Shown here: positions 1 to 56,385 of the stretch, in pieces
Numbering within the stretch: the first letter of the stretch is position 1
How the letters are laid out: each line of letters opens with the position of its first letter
Source: Bacteroidaceae bacterium
GTDB taxonomy: Bacteria > Bacillota_I > Bacilli_A > RFN20 > CAG-826
DNA: 56,385 nucleotides
Assembly: GCA_963657885.1 (NCBI GenBank)
Contig: CAVKNZ010000005.1
Coordinates: 1 to 56,385, forward strand
Reading direction: 5' to 3'
Notes under the pieces: model-generated
Databases searched by the model: none
The model's input: the letters and a program-made list of their open reading frames with translations, nothing else
Told to the model about the DNA's origin: nothing
Position numbers and translations under genes: made by a program

Positions 1-224
1 AATTTAGACATTGAAAGTAAAAATTTAGACATTGAAAGTAAAAATTTAGACATTGAAAGTAAAAATTTAGACATTGAAAGTAAAAATTTAGACATTGAAA
101 GTAAAAATTTAGACATTGAAAGTAAAAATTTAGACATTGAAAGTAAAAATTTAGACATTGAAAGTAAAAATTTAGACATTGAAAGTAAAAATTTAGACAT
201 TGAAAGTAAAAATTTAGACATTGG
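1..224. repeat. Perfect 21-bp tandem repeat (aatttagacattgaaagtaaa) x10 plus a 13-nt partial copy; truncated by the window edge
   Basis: Unit starts at 1, 22, 43 ... 190 are all identical. The copy at 211 diverges at nt 224. The unit is 7 codons (NLDIESK) in the frame that runs into the ORF ending at 474. Confidence 0.95.
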
Positions 225-474
225 AGTCAAAGTTAAAATTAACACTATCGATACGATAGACATCATAAATAACTCAACTTACTCAACTACATTGAAGAAG
301 GCTTTATTAAAAATTTACAATCAATTTTTCAACGATATCTTTAGTAGAAAAGAACTGGTAGATTATTTAGATGTATCAGATGCTTCTGGCACAAATTACA
401 TTAATTACTTAGTTAAATTAGAAATAGTTGAACCAATCAAGGGGCGGGGAAAAGGAAAATACAAATTTAAATAA
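1..474 (+). CDS. 5'-truncated ORF: heptad-repeat (NLDIESK)n region followed by a C-terminal winged-HTH-like tail (…GRGKGKYKFK)
   Basis: Frame 1 has no stop from nt 1 to 474. The ORF-track start at 292 is a TTG with no SD. The C-terminal tail resembles the wHTH tail of the 5576-7000 protein (…GKKTKGKRYYIIK). The repeats could instead be non-coding and the gene only 292-474. Confidence 0.5.
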   Translation, partial: NLDIESKNLDIESKNLDIESKNLDIESKNLDIESKNLDIESKNLDIESKNLDIESKNLDIESKNLDIESKNLDIGVKVKINTIDTIDIINNSTYSTTLKKALLKIYNQFFNDIFSRKELVDYLDVSDASGTNYINYLVKLEIVEPIKGRGKGKYKFK

Positions 475-603
475 AGTGTTATCTTCAATATAAAAGCTAT
501 ATTTTTCTTGAATAAGCGTAAAAATCAATCACTAAATCTGATGAATCCCAAACTTTAAATTGGTATTCATCCAAATAAGAAGTGTATTGCCTTTTTTATT
601 TGG

Positions 604-1137
604 ATGTATCTTTTACATTTTAATGTAAAGGTATTAAATAAACCGCGATTTCGAAGTAAATTTACGACGATTATCGAAATAAAGGATTGCCGTTTTGAAA
701 CGGTGCTATTGAAAAATGGGGAACTCATCAAATATCATTTAAATATGGAAAAAATAATCCAACAAGTAATTGCTAGCTATAAAGATAATCTCAATGTTTT
801 AAAAACTAGTAAAATGCATCAGATTAGTCGAAGTAAAGTTCGTAAGATTTTAATAAGCGAAGGATTTATTGATTCCCCTTTAATAGGCAATATTGAAAGG
901 CTCTTGCAAGAAGGGAAAAGTAAAAATCAAATTTGCATCTTATTAAAAATCTCTTCATCAACTTTCAATGATAACGTAGCTTATAACAAAGGAATTTATC
1001 ATAGAAAAGAACGTTCAAAGCAAGCTTTAAGAAGCGAACGCTTTAGGATTAAAGAATTGCGTGCAATAAAGCGAAATAAAAATTTAATGAAGGAAGGAAA
1101 AAAGCATGAACAACAAATGTTACAAAATAACCGCTAA
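604..1137 (+). CDS. Hypothetical small basic protein with HTH-like segments
   Basis: 177-aa ORF with HTH-like stretches (SKMHQISRSKVRKILISEG; SKNQICILLKISSSTFNDN). It overlaps the next ORF by 32 nt. The true start may be internal. Confidence 0.5.
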   Translation: MYLLHFNVKVLNKPRFRSKFTTIIEIKDCRFETVLLKNGELIKYHLNMEKIIQQVIASYKDNLNVLKTSKMHQISRSKVRKILISEGFIDSPLIGNIERLLQEGKSKNQICILLKISSSTFNDNVAYNKGIYHRKERSKQALRSERFRIKELRAIKRNKNLMKEGKKHEQQMLQNNR

Positions 1138-2140
1138 ATTGATTAATAATGATAATGATGTAAAAGAACTATTTAAAGCATTAGGGCGAAGTAGCTCGGG
1201 CGATATATCTCGCACTTTTATCGTAGAAAAAGATATGCCATTATGGTCGCTACATTATGCACTAGAATGCGCTTTTGGTTTTTTAAATTGTCATCTTCAT
1301 AGTTTTGAATTATTCGACGAAGACTTTAATAAATTGACACAAAATCAAACTAGTATATGGAGAAGTAATATAGGCATATATTTCAAATCTCCTACAAGGG
1401 ATCTTAATAGCGACTTCTGGTGCGATGATTACCAAAAAGGAAGTTTTTTAAACTGGCGAAAAAGAAAATATACTTCTCCATGCATATATAAAGGATTGTA
1501 TAAAACTAGTGAAGATTCAAAAAGTGATTTTGAGACATATTTAAATGACGTCGGTGATAAATTTATTGCAACTGAATTTGGAAAAGGTGAATTCTCACTT
1601 AGGCAAATAATACCTTTAAAATATTGGACACGCGGAGACGTAGATGAAAATTGTACTGGGACTTTAAACGACTTCTCTTTAGATCAACTACATTTTTTAT
1701 TCGAAAATAATCCAAAAGAGTTGCTCGACACTCTCACTGTCGAGGATATATTTTTAAGCTTTAAAAAAATTAAATATAGCTATGATCCTGGCGACGGATG
1801 GGAGTTTTGCATAGAAATTAGCGATGATGTTAAAAAAGAAGATGAAGAAGTTGTCTTAAAGAAAAAAATACCTTTGATGGTTAACTATGACGGGCTCAAC
1901 TTAGTGGAAGATGTTGGAGGCGTTCTAGGATATTGTGATTTCTTATATAGCTTATTCAATTTAAAAGAAGTACTTCATGAAAGTTCTAAATCAGTTTTTC
2001 TAGACAACAAATATTATGAACCGATAAGAGAATTCAAGGGTTTTACTCCATTAGGAATTCTTTCACCTACAAGACAGCGAGATTGGGCGTATTCTCAAGA
2101 ATGGGATGAAGAATTTTTCGATTTAAGAAAGTGGTTTTAA
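1106..2140 (+). CDS. pRiA4b ORF-3-like (MM3350-like, PF07929-type) protein
   Basis: Family signature Y-x-YD-x-GDGWE-x-x-I (YSYDPGDGWEFCIEI), plus N-terminal 'FIVEKDMPLWSLHYALECAFGF' typical of this fold. Confidence 0.65.
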   Translation: MNNKCYKITAKLINNDNDVKELFKALGRSSSGDISRTFIVEKDMPLWSLHYALECAFGFLNCHLHSFELFDEDFNKLTQNQTSIWRSNIGIYFKSPTRDLNSDFWCDDYQKGSFLNWRKRKYTSPCIYKGLYKTSEDSKSDFETYLNDVGDKFIATEFGKGEFSLRQIIPLKYWTRGDVDENCTGTLNDFSLDQLHFLFENNPKELLDTLTVEDIFLSFKKIKYSYDPGDGWEFCIEISDDVKKEDEEVVLKKKIPLMVNYDGLNLVEDVGGVLGYCDFLYSLFNLKEVLHESSKSVFLDNKYYEPIREFKGFTPLGILSPTRQRDWAYSQEWDEEFFDLRKWF

Positions 2141-3765
2141 TTATGAACAGTGAAGATAAAAGAAAACTTTCATTAAAGAGAAGTATAAATAGTCTCGATG
2201 ATAAGAAATTAGTTAACTCAATAAAAGAAATCATAAACCATGATATCGATTTAGTGTATTCGAGAAAATTATTAGAAAAGTTTATTCCGTTAGATGAAGT
2301 CTTAGAAAAAGAAATAAAAAAGATAGACGATGAAGAAAACGAAGAAATATTTTCAATAGTTGAAAAGGATTTATTAAAAAGAAAACAAGTTGTTGTTACT
2401 CGTCAATTTTCATATTCCGATGACAACGGCGTAGTCGCGGAAGATAATTCATTTCTCATATTAATAAATAGATCATATGCCTTAATTGAAAAATTAATCG
2501 AAAATCATTCTTATAAAAAAGCTAAAACCATAATTTCTTTATTAAAAGAGATAACTATAGCTTATGAATACGATTTAGAAGATGATGAAATTTTAAAAGA
2601 TGAAACAAATATAGATGATTTTGAAGATTATGACTTTTATACATTTATAGAATGCTTTAATGAATTTCCTTATAACTTTTCAATTAGAGCACTCGCTAAT
2701 AAAGAGCTTATAATCGCGCTTCATAGTAAAAATCCAGCAAAAGGAGTTGCTAAATTGATTAATGAATACGCTCATGAGACTAATTTCGACTTTGCTGATA
2801 TTGATAATATTTTAAAATTAGCTGAAAAAGATTTTATTGAATTTTTATTTGCTATTTTTCTAGAAATAAAAAATAGCGAAGAAACTTATTCAACTTATTT
2901 TTCAAGCATAAAAGATCTTGCGATTGATATATCACCTCTTTTAGAGAAAATCTATCATGAAATCGGCAAATGCAATGAGGTTGTGAGTGCATTAGAAGAA
3001 AGAGGCAACGACATCATAATAAAATATGGACAGCTCTTTTTTACTAATGATCGAGAAAACTATTACGCGAAAAAGTTAGCCGATTTAATATTCAACTCTG
3101 CACTAAATTTAAAAAAAGAAGATATCGCACTACATTATTTAAAAGCATCATATTCAATGGAACAAACCATTTTAAAGTTGGTTTATATTGTTGCTTTATC
3201 AGATGAGATTGATTGTGAAGAAATATACAAACTAAGTAAAGGCAAGAAGAAAAAACATTACATATATCCGTTTTTAGGAATTATCAACGAAGATATTCTA
3301 AAGAATCTAGTTAATGAACAATCACTTGGTTGGAGTTATACGCCATTAAATGCTATTTTAACATTGCTTAAATATTTGGTTGCTAAAAATAGCAAACCTT
3401 TCTTTGAAGAGAACTTAAGAATTACTTTTATAAACGATATTTATGGCGAAACTTCTATGAGCGAAGAGTATTTCGATATTTATTTAAAGAAAATGAATAA
3501 AGTTGTTTTTAATCAAGAAAAAACAATATCAGCGATTGAAAAAATGAGCATCAAAAGAATTGAGAGCATTGTTTTTAACACATATCGGGGTTCCTATTTT
3601 AAGGCAGCCTCACTTTTAGTTGATTTAGAAATTTTAAATAGTGACTTGCATATGATAAAAACTGACTTAGTTGCATTGCTTAACGATTGTCGTGGTCATC
3701 CAGCATTTATAAAGGAATATAAAGCCGCTAAAGAAACTGTTCAGAATAGATTATTAGATAACTAA
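2131..3765 (+). CDS. Hypothetical protein (acidic, probably helical-repeat), co-operonic with the pRiA4b-like gene
   Basis: 544-aa ORF with no recognisable motif. The likely ATG start at 2143 lies 3 nt after the upstream stop. Confidence 0.6.
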   Translation: MVLIMNSEDKRKLSLKRSINSLDDKKLVNSIKEIINHDIDLVYSRKLLEKFIPLDEVLEKEIKKIDDEENEEIFSIVEKDLLKRKQVVVTRQFSYSDDNGVVAEDNSFLILINRSYALIEKLIENHSYKKAKTIISLLKEITIAYEYDLEDDEILKDETNIDDFEDYDFYTFIECFNEFPYNFSIRALANKELIIALHSKNPAKGVAKLINEYAHETNFDFADIDNILKLAEKDFIEFLFAIFLEIKNSEETYSTYFSSIKDLAIDISPLLEKIYHEIGKCNEVVSALEERGNDIIIKYGQLFFTNDRENYYAKKLADLIFNSALNLKKEDIALHYLKASYSMEQTILKLVYIVALSDEIDCEEIYKLSKGKKKKHYIYPFLGIINEDILKNLVNEQSLGWSYTPLNAILTLLKYLVAKNSKPFFEENLRITFINDIYGETSMSEEYFDIYLKKMNKVVFNQEKTISAIEKMSIKRIESIVFNTYRGSYFKAASLLVDLEILNSDLHMIKTDLVALLNDCRGHPAFIKEYKAAKETVQNRLLDN

Positions 3766-3828
3766 AAGAAACATTCATTTCAAAAAACAGTTAAAAGAAT
3801 TAATTATTTAAATGAATTAATATGCAAT

Positions 3829-5082
3829 TTATCGATTTAAGAAAAAAATGAAATCTTTTGAAATTCTTTCTGCTTCTTTTTTACTTAGTTTAGAAAGTGA
3901 TGCGTACTTGCTAAAGTTTTTAAAGACATTTTCAGTATCTTTAATAAGCGATATACATTTTTCTCTTTTTAAATTAAAAGAATCACCTAAGGAAATTAAA
4001 TCTTCTAAAGCAATATCTTTATCTTTTCCGTTAATAAGAATCTGATGGGCTTTGCAATAAATGCCATCTTCATTATAGGCATAGCTCATGTCGTAAGCTG
4101 GTGAAAGACGCCAAAGTCCATTTTTATCCATTAAAAAGGAAATATTTTTGACGTGATCATCTTGATTACGACCAATTACATTGAAGATAATTCTTCGATA
4201 CATTTCTTCTTTGTCGATCGAAATATTTAACGCATCAAACAAATCGTTTAATTCTTCATAAGAAAATGAACCAGGCTTTTCATAATCAAGATTTAATAAT
4301 GAGGCAAGCGTCTGCATATGAAGTTTCTCTGCTTTTCCATTAACAATTTTTCGGTCAAATCGTTTGGTTAAAAAATGATATTTATTATTAACTTCTAATA
4401 AATAAGAAGGGGAAATATTTATATGGCAATCTAAGCACATCAAATAATATGCATATTCAATACGTGTATAAAAATATTCGCCATCAAGAATATCGAATTT
4501 CAAAAGGTAATAATCAAAACCAGGAGATACTTCTACTTGACCGCTGCGGAATTCGTTAGTTGAAAAATTATATTGGACAATGGCTTTGGCTCTTTGTCCT
4601 CCAGCAGAGGTAGAGACATTTATTAGTTCAAGAATATCATCAGTTTTAAATGACCTTTTTTCGCTTAGAACTTCAGAAGATAATGTTACAAGCTTTTCAA
4701 TATCAATGTTTATCTCATTAGAAGCGTGATAAGTTTCTGGGAAATATTCTAATGCTCCCATTCCTCTGGTTCCTTCATAACATAATCTTTCCGCAGGGTT
4801 CAACGAATTCTCTTTTCTTCCAATGGAAGCTAGGTAAACATTTATAAGCTTATTGCCATAGCTGTCTGGTAAAGAATCGCGAAGCAAAGGAGGTAAAGAA
4901 AAATTTGATGGTATGCGTTTACCAAAATTATATGTTTTATTTGACAAAGGCATTATAATCGGAGAAATTTGAACATTCTTTTTAATAAAATTTTCATCAT
5001 AGTTAAATAAAGACTCGTCTCTTTTTTCACTATAGCGAAGAGTGCCCACTAATTCGCCCCAAAGATAAACCTTAACATTCAT
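3829..5082 (-). CDS. hipA: HipA-family serine/threonine kinase toxin (type II TA)
   Basis: N-terminal coupling domain (MNVKVYLWGELVGTL), ATP-binding TSAGGQRAKAIV, catalytic NQDDHVKNISFL and SPAYDMSY. The ATG at 5082 has an AGGAGG SD and overlaps the hipB stop as ATGA. Confidence 0.85.
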   Translation of the reverse strand: MNVKVYLWGELVGTLRYSEKRDESLFNYDENFIKKNVQISPIIMPLSNKTYNFGKRIPSNFSLPPLLRDSLPDSYGNKLINVYLASIGRKENSLNPAERLCYEGTRGMGALEYFPETYHASNEINIDIEKLVTLSSEVLSEKRSFKTDDILELINVSTSAGGQRAKAIVQYNFSTNEFRSGQVEVSPGFDYYLLKFDILDGEYFYTRIEYAYYLMCLDCHINISPSYLLEVNNKYHFLTKRFDRKIVNGKAEKLHMQTLASLLNLDYEKPGSFSYEELNDLFDALNISIDKEEMYRRIIFNVIGRNQDDHVKNISFLMDKNGLWRLSPAYDMSYAYNEDGIYCKAHQILINGKDKDIALEDLISLGDSFNLKREKCISLIKDTENVFKNFSKYASLSKLSKKEAERISKDFIFFLNR

Positions 5083-5390
5083 AGTTTGTCCTCCTTCCAC
5101 TCAATAATTCTCTTTTTATGTCGAACTCTTTTTCGTTCTTCTTTATTTAATGGCAAATCCTCAAATCTAAGTTCAACAATTGGAGGAAAATTGATAAATT
5201 CTTGTTCAAGACCTAACGCTTTTATATAAGAAAATAAAGCATAGCTAGATACATTTTTCCCGCCTTCAAGATTAGCAATTGTGTGCAAAGATAATCCGGT
5301 CCGTTCCGAAATATCTTTCTGCGTACGAGAAATTGAAATTCGATAATTCTTAAGATTGGCTATGAGCGTTAAATAATTAGTTATTTTCAT
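5079..5390 (-). CDS. hipB: XRE-family HTH antitoxin (HipB-like)
   Basis: HTH segment QKDISERTGLSLHTIANLEGGKN. It lies immediately upstream of, and is translationally coupled to, hipA. Confidence 0.8.
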   Translation of the reverse strand: MKITNYLTLIANLKNYRISISRTQKDISERTGLSLHTIANLEGGKNVSSYALFSYIKALGLEQEFINFPPIVELRFEDLPLNKEERKRVRHKKRIIEWKEDKL

Positions 5391-5575
5391 ATCGCATCTT
5401 TATTATATATTTAAAAATTTAAAAAGCAAGATTATGAACTTTAGCGGTTAATATGTGGTTTAACTTTCATAATAATGAATTTTATATTCTTATAATTAAA
5501 ACTGCATTCTAAGGGATAATTTATTAATTTTTAGGAAGATTATTAAAGCAAATAACAATCCGAATCATTTTAATA

Positions 5576-7000
5576 TTACTTGATAATGTAGTAACGTTTG
5601 CCTTTCGTTTTTTTACCATTCGTTGTAACTAGATTTTGAAGTAATAATTCATTGATAATTATGTTCACTGAAGAATTATTCATCTCAACCAAATTCGCTA
5701 TATCTTTGCTTGATGCGCCATCTTCGTGAGAAGTTAAATACGATAATATTTTCAATTTTTCTTCATAATGAGGGGTATTTTTATTCAATTTGGTAAACCT
5801 TAAAGCAAGAGTTGTTCTTCTAGGGAAATTGTTAACCGTTAAACTAGGTGTAATAAATCCATAAGATTTAAAAACTTCAAAGATGCTTGGCACACCAGTG
5901 CCCGCTCTATCAGAAACTTGTAGCAATCGGAAATAATTCATAATGTTTTTGTTTAACGGATTTGTTATTCCTCCAGTAACGGCTTGTTCAAGTCCAACCG
6001 GAATGTCTCCAGAATTAATAATAGTGATACCATCATATTTTTTCTTAATAACAACACCCGGCAACATTGAGTAATCGCAATTAGTGATGGCGTTTACAAC
6101 ACCTTCAATGACCGAACGTTGAATATCCGCTCCATTGATGTTTGTAATTCCATCCGTCTTGAATGGATTTGGTAAATTCTTAACGATTGATTCTTTAACT
6201 AATAAAAAGAAATTAAATATATTGCAATTATAGTTATAGTCATCGCTAACAATGCGGCGGTCCCATCTAGTTGAGTTAGTTAAGTTTTCTTGATAATCCA
6301 AAAAATAATTTGGGCAAATCTGGATAATATCGCTTATGTAGCCAAAAAATAATATAGCTCCGTTTTTTAGTACATCTTTTCCGTTATTTTTACTCATCGC
6401 CCCGATGCGCATAAGAAAATCATGGTCATTTAAATCTTTGAAAGTATTGTTAGGATTTGCATCATTAAAGGCTTTGCGAAAATTCTTTAATGAACCTTGA
6501 TCTAAATTTGCTTCATCGAGATTAAGATGATTTGGTAGCATATCAAAATCGACACCTTTTTGTTTTTCTAAAAGCGCAGCAATATCGTTAAGACTCATTA
6601 AGAAATCACCATCACCAATTCGGATGTAAGATTTAGATAAATTGTTATCAATATAAACTGGTTTAGCTTCACGAGGAGCTTCTTTAACAACAAAACGTAT
6701 TATTTTTTTACCATCAACATCAAGAATTTGAATGTCATCATCTTTTAATGAGCAATAGCTCACTTTATTTTGCGAATGAAGCGTAGAAATTAAAACTTTT
6801 CTTTGCTCATCTGGATTAGCTAATCCCGTTATTGTATTGGTTTTGCCTTCTTTAATTCCTAAATAAATAACTCCACCGCTAGTATTAGAAAAAGAAGAGT
6901 AGGTCTCAAATAAACTACTTGGTATTTTTCTACTCGATTCCTTCAATTCTACTTGAGTTCCTTCTTTCAATGATTTCAAATATTTTTCATTTTCTTGCAT
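5576..7000 (-). CDS. AlbA_2 (Schlafen-like AAA_4) / HATPase_c_4 'RecG-like' putative DNA-binding regulator with C-terminal wHTH
   Basis: N-terminal EGTQVELKES…FSNTSGGVIYLGIKE (AlbA_2 pattern), central DRAGTGVPSIF, and a C-terminal wHTH (SSKDIANLVEMNNSSVNIIINELL). Confidence 0.7.
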   Translation of the reverse strand: MQENEKYLKSLKEGTQVELKESSRKIPSSLFETYSSFSNTSGGVIYLGIKEGKTNTITGLANPDEQRKVLISTLHSQNKVSYCSLKDDDIQILDVDGKKIIRFVVKEAPREAKPVYIDNNLSKSYIRIGDGDFLMSLNDIAALLEKQKGVDFDMLPNHLNLDEANLDQGSLKNFRKAFNDANPNNTFKDLNDHDFLMRIGAMSKNNGKDVLKNGAILFFGYISDIIQICPNYFLDYQENLTNSTRWDRRIVSDDYNYNCNIFNFFLLVKESIVKNLPNPFKTDGITNINGADIQRSVIEGVVNAITNCDYSMLPGVVIKKKYDGITIINSGDIPVGLEQAVTGGITNPLNKNIMNYFRLLQVSDRAGTGVPSIFEVFKSYGFITPSLTVNNFPRRTTLALRFTKLNKNTPHYEEKLKILSYLTSHEDGASSKDIANLVEMNNSSVNIIINELLLQNLVTTNGKKTKGKRYYIIK

Positions 7001-7030
7001 ATAGGTAGCCTCCCACTATTAACATTATAA

Positions 7031-7110
7031 AATAATCTTCTAAAAAATCAATTATTCTTCCAAAATTTTAATTAATCTTCCAAAAAATAAATTATTCTTC
7101 CAAAAGATTA
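7031..7110. repeat. 4 x 20-bp direct repeat (ATTAWTCTTCYAAAAnnTnA)
   Basis: Units at 7031, 7051, 7071 and 7091, in the leader region of the 5576-7000 gene. Confidence 0.85.
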
Positions 7111-7137
7111 TACGAAAAGAATATCGAATGAAGTTGA

Positions 7138-7235
7138 CTGTGCACTTTTTTCAAGGGAGTTTTTGCTATGTTCTGCACTTTTTTCAAGCGAGTTTTAGTC
7201 ATGTTCTGCACTTTTTTCAAGCGAGTTTTGTCTTG
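7138..7235. repeat. 3 x ~33-bp direct repeat (ctgcacttttttcaagcgagtttt…atgtt)
   Basis: Units start at 7138, 7173 and 7206. On the minus strand one unit junction reads TTGAAA-17 nt-TAAAAC, which is promoter-like. Confidence 0.85.
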
Positions 7236-7308
7236 CAAAATAAAAAGTTTCGATAAAATCAGTATTTTTGAAAATTAACTTTAAATCAATTAGATTTCAT
7301 CAACTCTA

Positions 7309-8004
7309 TTACTCTTTTTTAATGAATAAATGAGGCAATGGAGAATGATAATTCATCTTCTCTAATGAACGAATTATAAGCATAGATGCCACTCCTCCAA
7401 TAACAAGAGTGGAACCCACTTCCACGAAGAAATTTACTCCGACAAAACCACATATGAATAAGAAGGCGTTATTAGGATCTAGATTATAGGATAGACATAG
7501 ATTTTGTATGACATCACTTTTATAAAAGAAGAGAGTGAAGATACTCATAAAGATAAAAGTGTTAAGTATCGATAAAGAGGCGCAAGAAATAAAAGAAGAG
7601 AGAATGCCCTTTTTATCAACAAGTCTAATCGCATCATAAATTAAACCTGTTAAAAAGCCAACGATAACTCGTGAATAACATAAAGCGATTAAACCACCGA
7701 ACTTAATCGCCGGTTCAATATCGCTAGATAATAAAAGTGTCGCGATGCTATCCATTCCCGTAAAAGCTTGAATAAGAGAAATACTTCCCCAGATGAAACC
7801 AGCGATGACTCCAAAATATGGTCCAAAAGCGCAGGCAATAATAGCAACCGGTATTCCCATAAGCGTTATCGAAAAGCCAAACATCTTTATATTGCCTAAT
7901 GGAGTAAAGCCAAAGATGAGCATTAAAGCGAGGATTAGTCCGCTTAAGGTTAATACGTATATGTTATTTTTAACTTTCATAAAGATCGAAGTGAATAATA
8001 GCAT
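7309..8004 (-). CDS. Multi-pass membrane protein, ECF-transporter S-component-like (vitamin uptake type)
   Basis: About 6 hydrophobic helices. 'GFTPLGNIKMFGFSITLMGIPVAIIACAFGPYFGVIAGFIWG' resembles S-components. The start could be the internal Met at 7980. Confidence 0.5.
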   Translation of the reverse strand: MLLFTSIFMKVKNNIYVLTLSGLILALMLIFGFTPLGNIKMFGFSITLMGIPVAIIACAFGPYFGVIAGFIWGSISLIQAFTGMDSIATLLLSSDIEPAIKFGGLIALCYSRVIVGFLTGLIYDAIRLVDKKGILSSFISCASLSILNTFIFMSIFTLFFYKSDVIQNLCLSYNLDPNNAFLFICGFVGVNFFVEVGSTLVIGGVASMLIIRSLEKMNYHSPLPHLFIKKE

Positions 8005-8125
8005 CTACTACATTTTTTGACTAGCAATTTGCTTTTTAAAAACAAGGAGACACAATTCGCAAGTTCAAAAATCTAACATTGTTATAAAGATAATTGTTAT
8101 ATTTTTGATTTATAAATCTACTTCA

Positions 8126-9472
8126 TTATTTTTTCAAAGCAAAAAGCATATACGAAGGTAAATTGGTAAGATTATCGCCATAGCTTAATGGTTTAGGTTT
8201 AACAATGTATTTTTCGCCAATGGTTTTGCCGAATTTCTTTTTAAATTCAGTCAACGAGGCAAGAGATGAAGCACTTTTCGATTTAACCTCTAGAGGAATC
8301 GTTTTGCCACCTATACTAATTAAGAAATCAATTTCATAATTTTTAATTTTTCCATTAACTTCGCTTTTCCAAGAATAATAAAATGGTTCAAAGCCTATAG
8401 ATGTTAGAGTCTCAGCAGCGTAATTCTCAAATAGCATTCCAAGATTTAAGCTTAAATTGTCTAAGATAATCTTCTGGTATATACTACGGACATCATCGCT
8501 ACTGCTTGAATAAATTAAAGAAACAAACAAACCGACATCATTAAAATATAACTTGAACTTAGTTTCATCTTTACTTAATGCAAATCCACCGCTGGGATCT
8601 GAACATTTATAAACTGGTATCACCATTTTAGATTCAGTTAATTTATCTAATGTATTTTGAAATAAAACTGAATCCGCTCTTTCGTTCGTGGATGAAACTA
8701 TAAATCTCGATGAATGCTTCGATAGCATATTGGGCATTTGCCTCCAAACCATATAGCAAATCGTCCCATATTGATTATCAATTTTTCTAAGATCATCTTC
8801 ATAAAGACTAATAATTTTTTTCTTTTCTTTTTCAGCATCATAAAAATCGTGATTCTCCAAATATTTGGATACAACTTTTGGCATGCCGCCTAGGGCTAAA
8901 TATAATCTGAAATTACGCATTAATATTCTATGAGTTAATTGATCAATTGGTTTCCGTTTAGCAAAAAAATCCTTAAGCATATCAGCCTCAAAATCAGCCC
9001 CAATAGCCCATAAAAATTCTTCATAATCTAGAGGATACATTTGAATAGATTCTTCTTCCGAAGGAATCAAAATATTAACTATATTTTCTTTAATTGAAAT
9101 AAGTGACCCTGTTTCAATGTAATGATATCTACCATCTGCTACTAAAGTTTTTATCGCTTGTCTAGCTTTTGGGCAGAACTGAATTTCATCAAAAATAAAT
9201 AAACTGCCTCGTGGTAAATGCGGTATGCCTAAATCCAAAAACAGTTTGGAGAAAAAATTATCGATGTTCATAAGATTATCAAAGTTCTTTTTAAAATCTT
9301 CGGACACAATCGAAAAATCAATGACATGAAATTTTGAGTATTCATTTTTTCCCAATTCAATAGCGACAGTAGTCTTGCCCACTCGTCTAGCACCTTCAAT
9401 AAGAAGCGCTGATGAACCATTAGATTCACGTTTCCATTTTAATAATTCATCATATATTTTTCTTTTAAACAT
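8126..9472 (-). CDS. AAA_14 / DUF4143-family ATPase
   Basis: Walker A GARRVGKTT and Walker B IFDEIQ, with the length and architecture typical of the family. Confidence 0.8.
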   Translation of the reverse strand: MFKRKIYDELLKWKRESNGSSALLIEGARRVGKTTVAIELGKNEYSKFHVIDFSIVSEDFKKNFDNLMNIDNFFSKLFLDLGIPHLPRGSLFIFDEIQFCPKARQAIKTLVADGRYHYIETGSLISIKENIVNILIPSEEESIQMYPLDYEEFLWAIGADFEADMLKDFFAKRKPIDQLTHRILMRNFRLYLALGGMPKVVSKYLENHDFYDAEKEKKKIISLYEDDLRKIDNQYGTICYMVWRQMPNMLSKHSSRFIVSSTNERADSVLFQNTLDKLTESKMVIPVYKCSDPSGGFALSKDETKFKLYFNDVGLFVSLIYSSSSDDVRSIYQKIILDNLSLNLGMLFENYAAETLTSIGFEPFYYSWKSEVNGKIKNYEIDFLISIGGKTIPLEVKSKSASSLASLTEFKKKFGKTIGEKYIVKPKPLSYGDNLTNLPSYMLFALKK

Positions 9473-9524
9473 AGGTGAAACCTCTGCTTTAATTTTATAT
9501 TAAAGATATTAAATGTTAAAGACA

Positions 9525-9656
9525 ATTTGCAAAAATTGAGGTTTTCATATGGCTCATATTTGCAAAAATTGAGGTTTTCATATTGCTCATATTTGCAAAA
9601 ATTGAGGTTTCTCAAATGGCCAAATTTGCAAAAAAACAAGTTTCTTGAAGCGATAA
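9525..9656. repeat. 4 x 33-bp direct repeat (atttgcaaaaattgaggttttcatatggctcat), last copy degenerate
   Basis: Units at 9525, 9558, 9591 and 9624, immediately upstream (minus sense) of the DUF4143 ATPase start at 9472. Confidence 0.9.
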
Positions 9657-9904
9657 CCTTTTGACGAATTGGCATTATATGTCTAAAGCAAATATTCTCT
9701 ATTCAATATGAATTTCTATTCATTTAATAAGCAAGCCATTATGTGCCCTATTTTAAATAACTAAAAATCTAATCGTTAATGGTGATTATAACAAAGAAAA
9801 ATCGGATTTCTTGTAAGAACTATTTATAAAATAAATATTCTCTTAATTTATAAGTAGAAAAGATAAACGATAAAATTTATAATTAAGCCAATAGAGAAGA
9901 AATT

Positions 9905-11389
9905 ATGATTACAAAAACAATTAAAGAAGCCGTTTATTACGCTTATAAACATTTAGGACTAAAAGAAGAAGATATAACTTATTTTACAAATCTTCTTTTA
10001 TCTTATTTTAACCAAGTTGCTCCCTTTGAAGGGGAAATCGACACAAAGCATATTGATGAATTAAAAGTGCCTGATGAAATAGTTAATTCAATCACTTCTT
10101 ATTTCATAAATGAAGGCATTGAAGAGGGCGAAGCGAGTAGAAAAGCAACATATGTTATGGGAATTCTTACCCCTCGTCCAAGCGAAGTTATTTCTACCTT
10201 CTTTGACAAATATAAAAATAAAAAAGAAGATGCAACTTCTTATTTATATAATTTATCAATCGCAAATGACTATATTGCTAAAAGCAAGGTAGACAAAAAT
10301 GAATGGTGGCTTGCTAAATTTAGCGATGGTTCAGATATTGAAATATCAATCAATTTATCTAAGCCTGAAAAGAACAATAAAGATATTGCTAAGTTATTAA
10401 AACCTTCAACCACTTCAGCCTATCCAAAATGTTTGCTTTGTAAAGAAAATATCGGCTTTGAAGGAAATGATCATCATCCTGCAAGAGAAAATATTAGAAC
10501 TATTCCTCTTACACTTGATAATGACACTTGGTATTTCCAATATTCGCCATATGTCTATTATAACGAGCACTGCATTCTCTTCTATAAAGATCACGTTCCA
10601 ATGCAAATATCTCCTTGGACATTAAGATGCTTATTCGATTTTGTTGATCAATTCCCTCATTACTTCATCGGCAGCAATAGCGATCTTCCTATTGTTGGGG
10701 GTTCAATCTTAAATCATGAACATTTCCAAGGCGGTGAACACCTTTTACCTTTATTAGTCGCAAAAGATAGATTCGTATTCGATAGCAGTTATAAAAACAC
10801 CAAAATCTCCATCGTCGATTTCTATAACACAGCGATTAGATTAAAAGGCAAAGATAGAGAAGAAATTTTAGCTATTGCAATCAAAATCTTAAATACGTGG
10901 TTACATTTTGATGACATCGAAAACAATATTATCGCGAATGATAAAGACGGAAGACATAATGCAGTAACACCGTTATTAAGAAAAAATGGTGATGATTATG
11001 AACTCACTATTATCTTAAGAAATAATAGATGCGATAAAGAATATCCTGACGGCATCTTTCACGCTCATCCTGAATACTACCACATCAAAAAAGAAGGCAT
11101 TGGTTTAATTGAAGCTTCAGGTTTATTCATTCTTCCAGCCCGACTTAAACGTCAATGCGCGGAAGTGGAAAATGTAATAGCTAAAGGATATAAGGAAGAT
11201 GAATATCTTAAGATATATCCTGATTTAGATATATTTAAAGGCATGATTGATGAAATGAGAGAAAAACATCTATCAAGCAAGGAATACATCAATAATGTGT
11301 GCCGTAACATATTGTTAAATGTTGCTGTTTATAAAAACACAGCCAAAGGGCAAGAATCCTTAATTAAATTTATTAGAGGCGTTTTATGA
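9905..11389 (+). CDS. galT: Galactose-1-phosphate uridylyltransferase, type 2 (Firmicutes-type, ~490 aa)
   Basis: Length plus the active-site block SILNHEHFQGGEH. Followed by galK with a 4-nt overlap. Confidence 0.85.
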   Translation: MITKTIKEAVYYAYKHLGLKEEDITYFTNLLLSYFNQVAPFEGEIDTKHIDELKVPDEIVNSITSYFINEGIEEGEASRKATYVMGILTPRPSEVISTFFDKYKNKKEDATSYLYNLSIANDYIAKSKVDKNEWWLAKFSDGSDIEISINLSKPEKNNKDIAKLLKPSTTSAYPKCLLCKENIGFEGNDHHPARENIRTIPLTLDNDTWYFQYSPYVYYNEHCILFYKDHVPMQISPWTLRCLFDFVDQFPHYFIGSNSDLPIVGGSILNHEHFQGGEHLLPLLVAKDRFVFDSSYKNTKISIVDFYNTAIRLKGKDREEILAIAIKILNTWLHFDDIENNIIANDKDGRHNAVTPLLRKNGDDYELTIILRNNRCDKEYPDGIFHAHPEYYHIKKEGIGLIEASGLFILPARLKRQCAEVENVIAKGYKEDEYLKIYPDLDIFKGMIDEMREKHLSSKEYINNVCRNILLNVAVYKNTAKGQESLIKFIRGVL

Positions 11390-12570
11390 GAGATAAAGAA
11401 GTTTTCTTAAAAGCAGAGAAGTTATTTATTGATACTTTTAATGAAAAACCATCCATTAAAGAAATATCTTATGGAAGATTAGAAATAATTGGTAATCACA
11501 CCGACCATCAACACGGAAAATGTCTTGTTGCTACTTGTTCTCTTGGTATAAGAGGATATATCAAAAAAGCAGATTCATTAGTCTCAATTCATAGCGATGG
11601 TTATGATACATTTTCTTTTTCTAGCGAAGATTTAGAATTTAATAAGGATGATGGCTATAGCACAAAATCATTAACTCGTGGCGTCTTATACGCCTTAAAA
11701 AAGATGGGCTATAAAGTTGGTGGCTTTAAGGCAACACTTGTAAGCGACATCTTTCCCGGTGCCGGCGTCTCTTCTAGTGCAGCCTATGAATTATTTATCG
11801 CTGAAGCTATCAATTATTTATATAACGAGGATAAAATTAGCAAAATTAACCTGGCAAAAGCTGGCCAATTTGCGGAAAACATCTATTTTGGTAAAGCTAG
11901 CGGTCTTCTTGATCAATGCGGAAGCGCCTACGGAGGCGTTGCCTATCTAGATTTTAAAGACATCAATAACCCAATCGTTGAGCCAATCGCTTTTCCAACT
12001 GACTGGCCGATATCAATTATTTTAATTAATCCCGGAGCAAGCCACGCTCTTTTAAGCGACTTATATAGTGAAATGCCTAACGACATGAAAGATGTAGCAA
12101 AATCTATGTTTAATAAAGAAGTTTTATCCGATGTAGATGAAAAAGTATTTGTGGATGCTTTATCTAATGCTGATTGGAGCAAAGTATCAGAAAGAGCCAA
12201 ATTAAGAGCTCGTCATTATTTTGATGAAGTTAAACGCGTAGATAGAGCTTATAAGGCTATTAAAGAGCATAATCTTGATTCCTTCTTAGAAATAATTAAA
12301 GAAGGTGAACTATCACAAGAAAGACTATTAAAAAATGTCATGATTCCTAATCAGTATAAAGGAAGTCCATTAGAGGCTACTAATCGCGCGAATCTTTTCT
12401 TAAAAAGAGGCGCCGCTCGCGTTATGGGCGGAGGCCTTGTTGGAACAACGATTAATTTTGTTCCTATAGAAGAAAAAGAGTCATTTATTAATGGAATGAA
12501 AGAATATTATAACGATGATCAAATCGTTGAAGTGTTCATTCCTTCATTAGGCGCTCATATAGAAAAATAA
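11386..12570 (+). CDS. galK: Galactokinase (GHMP kinase)
   Basis: GRLEIIGNHTDHQHG (galactokinase signature region) and the GHMP motif PGAGVSSSAAYE. Confidence 0.85.
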   Translation: MRDKEVFLKAEKLFIDTFNEKPSIKEISYGRLEIIGNHTDHQHGKCLVATCSLGIRGYIKKADSLVSIHSDGYDTFSFSSEDLEFNKDDGYSTKSLTRGVLYALKKMGYKVGGFKATLVSDIFPGAGVSSSAAYELFIAEAINYLYNEDKISKINLAKAGQFAENIYFGKASGLLDQCGSAYGGVAYLDFKDINNPIVEPIAFPTDWPISIILINPGASHALLSDLYSEMPNDMKDVAKSMFNKEVLSDVDEKVFVDALSNADWSKVSERAKLRARHYFDEVKRVDRAYKAIKEHNLDSFLEIIKEGELSQERLLKNVMIPNQYKGSPLEATNRANLFLKRGAARVMGGGLVGTTINFVPIEEKESFINGMKEYYNDDQIVEVFIPSLGAHIEK

Positions 12571-12596
12571 AGTGCTCGATGGCACTTTTATTTTTG
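12569..12596. terminator. Bidirectional intrinsic terminator between convergent galK and galM
   Basis: Stem AAAGTGC/GCACTTT with loop tcgatg, followed by T-rich tatttttg. There is an A-run on the other side. Confidence 0.6.
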
Positions 12597-13574
12597 TTTA
12601 AACACTAATTTAATAAAGTGATTATAAGTTTCGTCTTTATCTAAATAATGAAACTCTTTTTGCGATTGACTGGGTTCGATTGCAATCGCTCGATGCAACA
12701 ATTTATTAGACTGCGTAAATGCTTCTCTTGTCTTATAATTATCACTATAAATTTGTACGCCAGGGAAATCGGTATAAACGCTCATTTTATATTTCTTGTT
12801 CACTAATTTAATTTGAGCGGTTTTTAAATTTACATCATCGAAATAATAATAATGATCATAGCCTTTAGTTTTAGAATTAATTAAATAAGGATCTTTAATA
12901 AATTTATTTATTCTTCTTAAAGAAGTAAAATCCATAACTTTATCCACTTCTTTAATATCTAATGGCAATAAGTCATCTGGATTAGGATTAAGACATTTAT
13001 GACTTTTAATGCATAATTTTAATTCCTTAAGAGAATTACTTCCTAAGGTATAAAAAGCATGGTTAGTTAATGAGCACATTGACAATTTATCAACACTTGC
13101 TTTAAAAGAAATCTTTAAATAACTATCGGTTAATAAATATGTGACATAAACATCTAAATTACCTGGAAAACCGATATCTTTTTCTTTATCTAAATAATGA
13201 AATGTTACTTTAATGCTTTTCTTATTTTTTCTAATAACGTAATTAAATTTTTGGCTGCTTAAAGCATTTAATCCTCCATGAAGAGTGTTAGCACCTTCGT
13301 TATTCGCTAATGCGTATTTATGGTTAGCAATTTCAACGATATTACCTTTAATGCGATTAGCAACTCTACCAATAGTCTTCCCGTGATATATATTCTCATG
13401 TAAGAAATCATCTTTATTAGATGGTGTTAACGTCATTAATTCATCATGAAATTTAATTGAATAAATAGAAGCTCCTAAATTAGATAATATAACCTCTAAA
13501 TCATTATTTTTAATTGTTATAAAAGAAAAAGAACGATAATTTTCAATGCTTGTTGATAATTTAGAAATACCCAT
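12588..13574 (-). CDS. galM: Aldose 1-epimerase (galactose mutarotase)
   Basis: GRVANRI, LHGG and NHAFY/TL blocks typical of aldose 1-epimerases. Context is next to galKT. Confidence 0.75.
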   Translation of the reverse strand: MGISKLSTSIENYRSFSFITIKNNDLEVILSNLGASIYSIKFHDELMTLTPSNKDDFLHENIYHGKTIGRVANRIKGNIVEIANHKYALANNEGANTLHGGLNALSSQKFNYVIRKNKKSIKVTFHYLDKEKDIGFPGNLDVYVTYLLTDSYLKISFKASVDKLSMCSLTNHAFYTLGSNSLKELKLCIKSHKCLNPNPDDLLPLDIKEVDKVMDFTSLRRINKFIKDPYLINSKTKGYDHYYYFDDVNLKTAQIKLVNKKYKMSVYTDFPGVQIYSDNYKTREAFTQSNKLLHRAIAIEPSQSQKEFHYLDKDETYNHFIKLVFKQK

Positions 13575-13608
13575 AAATAAAAACCTTAATAAACTTATTT
13601 AAATAAAA

Positions 13609-14577
13609 CTAATTTCTTAAAATTAATTTAACCGGATAAGTTTTTACAAATTTATCCGTTTTTTTATTATTGCTTGAGGCAACAATATGTTCAATTACAT
13701 CTTTTGATATTTCTTCTACATCACTAGCAACCGAATTAATTGGATCAAACGTTTCAATATATTTTCCGATGTTATCAAAACCAAATATGACAGTATCGTA
13801 ATTGCGATATTTCTTATGCAACAAAGTGCGGATAATAAATCCTAAGTAATCCGAGAAGCAGAAGACAAAATCAATTTTATTTTCTGCAATCGTATCAACA
13901 AGCTGTTCAATATTTTTTTCATTTTCTTCTAAAGGATAGGATTTGTATTCTTTATTGCACAATGACGAAATAGCATCCACGAAACCTTTTCTACGTCTAA
14001 AGGATGTCTCTGAAGGAGAATTGGTCACATAAGCAGCCTTTTTAAAGGAGGAACAAGCAAAATATTCCCCTACTTTATGTCCTCCATCATAGTCATCGGT
14101 AATAGCATAATTAGGGTAATCTTGATGAGGTTTAATACCAATTAGATAAAAGGCTATTTTATTCTCCTCTAGATAGTCCACGACTTCATCAGTTGGTTCA
14201 ACAAGAGAAATAATGGCAAGACAGCGGTTAACTTCGCTGATATTTAAATTGTTCATCTTTAAAAAATAGCTATTTGTAAAACATATCGTGCTTGTATAAC
14301 CATTCTTTTCGATTTCTTTAATTAATTCTGTCGACATAATCGAAAAATATTGGTTATAAAGAGAGTTAATATAAATAAGGATGTTATTTGATTTACCTGT
14401 CTTTAACGCTAAAGCGGAAGAGTTTTTTACATAGCCCATCTCTTTTGCTTTTTGTTTAACTAATTGTTTTGTTTTATCACCTATTTGGTCAGAGTCTCTC
14501 AATGCTTTGCTCACCGCATCAACTGATAAATTTAAACTATTTGCAATATCTTTTAAGGAAACGTTTTTCTTGGTCAT
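13609..14577 (-). CDS. LacI-family transcriptional regulator
   Basis: N-terminal HTH VSLKDIANSLNLSVDAVSKALRD followed by a periplasmic-binding-protein-like sugar sensor body. Confidence 0.85.
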   Translation of the reverse strand: MTKKNVSLKDIANSLNLSVDAVSKALRDSDQIGDKTKQLVKQKAKEMGYVKNSSALALKTGKSNNILIYINSLYNQYFSIMSTELIKEIEKNGYTSTICFTNSYFLKMNNLNISEVNRCLAIISLVEPTDEVVDYLEENKIAFYLIGIKPHQDYPNYAITDDYDGGHKVGEYFACSSFKKAAYVTNSPSETSFRRRKGFVDAISSLCNKEYKSYPLEENEKNIEQLVDTIAENKIDFVFCFSDYLGFIIRTLLHKKYRNYDTVIFGFDNIGKYIETFDPINSVASDVEEISKDVIEHIVASSNNKKTDKFVKTYPVKLILRN

Positions 14578-14579
14578 TT

Positions 14580-15494
14580 TTAATCAATAAATTTCTTTAA
14601 TAATTCATCAGCGAATAAATGCCCTAATTTAATCATTGAATCCGAATCATAATGATATATATCAATTGCTCCAACAGGTTCAAAATTGGTTTTTAATCCT
14701 GCTGCATTAGTATCTATAAAAATAGATAATTCATCTTCTTCGGCATTTTTCTTCTTTGCATCATTAATTATCTTATTTTCTTTCCAAATATCAAGATTAG
14801 CAATTGCAGCATCCAAAAATCCGATGCCGTTTAAAGACATATAATATTTTAAATCTTCACGTAAATCGTGGATAAAATTCTTAGTATAAGTGTAGTAATT
14901 ATTATATTGGCTTCCATTAGAATCGTCTTCGCCTTGCATCCAACAAATAGCTTTTATCTCAGGATATAAATCCATATCCTCTAAAACTTTAATGGAGCTT
15001 AGAATATATTTTACTGCGCCTTCATACATTACTCCTCCGCTTGTGCCGTTACGGCTTGAGGGGGAAATCCAATGTCCTGATAGAGATGTGCTCCCACATG
15101 CATACTTAATTAAATAAACATTATTTTTGTTAGCATCAACCATCTTCTCAGCAATGCCTACTTCCGGGCCAAAATGATTTATGGTTTTTCCTTCTCCTAA
15201 TTTTACTTTAGTGAATTGGCTATTTGACGTATAATCACCAGAATTATGAAAAGATATATTCACGTTATCGTAGCCATCTGCGTATTCTTGCGCTTTATCC
15301 GGAACGGTTTTTGTTAGATATTGCGAATACGTATGGCCTTCCATGTTGGATTGGCCTAATAGAATAATAACTTGTGCTTTATTATCTTCTTCTTTCGAAG
15401 TAGAAGCATTTTTCGAGGAAGTATCATTAGAACATGAAGTAGTCATAAATAAACATGTCGATACAAGCAATAGAGAACAAAAAGCTTTATTCAT
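14580..15494 (-). CDS. Lipoprotein, SASA-type (sialate O-acetylesterase-like/DUF303) carbohydrate esterase
   Basis: Signal peptide plus lipobox (MTTSC). SGNH-like catalytic block ILLGQSNMEG. Confidence 0.7.
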   Translation of the reverse strand: MNKAFCSLLLVSTCLFMTTSCSNDTSSKNASTSKEEDNKAQVIILLGQSNMEGHTYSQYLTKTVPDKAQEYADGYDNVNISFHNSGDYTSNSQFTKVKLGEGKTINHFGPEVGIAEKMVDANKNNVYLIKYACGSTSLSGHWISPSSRNGTSGGVMYEGAVKYILSSIKVLEDMDLYPEIKAICWMQGEDDSNGSQYNNYYTYTKNFIHDLREDLKYYMSLNGIGFLDAAIANLDIWKENKIINDAKKKNAEEDELSIFIDTNAAGLKTNFEPVGAIDIYHYDSDSMIKLGHLFADELLKKFID

Positions 15495-16347
15495 GTATCG
15501 CTAATTCTCCTTTATCTGTAAAATTAATTGACATAATTTTAGCTCTTTCATTGCCAGCTTGTTCGTTTATATGGAAGGTGATCTTATCATTGCCTTCAAA
15601 TGTTTTAAAAACCATGCAATGACCAGCATTAGCAATTGGGAAAGCTGTTTTAGATTGAATGCATTTATTCACTTTGTCATCAAATAAAGCATAACCAAAA
15701 CCATAATTCTTATAATCAACAAATGTTGACCACAAAAGAGCTTTATGATGGGAATTTTTAAATAAAAATGGTCCATCGGTTATACAAACCTTTTTATTGG
15801 CAAAGAAGACGTCGGTTGATGCCCATTTTGCGTCATCCCCTTTAAATAAATAAATTGGTTCGCCTTTGCGATGTTTTAAATCGTCAGTTAAATCTTGTCT
15901 CCACATCTCTCCAATTGTCGTTTGAAGCCATTCACGGCAAAAAACAATATAAGGTTTTTTGTTATCATCAAAGCATAATGTTGCATCAAGCGCTTCAAAA
16001 TCAGGTGGAGTTAATAAATCGCTATAAGTGACAAAAGGTCCTCTTGGGGAATCACTTAAAAATAATTGACACCCTCTTTTATGGTTAGTCGCATAGAAAG
16101 TAGCAAGCAAATAATATTTATCGTTAATGTGATAAACTTCCGGAGCCCAATAATCTTTTGTTCCCCAAAAACCATTATCAGGAGTGAAAACACGAAATGG
16201 ACCTTCAAAATTAATTAAATCTTTAGACGTATAACAATAAAAACCAATTCCTTCATATGGAGCAGTTGTGCCATAAAGGTAATATGTTTTATCGTTATCA
16301 TTCCTTAAAATAAATGGGTCACGGATAGCTATATCTTTTAATTGCAT
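15487..16347 (-). CDS. Glycoside hydrolase family 43 (cytoplasmic, five-bladed propeller)
   Basis: IRDPFIL…YYLYGTT, YWAPEV, and no signal peptide. Confidence 0.75.
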   Translation of the reverse strand: MQLKDIAIRDPFILRNDNDKTYYLYGTTAPYEGIGFYCYTSKDLINFEGPFRVFTPDNGFWGTKDYWAPEVYHINDKYYLLATFYATNHKRGCQLFLSDSPRGPFVTYSDLLTPPDFEALDATLCFDDNKKPYIVFCREWLQTTIGEMWRQDLTDDLKHRKGEPIYLFKGDDAKWASTDVFFANKKVCITDGPFLFKNSHHKALLWSTFVDYKNYGFGYALFDDKVNKCIQSKTAFPIANAGHCMVFKTFEGNDKITFHINEQAGNERAKIMSINFTDKGELAIHE

Positions 16348-16348
16348 A

Positions 16349-18505
16349 TTATTTCTCTTCCTCCAATACGATCAAAAAACTGGAATATTTATCAATTGCT
16401 TGATGAATATAAATTCCTTTATTTTGATATTCTTCGCCAGAGAATATTTTTTGATTGTAATTATTTCTATATTTTTTCTTTAAATCTAATCCATAAACGC
16501 GGATATTAAGTTCATCTAATGGGACGAGATTAACGCATAATGATAATGCTTTAGTTTTCTTTTTATTGACACAGTCAATATTAAACAATCTTCCATCAAA
16601 AGGCGATTCAACGCGATACAAATCGCCATCAGAGATAACTTCTTTATGATATTTATCGAATATAGTGTTAACTTCTAACAATTCATCTATTTCTTTTTGA
16701 CTCAATTTATTTGGATCAAATTCAAATCCATATGTGCCAAATAAAGCGATGTCCGCTTTTGTTTTATAAGATGTTGTTATTTTGTTAGAAACATGACTTC
16801 CCATTGTAGTTAATGGGTAAAGAATGCTCGTCGTATATTGAATAAATAAGCGATCAATTGGATCAGTATTATCGCTTGTCCAAATATCCGCGGAATAGAA
16901 AAGTGCTCCTAAATCAAAACGACCACCGCCAGAAGCGCAACCATGGAAGAAGATATGTGGATATTTCTTTTCTAATGTTTCTAAAAGATAATAATAGCCC
17001 AAAACATTGCGATGGTAGAATTCACCTTGATGAAGCCTATCTAATACAGAAGAATAAGCATCATCGATAGTTCTATTATTATCCCATTTCACATAATCAA
17101 TTTCATATTTACCAAATATCTTGCACATTTGAGAAAGAACATTATCAATTGCTTCTTTATTGCAAAAATCTAGAGGCAATTGATGACGTGATAAATAAGG
17201 ATTATCTTCTAATTTAACGGCAGCGTATTCAGGATGTGCCTTAAATAGATTAGATTCTGGATTAATCATCTCTGGTTCAAACCATAATCCAAATTTCATA
17301 CCTTCTTTATGGCATTCATCAATAACTTTTCCTAAATCAATTTTCTTTTCATCGATTTGCCAATCACCTAAAGAAGAAGAATCTGTGTTGCGATTTAAAA
17401 ACCAACCATCATCTAATACAAATAGACGTGCACCAACTTTTTTACCGGTTTTGATAAAAGAAATAATTTTCTCTGTATCAAAATCCATGTAGCAACCTTC
17501 CCATGAATTTAATAAGATTGTCTCTTTTAAAGTTGGATCAGTTTTTGGAATTAAGTGTTCTCTAATTAAATCATGCGTATAACGGCTTAATTTGCCAATG
17601 CCTTCACCGCTATAGCCTAAGATAGCTTCAGGAAAATCGAAACATTCATTTTCTTTCACTTCATAGAAGAAATCTTCTTCGTTAATGCCGCCACTTATAC
17701 GGGTTTGATTATATTTATCAACTTCAATTTCAAAAGAGAAGTTGCCGCTATAAACAAGAGCAAAAGAATATACTTCTCCTTTATTTTCATCCGCATCTTT
17801 ATTTAAGACAAATATATATGGATTTTCTTCATGTGAGCTTCGACCAGTGTTTGAAGAAATCTTTTTAATTCCACGATTTATAGGTTCTCGACAATATTGT
17901 CTTTCCGAGCACCAAGCACCTGGAAAATGAAGTAAATCTAAGTTGCTTTTGTTTATATCTAAATTAAATGTATGTGCTTTATTCAAAAATATATTTTCAT
18001 CTTTATTTTCTAATTTTTGATTTTTAAAGATGATTGGAAAATCACCTAAAAGGGAATAATAAACATGAAGATATATATTTTTATTAATATCTTTTAATAG
18101 GATGGATAATGTTTCTCCTTCTTGTTTCTCATCTTTAAAATGAGGCAAGGAAGAAGAACAATATTTTCCTTTAATAATTTGATAATCAACAAAGCGAAAA
18201 TCGCTCTTAAGTGTAAATATATCAATCAATTTAATTCTCTTATCAGAATATCCGCTGGTAGGAATTTCAAACATTGAGCGATTGACGTAAGTTAATGGAG
18301 ATACTTTTTCTTCTTTATCTAAAAAATCATAATAATGTCTTGACCAATCTTCTCCAACATCGCATATCTTTTCAATATCAATTTCTTCAATAGGTTTACC
18401 AAAATAAAGATGTTGAAGTTGACCAAATTCATTGATGAAAAATGCGTATTCAACATTATTGTTTTTTAAGATAAATAATTTCTTGTCGTTATCAAATGTA
18501 ATCAT
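16349..18505 (-). CDS. Alpha-galactosidase, GH36
   Basis: 718 aa with DYVKWDNNR and CASGGGRFD blocks characteristic of GH36. Confidence 0.85.
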   Translation of the reverse strand: MITFDNDKKLFILKNNNVEYAFFINEFGQLQHLYFGKPIEEIDIEKICDVGEDWSRHYYDFLDKEEKVSPLTYVNRSMFEIPTSGYSDKRIKLIDIFTLKSDFRFVDYQIIKGKYCSSSLPHFKDEKQEGETLSILLKDINKNIYLHVYYSLLGDFPIIFKNQKLENKDENIFLNKAHTFNLDINKSNLDLLHFPGAWCSERQYCREPINRGIKKISSNTGRSSHEENPYIFVLNKDADENKGEVYSFALVYSGNFSFEIEVDKYNQTRISGGINEEDFFYEVKENECFDFPEAILGYSGEGIGKLSRYTHDLIREHLIPKTDPTLKETILLNSWEGCYMDFDTEKIISFIKTGKKVGARLFVLDDGWFLNRNTDSSSLGDWQIDEKKIDLGKVIDECHKEGMKFGLWFEPEMINPESNLFKAHPEYAAVKLEDNPYLSRHQLPLDFCNKEAIDNVLSQMCKIFGKYEIDYVKWDNNRTIDDAYSSVLDRLHQGEFYHRNVLGYYYLLETLEKKYPHIFFHGCASGGGRFDLGALFYSADIWTSDNTDPIDRLFIQYTTSILYPLTTMGSHVSNKITTSYKTKADIALFGTYGFEFDPNKLSQKEIDELLEVNTIFDKYHKEVISDGDLYRVESPFDGRLFNIDCVNKKKTKALSLCVNLVPLDELNIRVYGLDLKKKYRNNYNQKIFSGEEYQNKGIYIHQAIDKYSSFLIVLEEEK

Positions 18506-18550
18506 AATGGGAAGGAGGAGGGAAAATTAATTCCCTCCCTCAAATTTTAA

Positions 18551-20116
18551 TTATTCAGCTGTGGTAACAGTAATGTTACTTAAAGTAGCATTAACGTTTC
18601 TAACAGAGAGATAGAAGCAGGCATTGCCTTTATAGCCATCTTGCCAGCCGTGCTGCATTGTGGCAATCGTTGTATCACCATCTTTGACTTCAATTTTTGT
18701 ATCTTGTCCGCCATCAAGCATTAATCTTGTGCAAGTAACGTGGTATGTTTTATCTTCCTTCATCTTGATAGAACTAGTTCCATCATTATATTCTTTTTTA
18801 CCGGCAGGGAAGTCGCCATTTAAATCGCCATTGTAAGACCATCCAGCAAAGGAAACACCAGTTTCCGCAACGATAAATGATCTTGTTTCAGCAAAATTTT
18901 CATCCCATCTAAGCATATCCATTAAAACAGCTGGTGCACTTGCTTTTGAACCCCAACCATCGATAACTAAATCAAATTCGACTTTGGACTCTTTGTTTGC
19001 TGGTAAGAGGTTACTATCGCCAATAGATTTTGCGGCTACGTCTTTATTATTGGTTACAATACTATCAGCATTTTTAAATTTAACTTGAGTGTTATCCTCA
19101 CTAATTTCAACGTTAGCAGCATAAGTAGGATAGAATCTCTTCTTGCTTACAGAATCAACAACTTTTTTAACTTCAGTAGCGTCTGTGGTAACACTTAATT
19201 TGCTCATTTCTGCTTCAACGCCATTGAGGTAAATTACTGGTTCAGTGTCTTTATCATCGAAATCATTAAAACCAGTTGTTTCTTTCCAATAGAGTTCTTC
19301 GTTGATGAAGAAATAGAAATCACCATTATCGCGAATAGACATGATATCAATACCTTTTGAAGTATCTAAAGTAACTAAATCGTGTTGTCCCCAAACTTGT
19401 GATCTATCACTCATTACGCCCCAAAGTTGCTCAACTCCACCGACAGTATTGGTCATTTGAGTAATTAATTTTTTAGTGCCTTGTGAGAAACCTGTCGCGT
19501 AAATATGTCCATCGCCATCGATATGACCAATTGTCATTGTGTTCCAAGTCCAACTGCCGACAGCTACAGTATCAAAATGAGCTTTAGCAACATATTGCTT
19601 GCCTTTCGCATTTTTAAATGTGGCATAAGTTTTTATATCATTTGTTGAATCATTATGCACTGGTTTAATTGTGGCTTCTTCTTGATAGACGTTTGTAAAA
19701 TCCCAAGCAGATGCATTGATAGTTGTATCAATAACTGTATCTAAAACAGTAATTGTAACTTCGTCTTTAATTGTTGCATCACCACTTAAGGAAGCGCTAA
19801 TTTTAACTTCCCCTGCCGCAACTGCTGTGACAACACCGCCATCAACTGTCGCTTTTGTAGTATCAGAGCTAGCCCAAACAACTTTGTCAGTTGTATCTTT
19901 TGTTGTTGCGGTTAAAGTGATTTGCTTAGAGATGTAAACCTTACTTACTTCCGCGCTAATTTTGATTGTTGGTGTTGGTACTGGCGTTTCTTCTGATGTA
20001 GTAGACGTAGCCGGAGGAGTCGAAGTATTATCACTTCCGGATGAAGTAGTGTCTGGCCCACATCCTGCTAAGAAAGCAATGAGTGGCAACACTAATAACA
20101 TATTGCGTTTTTTCAT
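18551..20116 (-). CDS. Surface lipoprotein with Big_2 (Ig-like) domain and C-terminal beta-sandwich region; paralog of 20138-21967
   Basis: Lipobox LAGC and a Thr/Ser/Pro linker. Big_2 pattern (VTWASSDTTKATVDGGVVTAVAAGEVKISA). Blocks shared with the neighbour: SQVWGQHDL / SQNWGQNGL and DNGDFYFFINEELYW / DGNDYYYLINDKLYY. Confidence 0.7.
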   Translation of the reverse strand: MKKRNMLLVLPLIAFLAGCGPDTTSSGSDNTSTPPATSTTSEETPVPTPTIKISAEVSKVYISKQITLTATTKDTTDKVVWASSDTTKATVDGGVVTAVAAGEVKISASLSGDATIKDEVTITVLDTVIDTTINASAWDFTNVYQEEATIKPVHNDSTNDIKTYATFKNAKGKQYVAKAHFDTVAVGSWTWNTMTIGHIDGDGHIYATGFSQGTKKLITQMTNTVGGVEQLWGVMSDRSQVWGQHDLVTLDTSKGIDIMSIRDNGDFYFFINEELYWKETTGFNDFDDKDTEPVIYLNGVEAEMSKLSVTTDATEVKKVVDSVSKKRFYPTYAANVEISEDNTQVKFKNADSIVTNNKDVAAKSIGDSNLLPANKESKVEFDLVIDGWGSKASAPAVLMDMLRWDENFAETRSFIVAETGVSFAGWSYNGDLNGDFPAGKKEYNDGTSSIKMKEDKTYHVTCTRLMLDGGQDTKIEVKDGDTTIATMQHGWQDGYKGNACFYLSVRNVNATLSNITVTTAE

Positions 20117-20137
20117 TTTTTGCTCCTTTCAATATGT

Positions 20138-21967
20138 TTATTTCATGGTGAATGTGAAATTAGTAACAACTGATGAAGAATATTCGCCACCAACCCAAAT
20201 AAGGTAGGCATTGGTGTATCTAGAATTTAGTTCATCATCCGCATAAGATTTGACATCAAATGCACATTCAACATCATTGACGTACATGCGGAAATAGGAA
20301 ATAGACTTTTCAATTGTTCGCGTAATCTTTACGTGATTTGTGGACAATGGATCGCTAACAACAGCTTTGGATGTTTCTAGGTATTTAGAAACAGCTCCAC
20401 TCGCATCCATTGATTGCTGGAAGTTCCATTCAGCAAAGCGAGCAATTGTAGATGTATTATCGGTTTGAATTGAGCTTCTACCAATCATGAATGAGTTGAC
20501 GCTATCCGCGGACTCATATTTGGAGAAGTTAACAGTTAAACCGGTGAAACCTGTTGCAATGTGTGATTCGTTATATTTAAGGGACTTCACGTCGAATTCA
20601 ACAGTGAAATCACCATAAACTTTTGCCTTATCACCAAGCGACATGACCTTGTGGTCTTTGTTTAATGTGGTAAGTGAATCAAATGTAAATTCTGAATCAG
20701 AATCGTAATGGACGATTGTTTCATTAGAAGAATAGAATGACTTTTTGTATTTTTCTTCTTGAAGCATCTTATCGATTTTGGCGGAATCGGCTTCATAGGT
20801 GTAATTGTAAGCTTTCACCTCTTCATCGATTGCACACATAATCGGATATGTTTCAACGCCATCATAATCAGTTGTGTTATCAAAATAATATAATTTGTCG
20901 TTAATGAGATAATAATAGTCATTGCCGTCTCTAATCATTGAAATTGTGATTGGTTTTGTGGCGTCGATATTATCAAGACCATTTTGTCCCCAGTTTTGGC
21001 TACGAGTTGTAATAGCTGGCCAAGATTCATTTGGTAATGTCTTAACAATTGTTTTTTGATAGGAATTGCCTTGTCCAGCGACTACTGGTGAGAAAAGGAA
21101 GTAACGAGTTGAGTCTTCACTTAATCCGCTTCCCAAACCAACACCTTGCCAAACCCATGTTGAATTTTGTTTTAAGATTTCAAAAGTGACAGAAGCATAA
21201 TATTTTGTACTCTTCACACCTTTAAAATATAAGGAATGATAACCAGTTGGTGTTGTATCAGAAATATAAACATATGGATTTTCTTCATCCGCTTGATGGC
21301 TTAAATCCCAATATGGTGAACCTTTGTCACTATAAAAGAAACCTTTTTTAACTTTAAAGGTAACGTTTGCAGCAACCTTAGTGTCTTGAACAGATGTAGC
21401 TGTAATTGTAACTTCGCCCTTATCAAGGAAGGCGACATAGCCAGTCTCACTAACTGAAGCAACTGAAGCATTAGAAGTTGTCCAAGTAACTAATGTTGAA
21501 GCATCTGGATCATCTGCAGTAACCCCTAATTGAAGGCTTTCATCAGTCCATTGATTTTCACTTGAATAACCTGTAATTGTTAAGCTTTTTGGAGCTTGAC
21601 TTTCTAAGACAGTAATTTCAATTGAAGCTTTGCATCTCGGTTCGATAGATAATGCTGCTGTAATTGTAACTTTGCCTGCTGAAATACCTGTTACTGTTCC
21701 TTTTTCAACTTTAGCGATACTTTCATCGCTAGAAGACCAAGTAACATCTTTTTCGGTTGTACCGGAAACGCTGCTTCGAATCAAAACAGTTTTCGAAACG
21801 TAAATTGTTGTTGAGCCAACTGCTGTTAATTTAACGCTATAAGGGCCATCATAAGTATCCGTTGTCGTCGTTGAAGTAGAACCGTCATTAGGACCGCAAG
21901 ATGAGACTCCTATAAGAGTAAATAAAGCAACTGCAGAAAGCATTATTGAGTGAATTTTTTTGTGCAT
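20138..21967 (-). CDS. Surface lipoprotein with two or three Big_2 domains; paralog of 18551-20116
   Basis: Lipobox VSSC. Repeated 'VTWSSSDESIAKVEKGTVTGISAGKVTITA'-type Big_2 modules. Confidence 0.7.
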   Translation of the reverse strand: MHKKIHSIMLSAVALFTLIGVSSCGPNDGSTSTTTTDTYDGPYSVKLTAVGSTTIYVSKTVLIRSSVSGTTEKDVTWSSSDESIAKVEKGTVTGISAGKVTITAALSIEPRCKASIEITVLESQAPKSLTITGYSSENQWTDESLQLGVTADDPDASTLVTWTTSNASVASVSETGYVAFLDKGEVTITATSVQDTKVAANVTFKVKKGFFYSDKGSPYWDLSHQADEENPYVYISDTTPTGYHSLYFKGVKSTKYYASVTFEILKQNSTWVWQGVGLGSGLSEDSTRYFLFSPVVAGQGNSYQKTIVKTLPNESWPAITTRSQNWGQNGLDNIDATKPITISMIRDGNDYYYLINDKLYYFDNTTDYDGVETYPIMCAIDEEVKAYNYTYEADSAKIDKMLQEEKYKKSFYSSNETIVHYDSDSEFTFDSLTTLNKDHKVMSLGDKAKVYGDFTVEFDVKSLKYNESHIATGFTGLTVNFSKYESADSVNSFMIGRSSIQTDNTSTIARFAEWNFQQSMDASGAVSKYLETSKAVVSDPLSTNHVKITRTIEKSISYFRMYVNDVECAFDVKSYADDELNSRYTNAYLIWVGGEYSSSVVTNFTFTMK

Positions 21968-21977
21968 AAATCCTCCT

Positions 21978-23390
21978 TTATTTGATTGTTAATCCGCTTT
22001 CTATATCGAAAACATGAACCTTATCTAAGTCATAGACAAGGCTAATGTGATCGCCGATGTTAATTAAATTTCCACCAAATATTTTGGCTTGAATCTCCGC
22101 ACCAAAATGATGAAAAAGAATGATGTATTCATTGCCTAATAATTCAACCATTTCCACTTCTACATCAATTGGAGAAGAAGGATTAGAAAGATTGTTATTG
22201 TTGGCAAGATAGAAATTTTCTGGGCGAATACCAACAAAGATATCGCCATTACCTTCATATAAAGAGGTAAAAGAAGAAAGATAATTATCTAAGCGACCTT
22301 TAATGTCTTCTTTCTCCATGACTTTTATTACTTCTTTATTTTTATGTTTAAAATTAAACAATTTCTTTTTTGGAGCGTTTATCTGTGTATTTTGTTTAAC
22401 ATAAATATTCGCGCTTTCCATTTTCTTAATAACTTCTTCGCTTAAGTTTTCACCATTTTCTAAAGCGTTAATAGAACTAATTTGATTGTTATAGAATTCC
22501 TTTGCTTTCTTTTTGAAATCAGCGCCTAATTTAAATTCATAATCATCGGAGTGAACATGATAATCGTCCATCTTAACGCGAATAATATTCATCGATGGAG
22601 AACCAATAAATGTGGCAACAAATAAATTGCTTGGATTGTTATAAATATCAATTGGTCTTCCACATTGTTGAATAAATCCCTTATTCATAACAACGATGCG
22701 GTTAGCCATTGTCATTGCTTCAGTTTGATCATGCGTAACATAAATTGTTGTCGCTTTTACTTCACGATGAATGCGAATAATTTCGCTTCTCATTTGTACG
22801 CGCAATTTCGCGTCTAAGTTTGATAATGGTTCATCCATTAAGAAAACACGCGCTTGACGAACGATGGCTCTTCCAAGGGCCACGCGTTGCATTTGCCCGC
22901 CAGAGAGCATTTTCGGTTTTCTATCTAATAATTCACCTAGATTTAAAATCTTAGCCGCGGCAAAAACGCGTTCTTGAATTTGCTCTTTTGGAAGATGACG
23001 CATCTTTAAACCAAAGGCGATATTGTCATATACATTCATCTGAGGATATAACGCATAGCTTTGGAAAACCATGGCTATATCACGGTCTTTACTAGGTAAA
23101 TAATTAGAATAAACCTTATCAATAAATAGAGAACCGCTGGAAATATCTTCTAAGCCAGCAATCATTCTTAATGTAGTTGATTTACCGCATCCAGAAGGGC
23201 CAACTAAGGCGATAAATTCTTGCGGTTTCACATCTAAATTAAAATCGTAAACAGCCTGGAAACCATTTGGGTAAACCTTATTAATATTTTGAAGAGATAC
23301 AAAGTCAGTTAAAGAATCATCAACTAAACGATTATTATTTTTCTTTAAATAATTATCTGCTTCTTTTTTATCCATCTTTTGGTTAATCAT
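21978..23390 (-). CDS. Sugar ABC transporter ATP-binding protein (MsmK/UgpC-like) with N-terminal extension and large insertion
   Basis: Walker A GPSGCGKST, signature LSGGQMQR and Walker B VFLMDEPLS. About 90 extra residues lie between the NBD and the C-terminal regulatory domain. Confidence 0.85.
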   Translation of the reverse strand: MINQKMDKKEADNYLKKNNNRLVDDSLTDFVSLQNINKVYPNGFQAVYDFNLDVKPQEFIALVGPSGCGKSTTLRMIAGLEDISSGSLFIDKVYSNYLPSKDRDIAMVFQSYALYPQMNVYDNIAFGLKMRHLPKEQIQERVFAAAKILNLGELLDRKPKMLSGGQMQRVALGRAIVRQARVFLMDEPLSNLDAKLRVQMRSEIIRIHREVKATTIYVTHDQTEAMTMANRIVVMNKGFIQQCGRPIDIYNNPSNLFVATFIGSPSMNIIRVKMDDYHVHSDDYEFKLGADFKKKAKEFYNNQISSINALENGENLSEEVIKKMESANIYVKQNTQINAPKKKLFNFKHKNKEVIKVMEKEDIKGRLDNYLSSFTSLYEGNGDIFVGIRPENFYLANNNNLSNPSSPIDVEVEMVELLGNEYIILFHHFGAEIQAKIFGGNLINIGDHISLVYDLDKVHVFDIESGLTIK

Positions 23391-23403
23391 ATTTGTCTCC
23401 TTT

Positions 23404-24291
23404 CTAACGTTTAATGCCTGTATTTGCTACACCTTCAATAATTTTTGATTGAGCAAATAAGAAGACAATCAAAATTGGAATCATAGCGATAACTGCACTA
23501 GCAAGAACTAGAGTTATTGATTCATAGGATTGTGAATTATCTGATATTACTTTTAAGCCATAGGCAAGTGTCCAAGTTGAACGCGGAGCATTGCCAATGA
23601 TTAATTGAGCCCATTGCACATCATTCCACGCGCCCATAAAGCCAAATAAGCCTTGCACAAATAATGCTGATTTGCCTAAAGGCAATACAACATGGAAGAA
23701 AATCTTTAAATTGCTCGCTCCATCCATCCTTGCATTTTCAATTAAATCGCGCGGAATATTAGAGAAGAATTGGCGGATAAGGAAGACACCATAAACACCA
23801 CCTAAACCAGGAATAATAAGACCTACTAAGCTCTTATATGCGCCTAATAAATTCATATTAATTAATTGAGGTGTTGTAGAAATAATTCCTGGGATAGTCA
23901 TCGTGGCAATGAGGAAATAGAAAATCTTGTCATGCCATTTAAAATCTAAGAATGTAAAAGCGTAAGCCGCTAAAGAGGCAATAACTAAATAAAGAAGTGT
24001 TCCTCCAATAGAAACAATTAAAGAATTGAATAGCCAATTCCAAATTGGAAAATATTCGTTTGCTCTTGCAGGATCATAAACAGTTTTTGAAAACAATGCT
24101 TTGTAGCCATCAAGCGTAAAAGCGTCCCAATTGCTAGGAAAGAAACTTTTTGGATTGCTAGCAAAATCACTGCTTGCCCTGAAACTGCCAAAAACTCCCC
24201 AAATAATTGGAAGAAGCATTATAAAGCACACAATAGTGAGAACGATAAATGCAATGACTTTAGTTGTTTTCTTTCCACGCGAGGAATTCAT
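23404..24291 (-). CDS. Carbohydrate ABC transporter permease
   Basis: EAA-loop ENARMDGASNLKIFFHVVLP and 6 TM segments. Confidence 0.85.
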   Translation of the reverse strand: MNSSRGKKTTKVIAFIVLTIVCFIMLLPIIWGVFGSFRASSDFASNPKSFFPSNWDAFTLDGYKALFSKTVYDPARANEYFPIWNWLFNSLIVSIGGTLLYLVIASLAAYAFTFLDFKWHDKIFYFLIATMTIPGIISTTPQLINMNLLGAYKSLVGLIIPGLGGVYGVFLIRQFFSNIPRDLIENARMDGASNLKIFFHVVLPLGKSALFVQGLFGFMGAWNDVQWAQLIIGNAPRSTWTLAYGLKVISDNSQSYESITLVLASAVIAMIPILIVFLFAQSKIIEGVANTGIKR

Positions 24292-25231
24292 CTTTATGCC
24301 TATGTCCTACCTTTCTTTCTTTGTCTAATCTGAGTTGTAAAATAGCAATTACGATGATGATTAGCCCAAGCATAATTGCCATTGCAGCTGCATAACCATA
24401 TCCTTTAGAAGAACCGGTTAAAATATCTTGAATGCGGTAAACCGCGCTTTTAAAATCGGGATTTGTATTATCACTAGCTAAAATAAAGAGTTGTCCATAG
24501 ACGTTCATATAGCCAATAAAGGTAGTAAATAAAACTAAAAATAATTGCGATCTTATGCCAGGTAATGTGACATGGATAAATTTTGACCATGTTCCACATC
24601 CATCTACATTTGCCGCTTCATAAAGTGTCTTATCAACATTCTCAAGTCCTGCACACAATATGATAAAATTGCCGCCAATTCCACACCAAATGCAAAAAAA
24701 GCCAACCATGAACCAAGTCGCATAATAATCGCCAAACCAATCGACTGTAATATTAAAGAAATTATTAATCCAACCGTATTGATAGGCAAACATTCTTAAT
24801 AAAATTAAGCCTGTCGCGGTCAATGGGAAAATGCCCGGGACATAGATTAGTGCTCTAAAAACTTTATAACCTTTGCATTTAGTGTTAATCAATAATGCTA
24901 ATCCTAATGGAATTAATATTGATAAAGGAACGATGCATAAACAGAATTTAATTGTTACCCATACGCTATTCCAAAAATCCCTTGCGACAACGCTATCTGA
25001 GAATAAAATAGTGAAATTTTTAAAACCGACAAAAGAAGATGGAAACATTGATTTTCCATCAAAACCAGAGAAAGCAATGACAATGCCAAGGACTAATGGG
25101 AAAATGAAAAACATGACAAAGCAAATTGTATAAGGTCCTAAGAAGCCGGCGACATTAAGGCCTTTACGCACGGCATTCTTATTGCGCTCCTTCCTAGAAG
25201 CGTATTCTAATAAATCTACTTCTTTAGTCAT
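24260..25231 (-). CDS. Carbohydrate ABC transporter permease
   Basis: EAA-loop EAANVDGCGTWSKFIHVTLPG and multi-TM topology. Confidence 0.85.
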   Translation of the reverse strand: MTKEVDLLEYASRKERNKNAVRKGLNVAGFLGPYTICFVMFFIFPLVLGIVIAFSGFDGKSMFPSSFVGFKNFTILFSDSVVARDFWNSVWVTIKFCLCIVPLSILIPLGLALLINTKCKGYKVFRALIYVPGIFPLTATGLILLRMFAYQYGWINNFFNITVDWFGDYYATWFMVGFFCIWCGIGGNFIILCAGLENVDKTLYEAANVDGCGTWSKFIHVTLPGIRSQLFLVLFTTFIGYMNVYGQLFILASDNTNPDFKSAVYRIQDILTGSSKGYGYAAAMAIMLGLIIIVIAILQLRLDKERKVGHRHKDEFLAWKENN

Positions 25232-25259
25232 GTTTTTATCTTTTAATTAAAACTGTTAA

Positions 25260-26750
25260 TTATGCGTATAATTCGATATATCCTTTGCAATCGTCATATT
25301 GTTTTTGAACAATATCAGTAATGCTTTGGCTTCTATTAGCGTTAGCCATTGCCTGTTGAACACATGTTTTAAAATATGAATCAATATAGGAATAATATTT
25401 GGTTGGAGGAACGACTACATAATCATCTGGTGTTCCCCAATATTTAACATATGATTCATAAGCTGGATCAGATTTAAATTCACTCGAATTAGCAACTGAT
25501 TTAACTGCAGGAATATGACCGCTCTTCGCCCATGTAATTCCACCAAAATAAGATAAGTAATCAGCAAATACAGCCGCGGCACATGCCTTGGTTTGGCTAG
25601 TGACACATTTTGTTAGCATTAATGAGTGTCCTTCGCCTTTAATTTTGCTCGCATAAGATTTTGTTGTATCTAAAGCAAACATGTTAGAAAGATTTCTAGT
25701 TGTAATGTTATTTGCTCCGCCGTCTTTTGCTAAAAGAATTTCAAAATCATTGCAATCTTTAGTATATGTCCATGGTCCTTGCAATTTGAAAATGCAAGTT
25801 CCTGCTTTAAATGGAGCATCACCAACATCGTAGTCAGTGCCATAAGATTTGCTTAAAGCATATTCATTTTTGGAAGATGAATCTGGCCACATCCAATTTC
25901 TTAACACTTGCAAACCAGTAACAGTTTCCTTGCTGTTCCATCCAGGCATACCATCGCTAGAAACAAATGTTGCACCGTTTTGATAAGCTGCGGTATAACC
26001 AACAAATTCATGAACCCACATATCGCCATAAGCGATTGGGAAAATGGTGTAATCTTCAGCAGTGCTTGCTAAACGCCATTCCGTCGCTGGTTTGTTTTCA
26101 CTATTTTCTCCACGAATCCAGAATTCACCTTTGCGTGCTTTTTCCACTACCGTTTTGCTTAAAGCACACAATTCTTGATAATTTGTCGGAATAGATAAGC
26201 CATTCTTTTGCAAAATATCAACGCGCACTTCCATCATTGTGCTATGCACATCGATTGGAGTGGCATACATCATACTATCAACAGTTGTTGCATCTAATAA
26301 AGAAGTAACATAATCATCTTTATCTAAAGCAATATTAGCTTTTTCGTAATATTTTTCTATTGGATATAGCCAATCACGATCTTTGTATTCGCTAACGCGG
26401 TTACCGTGATTAAAAAGAATATCAGGTCCGTTCGCACGATCAAATTGCATCGTGGAAGTTAAATTAGTCTCTAAATCATAACGAGATGTATGTTCAGCAG
26501 TAACTTTAATTTGGCCTTTATATAGTTCGTTAAATTTAGCGATGATAGAATCTTGAACATTCGCGTCATCGCCAGTTGTAACTGTCCATAATTTAAGTTC
26601 AACGTTGTTATAAATAACGTCGCCGTTATCATCGCGGATGATATCGCCTTCGTCATCAATATCAATATCGCTAGATGTGTTGCCGTTACAGCCTGCTAAT
26701 GTAGCTAAGCTAAATGCCAGCAAAATGGAAGATGCAATTTTTCTTTTCAT
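25260..26750 (-). CDS. ABC transporter extracellular solute-binding lipoprotein (sugar/oligosaccharide)
   Basis: Lipobox LAGC. Size and position at the head of the permease genes. Confidence 0.75.
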   Translation of the reverse strand: MKRKIASSILLAFSLATLAGCNGNTSSDIDIDDEGDIIRDDNGDVIYNNVELKLWTVTTGDDANVQDSIIAKFNELYKGQIKVTAEHTSRYDLETNLTSTMQFDRANGPDILFNHGNRVSEYKDRDWLYPIEKYYEKANIALDKDDYVTSLLDATTVDSMMYATPIDVHSTMMEVRVDILQKNGLSIPTNYQELCALSKTVVEKARKGEFWIRGENSENKPATEWRLASTAEDYTIFPIAYGDMWVHEFVGYTAAYQNGATFVSSDGMPGWNSKETVTGLQVLRNWMWPDSSSKNEYALSKSYGTDYDVGDAPFKAGTCIFKLQGPWTYTKDCNDFEILLAKDGGANNITTRNLSNMFALDTTKSYASKIKGEGHSLMLTKCVTSQTKACAAAVFADYLSYFGGITWAKSGHIPAVKSVANSSEFKSDPAYESYVKYWGTPDDYVVVPPTKYYSYIDSYFKTCVQQAMANANRSQSITDIVQKQYDDCKGYIELYA

Positions 26751-26761
26751 ATTAAAGCTCC

Positions 26762-27961
26762 TTAAACTTTGTAAACTGTTGGTCCTGCTTGAAGAGTACC
26801 AACTGATGCAACTCTATTTTTTACATATGGGAATCCATTTTCATCCCAAAGGATCTTATCCATAAATGGAATACGATCCTTATTGTAATCACTATGAATA
26901 TTAAAGCCGTGATAGATAATCCAATATTCACCTGCGTTATCTTTCACAATTGTGTGGTGTCCTGTTCCAGCCACATTTTCATCTGGTCCGATAACTAAAT
27001 CGCCATAACTTCCTTCGCTATCGGTGATAGTTTTACCATCACTTCCATAATATGGACCAAAGAAATCATCAGAGACACCAACTTTAACACGATATGTTGA
27101 ATCTAATCCGTTTAAGCAAGTTCCCTGTGAACCCATAAAGAAATATTTACCATCATGTTCAATAACATAACTGCCTTCAAAATTAACATCGACATCCATT
27201 CCTTCATCACCACGATTGTTATCAACAATATAGGTAACGTGATCTTTTAAATTATCAAATCCATAGAATGGTTCAGTGCCATCATCAGTTAGTTGAACAC
27301 AGCCGATGCCGAAGAAACTTCCCCAAATTAAATAGAGATCTTCACCGACATATATTGCTTGAGGATCGATGCCGTTACGGACTCCGGTCATATTTTGATC
27401 AAATAATTTTTTGTAATGTTTCCACGGCCCAACTGGAGAATCACCAACTGCAAGACCAATGCCTGGGTTAGAATCGCCCCAAGATGATAATGAATAATAA
27501 TAATTGTATTTATTTCCAACTTTTAAGACAGAAGGAGCCCAAACACCTGCTCCACTAGTTCCCCAAGTTGAAGCTCCGGCGTTGCCTTCAAAGACATTTC
27601 CAGCATATTGCCAATCATGTAAATTAGAAGATTTAAAAATTGGGCCAAGAACAAATTTCATGTTGCCATTTTGATCTTCGACATTACAATTTGTGCAATA
27701 CATATACCAATAATTGTCATCACCTTGGATAACATCGGGGTCGCACGCGGATACGTCATAGACATTTCCATCAATTTTATAGAAATTCAAAGGATTAGAA
27801 TATGTAGTCGTAACTAGAGAAGGGGTTTCGCTAGTTGAATCACTTGTTGAGGAAGTCGAATTAGTGGAGCCTGTATCAATGGTTGATGAACTATTATTAC
27901 AAGCAACACAACTTGATAAAGCAACGATTAAGGCAGGAATAAATTTAAATAATTTTTTCAT
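26762..27961 (-). CDS. GH43 lipoprotein (secreted); tandem paralog of 27965-29137
   Basis: Lipobox LSSC and a Ser/Thr linker. DPDVI…YYMYCT, GAGVWAPSV, and FEGSY with the catalytic Glu. Confidence 0.75.
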   Translation of the reverse strand: MKKLFKFIPALIVALSSCVACNNSSSTIDTGSTNSTSSTSDSTSETPSLVTTTYSNPLNFYKIDGNVYDVSACDPDVIQGDDNYWYMYCTNCNVEDQNGNMKFVLGPIFKSSNLHDWQYAGNVFEGNAGASTWGTSGAGVWAPSVLKVGNKYNYYYSLSSWGDSNPGIGLAVGDSPVGPWKHYKKLFDQNMTGVRNGIDPQAIYVGEDLYLIWGSFFGIGCVQLTDDGTEPFYGFDNLKDHVTYIVDNNRGDEGMDVDVNFEGSYVIEHDGKYFFMGSQGTCLNGLDSTYRVKVGVSDDFFGPYYGSDGKTITDSEGSYGDLVIGPDENVAGTGHHTIVKDNAGEYWIIYHGFNIHSDYNKDRIPFMDKILWDENGFPYVKNRVASVGTLQAGPTVYKV

Positions 27962-27964
27962 AAA

Positions 27965-29137
27965 TTAATTTTCTTCCAAAGATTTGATATAAGGCCCTGG
28001 CATTTCAGTTTCATTGCTAGCAAGCGTTGTGCCGTTAACTACAGGCATACTCGTTTCCTTGCTCCAATATAAAACATCACAATATAAAACGCGGGAATTT
28101 TCATATGATGAACCAGGATTATAGCCGTGATAATACATCCAGTAATTGTTATTTTCGTCTTGGATAACTGCGCAGTGGCCAACACCCATCGCACTTCCTT
28201 GTGTTGGAACAACAACAAGATCGCCACGATTAGGATGGAACATATCTCTGCCTTTAGAATCTAAATATGGTCCGGTGAGTTTTTCGCTACGACACACAAC
28301 AACGTGGTAGGAGGATTTAACACCGCTGCAGCATGTGCCAGTTGACAAGAATAAATAATAATAGCCATCTTTCTTCATAATGAAGGAGGCTTCATAATTC
28401 TCCATTGCGTATGTTTCAAAACCAGCAAGAGCGACTTTATTTTCTTTTTGATATTCGACGCCATTTTTAAGCGATAATCCATCATCTTCAAGTTCAATAA
28501 GGCTGATGAGACCGCCATAAGAGCCAAAAACCATATAAACCTTGCCATCATCAGTAAAGACATGTGGATCAATAGAATTTGTTACGCCGATTTCGTTTGA
28601 GAAGAATAATTTTCCTTTATGTTCCCAAGGTCCATAAGGGGTTGATGATGTTGCAACACCAATACCTGGATTTGTATCTCCTCCCGTAGAAAGAGAATAA
28701 TAATAATTCCAATGGTCGCCGAGTTTTACAACTGTTGGAGCCCAAACACCTGCTCCACTTGTTCCCCAATTTGGATTGTAATCAGAAAATACATTTCCGC
28801 GATATGTCCAATTAACCATATCAGTTGAATGGAAAATTGGTCCTCTAACAAATTGATATGTTGGAGTGTAAACATCTGTTTGAGTGCAATATAAATAATA
28901 ATCAGAACCATCTTTAACAATGTATGGATCGGCCATATATGTTGGCTTCTTCTCGCCATTAACAATTGGATTGATTGGATTTGTGTAATTATTATGAGTC
29001 CCCAAAACAGGTTCAACATAACCACTATCATCGGTTGATGTTGAAATTATTTCACTTGAGGAAGCATTATCATTATTGCACGCACATAAAAGCAAGCATG
29101 TTAGTGAGAGCAAAGTTACTGATAAATGCGCTTTCAT
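27965..29137 (-). CDS. GH43 lipoprotein (secreted)
   Basis: Lipobox LLCAC. ADPYIV…YYLYCT, GAGVWAPTV and YEASF. Confidence 0.75.
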   Translation of the reverse strand: MKAHLSVTLLSLTCLLLCACNNDNASSSEIISTSTDDSGYVEPVLGTHNNYTNPINPIVNGEKKPTYMADPYIVKDGSDYYLYCTQTDVYTPTYQFVRGPIFHSTDMVNWTYRGNVFSDYNPNWGTSGAGVWAPTVVKLGDHWNYYYSLSTGGDTNPGIGVATSSTPYGPWEHKGKLFFSNEIGVTNSIDPHVFTDDGKVYMVFGSYGGLISLIELEDDGLSLKNGVEYQKENKVALAGFETYAMENYEASFIMKKDGYYYLFLSTGTCCSGVKSSYHVVVCRSEKLTGPYLDSKGRDMFHPNRGDLVVVPTQGSAMGVGHCAVIQDENNNYWMYYHGYNPGSSYENSRVLYCDVLYWSKETSMPVVNGTTLASNETEMPGPYIKSLEEN

Positions 29138-29153
29138 ACCCTTTATTAACCCT

Positions 29154-29169
29154 ACTATAACGTTATAGT
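29154..29169. promoter_or_regulatory. Perfect 16-bp palindrome ACTATAACGTTATAGT: candidate LacI-family operator at the head of the glycan operon
   Basis: The sequence is self-complementary with a central CG, as in LacI/CcpA-type operators. It lies 17 nt upstream of the first gene's start (29137). Confidence 0.5.
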
Positions 29170-29422
29170 TGAATTATTGCAACATGAAAATAATGAAAAT
29201 TTTTGAAAGAAGGGAACCGCTTACAAAATATGCTGAAAAATGCTCTTTTTCATCGTTTAACGTAACAATGCAAGAGTCTTTGCTGTAGATAAATTTCAAT
29301 ATTCCAATATCCGTATTAAGAATTAACACAAGAAAGTTGAATAAAAAAAGATTGCTTAAGGTTATTTGCAAGCAAATAGGCTTAGTGTATTAAATATTAC
29401 TGCTAATTTGATTGATTAATAT

Positions 29423-29920
29423 TTATCGTATTTTCTTCCATGCTTTATAGATTTCTTTTTCTATCTCATTTCCGTATTTTCTAACGAGTTCATCGTTAGT
29501 GATTCCAAAAGGAATATTTTTAATACCTCCGTATCTTCTAATGACTAAAGAACGCAAATCATAAACAAATGACTGTTCGTAAAACCAGGCCTCGTTTTTT
29601 AATACAGTTTTGTCAGCTTTATCTAGAAAATCAATTATTCGCTTTTCAATTGTTGGAACCGATTCAAATTCATTATATATGTCGTAATGAATATTAGAGG
29701 TATAATAGCCCCACTCCGGACTTTCAAGGCCATACTTAAAACGGCTAAAGCTTGTAAATAATTCATCAGATATTGTTTTATATTCTTGAGCCTTTTTAAT
29801 CTTTAAAAGATATCCATAGTAATTATCAGTAAACGGATTAAGGTTACCGTTACTTCTATAATATTTTATATCTTTATCGAACCATTTCATTTCTGAAAAT
29901 GAAGTAAATTTGCTGTCCAT
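29423..29920 (-). CDS. Hypothetical protein (last gene of the island's left arm)
   Basis: 165-aa ORF whose ATG lies 2 nt after the upstream gene's stop. No motif recognised. Confidence 0.6.
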   Translation of the reverse strand: MDSKFTSFSEMKWFDKDIKYYRSNGNLNPFTDNYYGYLLKIKKAQEYKTISDELFTSFSRFKYGLESPEWGYYTSNIHYDIYNEFESVPTIEKRIIDFLDKADKTVLKNEAWFYEQSFVYDLRSLVIRRYGGIKNIPFGITNDELVRKYGNEIEKEIYKAWKKIR

Positions 29921-29921
29921 T

Positions 29922-31160
29922 TTATTTTTCTCTTTCTAGCAACGCTTTTAATTGTATTTTATTTATAGATTGATGTTTGATTAAATAATCGCTTATTAGT
30001 TTTATTTCTCGTTTATGAGACTTAAGTTGACGCTTAACAAAGCGGAAATTTTTCTTGATAATTTTTGCTATTCTTTTATCTAAACTGTTACTTAAATATG
30101 GTGAAATAGCACTTCTATCATAGATGAGTTTACTCGAGACATAATAATCGATTTTATCAATATTGTTCTCTAGTAATCTCCACGCGGAACGGTGAGCGAT
30201 TTTTATATCGTCTTCACAGCCTAGTTTATGTCTCTTACATATAATCTCTTCCGCGGCAATGCCAGAAAGAGAAAAACGTAGAAGATTAAATAGACTATCT
30301 CTAGTTTCAACATCTAATAAATCTCTATAAACAGTTTTTCCTCCATTTTGACGGAAGTAACTATGTAAAAATTCTTGGCTTTTAGAAAAGAGATATAAAT
30401 ACATTACGTGTCCTGCTTCATGAATGGCGGTTTCCTTATTAACTTTAAAGTTTCTATTTTTGTAAAGAAGACCTGTTTCAAGAAAATCAACCGCGTTAAC
30501 AATATCGTTAACCACAAACTTGTCGCCATTTCTAAACGTAACAATTTCAATAGCCCTTTTAATCTCGCTTAAAGGATGATGAAGCAAATCATCACTTAGT
30601 TCATAGATGTCATCATCGTTTAGTTGAAGGCCATAAGAGGATAGAAATCCTTTAATAGCCTCTTCTAAATCAGCTCTATCGTTATTGGCTAATTTAAATT
30701 TATAATCAAAGACACCATCTTTTAAAAGTGCATCTGGCAAGTCGCTTAATTGATTAATAGTTGCAAGCGTTAAAACATTCTCATTAAAAATATCTTTAGA
30801 TAACCCTGAATAAATTTTTTGAGTCAATCTATCATCTTTCTTTAAAAGACGATCAATTTCATCGATAATGACAATTGCATTTCCACACTTCCTAGAAGAC
30901 TTATAAATATCAATCATTTCTTTAACAGGTTCTTTGCTGTCGGCCTCTAAAACAAAAATCTGATAATTAAATGATTTCGCGTATTCATTCATCAATAGAG
31001 TTTTCCCGTTTCCCGAGTCTCCGTAAAAGAGTATTCCTCGAGGAAGAAGTTTCTTTTTATCGCTATGTTGAGACAAATTAAGATATCGATTTCGAATTAA
31101 AAATAATTCTTTCTTTATGTTCGAATGCCCATAGACATTTTTTAAAAAATCACCATTCAT
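29922..31160 (-). CDS. Soluble FtsH-like protein: AAA+ ATPase fused to an M41-type HExxH peptidase, no TM segments
   Basis: Walker A GDSGNGKT, Walker B VIIDEID, sensor-1 region LATIN and zinc motif HEAGHVMY. The Arg-finger region is degenerate (PDALLKDGVFD versus canonical PALLRPGRFD). Confidence 0.75.
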   Translation of the reverse strand: MNGDFLKNVYGHSNIKKELFLIRNRYLNLSQHSDKKKLLPRGILFYGDSGNGKTLLMNEYAKSFNYQIFVLEADSKEPVKEMIDIYKSSRKCGNAIVIIDEIDRLLKKDDRLTQKIYSGLSKDIFNENVLTLATINQLSDLPDALLKDGVFDYKFKLANNDRADLEEAIKGFLSSYGLQLNDDDIYELSDDLLHHPLSEIKRAIEIVTFRNGDKFVVNDIVNAVDFLETGLLYKNRNFKVNKETAIHEAGHVMYLYLFSKSQEFLHSYFRQNGGKTVYRDLLDVETRDSLFNLLRFSLSGIAAEEIICKRHKLGCEDDIKIAHRSAWRLLENNIDKIDYYVSSKLIYDRSAISPYLSNSLDKRIAKIIKKNFRFVKRQLKSHKREIKLISDYLIKHQSINKIQLKALLEREK

Positions 31161-31198
31161 TTCAGCCCTCCTTCTATAGGTATATTTTAGTGAAAAGA

Positions 31199-31218
31199 CT
31201 GTCCTAAATTCGGGACAG
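31199..31218. promoter_or_regulatory. Inverted repeat CTGTCC-N8-GGACAG (shared motif with 33615-33634); on the minus strand also a weak terminator-like hairpin followed by CUUUU
   Basis: In reverse orientation it reads ctgtccCGAATTTAggacag, compared with atgtccCGTTTTTAggacat at 33615. Confidence 0.5.
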
Positions 31219-31237
31219 CCGAGCCAAATAATGATGA

Positions 31238-32584
31238 CTATTTAAGCAAAGCCGCTTTTAAAGCTTCTTCGAGTTTTTCTTTCAAGCAAACAGCGAAAAC
31301 GTCGATGCCTAAATTAGCTACTTCATCATACGTCCAAGAATATTCAGCAACTATTTCAGGAACTACAAGGACGGGGTTTATCTTATTTGTTAATTGAGTT
31401 TTCACTTTCTCATAATTTTCTTCACAGATGAGTCCATCACTAAGCATCTTTTTATAAAGTAAAATAGCTTCATTCGGCTGATAAGTTTTAATTAAATCGA
31501 TATGCTTTTTCCAGTAATGAATGTATTCAGTCAAAGAAAGTGGGCAATTGATGTAAGATGCTCCGATATTTCTTCCCCGTTTATAAAGAAGATGAAATGA
31601 CTGATGAAGACTCCTAAGATGATCGGCGTTTAAACGAATATCATCAATCGTTTCTAACATCTTTTTGCCAGAGAATTGGGTGGGTCCAAAAGCGAGAGAA
31701 ATTTTAATTTCATCTCTATCAAATATAAGGTTAAATTCCCTTAAATAAGCATAAGGTAAGTAACACCTAACCACATTCCAACTTCGATTATCAATTTCAC
31801 CATGATAGACTTTGGATAATAAATCTTTTCCAAAGGGAATAATTAAACGTTGCCTAATTTCAATATAAGATGAGCAAGCTAAGACAAAATCATTGACATT
31901 CAAATAGCCTAAAATTGTTAAATATTCAATGAATTGATCAGTGTTATATTCGCCAATTCCTTTAAAAGTATCCGCGATTTGAGAATACTTTTTATATAAA
32001 ACTTCAGGTTTATTATTTAATAGAAGAAGACTTTTCTCAATGTGATTATTTATTTGATTAGGGTCGAGTTTATATAATTTGTTTTCTAAGGCGATAATGT
32101 ATGCAGGCTTATCGTTATCGTAAATCAATATCCAAGCATCAGGTATAGAATCACCTCTTTCGCCTTCTAAATATTCTTTTACCGCTTTTTCGACTTCATT
32201 TTCCAGAATGTCTTTATTAGAAATGGTAATTGATAATTCTTTTTTAATTGCATCATATAATGCTTTCTCATTCTTGGTGTCAAGACCATTAAATCCATAG
32301 CATTCACCACAGGGAGAGAAAGCAAACATAAATCTTCTATTTTTATCAAATGATTCAACTTTTTCTTTATTAGGCTTTCTTTGCAAGAAATATTCAAATG
32401 TAAGCGAATTAGAATTTAATTCAATAGAAAAGATTTGTTTAAAAACTATTATCTTCTTTGCAAGAGGCAAACTATCAATAGAGTTGATAAAAGCTTTTGT
32501 AATATTGTTTTCTAAATATGGCTTGCCATCATATTGCCAATATAAATTAAGATGTGGATCTTTTAATCCTTTATAATCGAGCAT
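31238..32584 (-). CDS. Hypothetical protein with possible PD-(D/E)xK nuclease core
   Basis: SIPDAWILIY…IIALENKLY fits D…ExK spacing. It is tightly coupled (2-nt gap) to the upstream WYL regulator. Confidence 0.35.
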   Translation of the reverse strand: MLDYKGLKDPHLNLYWQYDGKPYLENNITKAFINSIDSLPLAKKIIVFKQIFSIELNSNSLTFEYFLQRKPNKEKVESFDKNRRFMFAFSPCGECYGFNGLDTKNEKALYDAIKKELSITISNKDILENEVEKAVKEYLEGERGDSIPDAWILIYDNDKPAYIIALENKLYKLDPNQINNHIEKSLLLLNNKPEVLYKKYSQIADTFKGIGEYNTDQFIEYLTILGYLNVNDFVLACSSYIEIRQRLIIPFGKDLLSKVYHGEIDNRSWNVVRCYLPYAYLREFNLIFDRDEIKISLAFGPTQFSGKKMLETIDDIRLNADHLRSLHQSFHLLYKRGRNIGASYINCPLSLTEYIHYWKKHIDLIKTYQPNEAILLYKKMLSDGLICEENYEKVKTQLTNKINPVLVVPEIVAEYSWTYDEVANLGIDVFAVCLKEKLEEALKAALLK

Positions 32585-32585
32585 T

Positions 32586-33581
32586 TTAATACCTTTCTAG
32601 AGCCCTCTGAAGCCCATTTTTAATTTTCAAGACAAAGTTATCTGGAGACAATACTGTCACCGAATCGGAATATTGCATCACCCAGTAATACAGCGCATTT
32701 TCATTGCAGCGAATAGAGGCACATAAGTTATCATCTTTTGCATAAATCTTCGCAGATTCTCCAAAGAAGTCTTTGATGAATTGAATTGATTGTTCGTTAT
32801 CAAGCTTTAAGGTCACATCGATAACGTTTCCATCTAACATATAAAGTTGATCATTTAAATACTTAGAGATAGAGAAATTCTTAGGCCCTTCTTTTAAATC
32901 TTCAAGTCGCTTCATATTCCAATCGTGTTTGATTGTAATGTTCTTCATATAGTCAACACGAAATATTTGAAGCGGTCGATATTTCTCTCGATAATTGCAA
33001 AGCAAATAATATCGGCCAAAGTTATTGATGAGGTAATATGGCGAGACGATATATTGATAGCCTCCATTTCTAGCAATTTCATTCCCCTCTTTATCATATG
33101 TCATATATTGAAAACCCACGCGCTTATTTAGCTTCATTGCCTCATGAATAACGCTGATGTTAAAAAGCACTTCTTTATTTGATGTGCGGTTTATTTCCGA
33201 TGATTTATAGATGTAGGAATAATCTTTCCTTTGATATATAGATAAACAACTAGAGATAGAATCCGCGATTCTTTTCGCGTGCCTTCCATCGATACTTCGA
33301 CTAGAAAAAATCGCATCAATTAAAAAAGCGACTTCGCTGCTATCAAAAGTTCTAGACAATAGGGCAAAACCACCTTTAGGACCTTTGGCGATATCATAAT
33401 CGAGCCCTTCTAAAAGCTGCAAAGATGAGCCAATTGATTTTCTTTCTAATTCAATATCGTAAAGTTGATGAATCTTCTCAGCGATTTCTAGCTGCGTTAA
33501 ATAGTGATTATCATCGCTATATTCCTCTAAGACTTTTAAAACTAATAGAATCGAACTCTTTTTATTTGGAATCATGACCAT
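32586..33581 (-). CDS. wHTH + WYL-domain transcriptional regulator (BrxR/CapW-like class)
   Basis: N-terminal HTH (ILLVLKVLEEYSDDNHYLTQLEIAEKI). WYL core YIVSPYYLINNFGRYYLLCNYREKYRPLQIFRVDYM. Confidence 0.8.
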   Translation of the reverse strand: MVMIPNKKSSILLVLKVLEEYSDDNHYLTQLEIAEKIHQLYDIELERKSIGSSLQLLEGLDYDIAKGPKGGFALLSRTFDSSEVAFLIDAIFSSRSIDGRHAKRIADSISSCLSIYQRKDYSYIYKSSEINRTSNKEVLFNISVIHEAMKLNKRVGFQYMTYDKEGNEIARNGGYQYIVSPYYLINNFGRYYLLCNYREKYRPLQIFRVDYMKNITIKHDWNMKRLEDLKEGPKNFSISKYLNDQLYMLDGNVIDVTLKLDNEQSIQFIKDFFGESAKIYAKDDNLCASIRCNENALYYWVMQYSDSVTVLSPDNFVLKIKNGLQRALERY

Positions 33582-33614
33582 TTTCCTTTTTGCAAGTTAA
33601 TTCTATTATATTAG

Positions 33615-33634
33615 ATGTCCCGTTTTTAGGACAT
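33615..33634. promoter_or_regulatory. Inverted repeat ATGTCC-N8-GGACAT overlapping a promoter-like element upstream of the WYL gene: candidate autoregulatory operator
   Basis: The minus strand reads TTGAAT-gtcctaaaaacgggacatc-TAATAT. The palindrome fills the -35/-10 spacer. Confidence 0.5.
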
Positions 33635-33690
33635 TCAATAATCTTAAAACAATCGATAAATCAAGGTTCCATTATTAAAAGGAGAAATTT

Positions 33691-34326
33691 CTAGACATTG
33701 TCCTCAATAAAATCAATATCAAAAGGAATTTGATAAATGTATCTTTTTAAAGAATATCTATAATCGATATTGTCATTTGTATCAACTCCCCCAAAAGCAA
33801 ATTTAGGCGCGTTATCAAAAGTTTTTAGGAATTCATTTTTCAATAATTTAACGTCATAAATCTTATATAAAGAAATGCCAGAAAAATTAATTACATAATT
33901 TATAAGATCTTTTAGCATGTCTAAATAACCACGCTCTGCCTCGTTTTGAATCTTTTCATAGCTTTCTTTAATTAATTGAATTGAGGAATCTCTTGAAATT
34001 GCCTCATCAATATTGAACTCATTAGATGCATCATTAAATTTAGAATATTCTTTGATAGAATCATTTACTTTAACGGCGTAGTTAAATGATGCTTTTAAAA
34101 GCCTTTTGTATTCTTCTTTTATCAACTCATCATCTTTAGATTTAAGTAATTTTGTAGCCTTTGAAATGTATTTAGAGTAAAGGTTACTTCTAAACATGTT
34201 GTAATCGAACTTGATGCGGTTGACTAAATTAGAAATATTTATTCTTTCTAAATCAACTTCCTCATCAGATAAAGCGTTAACAGCTTCTAAATAAGATTTT
34301 TCATCAATAAAATTTAAACAATTCAA
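33691..34326 (-). CDS. Hypothetical protein (probably helical)
   Basis: 211-aa ORF downstream of the PolC-like gene. No motif recognised. Confidence 0.55.
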   Translation of the reverse strand: MNCLNFIDEKSYLEAVNALSDEEVDLERINISNLVNRIKFDYNMFRSNLYSKYISKATKLLKSKDDELIKEEYKRLLKASFNYAVKVNDSIKEYSKFNDASNEFNIDEAISRDSSIQLIKESYEKIQNEAERGYLDMLKDLINYVINFSGISLYKIYDVKLLKNEFLKTFDNAPKFAFGGVDTNDNIDYRYSLKRYIYQIPFDIDFIEDNV

Positions 34327-34414
34327 AATAAAATCCTCACTTTCACTAATATTATTTCAAGGTTAAATAAAATATTTCTAAATATCGAAAAAGTGTACGT
34401 GTAAGAGGACTAAG

Positions 34415-36352
34415 TTATACGTCAATATTTGTTTTCTTACCGCTGTTTTCTTTTATTTCTTCTATTAGCTTTTTAGCGTCGTAGCCTCTTTCTTCTAAAT
34501 CTATCGCTCCTAAATAAATATCTTCATAGGTTTTGTATTTTGCATTAGCTAATCCTTTAATGAAATCATAGTCATTAATTTGCTTAACCCATTTTTCATT
34601 AACATCAAAGAAGGCTCGATAATAGCGCATAGGATCATCGAGATATATCTTAGCTAAAAGCAACGCCAATCTTGCTCTAGCAACAGTTTGTCCTTTATAA
34701 AACAATTTTTGAACACCTTCTAAAAACGATATGAATTTCTCGCCCTCCCCCGCATCTTTTAATTTTGAAACAATAAGAGGCGATAGATAGTCTTTTCCAC
34801 TTAGCCTAGTTTCACGACAAACTAATAATGCGTCGTCTTCACTTAACTGGGCTTTGATTAAATACTGATATAATTCATCAATTGATGTGATTGCTTTATC
34901 AATATAGCGGCCATTAAGACAGTTCAAATTAGCTTCAATAACGCCTGTGCCGTGAAGTGATGATAAAACTTTTACTAAACCATCAAATGATTTAACATCT
35001 TTGAAACAATTATTCATTGCTTCAAATAATAGTTCACATCCTAAATCTTGTATTCCTATAAAAGGACGATGTTCATATGTCGAATATTTTTTATAGTGCA
35101 TTGAATAGTAGCTTTCTTCCTTTTTGTCTTTAGGAAAGACGAGACATCTAATTACATGACACACAGTTCTAATATCAATATCGTTACTATTTATTTCTTC
35201 TTGGGTTAGACCTAATATGGACGCGAGTTCCATATCAGATGATCTAACATAATGGAGTGACGGATAAATCGGAAACCGCACATTCTCATCAGTTAAATAG
35301 GAAAACTCAACTCCGTTTCTTTTAAAGTCATCTAATAGCAACTCAAAAGGTAAATCGTAACCATCTTCTTTAAGTGAGGCGCCGCAGCAATCGCATTTCT
35401 CAGCAAGCTTCTTTTCACCCCAATGAAAACTGTGACAATTTGGACAATAATGATGCCTTGGCATCGGGTTAGTGCTTCCAATACCAAGTAAATAAAATAG
35501 AAGTGAATTATTTAAAAAGGCTCTCGAGATAAATATCTGCCCTTGGCTCAGTTTAAATGATTGAATATCAAATACTTGTAAAATAACTTTTAGGCCAAAA
35601 TTTTTAGATAGCTCATCCAATTCATAATCAAGTCTTTTTAAGATATAAGGATTAACAATATCGCCATATATTTCTTTTGCCTTTTTTAAAGTAATATCAT
35701 ATAGCGTTCTTCTTCTTTTGGCTTCTGGGTTTATCTTAATAAGTTCCACGTCTTTGTAATGCTTTTCTACAACCGTATTGATCTTTTTAAGAAAAACTTC
35801 CATATCAATAGGATAAAAATTGTGTATCTCATCTCCTATTAAAAGCACAATAATTATAATCTTGCCGTTATAGTTTTTAGTTGTTTTGTTGTCACAGGAA
35901 TTAAGCAATAAAGTCAATTCTTTTCCTTTATAAGAAAAACCGCATTGAGGAGCAATCTTTAAAAATTCATCCTCTTCAAAAAATCTTCTAAAAGCGGAAA
36001 TGACTTTATCTTTATCACCAAGTGAATCTAAAAGGAGTGTTCCAAATTCCTTAGCTTCAATGGCATAAACTTCTGCATTATTTTTAAATATCTCGGCTTT
36101 ATCAAAATCATAATAGATGTTGCTTTCTTTTGATGACTTTAGCTCGCCGGCTAAACAGTGCTTATTAAATTGATAATCTATTGCTTTTTTTATTTTGAAG
36201 CTATCATCGATGTTGTCTTTATCTAGAAAGCTATCGATCACATCAAAGATGTCTTTTGCGAAATCGTTGTCAAAGTGCGAAACATCATCACAATCGATAT
36301 TTATATCTTTGTCGCATTCATTAGTATTCTTGTTCATTTTCTCTACCTCCAA
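34415..36352 (-). CDS. PolC-derived protein: PHP-Zn-finger / palm / fingers-like core with catalytic residues replaced
   Basis: Collinear blocks match PolC as recalled from memory: AKEIYGD; HHYCPNCHSFHW…CDCCGASLKEDGYDLPFELLL (PolC Zn-finger PHYVCPNC…KDGHDIPFETFLG); FIGIQDLGCELLFEAM…LSSLHGTGV (GIPEFGTRFVRQML…LSHGTDV); LFYKGQTVARARLALLLAKIY…YYRAFF (MFPKAHAAAYVLMA…YYASYF). The palm PDIDLNF position reads NGVEFSY. Confidence 0.7.
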   Translation of the reverse strand: MEVEKMNKNTNECDKDINIDCDDVSHFDNDFAKDIFDVIDSFLDKDNIDDSFKIKKAIDYQFNKHCLAGELKSSKESNIYYDFDKAEIFKNNAEVYAIEAKEFGTLLLDSLGDKDKVISAFRRFFEEDEFLKIAPQCGFSYKGKELTLLLNSCDNKTTKNYNGKIIIIVLLIGDEIHNFYPIDMEVFLKKINTVVEKHYKDVELIKINPEAKRRRTLYDITLKKAKEIYGDIVNPYILKRLDYELDELSKNFGLKVILQVFDIQSFKLSQGQIFISRAFLNNSLLFYLLGIGSTNPMPRHHYCPNCHSFHWGEKKLAEKCDCCGASLKEDGYDLPFELLLDDFKRNGVEFSYLTDENVRFPIYPSLHYVRSSDMELASILGLTQEEINSNDIDIRTVCHVIRCLVFPKDKKEESYYSMHYKKYSTYEHRPFIGIQDLGCELLFEAMNNCFKDVKSFDGLVKVLSSLHGTGVIEANLNCLNGRYIDKAITSIDELYQYLIKAQLSEDDALLVCRETRLSGKDYLSPLIVSKLKDAGEGEKFISFLEGVQKLFYKGQTVARARLALLLAKIYLDDPMRYYRAFFDVNEKWVKQINDYDFIKGLANAKYKTYEDIYLGAIDLEERGYDAKKLIEEIKENSGKKTNIDV

Positions 36353-36370
36353 GATGAGTTTAAAGCAAAC

Positions 36371-36401
36371 AAAAAGCGACTATTTAAACCAGTCGCTTTT
36401 T
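36371..36401. terminator. Strong bidirectional intrinsic terminator (11-bp perfect stem AAAAAGCGACT/AGTCGCTTTTT)
   Basis: The loop is atttaaacc. The stem arms carry A- and T-runs, giving a U-tract on either strand. It separates gene 36426-37778 from the PolC-like gene. Confidence 0.75.
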
Positions 36402-36425
36402 GTGTTTGTATGAGTACAAATTAAA

Positions 36426-37778
36426 TTAATGCCTTCTACGATGACTAAAAAATCCGTGTTTCAAAGCTCTTTGGATTTTTTCATCTCCTACATCGCATTG
36501 ATATTTAGTTAACCAAGCAAGAACGCATTGACTAAGTTCTTCATTTACAGATTTTGGTGAAACAACATTTACTATTTCAGCAACATCGGGATTATTCCAT
36601 AGCCATGAGATAAGCGCGTTCTTATTGACTTCGATATTGACGACGCCAAATCTAGGATAAACATTTTTGGGCAACTCTTCGCACTCAATCGCGTATTTAT
36701 CAATTTTGTATGGTCGATCAAGCGCATTTCCACGTTTAACGTTTTCTCTTTCGATTTTAAAATTGTTGCATTTTATAATCGGCATGTTTCTAGAAAAGCA
36801 TTCTTCAAATGATCTTTTGACTCTATCAACATATCGATAGTCGAAAAAGAAAGACGTTTTATACGCAAAGCCTTTTTCAGGCATGATAGATTTTTCAACA
36901 TATTCTTCTAAGGATTTGTATCTACTTGCTAAATGCTTGTTATTCGATTTAAAAAGATTATCCAAATCTCTTTTGACATCGAAATCGGTTATCACAAGAT
37001 CGCTATCAGGCAATTCAGTTGGAATAGAAAGATTTTCAATTGCATCAAAGATGATGCCACTTTTATTTAAAGGTACAAGAATGGCATATGGTTTATTATT
37101 GTGCTCTTCGATTTTATAAACTCGACAATAAACATTTTCATCAATATTGCCAAAATAGACTTTGCTATAATCGACTTTTTCGTTAACTTTTTGAGCCATG
37201 ACTTCAGGGCTTAATTTTCCGAAATGAGTTTGAACAATTAAGACGCATTTTCCTTCTTTATAGGCTTTATTGACCACTCGCATCTTTTTATTGATCGAGG
37301 TTTTATATTTTTTAACGCGTTTATTTTCTTTTTCTAATTCATTTTTATAAAAATCACGATTATGTTTATTGCATAAAGAATCTAATAACTTATTGATAAG
37401 AAATTCGCTATCTTCATCTTTAGTGTATTTATCATTTTTAACCGCGGCTAAAATTTTAATGATTTGCTCTTCATTAAGATGGTTCTTTTCCTCGATATAA
37501 AACTTGCCAGAATCGGTTTGTTTGATAACGAAAGGAATCTTATCAGTGTTTTCAAACTTATAACAAATACTTTGAAGGAATTGCAAACATTCGCCGATTC
37601 TTTGCCTTCTAACATCGTTTCCAGAAGTGGCTTTCGGATCATATTTAAGCCCAAAATTTGTCGCGTGTCGGCAAATATCTTGTTGAGTCGCCGGGTGATC
37701 GATGTCAGTATAATTTAGCAAATAATCTAATGTTAAAAGCAATTCGATTTGATGGATTGTAGTATCGCTTCTTTTCAT
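36426..37778 (-). CDS. wHTH-domain protein, paralog B (of 38373-39701)
   Basis: N-termini align: RSDTTIHQIELLLTLDYLLNYTDIDHPATQQDICRH…RRQRIGECLQFLQ versus RSEAQIHSTELLLTLDCLLHESDEDNPIKAVDICRY…KRQRISACLRFLD. Both share AAVKNDKYTKDED / AAIKNDRYTKDED. Confidence 0.6.
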   Translation of the reverse strand: MKRSDTTIHQIELLLTLDYLLNYTDIDHPATQQDICRHATNFGLKYDPKATSGNDVRRQRIGECLQFLQSICYKFENTDKIPFVIKQTDSGKFYIEEKNHLNEEQIIKILAAVKNDKYTKDEDSEFLINKLLDSLCNKHNRDFYKNELEKENKRVKKYKTSINKKMRVVNKAYKEGKCVLIVQTHFGKLSPEVMAQKVNEKVDYSKVYFGNIDENVYCRVYKIEEHNNKPYAILVPLNKSGIIFDAIENLSIPTELPDSDLVITDFDVKRDLDNLFKSNNKHLASRYKSLEEYVEKSIMPEKGFAYKTSFFFDYRYVDRVKRSFEECFSRNMPIIKCNNFKIERENVKRGNALDRPYKIDKYAIECEELPKNVYPRFGVVNIEVNKNALISWLWNNPDVAEIVNVVSPKSVNEELSQCVLAWLTKYQCDVGDEKIQRALKHGFFSHRRRH

Positions 37779-37871
37779 ATTTCACTCCTTTAAGAGTCAT
37801 TATAACTAGTTAAACAATTATAACATTGAAAAGAATGTAAGTGGACATATATAAGTACAACGTTTTTTTTA

Positions 37872-38309
37872 TCAGTCTGTTGTTTTGATCATGCAAACAA
37901 ATTCAAGATTATCTAATTTTTTAAATCCTAATTGACATCTAGAATCAACAACATATCTATCGCATAGTAACAATATATGCGATCTCATATTATCGTTAAG
38001 AAGATGATAATTATCGGCGACGATAACTAAATTTGGTTTTGAAGCCATCGCATCAATTGTTTCTTTGTCAAAAAGTTGACCTTCTAAAGTAAGATCTTTA
38101 AATTGAAGCTTCCTACCTTTGCAATCATTAAGAAGTGCGCAGTCAATGTAAAAGCTATTAATCTTATCTTCGTTATGTCTTAGCCAAGAATTAACAATCG
38201 CTGTTTTTCCAACTCCTGTTGCGCCGTAAAAGGTTACATTAGATTTATTCTTTAAAGAATAATCGAGTTCTCTAGTAATTTTGCTTTCCGAGTAAAAGTA
38301 ATCATCCAT
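37872..38309 (-). CDS. Small P-loop NTPase (145 aa)
   Basis: Walker A FYGATGVGKTAIV. A hydrophobic strand plus acidic residue LVIVADNYH is a degenerate Walker B. Confidence 0.55.
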   Translation of the reverse strand: MDDYFYSESKITRELDYSLKNKSNVTFYGATGVGKTAIVNSWLRHNEDKINSFYIDCALLNDCKGRKLQFKDLTLEGQLFDKETIDAMASKPNLVIVADNYHLLNDNMRSHILLLCDRYVVDSRCQLGFKKLDNLEFVCMIKTTD

Positions 38310-38372
38310 AATTTTAATTCCAGTACATTACAAATAGCCCTTTATAAGTACTCTTTCCTTTCTATTGTTTAT

Positions 38373-46322: not shown

Positions 46323-46982
46323 ATGGAATTAACAAAGAAAGCAAAACCTGGCGATATCGTTCACTTTGGGTCATATCCTAGTTCATTAATATTAGATGAT
46401 ATTTTAATAGAAAAAATTAAATTGTTGCCATTTAACCAATATGGCGTAGGTATGTATAAAGGAACTAAATATTTAAAAGAAGATAACAAATATTATAAGT
46501 TTGAAAGTTTAGAATGGATTGTTGTAAGCAAAAAGCCAGGTGGCATTTTTAAATTAATTAGTAAAAATATTGTTGACCGTTGCTCTCTAAAATATAAAAC
46601 AAGCAATGGACGCAGCTGTGATTATTTTAATTACAAAGAAGTAATTTTTGCGAATAGAGCCTTTAATCAAAAAGAACGTAGTATGCTCCAGATTAGCGAT
46701 GATTTAGAAAATAGTAAAGTATATACAACAGTTAATTATCCATCCTTAGTTCTAGCAAAAAAGTTTGCAGATTTATCAATGGATTATTCAGACTACGTTA
46801 AACGATATTTTAATGGCCAAAAACCAGATTCTTATTACTTATATAGAAACAGTTATATTCATCCAAGTATTGGATATGGCCACGAGGCTTTCTATGTAGA
46901 AAAGAAAAAAGAATTTTTTGAAACAAATTATTATTTTCCTCTAGGGTTGAGACCAGTAATTATTGTAAAGGTGGAAAATTAA
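46323..46982 (+). CDS. Hypothetical protein (possibly DUF6273-like)
   Basis: PGDIVHFGSYP…LEWIVVSK resembles the GD-x-FG-Y…-EW-VL pattern of that family, as recalled from memory. Confidence 0.45.
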   Translation: MELTKKAKPGDIVHFGSYPSSLILDDILIEKIKLLPFNQYGVGMYKGTKYLKEDNKYYKFESLEWIVVSKKPGGIFKLISKNIVDRCSLKYKTSNGRSCDYFNYKEVIFANRAFNQKERSMLQISDDLENSKVYTTVNYPSLVLAKKFADLSMDYSDYVKRYFNGQKPDSYYLYRNSYIHPSIGYGHEAFYVEKKKEFFETNYYFPLGLRPVIIVKVEN

Positions 46983-46983
46983 G

Positions 46984-48384
46984 ATGAATAAGAAAGATTT
47001 TACAATCAAAAACGGGACTCTTATACGATATATAGGTAAAAGTTTAGAAGTAGTTGTACCCGAAGAAGTAACAACAATTAGTTCTGGAGCAATCGAAGCT
47101 GCGAAGAAAGTCACTTTGAATACAAATTGTAGAAAAATATGTGAAGCAGGTATATGTCGATATGGAAATATTTTAGAAGAGGTTGTAATCCCGACTGACT
47201 CTAAATTAACAAATATTGAGAAATATGGCATAGGACATGTTAAAAAACCGGTGCGCTTACCTGATGGAATAAAAGTTCTGAATAGCTCATTAGCGTCGTT
47301 GGCTTATATACCACCTAAAGCTGTACACATCAAAAAATATGCGATAAGTAATAATGACGACATTCTATTGTTGCCTGAATCAGTTATAAAAATAGATGAG
47401 GATGGTTTAAATACCAGTTGTATTTATTTAACTAAAAACCACAAAAAATTAGATGAATGGAAGCTTTCTAATCATGATTGGAATATTGTCTATAATATTA
47501 TTGATGGAAAAATATATGAACATGATGGATTTAAATATGTTCTATGCAATGATGATAAGGAAATCTATGTTGCAATTGTATCAATTCCGTCAAAACCATT
47601 AGTTATAATTCCAGAAAAAATTTCCGGTTATTTCGTAAGAGTTGTCTGCCATCCAACGAGTGGTCATGAATATGTAGCACCTACAATTTATGTTTCTAAA
47701 TATGTCTTTCAACTATCGTTCTTAGACAGGTATTTACACTTTGTTTTATTGGGAGATATGTTTCATCTGAATTTATCAACAAATGATAATTTTATTTGGC
47801 TAAATAGCAAAGGCAATGTAATTTGCAATATTAAACCAGAAGAAATTAAGCACAATAATAATTATTATTATGTTGAAAAATCATCTGGAATAATCCTAAT
47901 AACTTATGTAGGGCAAGAAACAACAGAGATTTACATTCCGGAAACTATTAATAAAAAACCTGTAGTGCAAATTGCTCTGGATGTTTTTCAAGTTAATAAC
48001 AAACACATTATTAAATTTATAAAATACCCGCCAAACATCAAGGCTCCCGACTTTCCAGTCGTAGCAATGCAGGACCGTGTTGTTTTAGCGAGCAATAGTG
48101 AACTATTTTATTCACCGATATTCAATTACTGCAATAAATCACTTGAAATACTAGATTACAAGGAAAAAGATGGTTTTAAGATGTTACATATTAAAGATGT
48201 CGATGAAGAAGGCTATGTAATTATAGGATTAGATCGCTCAATAATAAGAAACGCGGTAACGAATCCACCAAGAAAAATTAACGGTTTCAAAGTCCTTGGA
48301 ATTAGTTCAAAACTGTTTAACGATTACTATTTAACGCCCGAAATGGCTAGTTATTATTATTCTATTTATAAGAGATTATATTAA
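46984..48384 (+). CDS. BspA-type leucine-rich-repeat (LRR_5-like) protein
   Basis: FTIKNGTLIRYIGKSLEVVVPEEVTTISSGAI… and repeated 'IP..V..I' modules typical of BspA-like LRRs. No signal peptide seen. Confidence 0.5.
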   Translation: MNKKDFTIKNGTLIRYIGKSLEVVVPEEVTTISSGAIEAAKKVTLNTNCRKICEAGICRYGNILEEVVIPTDSKLTNIEKYGIGHVKKPVRLPDGIKVLNSSLASLAYIPPKAVHIKKYAISNNDDILLLPESVIKIDEDGLNTSCIYLTKNHKKLDEWKLSNHDWNIVYNIIDGKIYEHDGFKYVLCNDDKEIYVAIVSIPSKPLVIIPEKISGYFVRVVCHPTSGHEYVAPTIYVSKYVFQLSFLDRYLHFVLLGDMFHLNLSTNDNFIWLNSKGNVICNIKPEEIKHNNNYYYVEKSSGIILITYVGQETTEIYIPETINKKPVVQIALDVFQVNNKHIIKFIKYPPNIKAPDFPVVAMQDRVVLASNSELFYSPIFNYCNKSLEILDYKEKDGFKMLHIKDVDEEGYVIIGLDRSIIRNAVTNPPRKINGFKVLGISSKLFNDYYLTPEMASYYYSIYKRLY

Positions 48385-48438
48385 TTTTAAATCATCTAAT
48401 TAAATAAAAAAACATCAATACTGATGCGTATCATCTTC

Positions 48439-48894
48439 TCATTTATAATCCATTTCGTTCTTTCTTAAGCTATAAGTTACTTCTAAAACATCTTTATCAA
48501 ACAAAAGGATCTTCTTCGTCTCTATCGCGTGCTCTTTTGCTCCTTTATATGAGCCAACAAAGATTTCGTCTTTCGCTTTAAAAGAATGCTCTTTCCCTTC
48601 ACTTTCAATTAATACCGTCTTTGTATACGTCAATAAATATGATTCTTCATACTCATCATTTTTAACATCAGGGTTTATCTCAAATGCATTCGTGTTCTCG
48701 ATAAATCTTCCAAGCACTTTATGGCCTTTATTTTCAAAATATTCTTCGCTTAAAAGTTTATGGAGAATTAAATCATTGAAAGCTTCAAAAATATAAGAAC
48801 GATTAAAATTGATTTTCTTACAAATTTCAATTTCATCTACATAACCTCCCATCGCGATGATGCTTTCTTGAAGGCATTGAACGGCATAACTCAT
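48439..48894 (-). CDS. Hypothetical protein
   Basis: 151-aa ORF. No motif recognised. Confidence 0.5.
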   Translation of the reverse strand: MSYAVQCLQESIIAMGGYVDEIEICKKINFNRSYIFEAFNDLILHKLLSEEYFENKGHKVLGRFIENTNAFEINPDVKNDEYEESYLLTYTKTVLIESEGKEHSFKAKDEIFVGSYKGAKEHAIETKKILLFDKDVLEVTYSLRKNEMDYK

Positions 48895-48913
48895 ATTTAC
48901 TTCATCCTTTCAT

Positions 48914-49324
48914 TTACCATAAGCTATAGATAGAACAACCAACTGCGTCTTTATAAGTAAAAGTTAATTCATCAATAGGCTTAGTTCTCCAAATCTTATG
49001 AAGTTTTTTCTTAGCCCATCTCCAATAGCTAGATTTAGATTTTGAAAATCTAGTGTAGAAGCTGTGCTTTCTTAAATATTCAGAATCTTCAATAGTTTTA
49101 ACCTGACTCTTTCCAAAGTGGCTCTTCATCGGAGCCATGCAGGAGCCAGAATAATTCCAACATGGTTCGATAAAATCGAAATTTCCCTTATCATCATAAT
49201 AAATGGTGTTGTAATGAGGACAGACCCGATTCCATGACTTTTTAGATAAATTTTTTAATCGTCTTTGGGTTTCATTATGCGCGTTATGAGTTTTTCTACT
49301 ATGATGCATATCTTGCTTCCTCAA
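48914..49324 (-). CDS. Hypothetical basic Cys/Trp-rich protein
   Basis: 136-aa ORF with CPHYN…CWNYSGSC. No family recognised. Confidence 0.5.
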   Translation of the reverse strand: MRKQDMHHSRKTHNAHNETQRRLKNLSKKSWNRVCPHYNTIYYDDKGNFDFIEPCWNYSGSCMAPMKSHFGKSQVKTIEDSEYLRKHSFYTRFSKSKSSYWRWAKKKLHKIWRTKPIDELTFTYKDAVGCSIYSLW

Positions 49325-49341
49325 GCTATATTATGTGTATG

Positions 49342-49369
49342 AAAAGATGACCTGTGTTTCAAAGTCATC
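49342..49369 (-). terminator. Terminator-like hairpin GAUGAC-N12-GUCAUC followed by UUUUC
   Basis: Minus strand, directly after the stop of 49410-50084. Confidence 0.4.
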
Positions 49370-49409
49370 ATTATGTCCTTATATTAGAACTATCTTTTAT
49401 AGAAAGGCA

Positions 49410-50084
49410 TTAAGAGAGCTTTTCAATCGCCTTTCTAACGTGTTTCTTTTCTAAGCCGTTTTGCTCAAAGCTAGTTTGCACAAGATATCTTGTCATTTTT
49501 GTCTCTAGATAATCAAACATCTCATCATCTAATATGACAAACTTCTTTATATCGACACCAATTTCTTTTTGCATCTCAATATAACGGAGAATGCCTCTTC
49601 CTCGATAGAGGGGATTACCATCGATGGTTTTATCTTTAATTGCTAAGCCTTGCTTTTCTAACTTCGTATCTAGGTAGGCAGCCATTTCATCTTCGTAGTC
49701 TTTAAAGTAAACATTATTTGTCCAATTAGTTTTCCAAGAAGATGTAAGGACAACGATTGCCTTAGTCGCATCAACAATGTCTTTTAGTAAAGCAACTTTC
49801 TTATCTTCAATGCCAATAAAGCCATTGCATCTATCTTTGGTGGAATGTGAATTAAGCACTCCATCGACATCTAAGAAAATAACTTTCTCTTCTTTAATAT
49901 AAAAAGAGTCATCTATGTCTTTAATCACTAATCCTTCGTGATTGATATAACCTTTTTTAACAAGATCATTAAAGATGCCACAAGCTTTTTTAAAGCCAAT
50001 AGATAATTCTCTTTGTAAAGAAGAGATAGAAATCTTCTCTCCCTTTTTAAGAGTTGAAATGATTTGATTTAAATTGTATTCCAT
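49410..50084 (-). CDS. FtsK-gamma-like wHTH fused to a HAD-superfamily phosphatase-like domain
   Basis: KISISSLQRELSIGFKKACGIFNDLVKKGYI matches the FtsK gamma pattern (ISxSxLQRxxxIGYxRAxxIxDxLExxGI). HAD motif I is VIFLDVDGVLN and a later block is FVILDDE. Confidence 0.7.
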   Translation of the reverse strand: MEYNLNQIISTLKKGEKISISSLQRELSIGFKKACGIFNDLVKKGYINHEGLVIKDIDDSFYIKEEKVIFLDVDGVLNSHSTKDRCNGFIGIEDKKVALLKDIVDATKAIVVLTSSWKTNWTNNVYFKDYEDEMAAYLDTKLEKQGLAIKDKTIDGNPLYRGRGILRYIEMQKEIGVDIKKFVILDDEMFDYLETKMTRYLVQTSFEQNGLEKKHVRKAIEKLS

Positions 50085-50095
50085 AGGCTTCCTTT

Positions 50096-50593
50096 CTACT
50101 TCGCGAGTTCATTGATGAGCCACCTATGATTTTTAATGTAATCTTTTACAGTTTCTTCAATGTCAAAATCTTTAGCCGGTTCTTCCTTCTTAGAAGGCTC
50201 CTTGAAGACTTTATCTGCAATGGCTTTAACTGATATTTGACTACCGCCATCACCGGCGATCTGATATGTTAATTTGCATAATTCTTCATCGCTTATGGCT
50301 AAAGGATTGTTAAGCATTTTACTTGCGAGATATAAAGCGATAACCCCAGTTCTTTTATTGCCATTTAAAAAACCATGATTGATAACTAATGATTTAAAAA
50401 CGCTGGCAAAAGCCTCTTCAATAGAAGGATAAGGCTGATATTGATTGCCTAATGCGGATAGCATTTTATTCTTATCAATAACTCCAAAAGGCTCGCCAAT
50501 TAACAAGGAGAGCTGATTGATTTTAATGATGTCTTCGTAAGTGAGTTCATTATTCATAAAATTAATACCATAAATCGTCAAAATATTTTGCAA
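50096..50593 (-). CDS. doc: Doc/Fic-family toxin (death-on-curing type)
   Basis: Fic/Doc motif HGFLNGNKRTG. The likely start is the internal Met (MNNELTYEDI). Confidence 0.75.
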   Translation of the reverse strand: MQNILTIYGINFMNNELTYEDIIKINQLSLLIGEPFGVIDKNKMLSALGNQYQPYPSIEEAFASVFKSLVINHGFLNGNKRTGVIALYLASKMLNNPLAISDEELCKLTYQIAGDGGSQISVKAIADKVFKEPSKKEEPAKDFDIEETVKDYIKNHRWLINELAK

Positions 50594-51035
50594 ACATCTT
50601 CAATGCTTTTTCTTTATTTAGTTTACAATATTGATCAATTTTTTCCTCTTCGGCTTTATATCTATTTTTATATGAACAAGTGCTTTTATCTGCTTCTAAG
50701 AAAGCGTTTTTCATCTCGACTAAAGTCTTTTGCCATTTCGAAAAACAATATTCATCCATCGCTTTTCTTTGTTCATCATTAATTGTTATAGGACTTAAGT
50801 TATTGTCTTTATAATATTCATTTTCAAAAGAAGAAGGATAACATTTGTTATGCTTAATTAATTCATCAAGCATCTTCGGCATGATTGATAAAAACCATGA
50901 ATCTATTTCATAGACATCATAATCGGAGAAGCCACGCTTCGCGCGTTGTCTTTTCCATTTGATGTTGTTTTTGATTTCTTTTATTTTCATACCTTTTCTT
51001 TCCTCAAAATGGATCGTTATCGCGTTTATAGACAC
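50562..51035 (-). CDS. Hypothetical protein upstream of doc (not Phd-like); likely start is the ATG at 50990
   Basis: The ORF-track start is a GTG. The internal MKIKEIK has a GAGGAAAG SD. Confidence 0.5.
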   Translation of the reverse strand: MSINAITIHFEERKGMKIKEIKNNIKWKRQRAKRGFSDYDVYEIDSWFLSIMPKMLDELIKHNKCYPSSFENEYYKDNNLSPITINDEQRKAMDEYCFSKWQKTLVEMKNAFLEADKSTCSYKNRYKAEEEKIDQYCKLNKEKALKMFAKYFDDLWY

Positions 51036-51095
51036 TTATGATGCATGGATGACAATTTTCATCGACATCCAAATTATCATTCTCATAAGCTTTTT

Positions 51096-51227
51096 CTAAC
51101 GCATTAACTTTTTAGCATTTTCTTCTTCTAAAAATTTCTGATAATTAGCGTCAATTTGCTCTGCAATTTCTTTTGTTAATTTTGGCAATTTCAATCTTTC
51201 TATCTTTCTAACTCTTTTCTTCTTCAT
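51096..51227 (-). CDS. Unlisted small ORF (43 aa, MKKKRVRKIERLKLPKLTKEIAEQIDANYQKFLEEENAKKLMR)
   Basis: ATG at 51227 preceded by an AAGGAG SD. It fills an otherwise empty 230-nt gap. Confidence 0.4.
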   Translation of the reverse strand: MKKKRVRKIERLKLPKLTKEIAEQIDANYQKFLEEENAKKLMR

Positions 51228-51266
51228 AAAGTCTCCTTGCTTTGTTAGATAATTTCATCAAGAGTC

Positions 51267-52679
51267 TTAGCCAATGCAGGCTAAGATCTCTGATGATTTA
51301 AGATGTTTTTTCTCAAAAAGCAAATGTCCTAAAGCTTCTACTTTATATCGATTAGCTTTTAAATATTTAATGGTCTCTTTTTCACACTTCTTTAAAAGGT
51401 GTTCAATCTTTCTTTCCATTCTTCTTCTTTTAATAGGTGTTTCCATTCTTGAGCTTTTAGAGACTATAGGAAGCGTTTCAGAGCAAGATGAATAGCCAAT
51501 CATATTAATCATGTTATAGGCTTCCACTCTCGCGTTTTGTAAATCATTTTCTGAGCCTCTTGAGCCTTCACCGCAGATGAGTTTTTGAGCGAGAACTCCG
51601 GCCATCGAGATTTTGATGTCGGCGATGATCTTTTTGTAAGGCCAAAAGCCTTTTTCAACTTCTTTAGCTTGGAAGTTTCCGCTGGCATCAGAGATATTGA
51701 GTCTATTGATTAAGAAGTATTGTGGGAACTCTTTAGCCATAACAGCATGACCGGCTTCATGGATGGCGACATCTAAATTGTATTTATCAACAGTTTTTTT
51801 AACTCTATCGGTGATGTTATAAATAGAATTATCGATCATCTCCATGCTGATATTATTAAAACCATTTCTTAAAACGATGTCGTTTACCAGTGCTTTAACA
51901 CCAGCGCAGGTGATGCCGTTAAGTGATAAAGCGACTTCTTCATCATCAAAATCTTTTGGCAGTTCTAGGTTAAATTCCTTAAAATGCTTCTTTAAAAGTT
52001 CTAATGCTTCTTCACCTTTTGGATATGGAATATGGATGAGTTTTTCTAAACGTCCATGTCTAAGAAGAGGGTTAGGAATTTCATCCAAATCGTTCGTGGC
52101 AGCAAGCACAAGAATGTCATCGCTTGATTCCACTCCATCAAGGCATTCTTGAAGAGCTCTTGAAACTCTGCTCTCGCGAGCGATGAGTAAATCTAATTCA
52201 TCGAAAACGATGATTGCATGTTTTGCTTCTCGAGCTTTCTTAAAAGTTTCAATGATGCCTTTAGTAATATTGCTTTGTTCGCCTTGGAAAACAAATACCG
52301 GTGCGTCCGCGCATCTAATGATTTCTTTAATAAGCAACGATTTTCCGTTTCCTGGTTCTCCAAAGAGAATGACGCCTTTAGGAATGGAGACTCCTTTTTC
52401 TTTAAGTTCTTTTGATCTTTTAAACCAATCCACGACGAGGAGTAGTTCTTTCTTTTGCTCAACATGACCAACGACTCTAGAAAGTGGCTCTTCACCATTT
52501 TTAAGCTTTTCACCATGTTGAAGCGTATACGCGGGCGCGTCCTCTTTATTATTATTTCCGTCAAGATGTTCTTCTTCAAAGGTCTTTGGTCTACTAACCT
52601 TTTTGTTAACGGTGTCCTTTCTTGATAAAATTTCAAAAAATTCTTCATCATCATCTAATACTTCAATTAAATCTTCCAT
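51267..52679 (-). CDS. Soluble FtsH-like AAA+ ATPase / M41 peptidase (second copy), no TM segments
   Basis: Walker A GEPGNGKS, Walker B IIVFDELD, sensor AATND, Arg-finger region PLLRHGRLE, zinc motif HEAGHAVMA and GSENDL (FtsH GASNDI). Confidence 0.8.
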   Translation of the reverse strand: MEDLIEVLDDDEEFFEILSRKDTVNKKVSRPKTFEEEHLDGNNNKEDAPAYTLQHGEKLKNGEEPLSRVVGHVEQKKELLLVVDWFKRSKELKEKGVSIPKGVILFGEPGNGKSLLIKEIIRCADAPVFVFQGEQSNITKGIIETFKKAREAKHAIIVFDELDLLIARESRVSRALQECLDGVESSDDILVLAATNDLDEIPNPLLRHGRLEKLIHIPYPKGEEALELLKKHFKEFNLELPKDFDDEEVALSLNGITCAGVKALVNDIVLRNGFNNISMEMIDNSIYNITDRVKKTVDKYNLDVAIHEAGHAVMAKEFPQYFLINRLNISDASGNFQAKEVEKGFWPYKKIIADIKISMAGVLAQKLICGEGSRGSENDLQNARVEAYNMINMIGYSSCSETLPIVSKSSRMETPIKRRRMERKIEHLLKKCEKETIKYLKANRYKVEALGHLLFEKKHLKSSEILACIG

Positions 52680-52847
52680 TCATTTTTACCTCTTTTCGAG
52701 ATAATTATGACCATTAAATTTTTATTTATCTGATAGAAATTGATTTGGTACTTTTAGAAGGACATATTTATAAGCTGAAGGATTAAAAGATAACCAATAA
52801 AACTAATTTCAATAAAAAATCTTGTTTTAAGAGTCTTTAATTATTTA

Positions 52848-53753
52848 TTAGCACTTAAGTAATTCAGATAAAAGTTTAGTACGCCCATATAGCTTACCTT
52901 CAAGATAAAAATTCCCAGTACAGATGAGCCAAATCATTTTATCGATTTTATATGGTGTCGCGTCTTTAATTCTACATTGTTCGACTAAATATTTAGCAAA
53001 GTAAAAATAGAATTCAACGCAATCTTGATTGCTTATATCATCAGTATTTTTTTGATTTGTTAGTTCCTTCATAACTTTAATAAGATGGGTATCAGGCTTG
53101 ATAAGCCAATGAACACCAATCTCTTTTAGAAAATCATAAGGAAGCGTGTCGCCGAAACCTTTTATTGACTTAAGGTCTTTAACCACACGATAAGCATCGT
53201 CTAAATTGGCGGTAGATATAGTTTGATTGATTAGACCATTTAAACTTTTAACGTTTTCTTTTTTTGATAAATAATTAACTGCATCAGCTAACCCATGACA
53301 AAATTTCGTCCAATTTGTTTTTATTGCATTATTTCTAACTATTATTAGTTTATCGTCCTTAGATAAATTGTTTAGAGCTGTCCCGTTGTCATCAATATAT
53401 GAATCTTGCATTATTTCTTTATAAAATTCATACCATAGATTGGCACTAGTATTCTTTGGTTCAGTGTACTTGTCAACATCAAAGCCAAATAAAGCTTTGC
53501 TAATAACATTGTAGTTATATTCATCGGGCATGCAGTGAATGGTATTTGCTAGTTGCTTGCTATTATTTAATGAAATAGCAGCCTGTCTAAGAAATTCATT
53601 TGGATTCTTTAACGGCTTTGGTTTTAAATATTTTTTACGATTAGCCCTTTTAATATGCCGTTCTTTAAACATCTCATTCATGATAGATGCAATTTGTTCA
53701 TACCATCTCTTTGCGTATTTCCCATAATTTTGTTTAAATTCATCGTAATTCAT
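52848..53753 (-). CDS. Hypothetical protein with possible HhH-GPD-like (DNA glycosylase fold) segment
   Basis: LKSIKGFGDTLPYDFLKEIGVHWLIKPDTHL resembles the HhH hairpin plus the 'VDTH' block of the Nth/AGOG-type fold. The match is weak. Confidence 0.3.
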   Translation of the reverse strand: MNYDEFKQNYGKYAKRWYEQIASIMNEMFKERHIKRANRKKYLKPKPLKNPNEFLRQAAISLNNSKQLANTIHCMPDEYNYNVISKALFGFDVDKYTEPKNTSANLWYEFYKEIMQDSYIDDNGTALNNLSKDDKLIIVRNNAIKTNWTKFCHGLADAVNYLSKKENVKSLNGLINQTISTANLDDAYRVVKDLKSIKGFGDTLPYDFLKEIGVHWLIKPDTHLIKVMKELTNQKNTDDISNQDCVEFYFYFAKYLVEQCRIKDATPYKIDKMIWLICTGNFYLEGKLYGRTKLLSELLKC

Positions 53754-53822
53754 ATTGCACGCTCCTATACAGTTTTAACTTCGATTAATAATAACTTATT
53801 AAGCAGTTAATAATATGCGCTA

Positions 53823-54671
53823 TTATCCCATTTTCCTACTTCCAATAGTCTTATGGAATTGTTTAATTACTTTCTCAACTTCTGGATCAATCATGAAATA
53901 TAGATATCTATCTTCAAATGGAGATAGTTTATCTTTTTGATAATATGCTTCTGCGATTGAACCCGCCATCGCGGCGATTGTGTCAGTATCTCCTCCAATA
54001 GCCACGCATGTTCTAATCGTATCTTCTAATGAATTTGATATTAAAAAGGCATAGATAGCTTCAGGAACACTTCCTTGGCATGATGAATTAAATTTATAGC
54101 TTTTAACTAATTCATCAAAATCAAGATTAGCTATCTCAGGATAGTAATCTCTAAGCATGACTTCTTTAATTTCTTCTTTGTCTTTTCCGTGTAAAGCTAA
54201 ATAAATGCATAAAGAAACTGCCTCAGCTCCTTTAAGGCCTTCAGGATGATTATGAGTGATCTCTGTCACTGTTTTAGTTAAAAGCTTTAAATGTTCAACT
54301 GAATCGGCGACCCAAGCAACAGGAGAGATGCGCATCGCGCTGCCATTACCAAAAGAATTATATGCCGGAGCAACTTGGTTTTTCTCTTTCGAAGCGATAC
54401 ACCATTGCCTAAATAGATGCCCATATCCTGCATGAGGTTTAGAAAAATATGTTTCAACAAATTCTTTAGCTAAATCTTCTTGAATGCTTTTTAACGATTC
54501 TTTTGAATAGTTGATTGGATAATGTCTCATGAGCACCTTTGCCATGGCAATGGTGAGCATTGAATCATCGGTCATCCTCATCGATGAACGATAGATATCA
54601 AAGTTTTTCCTTTTGCATGATTTAAATTCATATATCGAACCAACCATGTCGCCTATAATTGCACCTAACAT
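53823..54671 (-). CDS. ADP-ribosylglycohydrolase family protein
   Basis: N-terminal MLGAIIGDMVGSIYEF and C-terminal GGDTDTIAAMAGSIAEAYY signature blocks. Confidence 0.85.
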   Translation of the reverse strand: MLGAIIGDMVGSIYEFKSCKRKNFDIYRSSMRMTDDSMLTIAMAKVLMRHYPINYSKESLKSIQEDLAKEFVETYFSKPHAGYGHLFRQWCIASKEKNQVAPAYNSFGNGSAMRISPVAWVADSVEHLKLLTKTVTEITHNHPEGLKGAEAVSLCIYLALHGKDKEEIKEVMLRDYYPEIANLDFDELVKSYKFNSSCQGSVPEAIYAFLISNSLEDTIRTCVAIGGDTDTIAAMAGSIAEAYYQKDKLSPFEDRYLYFMIDPEVEKVIKQFHKTIGSRKMG

Positions 54672-54688
54672 AATCTTTTGTTTCCTTT

Positions 54689-55213
54689 CTAATAATACCA
54701 GTCTGAATGGTCTGTTAATTCAAATTTAATAAATAGCTTATCCATGTTGCTTAAATAATCTAATTCTTTATATTCATCTATTCCTAGAATATGGCTCTTT
54801 TTGCCTTTTGAATATATTTGCCAAATGTTATTTCCATATTTCTTTTTAAATTCCTCTAATGGAGGGTAGATAAAATCATTACCAAATATTTTCTTTAAAA
54901 ATTTATGTTTGCTTGATAGATATACAAACATATCATAAGCCCTTTTATTTCTTTGAAGAGTTTCGCTATCTTGTTTATCTTTTGCTTCCTTACTTTTGGC
55001 AATGTTTTTATCGATCTCTTCTAGGTAAAGGGAAATAAGTTCATTGTCTTCATCATTAACGAATTTAAGGAACCCGTTTTTAAAGGTTAAGGGAGTGCTA
55101 AAAGTTTTCTCTACTCCATTAAAGTTAACAACAACATGCTTTTCATCGATAGATTTAACAATGCCTTTTTCATTGTTTTTATTTATAACTTCTTTATTTA
55201 TAAGTTCATTCAT
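54689..55213 (-). CDS. Hypothetical protein
   Basis: 174-aa ORF overlapping the upstream gene by 8 nt. No motif recognised. Confidence 0.5.
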   Translation of the reverse strand: MNELINKEVINKNNEKGIVKSIDEKHVVVNFNGVEKTFSTPLTFKNGFLKFVNDEDNELISLYLEEIDKNIAKSKEAKDKQDSETLQRNKRAYDMFVYLSSKHKFLKKIFGNDFIYPPLEEFKKKYGNNIWQIYSKGKKSHILGIDEYKELDYLSNMDKLFIKFELTDHSDWYY

Positions 55214-56204
55214 TTACGGTTAATGCCTCCTCTTGTTTTAATGCTAAATCGGTAAATCTTTTATTGCTTTGAATGTGTTTATAGAAAAGCTCAAATAGTT
55301 TTTCAAAACCCTCTACTGATTTTGGAAGGTATTTCCTTAAATAAGACATGCGTGTCATATTTGATGTTACTTCCACGGCAAAGAGATTGGCGAAGAATTC
55401 TTCCACTCCTTTGAGAAGATCACACTCATAATATTCTTTACTATGATAATGTAAATAAAGACCATTAAAATCATATGATGAAGATAAAGCATCTAAAATA
55501 GGTGAATATTTACTGTTAAGAATATTAAAGCATTTTTTGACAATTAACTGGAAATAAGTTTCCACAAAGCCAACGTTATATAATTCCTCTTGAAGAGCTT
55601 TTCTTTTGTTTATAACTTTTTTATCTTTTGAGCGTTCGTCTAAGGAAGACAACTCACGATATTTATCAATGTTATTGATTAAAATATCATAAGCGTCCTT
55701 GTTGATATTTGAATTGATGATGTCTTTATATTCATTCATCACCAATGCATATAATTCTTCTTTCTTGCTATTGAATTCTTCAGTGAAGATTTCATAAAGG
55801 GTTTTATTATCACTTATAGCAACGTTTCTTGTTAACGTTGCATAATAGCCAAAAAAGAAATCCACCGCATGACCTAATTCATGAGGAAGAGTTTCTACAT
55901 CATTAATATCGGTCACGAGGCGATTAACCGCCCTCTTACGGAAATCATCAATCGTGGCAATTCTCTCGTTCTTATTAAAAATTTCTTTATCATAGTCAGG
56001 ACGAAGATAACCTTCTTTATATTCGTGAACAATCTTAAGCGAACTGTTATTGATTAGCTTTAAGATGAAATTCCTATATAAAGGAGAGAAATACTCCGCT
56101 TGTCTTCTTAAATCTTCTTTATGATAAGCAAATGTTCTTTTGCTCTTTTTATATAACGCATGAGCGATTGCTTCTATTTCATTATTGTTATTTACTTCTT
56201 TCAT
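55206..56204 (-). CDS. HExxH zincin-like metallopeptidase-domain protein
   Basis: ETLPHELGHAVDFFFGY. No signal peptide. Confidence 0.45.
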   Translation of the reverse strand: MKEVNNNNEIEAIAHALYKKSKRTFAYHKEDLRRQAEYFSPLYRNFILKLINNSSLKIVHEYKEGYLRPDYDKEIFNKNERIATIDDFRKRAVNRLVTDINDVETLPHELGHAVDFFFGYYATLTRNVAISDNKTLYEIFTEEFNSKKEELYALVMNEYKDIINSNINKDAYDILINNIDKYRELSSLDERSKDKKVINKRKALQEELYNVGFVETYFQLIVKKCFNILNSKYSPILDALSSSYDFNGLYLHYHSKEYYECDLLKGVEEFFANLFAVEVTSNMTRMSYLRKYLPKSVEGFEKLFELFYKHIQSNKRFTDLALKQEEALTVNE

Positions 56205-56385
56205 TAAGCCTCTCTTTCTATGCAGATAAACCGCATAAGTAATAATCGTTACTTAAAACGATGTGATGAATAAAGATGAAAAGTTAATTAAATGTTGCCA
56301 AAGAACGGTCTTATTTAGGGTTGACTAAACCCCAAACTTCCTCAAAGTATATTTATAAAAAAGTAAAAGTGGCTCAAAAGATATT

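Follow-up and report, generated by a model that had tools for sequence, protein, structure and literature searches.

The 29.4-56.4 kb part of the window (the whole stretch of 56,385 nucleotides analysed here) most likely represents one copy of a widespread and previously undescribed mobile gene island of gut and rumen bacteria. We consider it probable that these mosaic islands have spread horizontally among gut and rumen Bacillota, likely as the cargo arm of an integrative element of phage origin, and that they carry conflict modules regulated by SAM and by WYL proteins. Its housekeeping look-alikes are two soluble proteases of FtsH type, a fragment of PolC, a minimal ATPase related to FtsK, a SAM synthetase resembling MetK, and a fusion of FtsK-gamma with HAD; intermixed with them are WYL regulators, Doc, ARH and zincins (Table 1). 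The theme of stand-alone housekeeping look-alikes within about 27 kb, put forward in the initial annotation, holds: Pfam, PHROGs and PDB confirmed the domains, and the grouping goes beyond chance, with the same families co-occurring around FtsH-like 2 (FtsH2), the signature gene for this family of islands, in 31 loci.

Table 1. Features of the island, in order of position in the window.
Feature	Position	Strand	Evidence or remark
165-aa protein, last array gene	29423..29920	-	adjoins host GH43; no Pfam, PHROG or PADLOC match
FtsH-like 1, 412 aa, soluble AAA+/M41	29922..31160	-	Pfam AAA 2.7e-12, Peptidase_M41 1.7e-10
448-aa protein with SHOCT_2 segment	31238..32584	-	Pfam
Canonical HTH-WYL-WCX regulator	32586..33581	-	Pfam WYL 3.9e-8 and WCX; PADLOC WYL 1.6e-23
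211-aa protein	33691..34326	-	family recurs in related islands L086, L093
PolC-derived fragment	34415..36352	-	PDB PolC 3f2b, E 8.5e-19 over two stretches
14-bp terminator-like hairpin	36369..36403	-	between WYL-fold and PolC-fragment genes
wHTH450, predicted divergent HTH-WYL-WCX regulator	36426..37778	-	fold; PolC-fragment partner
145-aa P-loop domain protein	37872..38309	-	
Second wHTH450 paralog	38373..39701	-	33% identical to first wHTH450
152-aa protein	39807..40265	-	
Minimal FtsK/HerA-type ATPase (FtsK/SpoIIIE core)	40189..40926	-	5.7e-18
MetK-like SAM synthetase	41023..42135	-	all three MetK domains; PDB MetK 2e-30
HExxH metallopeptidase-like domain + VWA protein	42122..43522	-	phrog_1314; 73% identical in L086
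148-aa conserved partner	43519..43965	-	between MoxR and VWA
MoxR-type AAA_5 ATPase	43944..45392	-	76-92% identical in relatives
177-aa protein	45361..45894	-	first gene of riboswitch operon
Terminator hairpin, expression platform	45935..45957	-	3' arm repeats P1 3' strand (ACGATGGGA)
SAM-I (S-box) riboswitch aptamer without P4	45970..46066	-	Rfam RF00162 37.2 bits, E 7e-7
Promoter-like site, TTGAAA-17-TATAAT	46068..46096	-	best in the region
Two genes, 219 and 466 aa	46323..48384	+	interrupt the array
Two small conserved genes, 151 and 136 aa	48439..49324	-	recur in L086, L125, L126
FtsK-gamma winged helix + HAD_SAK_2 phosphatase fusion	49410..50084	-	DVDG motif kept
Doc/Fic toxin-like protein	50096..50593	-	HGFLNGNKR motif
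157-aa conserved protein, family c11	50562..51035	-	
FtsH-like 2, soluble	51267..52679	-	Pfam AAA 1.5e-21, M41 1.4e-15
301-aa protein	52848..53753	-	
ADP-ribosylglycohydrolase (ARH)	53823..54671	-	Pfam 2e-39; 17/31 loci
174-aa conserved zincin partner, family c6	54689..55213	-	
332-aa HExxH zincin-like protein	55206..56204	-	motif HELGH; first of zincin-c6-...-FtsH-like string

The island's families reappear together, with their order shuffled, in over 30 further metagenomic and MAG loci, whose GC contents span 27-48%. Proteins of the FtsH2, MoxR, VWA, MetK and ARH families are 65-92% identical among islands, and FtsH2, a family of more than 900 clusters, remains about 75% identical despite that GC range. 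Among the 31 FtsH2 loci, ARH is present in 17, the 450-aa WYL-fold protein in 14, HAD in 11, the FtsK-like ATPase in nine, and the PolC fragment and the zincin in seven each. One relative (L007) has 10 families in common with the window, another (L086) preserves the window's gene order at 59-85% identity and encodes an LRR_5-methylase protein to which the two plus-strand genes are weakly similar, and L125 and L126 also carry the recurring set. A mini-island (L087) has a GC content of 40-45% within flanks of 48-55%. In relatives, GmrSD, EcoRI- and MjaI-type restriction-modification, AbiEii-like and Schlafen-like genes lie beside the same families, as befits a conflict-type neighbourhood; PADLOC, applied as a check for defence systems, recognised none. 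The left border is the host GH43 gene, with the same junction in a second sample (Logan SRR13434591), while on the right the border falls outside the window, and bases 56205-56385 are non-coding.

Most of the look-alikes keep their catalytic sites and therefore look like working enzymes rather than mimics; judged by motifs, most appear catalytically competent. The initial annotation had described each as altered at key sites, which does not hold for MetK: at about 30% identity to cellular MetK, it keeps GHPD, DQ, PDxK, GGPxGDxGLxGKK and GGGAxxGKDPxKxD. The FtsK-like ATPase consists of the RecA-like beta domain only, with Walker A and B kept. FtsH-like 1, as aligned to Aquifex FtsH (4ww0), has no membrane anchor, a deleted pore-1 loop and no Arg fingers, and keeps HEAGH; FtsH-like 2, 24% identical to it, likewise has neither anchor nor pore-1 loop, and keeps Walker A and B, the Arg fingers and HEAGH. 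The PolC fragment, seemingly the sole catalytically dead look-alike, joins a unique 200-aa N-terminus to the N-terminal palm half with the PolC Zn finger and some of the fingers; it lacks the aspartates needed for catalysis, along with some 190 aa from the palm and thumb. Together, the look-alikes, which share only about 25-35% identity with cellular FtsH, MetK, PolC and FtsK, appear to be ancient conserved accessory families, not decayed or decoy copies of host genes. The PD-(D/E)xK-like assignment of the 448-aa protein found no confirmation, Pfam giving SHOCT_2 only.

Upstream of the MoxR-VWA-MetK operon lies a P4-less SAM-I aptamer, accompanied by a promoter, terminator and antiterminator. 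Rfam SAM matches occur at syntenic places in five loci and score 37-43 bits, under the gathering threshold of 44.4. Our own model, R1, scored the window aptamer at 106 bits and gave 20 matches in 15 loci and the window, two of which represent a single place present on two contigs from one sample; the 19 further matches, in relatives, lie upstream of either the MoxR-VWA-MetK or the zincin-FtsH-like operon. In the covariation analysis pairing holds in 89% of cells but only in 32-49% once the partners are slid, and eleven pairs show compensatory change. The ligand is presumably SAM, and the arrangement suggests that the MoxR-VWA-MetK operon is under P4-less SAM-I riboswitch control, a new finding. 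Since the MetK operon, and in relatives also the FtsH-like operon, stands behind such riboswitches, the island would read the SAM pool. No riboswitch is visible within the 181 nt that precede the window's zincin gene.

We propose that the island is built of separately transcribed modules. One would run from the promoter, riboswitch and terminator through the 177-aa gene, MoxR, the 148-aa gene, zincin/VWA and MetK to the FtsK-like ATPase, would be transcribed through only at low SAM, and would then supply SAM. Another, comprising zincin, c6, ARH, the 301-aa gene, FtsH-like 2, c11, Doc and the gamma-HAD fusion, would combine protease and phosphatase functions with the removal of ADP-ribose; in relatives, a SAM riboswitch precedes this module as well. 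A further module may unite WYL, the 448-aa gene and FtsH-like 1. We infer that this cargo serves conflict, whether defence or counter-defence, and that it keeps SAM-dependent methylation running.

The carrier is probably phage-derived, perhaps a defective prophage or satellite-like element. In L126 the array lies directly downstream of a phage-type module of cI/Cro, VapE primase (phrog_256, 3e-276), TerS (phrog_83, 4e-29), SNF2 (phrog_16) and methylase (phrog_67), which brings the degraded integrative element that the initial annotation had offered as an alternative closer to the evidence. The PMU-like reading finds no support, as tra5, dnaB, dnaG, ssb and himA were not found in the window. 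In agreement with the same annotation, Pfam and PHROGs gave no match to a capsid, large terminase or portal gene, nor to T4SS, integrase or Rep. The L126 backbone adjoins the array in that one contig only and is missing from the other loci; it might represent an independent small element that integrated next to the island. A non-mobile variable region of the chromosome (a "defence island"), in which modules accumulate by hotspot recombination and the L126 phage-type genes are an unrelated neighbour, would account for this, as well as for the absence of any integrase or att site at all four places where an island end is visible (the window, L087, L090 and L104) and for the occurrence of the families on contigs of 0.1-1 Mb. 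It would also fit the collections searched: FtsH2, WYL450, MoxR and MetK were absent from the IMG/VR contigs scanned and had no close relative among GenBank phages, nor had FtsH2, MetK or the island DNA in PLSDB. We nevertheless regard such a region as quite unlikely, because the L126 genes from cro through VapE, TerS, SNF2 and methylase into the array all share one direction and are separated by short gaps, several families have PHROG relatives, and phages with the closest VapE hold MetK and a methylase in the same slot.

The initial annotation proposed that inert mimics of host MetK, PolC, FtsH and FtsK absorb or detect phage inhibitors. The dead PolC fragment, which retains only surface and architectural parts, the missing substrate-threading pore-1 loops and the lost Arg fingers of FtsH-like 1 would suit such a role, but we consider it very improbable as stated: catalytic motifs are kept in MetK, FtsH-like 2 and the FtsK-like ATPase, identities of about 25-35% to cellular counterparts would make poor mimics of host-specific inhibitor surfaces, and families kept at 65-92% across hosts of GC 27-48% are not tracking any single host's proteins. 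The SAM part of the proposal gains from the riboswitches. In a sharper form, which we judge rather unlikely, phage SAM lyases would destroy SAM and block host MetK, disarming restriction-modification and BREX; the P4-less riboswitches would sense the fall in SAM and induce a divergent, inhibitor-insensitive MetK as well as effectors (protease, ARH, HAD and Doc) through which immunity is restored or enforced. T3 SAMase indeed both cleaves SAM and inhibits its synthesis (bioRxiv 10.1101/2023.02.27.530186). A divergent MetK with intact catalytic motifs, riboswitches that in relatives also precede a zincin-FtsH-like-HAD-ARH operon unconnected to methionine metabolism, true phage MetK genes (phi1605, Heliusvirales) that lack a riboswitch, and restriction-modification and other defence genes among the neighbours are all consistent with this. 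However, a metK paralog under S-box control is the default situation in Bacillota, with no need to invoke immunity, no SAM lyase is known among the phages that infect these uncultured hosts, PADLOC recognised no defence system, and the window's own zincin-FtsH-like operon has no riboswitch in view. We favor working accessory enzymes on a mobile island.

The VapE closest to that of L126 belongs to Erysipelothrix phage phi1605, in which MetK and a methylase occupy the equivalent place. In the remaining module, WYL-fold regulators would each precede a gene that they target, most notably the dead PolC fragment, which a WYL-fold gene adjoins in eight of eight loci. Of the "three wHTH proteins" recognised initially, two are now refined by fold to divergent HTH-WYL-WCX regulators; in relatives, the 145-aa P-loop domain is fused to the WYL-fold protein (583-599 aa forms). 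Regulators with the fold of DriD, PafBC, CapW and BrxR activate genes upon ssDNA or DNA damage, and it is these four that Foldseek matched to the AlphaFold2 model of the PolC-fragment partner (pLDDT 86), whose predicted WYL fold resembles theirs.

The window has a GC content of about 31% and no tRNA genes. Its bases 1-29137 are ordinary chromosome encoding a GH36 melibiase, an aldose epimerase, GalK, GalT, GH43 enzymes and a sugar ABC transporter; also dispersed amid the sugar genes of positions 1-23390 are a HipA toxin with a coupling domain, a Schlafen AlbA_2/HATPase_c_4 protein, an AAA_14/DUF4143 ATPase and a PRiA4_ORF3-like protein. From 29423 to the window end runs an array of about 30 genes, nearly all on the minus strand. 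Pfam, PHROGs and PDB sequence searches uphold the gene inventory of the initial annotation, and Pfam and PHROGs agree with it that capsid, large terminase, portal, conjugation, integrase and Rep genes are not recognisable between 29.4 and 56.4 kb. The minus-strand run is broken by a plus-strand gene pair that matches no family, the second gene of which has a short, weak similarity to an LRR_5-methylase protein in the related locus L086. The MoxR ATPase has a further match to phrog_249, a CobS-like phage family (7e-11), and with its VWA partner, encoded in the same putatively SAM-regulated operon as MetK, it resembles a CobS/CobT-type pair.

Features of the array in the window and of related loci (L-numbers, from metagenomes and MAGs)
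Feature	Location	Strand	Basis or remark
FtsH-like 1 (AAA+/M41)	29922-31160	-	Pfam/PHROGs/PDB
WYL/WCX regulator	32586-33581		Pfam/PHROGs
PolC-related protein	34415-36352	-	PDB sequence search
WYL450, first copy	36426-37778	-	predicted fold
Small P-loop protein	37872-38309		separate gene
WYL450, second copy	38373-39701	-	
FtsK/SpoIIIE core	40189-40926	-	Pfam/PHROGs/PDB
MetK-like protein	41023-42135	-	Pfam/PHROGs/PDB
HExxH+VWA partner of MoxR	42122-43522	-	
MoxR ATPase	43944-45392	-	
Conserved TTCCTCTTTATGG stretch	45898-45925	-	just past terminator
Terminator hairpin	45957-45935	-	
SAM-I riboswitch match (RF00162)	45970-46066	-	87-nt
Promoter-like site	46096-46068	-	best of the region
Plus-strand gene pair	46323-48384	+	no family match
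FtsK-gamma + HAD_SAK_2 fusion	49410-50084	-	Pfam/PHROGs
FtsH-like 2 (FtsH2; AAA+/M41)	51267-52679	-	Pfam/PHROGs/PDB
c6, zincin partner	54689-55213		174 aa
Zincin (second HExxH protein)	55206-56204		
Doc			Pfam/PHROGs
ARH			Pfam/PHROGs
Class B riboswitch (more divergent)	L007:1670-1769		
Class B riboswitch (more divergent)	L126:13173-13271		
Class B riboswitch (more divergent)	L105:848-946		
Class B riboswitch (more divergent)	L100:9111-9211		
Class B riboswitch (more divergent)	L098:6545-6645		
Class B riboswitch (more divergent)	L090:9693-9798		
c8 gene	L098:11686-12489		
c8 gene	L100:12097-12915		
c8 gene	L097:4952-5737		
c8 gene	L093:12828-13586		
Second, split PolC-fragment copy	L005:4491-5732		two ORFs
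NrdD/NrdG segment	L086:3777-9529		111-kb contig
5-kb mini-island	L087:10001-14788		also L088, L089, L095
RVT_1-LRR_5 fusion	L094:14891-19879		1662 aa
Two FtsH-like genes	L115:10001-11218; about 19-20 kb		within 10 kb

The clustering of housekeeping look-alikes that the initial annotation pointed out is real and non-random: the inventory stands, and the same families recur across loci. Neighbour families clustered over 31 loci, with contexts drawn from ENA, Logan, NCBI and JGI, are the same families in shuffled order, with four recurrent strings: zincin, c6, FtsH2, HAD and ARH; FtsK-like and FtsH2; MoxR, a 148-aa protein, VWA and MetK; and the PolC fragment beside a 450-aa protein. The GC content of these loci ranges from 27 to 48% while FtsH2 identity holds at about 75%, and a 5-kb mini-island (FtsH2, a 106-aa protein, ARH, the 250-270-aa family c8 and FtsK-like) has a GC content of 40-45% between flanks of 48-55%. 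Together, these contrasts argue that the island families are horizontally spread accessory genes, not derived from each host's own genes. The mini-island sits between xylose-type sugar genes and a rhamnosidase and carries neither a riboswitch nor a mobility gene. Elsewhere, neighbours include GmrSD, EcoRI- and MjaI-type restriction-modification, AbiEii-like and Schlafen-like genes, a SNF2 helicase, NADAR, and a reverse transcriptase fused to LRR_5 repeats; in L094 the latter is a fusion of RVT_1 with 11 BspA-type repeats in a related island. Directly upstream of FtsH2 in L086 lie NrdD and NrdG (anaerobic ribonucleotide reductase), a metallophosphoesterase, a deoxynucleoside/thymidylate kinase and an 818-aa LRR_5-DNA methylase fusion. 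Literature searches returned no description of this island or of FtsH-like/ARH islands. These loci define an extensive family of islands, so far unannotated, in uncultured Bacillota of the gut and rumen; its signature protease FtsH2 alone forms more than 900 protein clusters below E 1e-10, the top 120 at 67-85% identity.

The motif state of the look-alikes differs from protein to protein. The MetK-like protein has three MetK domains and retains GHPD, DQ, PDxK, GGPxGDxGLxGKK and GGGAxxGKDPxKxD, including the catalytic His, Asp and Lys; these motifs are invariant among three island copies, and the protein looks like a working SAM synthetase. Exact-protein look-ups with it and with the zincin matched no record. 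The FtsK-like ATPase is a 245-aa RecA-like beta core with intact Walker A and B motifs, and the gamma domain is encoded apart from it, fused to HAD. Both FtsH-like proteins have an AAA+ module with Walker A and B motifs followed by an M41 domain with HEAGH and the ND zinc site. Neither has a membrane anchor: the N-termini are hydrophilic, and the AAA module begins at about residue 40 in FtsH-like 1 and about residue 100 in FtsH-like 2. In both, a gap of 5-6 residues takes the place of the aromatic pore-1 loop (MFVG), a deletion conserved across 23 family members and a trait of the whole FtsH2 family; FtsH-like 1 has also lost its arginine fingers (LLKDGVFD). L115, like the window, carries two FtsH-like genes; having two or more copies may be typical of the family. 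The initial annotation had described the look-alikes as altered at key sites, which applies to the FtsH-like proteins (no pore-1 loop) and to the PolC fragment (catalytic aspartates lost) but not to the MetK-like protein. Decay of host gene copies is rejected in view of the strong conservation between hosts and the intact motifs; housekeeping look-alikes on such islands can therefore be conserved accessory enzymes and not pseudogene-like debris.

Upstream of the MoxR-VWA-MetK operon we identify a SAM-I riboswitch that ordinary annotation would miss, its score of 37.2 bits (E 7e-7 locally; relatives 39.5-42.8 bits) lying under the Rfam gathering score of 44.4. Running from model position 1 to 108, the match includes P1, P2 and P3 as well as the conserved nucleotides of the core; in every copy, 17-19 model positions are deleted where the P4 hairpin would be. 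The expression platform comprises a promoter-like site, the aptamer, a hairpin with a T-run and a repeated ACGATGGGA strand, with MetK inside the operon; the terminator 3' arm repeats the P1 3' strand, which is the usual S-box antiterminator logic. The same element occupies the same place in L007, L086, L104 and L125, and L007 has a more divergent copy upstream of its zincin. A covariance model made from these six copies (one from the window, two from L007) gave 20 matches in 15 loci and the window, those in L090 and L091 being one place on two contigs of one sample. Across 19 copies, 89% of cells are paired, against 32-49% with slid partners, and 11 pairs show compensatory changes; the four-way P1-P2-P3 core with its conserved junction nucleotides is thus supported by covariation. 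The copies form two classes: class A lies ahead of the MoxR-VWA-MetK operon or a 261-aa gene, class B ahead of the zincin-c6-FtsH2 operon or of FtsH2 itself. The genes behind class B are not known to be connected with methionine or SAM metabolism. In the window, a class A copy alone is visible, the 181-286 nt that can be seen upstream of the zincin containing none. The commonest gene directly behind class A is c8, which the window lacks and the L087 mini-island carries, and which has no Pfam or PDB sequence match; PDB sequence searches with the riboswitch-controlled 261-aa and 458-aa proteins likewise returned nothing. A conserved TTCCTCTTTATGG stretch just past the terminator, found in the same place in L086, L125, L098 and L093, is complementary to the ribosome-binding site (AAGGAGG) that follows within a few bases and may add translation-level control. 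True phage MetK genes have no riboswitch, and literature searches gave no description of SAM riboswitches on prophage MetK genes.

A second regulatory pairing joins a divergent regulator of about 450 aa, WYL450, to a fragment of PolC. An AlphaFold2 model of the first window copy, built from 40 homologs (pLDDT 86), matches DriD, PafBC, CapW and BrxR over the full HTH-WYL-WCX length (Foldseek E 4e-6 to 3e-2). An N-terminal HTH, a central WYL barrel and a C-terminal WCX domain are thus found by fold in this copy and by Pfam in the shorter regulator at 32586-33581. Judged by the modelled fold, the 450-aa proteins are WYL regulators, which would give the island three. Many WYL450 homologs carry at their C-terminus the small P-loop domain that is a separate gene in the window, and a 14-bp terminator-like hairpin lies between the first WYL450 gene and the PolC-fragment gene. 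The PolC fragment retains two pieces of PolC, about 800-960 (the first palm half with the Cys4 zinc finger) and about 1150-1310 (fingers). The PolC-specific zinc finger (CxxC...CxxC; C298, C301, C315, C318) is invariant in the family. In place of the catalytic PD-ID pair stands G/T (G/E for the window copy), and the fragment has lost about 190 aa of palm and thumb, the third aspartate among them, as well as the PHP and exonuclease domains. By its sequence, then, the fragment is predicted to be a dead scaffold; its own AlphaFold2 model (pLDDT 51) was too poor for a fold search. Homologs are rare: 1.84 billion representatives yield about 18 clusters at 50% identity, and a GTDB search of 185,579 species genomes with the family alignment yields two true members, the other 78 loci kept being ordinary PolC genes. 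The contigs of the homologs also encode a short FtsK-like protein, an FtsH-like protein and the 450-aa 'wHTH' protein, and the fragment adjoins WYL450 in all eight informative loci. L005 has an additional copy 2.6 kb downstream of its intact fragment gene; it is broken into two ORFs and is possibly a duplicate in decay.

As to what carries the array, one relative, L126, has ten families in common with the window (FtsH2 71%, WYL-fold protein 65%, zincin 58% identity). This locus shows a divergent cI-like/Cro-like pair, a VapE primase-helicase (phrog_256, 3e-276) and TerS (phrog_83, 4e-29), continues with a SNF2/DEAD helicase and an N6/N4 methylase, and runs in one direction and with close spacing into WYL450, the PolC fragment, zincin, c6, FtsH2, HAD and ARH. 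The closest VapE, at 49% identity, is that of Erysipelothrix phage phi1605, whose gene order is primase, SNF2, HNH, MetK, methylase, large terminase, portal and capsid. Because of these two gene orders, the array looks like an enlarged MetK/methylase slot of a phi1605-type phage lineage. In temperate Bacillota phages (phi1605, Streptococcus Javan phages, Ca. Heliusvirales), too, a VapE, SNF2, MetK and methylase module precedes the terminase, with the MetK-like gene beside the methylase between replication and packaging genes, and the window MetK matches their family phrog_1569 (5e-46). In contrast to these phages, the window has host GH43 genes in place of a downstream terminase, portal, capsid and tail, and its MetK is only 27-32% identical to their riboswitch-free copies. 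An intact prophage (Caudoviricetes) is argued against by the lack of large terminase, portal, capsid and tail genes in 29.4-56.4 kb and by the host sugar genes beyond the array; in the window, L090 and L104 alike, the array ends in host genes without packaging or structural genes.

The alternative in the initial annotation of a degraded integrative element lies nearer to the evidence than its decoy reading: the L126 backbone speaks for it, and the visible island ends, which show no integrase or att site, speak against it. The lysogeny switch and phage-type replication genes lie directly upstream of the array in L126 only and are not present within the window; the right end of the island lies beyond the window. 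When the island and the surroundings of the L087 mini-island were searched for att-like repeats, direct or inverted, matches did not rise above chance level. GenBank phages and the IMG/VR contigs scanned lack the FtsH-like, PolC-fragment, WYL450 and MoxR families; alignments of FtsH2, WYL450, MoxR and MetK had no match in those contigs, megablast of 25 kb of island found nothing in GenBank phages or PLSDB, and neither the zincin nor MetK, each scanned as a single protein, had a match in IMG/VR or the GTDB genomes. A satellite-like or defective element would fit the single-locus backbone, the missing integrase and att site and the absence from the scanned IMG/VR contigs. Phage-inducible chromosomal islands are typically 10-15 kb in whole; like these and other phage satellites, L126 has divergent cI/Cro-type regulators, a primase-helicase, TerS, no structural genes nearby and distal cargo, but none of this backbone is visible in the window, the cargo alone is at least 27 kb, integrase and att are not seen, and the backbone occurs in one relative only. 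The array's setting may also be a non-mobile chromosomal variable region. Phytoplasma PMUs carry extra hflB/ftsH copies, and the island shares with them multiple extra FtsH-like genes, the low-GC Bacillota/Mollicutes radiation and, in L086, a thymidylate or deoxynucleoside kinase and a methylase near FtsH2. The PMU-like reading nevertheless fails: by Pfam and PHROGs the window lacks tra5, dnaB, dnaG, tmk, ssb, himA and sigF, and flanking inverted repeats are missing. An ICE is rejected likewise, as its hallmark genes are all absent.

Anatomy, recurrence, motif state, riboswitch structure and layout, and the WYL fold are shown here. The cargo could serve either host defence against other elements or the carrier against host defences. 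PADLOC-DB v2, run on all island proteins, recognised no complete defence system, with isolated matches to WYL and weak ones of the FtsK-like ATPase to mad8/SspH and of the FtsH2 AAA module to IetA. The guard or decoy mechanism first suggested for the look-alikes is unsupported, the MetK motifs being intact and the families conserved across hosts. We propose that low SAM would let the class A switch pass transcription into the MoxR-VWA-MetK operon, and that the MetK-like enzyme would refill SAM, which would keep SAM-dependent methylation going in the service of element or host. The protease/ARH/HAD/Doc module, coupled to the same SAM signal in relatives, would remove or repair conflict-type modifications of proteins and nucleic acids. 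WYL regulators would derepress their neighbours upon ssDNA or DNA damage, and the PolC fragment would then act on the replisome as adaptor or blocker. We consider unlikely the fuller version, a riboswitch-triggered immune or backup system in which P4-less SAM-I switches sense SAM depletion (for example by phage SAM lyases) and release an inhibitor-insensitive MetK and the pore-loop-less FtsH-like, ARH, HAD and Doc proteins, while parallel WYL ssDNA sensors deploy the dead PolC fragment to block or re-route the PolC replisome. If true, it would provide the first metabolite riboswitch acting as an infection sensor and the first replicative-polymerase fragment acting as a conflict effector; if SAM sensing detects attack on the methyl-donor pool, riboswitch biology would be linked to immunity against mobile elements. 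Three objects are new and directly testable: the soluble, pore-1-less FtsH-like protease family, the gene pair of WYL regulator and dead PolC fragment, and the P4-less SAM-I riboswitch, which is predicted to wire island operons to SAM.

The FtsH-like proteins share the AAA+-M41 order, HExxH and the Asp ligand motif with cellular FtsH and with paralogs on jumbo phages and E. coli plasmids, but lack their transmembrane or periplasmic N-terminus and pore-1 loop, and reach an identity of only 25-30% with any FtsH from PLSDB or from GenBank phages. Compared with the FtsK/SpoIIIE translocase, the FtsK-like protein lacks alpha, gamma, membrane and linker regions. The riboswitch resembles SAM-I/S-box elements (RF00162) in its full-length aptamer, terminator/antiterminator platform and downstream metK homolog, but differs in the deleted P4 and in scores of 37-43 bits; in relatives it governs, beyond the usual Met/Cys/SAM regulon, protease, ARH and HAD operons and the 261-aa gene. 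Like brxR and capW, WYL450 lies directly upstream of its presumed target in the same direction; unlike DriD, PafBC, CapW and BrxR, it has about 450 and not about 300 aa, has no Pfam WYL match and is often fused to a P-loop domain, and the presumed target is a PolC-derived protein in place of BREX, CBASS or DNA-repair genes. ImuB-type proteins are catalytically dead polymerase homologs serving as adaptors, and by analogy only, the PolC fragment likewise lacks catalytic residues and stands under a regulator class known for responses to DNA damage or ssDNA; it derives, however, from C-family PolC and not a Y-family polymerase, with no demonstrated clamp-binding motif and no partner polymerase encoded nearby. 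Taken as a whole, the island would be a mobile conflict island; SAM depletion as its infection signal is a minority reading, and would be categorically new if true.

Follow-up and report, generated by a model that had tools for sequence, protein, structure and literature searches.

Judged from its sequence, the PolC-like gene in the window (the whole 56,385-nt stretch of DNA that was analysed) encodes a fusion of an uncharacterised mobile domain of ~205 aa to a ~435-aa relic of the DNA polymerase PolC. Given that its catalytic residues are lost, that the gene has been kept by selection, and that a WYL regulator lies nearby in a conflict island, the product is probably neither a polymerase nor the remains of a pseudogene, but a binding protein without enzymatic activity. 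The picture as a whole, in which this binding protein would be controlled by a WYL-type partner and would interfere with replication, we consider somewhat better than evenly balanced.

The PolC-like gene and its lost catalytic parts

The gene and the parts discussed below are as follows.

34415..36337, minus strand: PolC-like gene, 640 aa from the ATG at 36337, chosen on RBS and spacer
35723..36337, minus strand: N-terminal domain (aa 1-205), not PolC-derived, with relatives outside the PolC context
34418..35722, minus strand: PolC-derived core (aa 206-640), mapped by hhalign, phmmer against the PDB, NCBIfam, and PF07733
35384..35446, minus strand: Cys4 zinc finger, C298-x2-C301...C315-x2-C318, aligned to CxxC...CxxC of PolC
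35333-35368, minus strand: EDGYDLPFE block after the zinc finger, conserved in the family
35297..35317, minus strand: NGVEFSY, remnant of the catalytic strand PDIDLNF (MAFFT against 14 PolCs; hhalign)
35237..35260, minus strand: SLHYVRSS, opposite LKLDILGH of PolC (hhalign)
34676..34702, minus strand: FYKGQTVAR, degenerate form of the fingers motif FPKAHAAAY (alignment)

The intact ORF described in an earlier note on this DNA (34415..36352, minus strand; 645 aa from a TTG when called mechanically) is real and has a good RBS. However, the TTG at 36352 is overlapped by that RBS, GGAGG (36350-36346), and the ATG at 36337 is suitably placed with an 8-nt spacer, so the true start is likely the ATG and the probable product has 640 aa.

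The similarity to PolC that the earlier note had claimed was borne out by sequence and profile searches, well beyond what chance would give. Using phmmer against the PDB, the protein matched Geobacillus PolC (3F2B, E=8.5e-19) and E. faecium PolC (9QPC, E=5.3e-17), with two collinear blocks in either case, and the family profile aligned to a PolC profile over 400 columns (hhalign; probability 100%, E=1.1e-78). The NCBIfam PolC equivalog NF001688 was matched at E=1.1e-23 with 82.9 bits, short of the 873-bit cut-off of this curated full-length model, and PF07733 was covered only at profile positions 3-94. The AF2 model of the whole protein, built with a 12-sequence family alignment, was poor (pLDDT 48.8), which ruled out surface analysis; as a crude Foldseek query, it gave top matches that were all PolC structures. 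On the strength of these alignments, we conclude that the protein derives from PolC.

Collinearity with PolC is limited to residues ~206-640. The PolC domain boundaries used for mapping draw in part on PMC12592400. The earlier note had the collinear segment start in the post-exonuclease PHP region; its course from the zinc finger to the fingers stands, but the match sets in near the PHP/palm boundary and thus includes practically no PHP, and residues 1-205 are not PolC. Over the ~400 columns shared with PolC (3F2B, 9QPC), the core comprises, in the same order, the start of the palm, the Cys4 zinc finger, a counterpart of the DGxDxPFE block, a vestigial palm without thumb but with the helix that follows the catalytic strand, and complete fingers, within or just past which the protein ends (hhalign). 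All the blocks that had been quoted earlier are present (AKEIYGD, HYCPNC...C-x2-CG...KEDGYDLPFELLL, LSSLHGTGV, and YYRAFF). The zinc-finger cysteines and the DGYDLPFE block are conserved across the family: in an alignment of 12 members, C315, C318, and an additional C317 never vary, and C298 and C301 have a single exception each.

The N-terminal domain carries the conserved motifs HFxKHC, YYDF, FFEG, CGF, TNY, and YPxD, and had neither a Pfam match nor a PDB sequence match (domain profile against PDB sequences). Its relatives are stand-alone proteins of ~200-230 aa or parts of larger multi-domain proteins; they also occur in conflict loci, and one is on a T4-like phage contig (L173). Among PolC-like proteins, it was present only in the window, L004, and L175, and it appears to be a lineage-specific add-on. 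The 211-aa protein encoded downstream was considered as a relative of this domain, but comparison showed no relation.

In contrast to PolC, which has ~1,400-1,450 aa, the ~435-aa relic lacks the Asp triad, RGS motif, thumb, palm core, PHP, DnaQ exonuclease, OB, clamp-binding, and HhH parts. That the N-terminal, exonuclease, and C-terminal parts are missing had been pointed out before, and the PolC-like protein indeed had no Pfam or NCBIfam match to a PHP or exonuclease domain. No conserved QxxLF-type clamp-binding motif was present in the family. In agreement with the earlier note, which held that the palm aspartates were lost and the protein inactive, PDIDLNF of PolC aligned to --VEFSY, with both Asp gone. 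MAFFT placed the central ~85 aa ambiguously, with LGLTQEE aligned to the thumb, and we therefore relied on hhalign for this part. In that alignment, a Tyr in SLHYVRSS stands where PolC has its third catalytic Asp, at a position that is not conserved, and ~100 aa of PolC (thumb and palm core) are missing just upstream. The third Asp is thus absent as claimed, although LGLTQEE, which had been read as the LGHDD block, aligns ~15-20 residues further, with PolC '...LEDLSGIKPQDIP'. The Asp triad is absent in 17 of 17 aligned family members. Likewise, the RGS motif is lost (SRGSVGSS aligns to SRAFLNNS), and KAHAAAY is degenerate as proposed, FPKAHAAAY aligning to FYKGQTVAR. In PolC, this fingers motif forms the nucleotide/inhibitor pocket, whose residues (Y1274, F1276, A1281, and Y1284; PMC12592400) are mostly altered in the relic.

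With the catalytic Asp, RGS, thumb, palm core, and other domains lost, the relic, judged from its sequence, cannot polymerise DNA, and we regard it as catalytically dead. It could still be imagined as a small but genuine polymerase or nucleotidyltransferase working with other catalytic residues, given that it retains the fingers domain along with the KAH-motif Lys, which is kept family-wide. However, no member retains the three Asp, the RGS motif, or their beta-strands, all of which have been lost or deleted, and no acidic residue is conserved at the former catalytic positions across the family (MAFFT, hhalign), making such an activity extremely improbable.

Distribution of the family and selection on it

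The relic belongs to a family of ~25 clusters of stand-alone relatives of ~330-540 aa in metagenomes of gut and rumen Firmicutes. Only 2 of 185,579 species genomes contain it, which makes it rare, and in contrast to PolC it is island-borne and not essential. Among 50,697 phage records and 72,556 plasmids, no member was detected, with tblastn yielding genuine polC only, and a scan of IMG/VR returned none either. In the literature searched, we found nothing relevant on inactive PolC-like proteins or on PolC in connection with WYL or defence.

The family is under purifying selection, with dN/dS values of 0.09-0.31 in seven pairs, and intact ORFs of ~330-640 aa recur in many independent loci with 60 invariant columns. 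These data bear on whether the gene is merely a decaying fragment of a polC pseudogene or an artefactual ORF, as might be thought of a protein that covers part of PolC without its catalytic residues, and in view of the stop within one L002 paralogue and the frameshift in the L175 copy. This reading, to which we give next to no credence, is refuted by the data on selection and conservation; the good RBS also speaks against it, and no other polC remnant, including PHP or exonuclease coding sequence, was present anywhere in the window. The description of the protein as stand-alone rather than as a piece of a disrupted polC, made in the earlier note, therefore holds.

The same comparisons inform a second reading, already suggested in the earlier note, in which the relic would be a decoy or guard that mimics the PolC of the host, so that phage proteins targeting PolC bind to it or are sensed by it. 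Its PolC origin, its place in a conflict island beside a sensor-type regulator, and the retention of some PolC surface motifs (zinc finger and fingers helices) would fit such a role. However, the best 125-aa block shares no more than ~27-38% identity with any PolC, and the nearest stand-alone clusters match at E values of 4e-102 to 3e-81, far better than the best PolC (3e-20). Given that the stand-alone proteins are closer to each other than to PolC, they do not resemble repeated copies of the PolC of each host. Furthermore, most PolC surfaces are gone (PHP, exonuclease, thumb, and C-terminal part) and the pocket residues are largely altered. A decoy role is thus disfavoured, and we consider it distinctly unlikely.

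The WYL-type partner and the conflict island

The genes around the PolC-like gene that are relevant here, together with a hairpin, are as follows.

32586..33581, minus strand: canonical WYL-WCX regulator, 331 aa (Pfam WYL 3.9e-8; PADLOC WYL 1.6e-23)
33691..34326, minus strand: 211-aa protein, function not assigned, directly downstream of the PolC-like gene
36369..36403, minus strand: hairpin with a 14-bp stem, then a U-tract, between partner 1 and the PolC-like gene
36426..37778, minus strand: partner 1, 450 aa, predicted divergent wHTH-WYL-WCX-type regulator, directly upstream of the PolC-like gene
37872..38309, minus strand: small P-loop protein, 145 aa, fused to the partner C-terminus in other loci
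38373..39701, minus strand: partner 2, 442 aa, paralogue of partner 1 (sequence comparison)

The AF2 model of partner 1 (pLDDT 88.7) predicts a wHTH, WYL beta-barrel, and WCX architecture. At E<=0.001, Foldseek retrieved six chains for this model, all of them PafBC or DriD (E 7e-6 to 9e-4; best values 6.8e-6 for PafBC and 2.7e-5 for DriD). CapW and BrxR came next (E 0.01-0.3), mixed with a small number of unrelated winged-helix proteins. By hhalign, partner 1 also matched the canonical WYL protein of the window (probability 55%, E=1.2e-4). At the level of Pfam models, none of 11 members of the partner family matched WYL (PF13280) or WCX, and six of the 11 had a weak HTH_46 match. Structural relatives of the partner have been crystallised with ssDNA (entry titles 8tp8 and 9c5g).

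The PolC-like gene and a partner gene of ~430-600 aa were on the same strand, adjoining or one gene apart, in all 11 evaluable loci (the window, L001, L002, L004, L084-L088, L170, and L175); they adjoined in 10 of these, in either order, and in L001 one gene lay between them. This obligate pairing of the PolC-like gene with a divergent WYL-type regulator, which was out of sight for the earlier note, is the most telling result of the analysis. Three further pairs of a PolC-like protein and a partner (P0003/P0238, P0011/P0261, and P0012/P0210) appear to exist, as judged from agreement in the length of their longest contigs. In the window, partner 2 and the 145-aa ORF together correspond to the fused form of 583-602 aa found at other loci. 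The partner family is larger (182+ clusters) and often occurs without a PolC-like gene, so the partner may serve the island only as a general regulator, with the pairing perhaps a matter of regulation and not of acting together. A family HMM run on all stop-to-stop ORFs recovered no hidden divergent PolC-like gene in the partner-only loci.

The hairpin between the two genes has a dG of -25.8 kcal/mol (z -4.7), and its stem core (AAAAAGCGAC / GTCGCTTTTT) is invariant in the window, L004, and L175, with a variable loop. Such a conserved, terminator- or attenuator-like hairpin between partner and PolC-like gene suggests regulated read-through. The same intergenic region contains a small inverted repeat, TTTGTA-CTCA-TACAAA. 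Scanning the window for Rfam families and tRNAs gave no hits.

The pair sits in a mosaic chromosomal island of conflict genes, as the earlier note had recognised. In the window, the conflict genes encode WYL, FtsH-like AAA proteases, Fic, ADP-ribosylglycohydrolase, HAD_SAK_2, and MoxR-VWA proteins, and related loci carry restriction-modification, GmrSD, Cas1, DUF4143, and NADAR genes. The 211-aa protein has a conserved counterpart in L175 (58%) and, in L172, a weak relative directly after a partner gene. An FtsK/SpoIIIE-like ATPase is encoded near the PolC-like gene in several loci. Neither PADLOC-DB 2.0 (0 families) nor PHROGs matched the PolC-like protein, the 450-aa and 442-aa partners, or the 211-aa protein; given the lack of such models, the neighbourhood is the sole ground for a defence role.

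The make-up of the island also bears on whether the relic might be a mobile-element factor that recruits or blocks the host replisome on behalf of an integrated element or phage, for hijacking or superinfection exclusion. This would be in line with the FtsK/SpoIIIE-like ATPase and with the occurrence of the N-terminal domain family both in large multi-domain proteins and on the contig of a T4-like phage. However, family members are absent from the phage, plasmid, and IMG/VR sets searched, no integrase, relaxase, replication initiator, or virion gene was found among the scanned island ORFs (most >=110 aa), and housekeeping genes flank the related islands. We therefore find a mobile-element factor quite improbable.

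Proposed function and relation to known systems

Returning to the reading of the relic as a non-enzymatic binding protein, we propose that the WYL-type partner would sense a nucleic-acid signal, most likely ssDNA as in its solved relatives, and would control or work with the relic. The relic, in turn, may bind DNA, a nucleotide, or some component of the replisome through the surfaces of its zinc finger and fingers, without catalysis, and would thereby most likely interfere with replication, either that of an invader or that of the infected cell itself. Counting against binding, the thumb, clamp-binding, and HhH parts, which make up most of the DNA grip of PolC, are absent.

In the Y, X, and B families, there are known cases of dead polymerases that persist as binding modules. 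In inactivated polymerase scaffolds such as ImuB/iPolY, inactivated PolX, and the inactive module of Pol epsilon, the fold has been kept under selection while catalytic residues were lost; selection on a polymerase fold after catalytic loss implies a binding or structural role. The relic differs from these in belonging to the C family and in its far deeper truncation. Inactivated polymerases of the iPolY/ImuB type have been described (PMC12926913), and surveys of the C family removed sequences that lacked an intact active site or were truncated (PMC3919608, PMC12926913), so a family like the PolC relic would have been filtered out. We found no inactivated C-family group in these two surveys, nor a published description of one.

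As for the partner, it resembles the regulators of BrxR-BREX, CapW-CBASS, PafBC, and DriD in that a protein of wHTH-WYL-WCX fold is encoded beside variable cargo in defence-type islands. In contrast to these WYL regulators of ~290-330 aa, the partner is larger (430-600 aa), does not reach the WYL model of Pfam, and in some cases has a P-loop domain; moreover, the cargo here is a dead polymerase and not a known defence enzyme. PafBC and DriD both activate DNA-damage responses. The relic could accordingly be imagined as a damage-tolerance scaffold like ImuB, bridging repair or replisome proteins in a WYL-controlled DNA-damage response comparable to the PafBC and DriD regulons: the closest structural matches of the partner are PafBC and DriD, and dead polymerases are established in complexes (iPolY/ImuB; PMC12926913). 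However, unlike ImuB, the relic has no conserved clamp-binding motif, and genes for the partner polymerase DnaE2, ImuA, RecA, or a Y-family polymerase were not found nearby in the window and related loci, where the neighbours are restriction-modification, Fic, ARH, and AAA-protease genes rather than repair genes. The patchy, island-borne distribution is also at odds with such a scaffold, which we regard as unlikely.

A more specific form of the binding-protein reading would make the dead PolC the non-enzymatic effector or co-sensor of a new two-gene system with a WYL-type ssDNA sensor, with or without a P-loop, that detects or blocks the replication of foreign DNA in gut Firmicutes, and would make its family the first inactivated C-family (PolC-type) polymerases to be recognised. 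We offer this proposal only tentatively, as a possibility rather than as our expectation. If it is true, the relic might cap primer-template junctions or titrate a replisome component during infection.

Our results define a large, unannotated branch of WYL-like regulators (182+ clusters), which recurs beside soluble FtsH-like proteases in Firmicute islands. PolC is a target of antibiotics, and what its zinc finger does is little understood. Should the relic disturb or monitor replication, it would represent a new kind of non-enzymatic cargo under WYL control, and could serve as a natural tool for finding the interaction surfaces of PolC, in particular those of its zinc finger and fingers.

The PolC-derived core and its family

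The minus-strand ORF at 34415..36352 encodes 645 aa when counted from a TTG. Given that this TTG overlaps the ribosome-binding site (GGAGG at 36350-36346, followed by 8 nt and an ATG at 36337), the product is most likely 640 aa long, as in the public gene call (P0001). The resemblance to PolC proposed in the earlier note was confirmed by several searches. Using phmmer against all PDB chains, we retrieved Geobacillus PolC (3f2b, E=8.5e-19) and E. faecium PolC (9qpc, E=5.3e-17), each as two collinear blocks (query residues 217-345 and 432-602). The NCBIfam PolC equivalog matched at E=1.1e-23 (82.9 bits versus a cut-off of 873), and Pfam DNA_pol3_alpha matched 10 of 12 family members weakly, over profile positions 3-94 of 260 only. 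An hhalign comparison between profiles of 23 family members and of 14 PolCs gave a probability of 100% (E=1.1e-78, 400 aligned columns). The protein is homologous to PolC, of whose functional hallmarks it has only the zinc finger.

In the hhalign alignment, family columns 12-429 (about residues 207-624, core numbering beginning at residue 196 of the 640-aa protein) map to one continuous PolC stretch, from ~140 residues before PDIDLNF to ~390 after, ending in the fingers. The collinearity with PolC proposed for the whole 645-aa protein therefore holds from about residue 207 on, while the N-terminal third is a separate, non-PolC domain. The retained elements are the helices that lead into the palm (AKEIYGD...), a Cys4 zinc finger (C298-x2-C301...C315-x2-C318), the EDGYDLPFE block, the helix following the catalytic strand, and the entire fingers domain (IGIxDLG, HGTGV, RDxLY, FYKG[H/Q], PxRYY). 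Conservation is highest in the zinc finger plus DGYDLPFE block and in the helices of the fingers; in the 12-member alignment, C315, C317, and C318 are invariant, and C298 and C301 are each substituted in one member.

PolC PDIDLNF aligns to --VEFSY in the window and to --LTFDF and similar in relatives, so that both catalytic Asp residues are lost, as the earlier note had claimed. The third (LKLDILG) aligns to a non-conserved Tyr, SRGSVGSS became SR(A/L)xxxNS, and ~100 PolC residues comprising the thumb and palm strands (GQHPGG...TTHFDF) are deleted. The pocket motif YMFPKAHAAAY, which in E. faecium PolC holds Y1274, F1276, A1281, and Y1284 of the nucleotide/inhibitor pocket (PMC12592400), aligns to KLFYKGQTVAR with conservation of Phe and Lys only, in agreement with the degeneration described previously. 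The proposed pairing of LGHDD with LGLTQEE was not recovered: hhalign placed LGLTQEE opposite PolC '...LEDLSGIKPQDIP', ~15-20 residues downstream. The PHP, exonuclease, OB, clamp-binding, and HhH parts, most of which had already been reported missing, have no counterpart in the protein, nor elsewhere in the window by tblastn with four full-length PolCs (E<=10). These losses demonstrate a relic unable to act as a polymerase; a cryptic polymerase, which the kept fingers might recall, would be extremely improbable.

A word-indexed search yielded 11 relatives, ten of them 425-450 aa long and the other 642 aa, and an exhaustive search of 1.84 billion representatives yielded ~25 clusters (50% identity) of 330-540-aa stand-alone proteins. 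Members occurred in 2 of 185,579 species genomes, both MAGs (one Oscillospiraceae, one Bacilli), and on 8 metagenome contigs, and none was found in IMG/VR, GenBank phages, or PLSDB plasmids. In the 12-member alignment, 60 columns are invariant, and dN/dS was 0.09-0.31 in seven pairs (Nei-Gojobori), showing that the relic is under selection. The stand-alone proteins are a real family, not debris. A pseudogene, as the loss of catalytic residues might suggest, has next to no probability, and these ratios, the intact stand-alone relatives, and the lack of other polC parts in the window also argue against a disrupted full-length polC, in line with the earlier note.

The N-terminal domain and the conflict island

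The exhaustive search split the query in two. Residues ~215-640 matched stand-alone PolC-like proteins and true PolCs, and residues ~5-210 matched a different set, composed of ~200-230-aa stand-alone proteins and larger proteins with this domain as one module, such as P0037, which also has an N-terminal PemK/MazF domain.

35723-36337, minus: N-terminal domain (aa 1-205); relatives are proteins P0038, P0046, P0055, P0063, P0029, P0031, P0034, P0037, P0066, and P0127, and members in loci L173 and L174

The domain has the conserved motifs HFxKHC, YYDF, FFEG, CGF, TNY, and YPxD, and had no Pfam match and no PDB sequence match. One member is encoded on a 143-kb T4-like phage contig (L173) beside portal and prohead-protease genes, and another, with Fic and KwaA in its vicinity, on a bacterial chromosome (L174). 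This is an uncharacterised mobile domain. Among PolC-like proteins, only those of the window, the Oscillospiraceae MAG L004 (61% identical), and L175 carry it. In L175 (9998-11912), the domain and the core lie in different frames, with a frameshift near 10468-10473, which reflects either an assembly error or a fusion that has split naturally.

Sugar metabolism genes (galT, galK, melibiase, ABC transporter, GH43) occupy 9.9-29.1 kb of the window, and a conflict island extends from ~29.4 kb to its end:

29922-31160, minus: first of two FtsH-like proteases, 412 aa
after the first FtsH-like protease, minus: SHOCT protein
32586..33581, minus: canonical WYL regulator
33691-34326, minus: 211-aa ORF, no family assignment
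34415..36337, minus: PolC-like gene
36426..37778, minus: partner 1, 450 aa
37872..38309, minus: P-loop ORF, 145 aa
38373..39701, minus: partner 2, 442 aa
after partner 2, minus: FtsK-like ATPase
within 41023-45894, minus: MetK-like protein, VWA, and MoxR, in this order
49410-50084, minus: FtsK-gamma wHTH fused to HAD_SAK_2
50096-50593, minus: Fic
51267-52679, minus: second FtsH-like protease, 470 aa
53823-54671, minus: ADP-ribosylglycohydrolase

The conflict island in which the earlier note had placed the ORF is present, with the WYL regulator, Fic, ADP-ribosylglycohydrolase, FtsH-like proteases, and MoxR/VWA all found. In L175, the gene content is nearly the same (49-82% identity), in broadly similar order. 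Further genes in other family loci encode a type IIG-like restriction-modification enzyme, methylases together with an HNH nuclease, an AlwI system, DUF3825, GmrSD, Cas1, DUF4143 ATPases, and NADAR. Integrase, relaxase, replication, and virion genes were absent from the island ORFs scanned, and the island is a mosaic chromosomal conflict island. That the relic is a hijack factor of a mobile element, a reading to which the phage-borne N-terminal domain might lend itself, seems unlikely.

Directly downstream of the PolC-like gene, the 211-aa ORF has a 58% identical copy in L175 (12021-12656) and is weakly related (25%, E=2e-8) to an ORF that immediately follows a partner gene in L172 (9761-10372), a locus without a PolC-like gene. 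The stretch at 41023-45894 encodes a MetK-like SAM synthetase, divergent by its score (138 bits versus a cut-off of 309), a VWA protein, a 148-aa ORF, a MoxR-type AAA_5 ATPase, and a 177-aa ORF. Kept as a block in L175 (56-82% identity), it has the appearance of a distinct MoxR-VWA conflict module, one with an unusual component resembling a SAM synthetase. The block at 48439-56204, with Fic, FtsK-gamma/HAD_SAK_2, ADP-ribosylglycohydrolase, and several unannotated ORFs, recurs in shuffled order in L005, L087, L170, L172, and L175. A second conflict-type cluster, including a PRiA4_ORF3-like protein, lies at the left end (604-9472):

3829-5100: HipA kinase toxin
5576-7000: Schlafen AlbA_2 protein with HATPase_c_4
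8126-9472: AAA_14/DUF4143 ATPase, a type also seen next to partner-family genes in L001, L164, and L168

The WYL-type partner and the intergenic element

All window ORFs were compared with 12 family loci and then with further loci. In every evaluable locus (window, L001, L002, L004, L084-L088, L170, L175; n=11), the PolC-like gene shares its strand with a homologue of the 450-aa/442-aa partner type, adjoining it in 10 and separated by one gene in L001; both gene orders were found. Three further pairs, outside these 11 loci, were inferred from the longest contigs of matching size. In the window, the partner is duplicated (36426-39701) as 35% identical paralogues. The 145-aa P-loop ORF between them corresponds to the C-terminal domain of fused 583-602-aa partners in several loci (L002, L084, L085, L087, L170). 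In some loci, two PolC-like paralogues flank the partner gene, the second being more divergent (411 aa, 36% identical to the window protein) and on the far side of the partner gene:

L002, 4419-5732: copy broken by a stop codon
L085, 13715-14950: intact copy, as is the other paralogue of this locus
L089, 481-1716: intact copy

The partner had no Pfam assignment beyond a weak winged-helix match. All six PDB matches at E<=0.001 to its AlphaFold model (78-sequence alignment, pLDDT 88.7) were WYL regulators by Foldseek, the best being PafBC (9fnd, E=6.8e-6) and DriD with ssDNA (8tp8, E=2.7e-5). CapW (7tb6; 9c5g with ssDNA) and BrxR (7t8k, 7qfz) followed at E 0.01-0.3, with a few unrelated winged-helix proteins interspersed. 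By hhalign, the partner also matched the canonical WYL protein of the window (E=1.2e-4) from the wHTH into the WYL-domain start. These results show that the partner is a WYL-fold regulator to which the relic is genetically tied. According to PDB entry titles, ssDNA was present in crystals of DriD and CapW, and a BREX locus is the source of BrxR. PafBC is likewise responsive to ssDNA, and both it and DriD are activators of damage regulons; CapW represses CBASS, and BrxR represses BREX.

The partner family is much larger (at least 182 clusters at 90% identity) and often occurs without a PolC-like gene (L164-L169, L171, L172). The dependence is therefore one-sided, in that a PolC-like gene is always accompanied by the partner, whereas the partner often stands without it. 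In partner-only loci, a soluble FtsH-like AAA+M41 protease typically adjoins the partner; the smallest island seen consists of partner, 104-aa ORF, and FtsH-like protease, flanked by a tRNA-methyltransferase-like gene and a Bmp/ABC operon. Such soluble AAA + M41 peptidase proteins, represented by the 412-aa and 470-aa proteins of the window, also occur in L166, L168, L170, L171, L172, and L175, and the commonest neighbours of the partner family are 72-80% identical homologues of the second. On this basis, regulator and protease may form an independent module.

Partner 1 and the PolC-like gene are separated by a conserved intergenic region:

window, 36338-36425, minus
L004, 2661-2744
L175, 9918-10000

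This DNA is 80% identical across the three loci, compared with only 49-67% for the flanking proteins. It contains a hairpin (36403..36369; 14-bp stem followed by a U-tract; dG -25.8 kcal/mol, z=-4.7), preceded by a short inverted repeat, TTTGTA-CTCA-TACAAA. The stem core (AAAAAGCGAC / GTCGCTTTTT) is identical in all three, and the loop varies. The hairpin is compatible with a terminator/attenuator that would gate read-through into the PolC-like gene, and the element as a whole could be an attenuator or an operator.

Proposed role of the relic

We propose that the partner would sense a nucleic-acid cue and control, or form a complex with, the relic, whose own action would rest on binding to DNA, a nucleotide, or a replisome component. 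Because its demonstrated parts are strong, we lean modestly toward this reading of a dead, selected PolC relic paired with a WYL-fold partner and acting via nucleic-acid sensing and binding. The likeliest single role of the relic, held with rather low confidence, is replication interference or monitoring. The relic might work like other inactivated polymerase paralogues (ImuB/iPolY, inactive PolX, the inactive Pol epsilon module), from which it differs in belonging to the C family. An ImuB-like repair scaffold would follow from this analogy, but is rather improbable; the family has no conserved clamp-binding-like motif. A decoy, as the earlier note had suggested for an inactivated polymerase fragment kept intact in a conflict island, is slightly less probable still.

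Two comprehensive surveys describe the C family as DnaE1-3 and PolC only, and both explicitly discarded sequences that were truncated or without an intact active site (PMC3919608, PMC12926913). Our literature search found no link of PolC-like proteins with WYL or defence. The stand-alone PolC-like proteins are a rare family that had not been catalogued before, and their genetic partner is both strict and interpretable.
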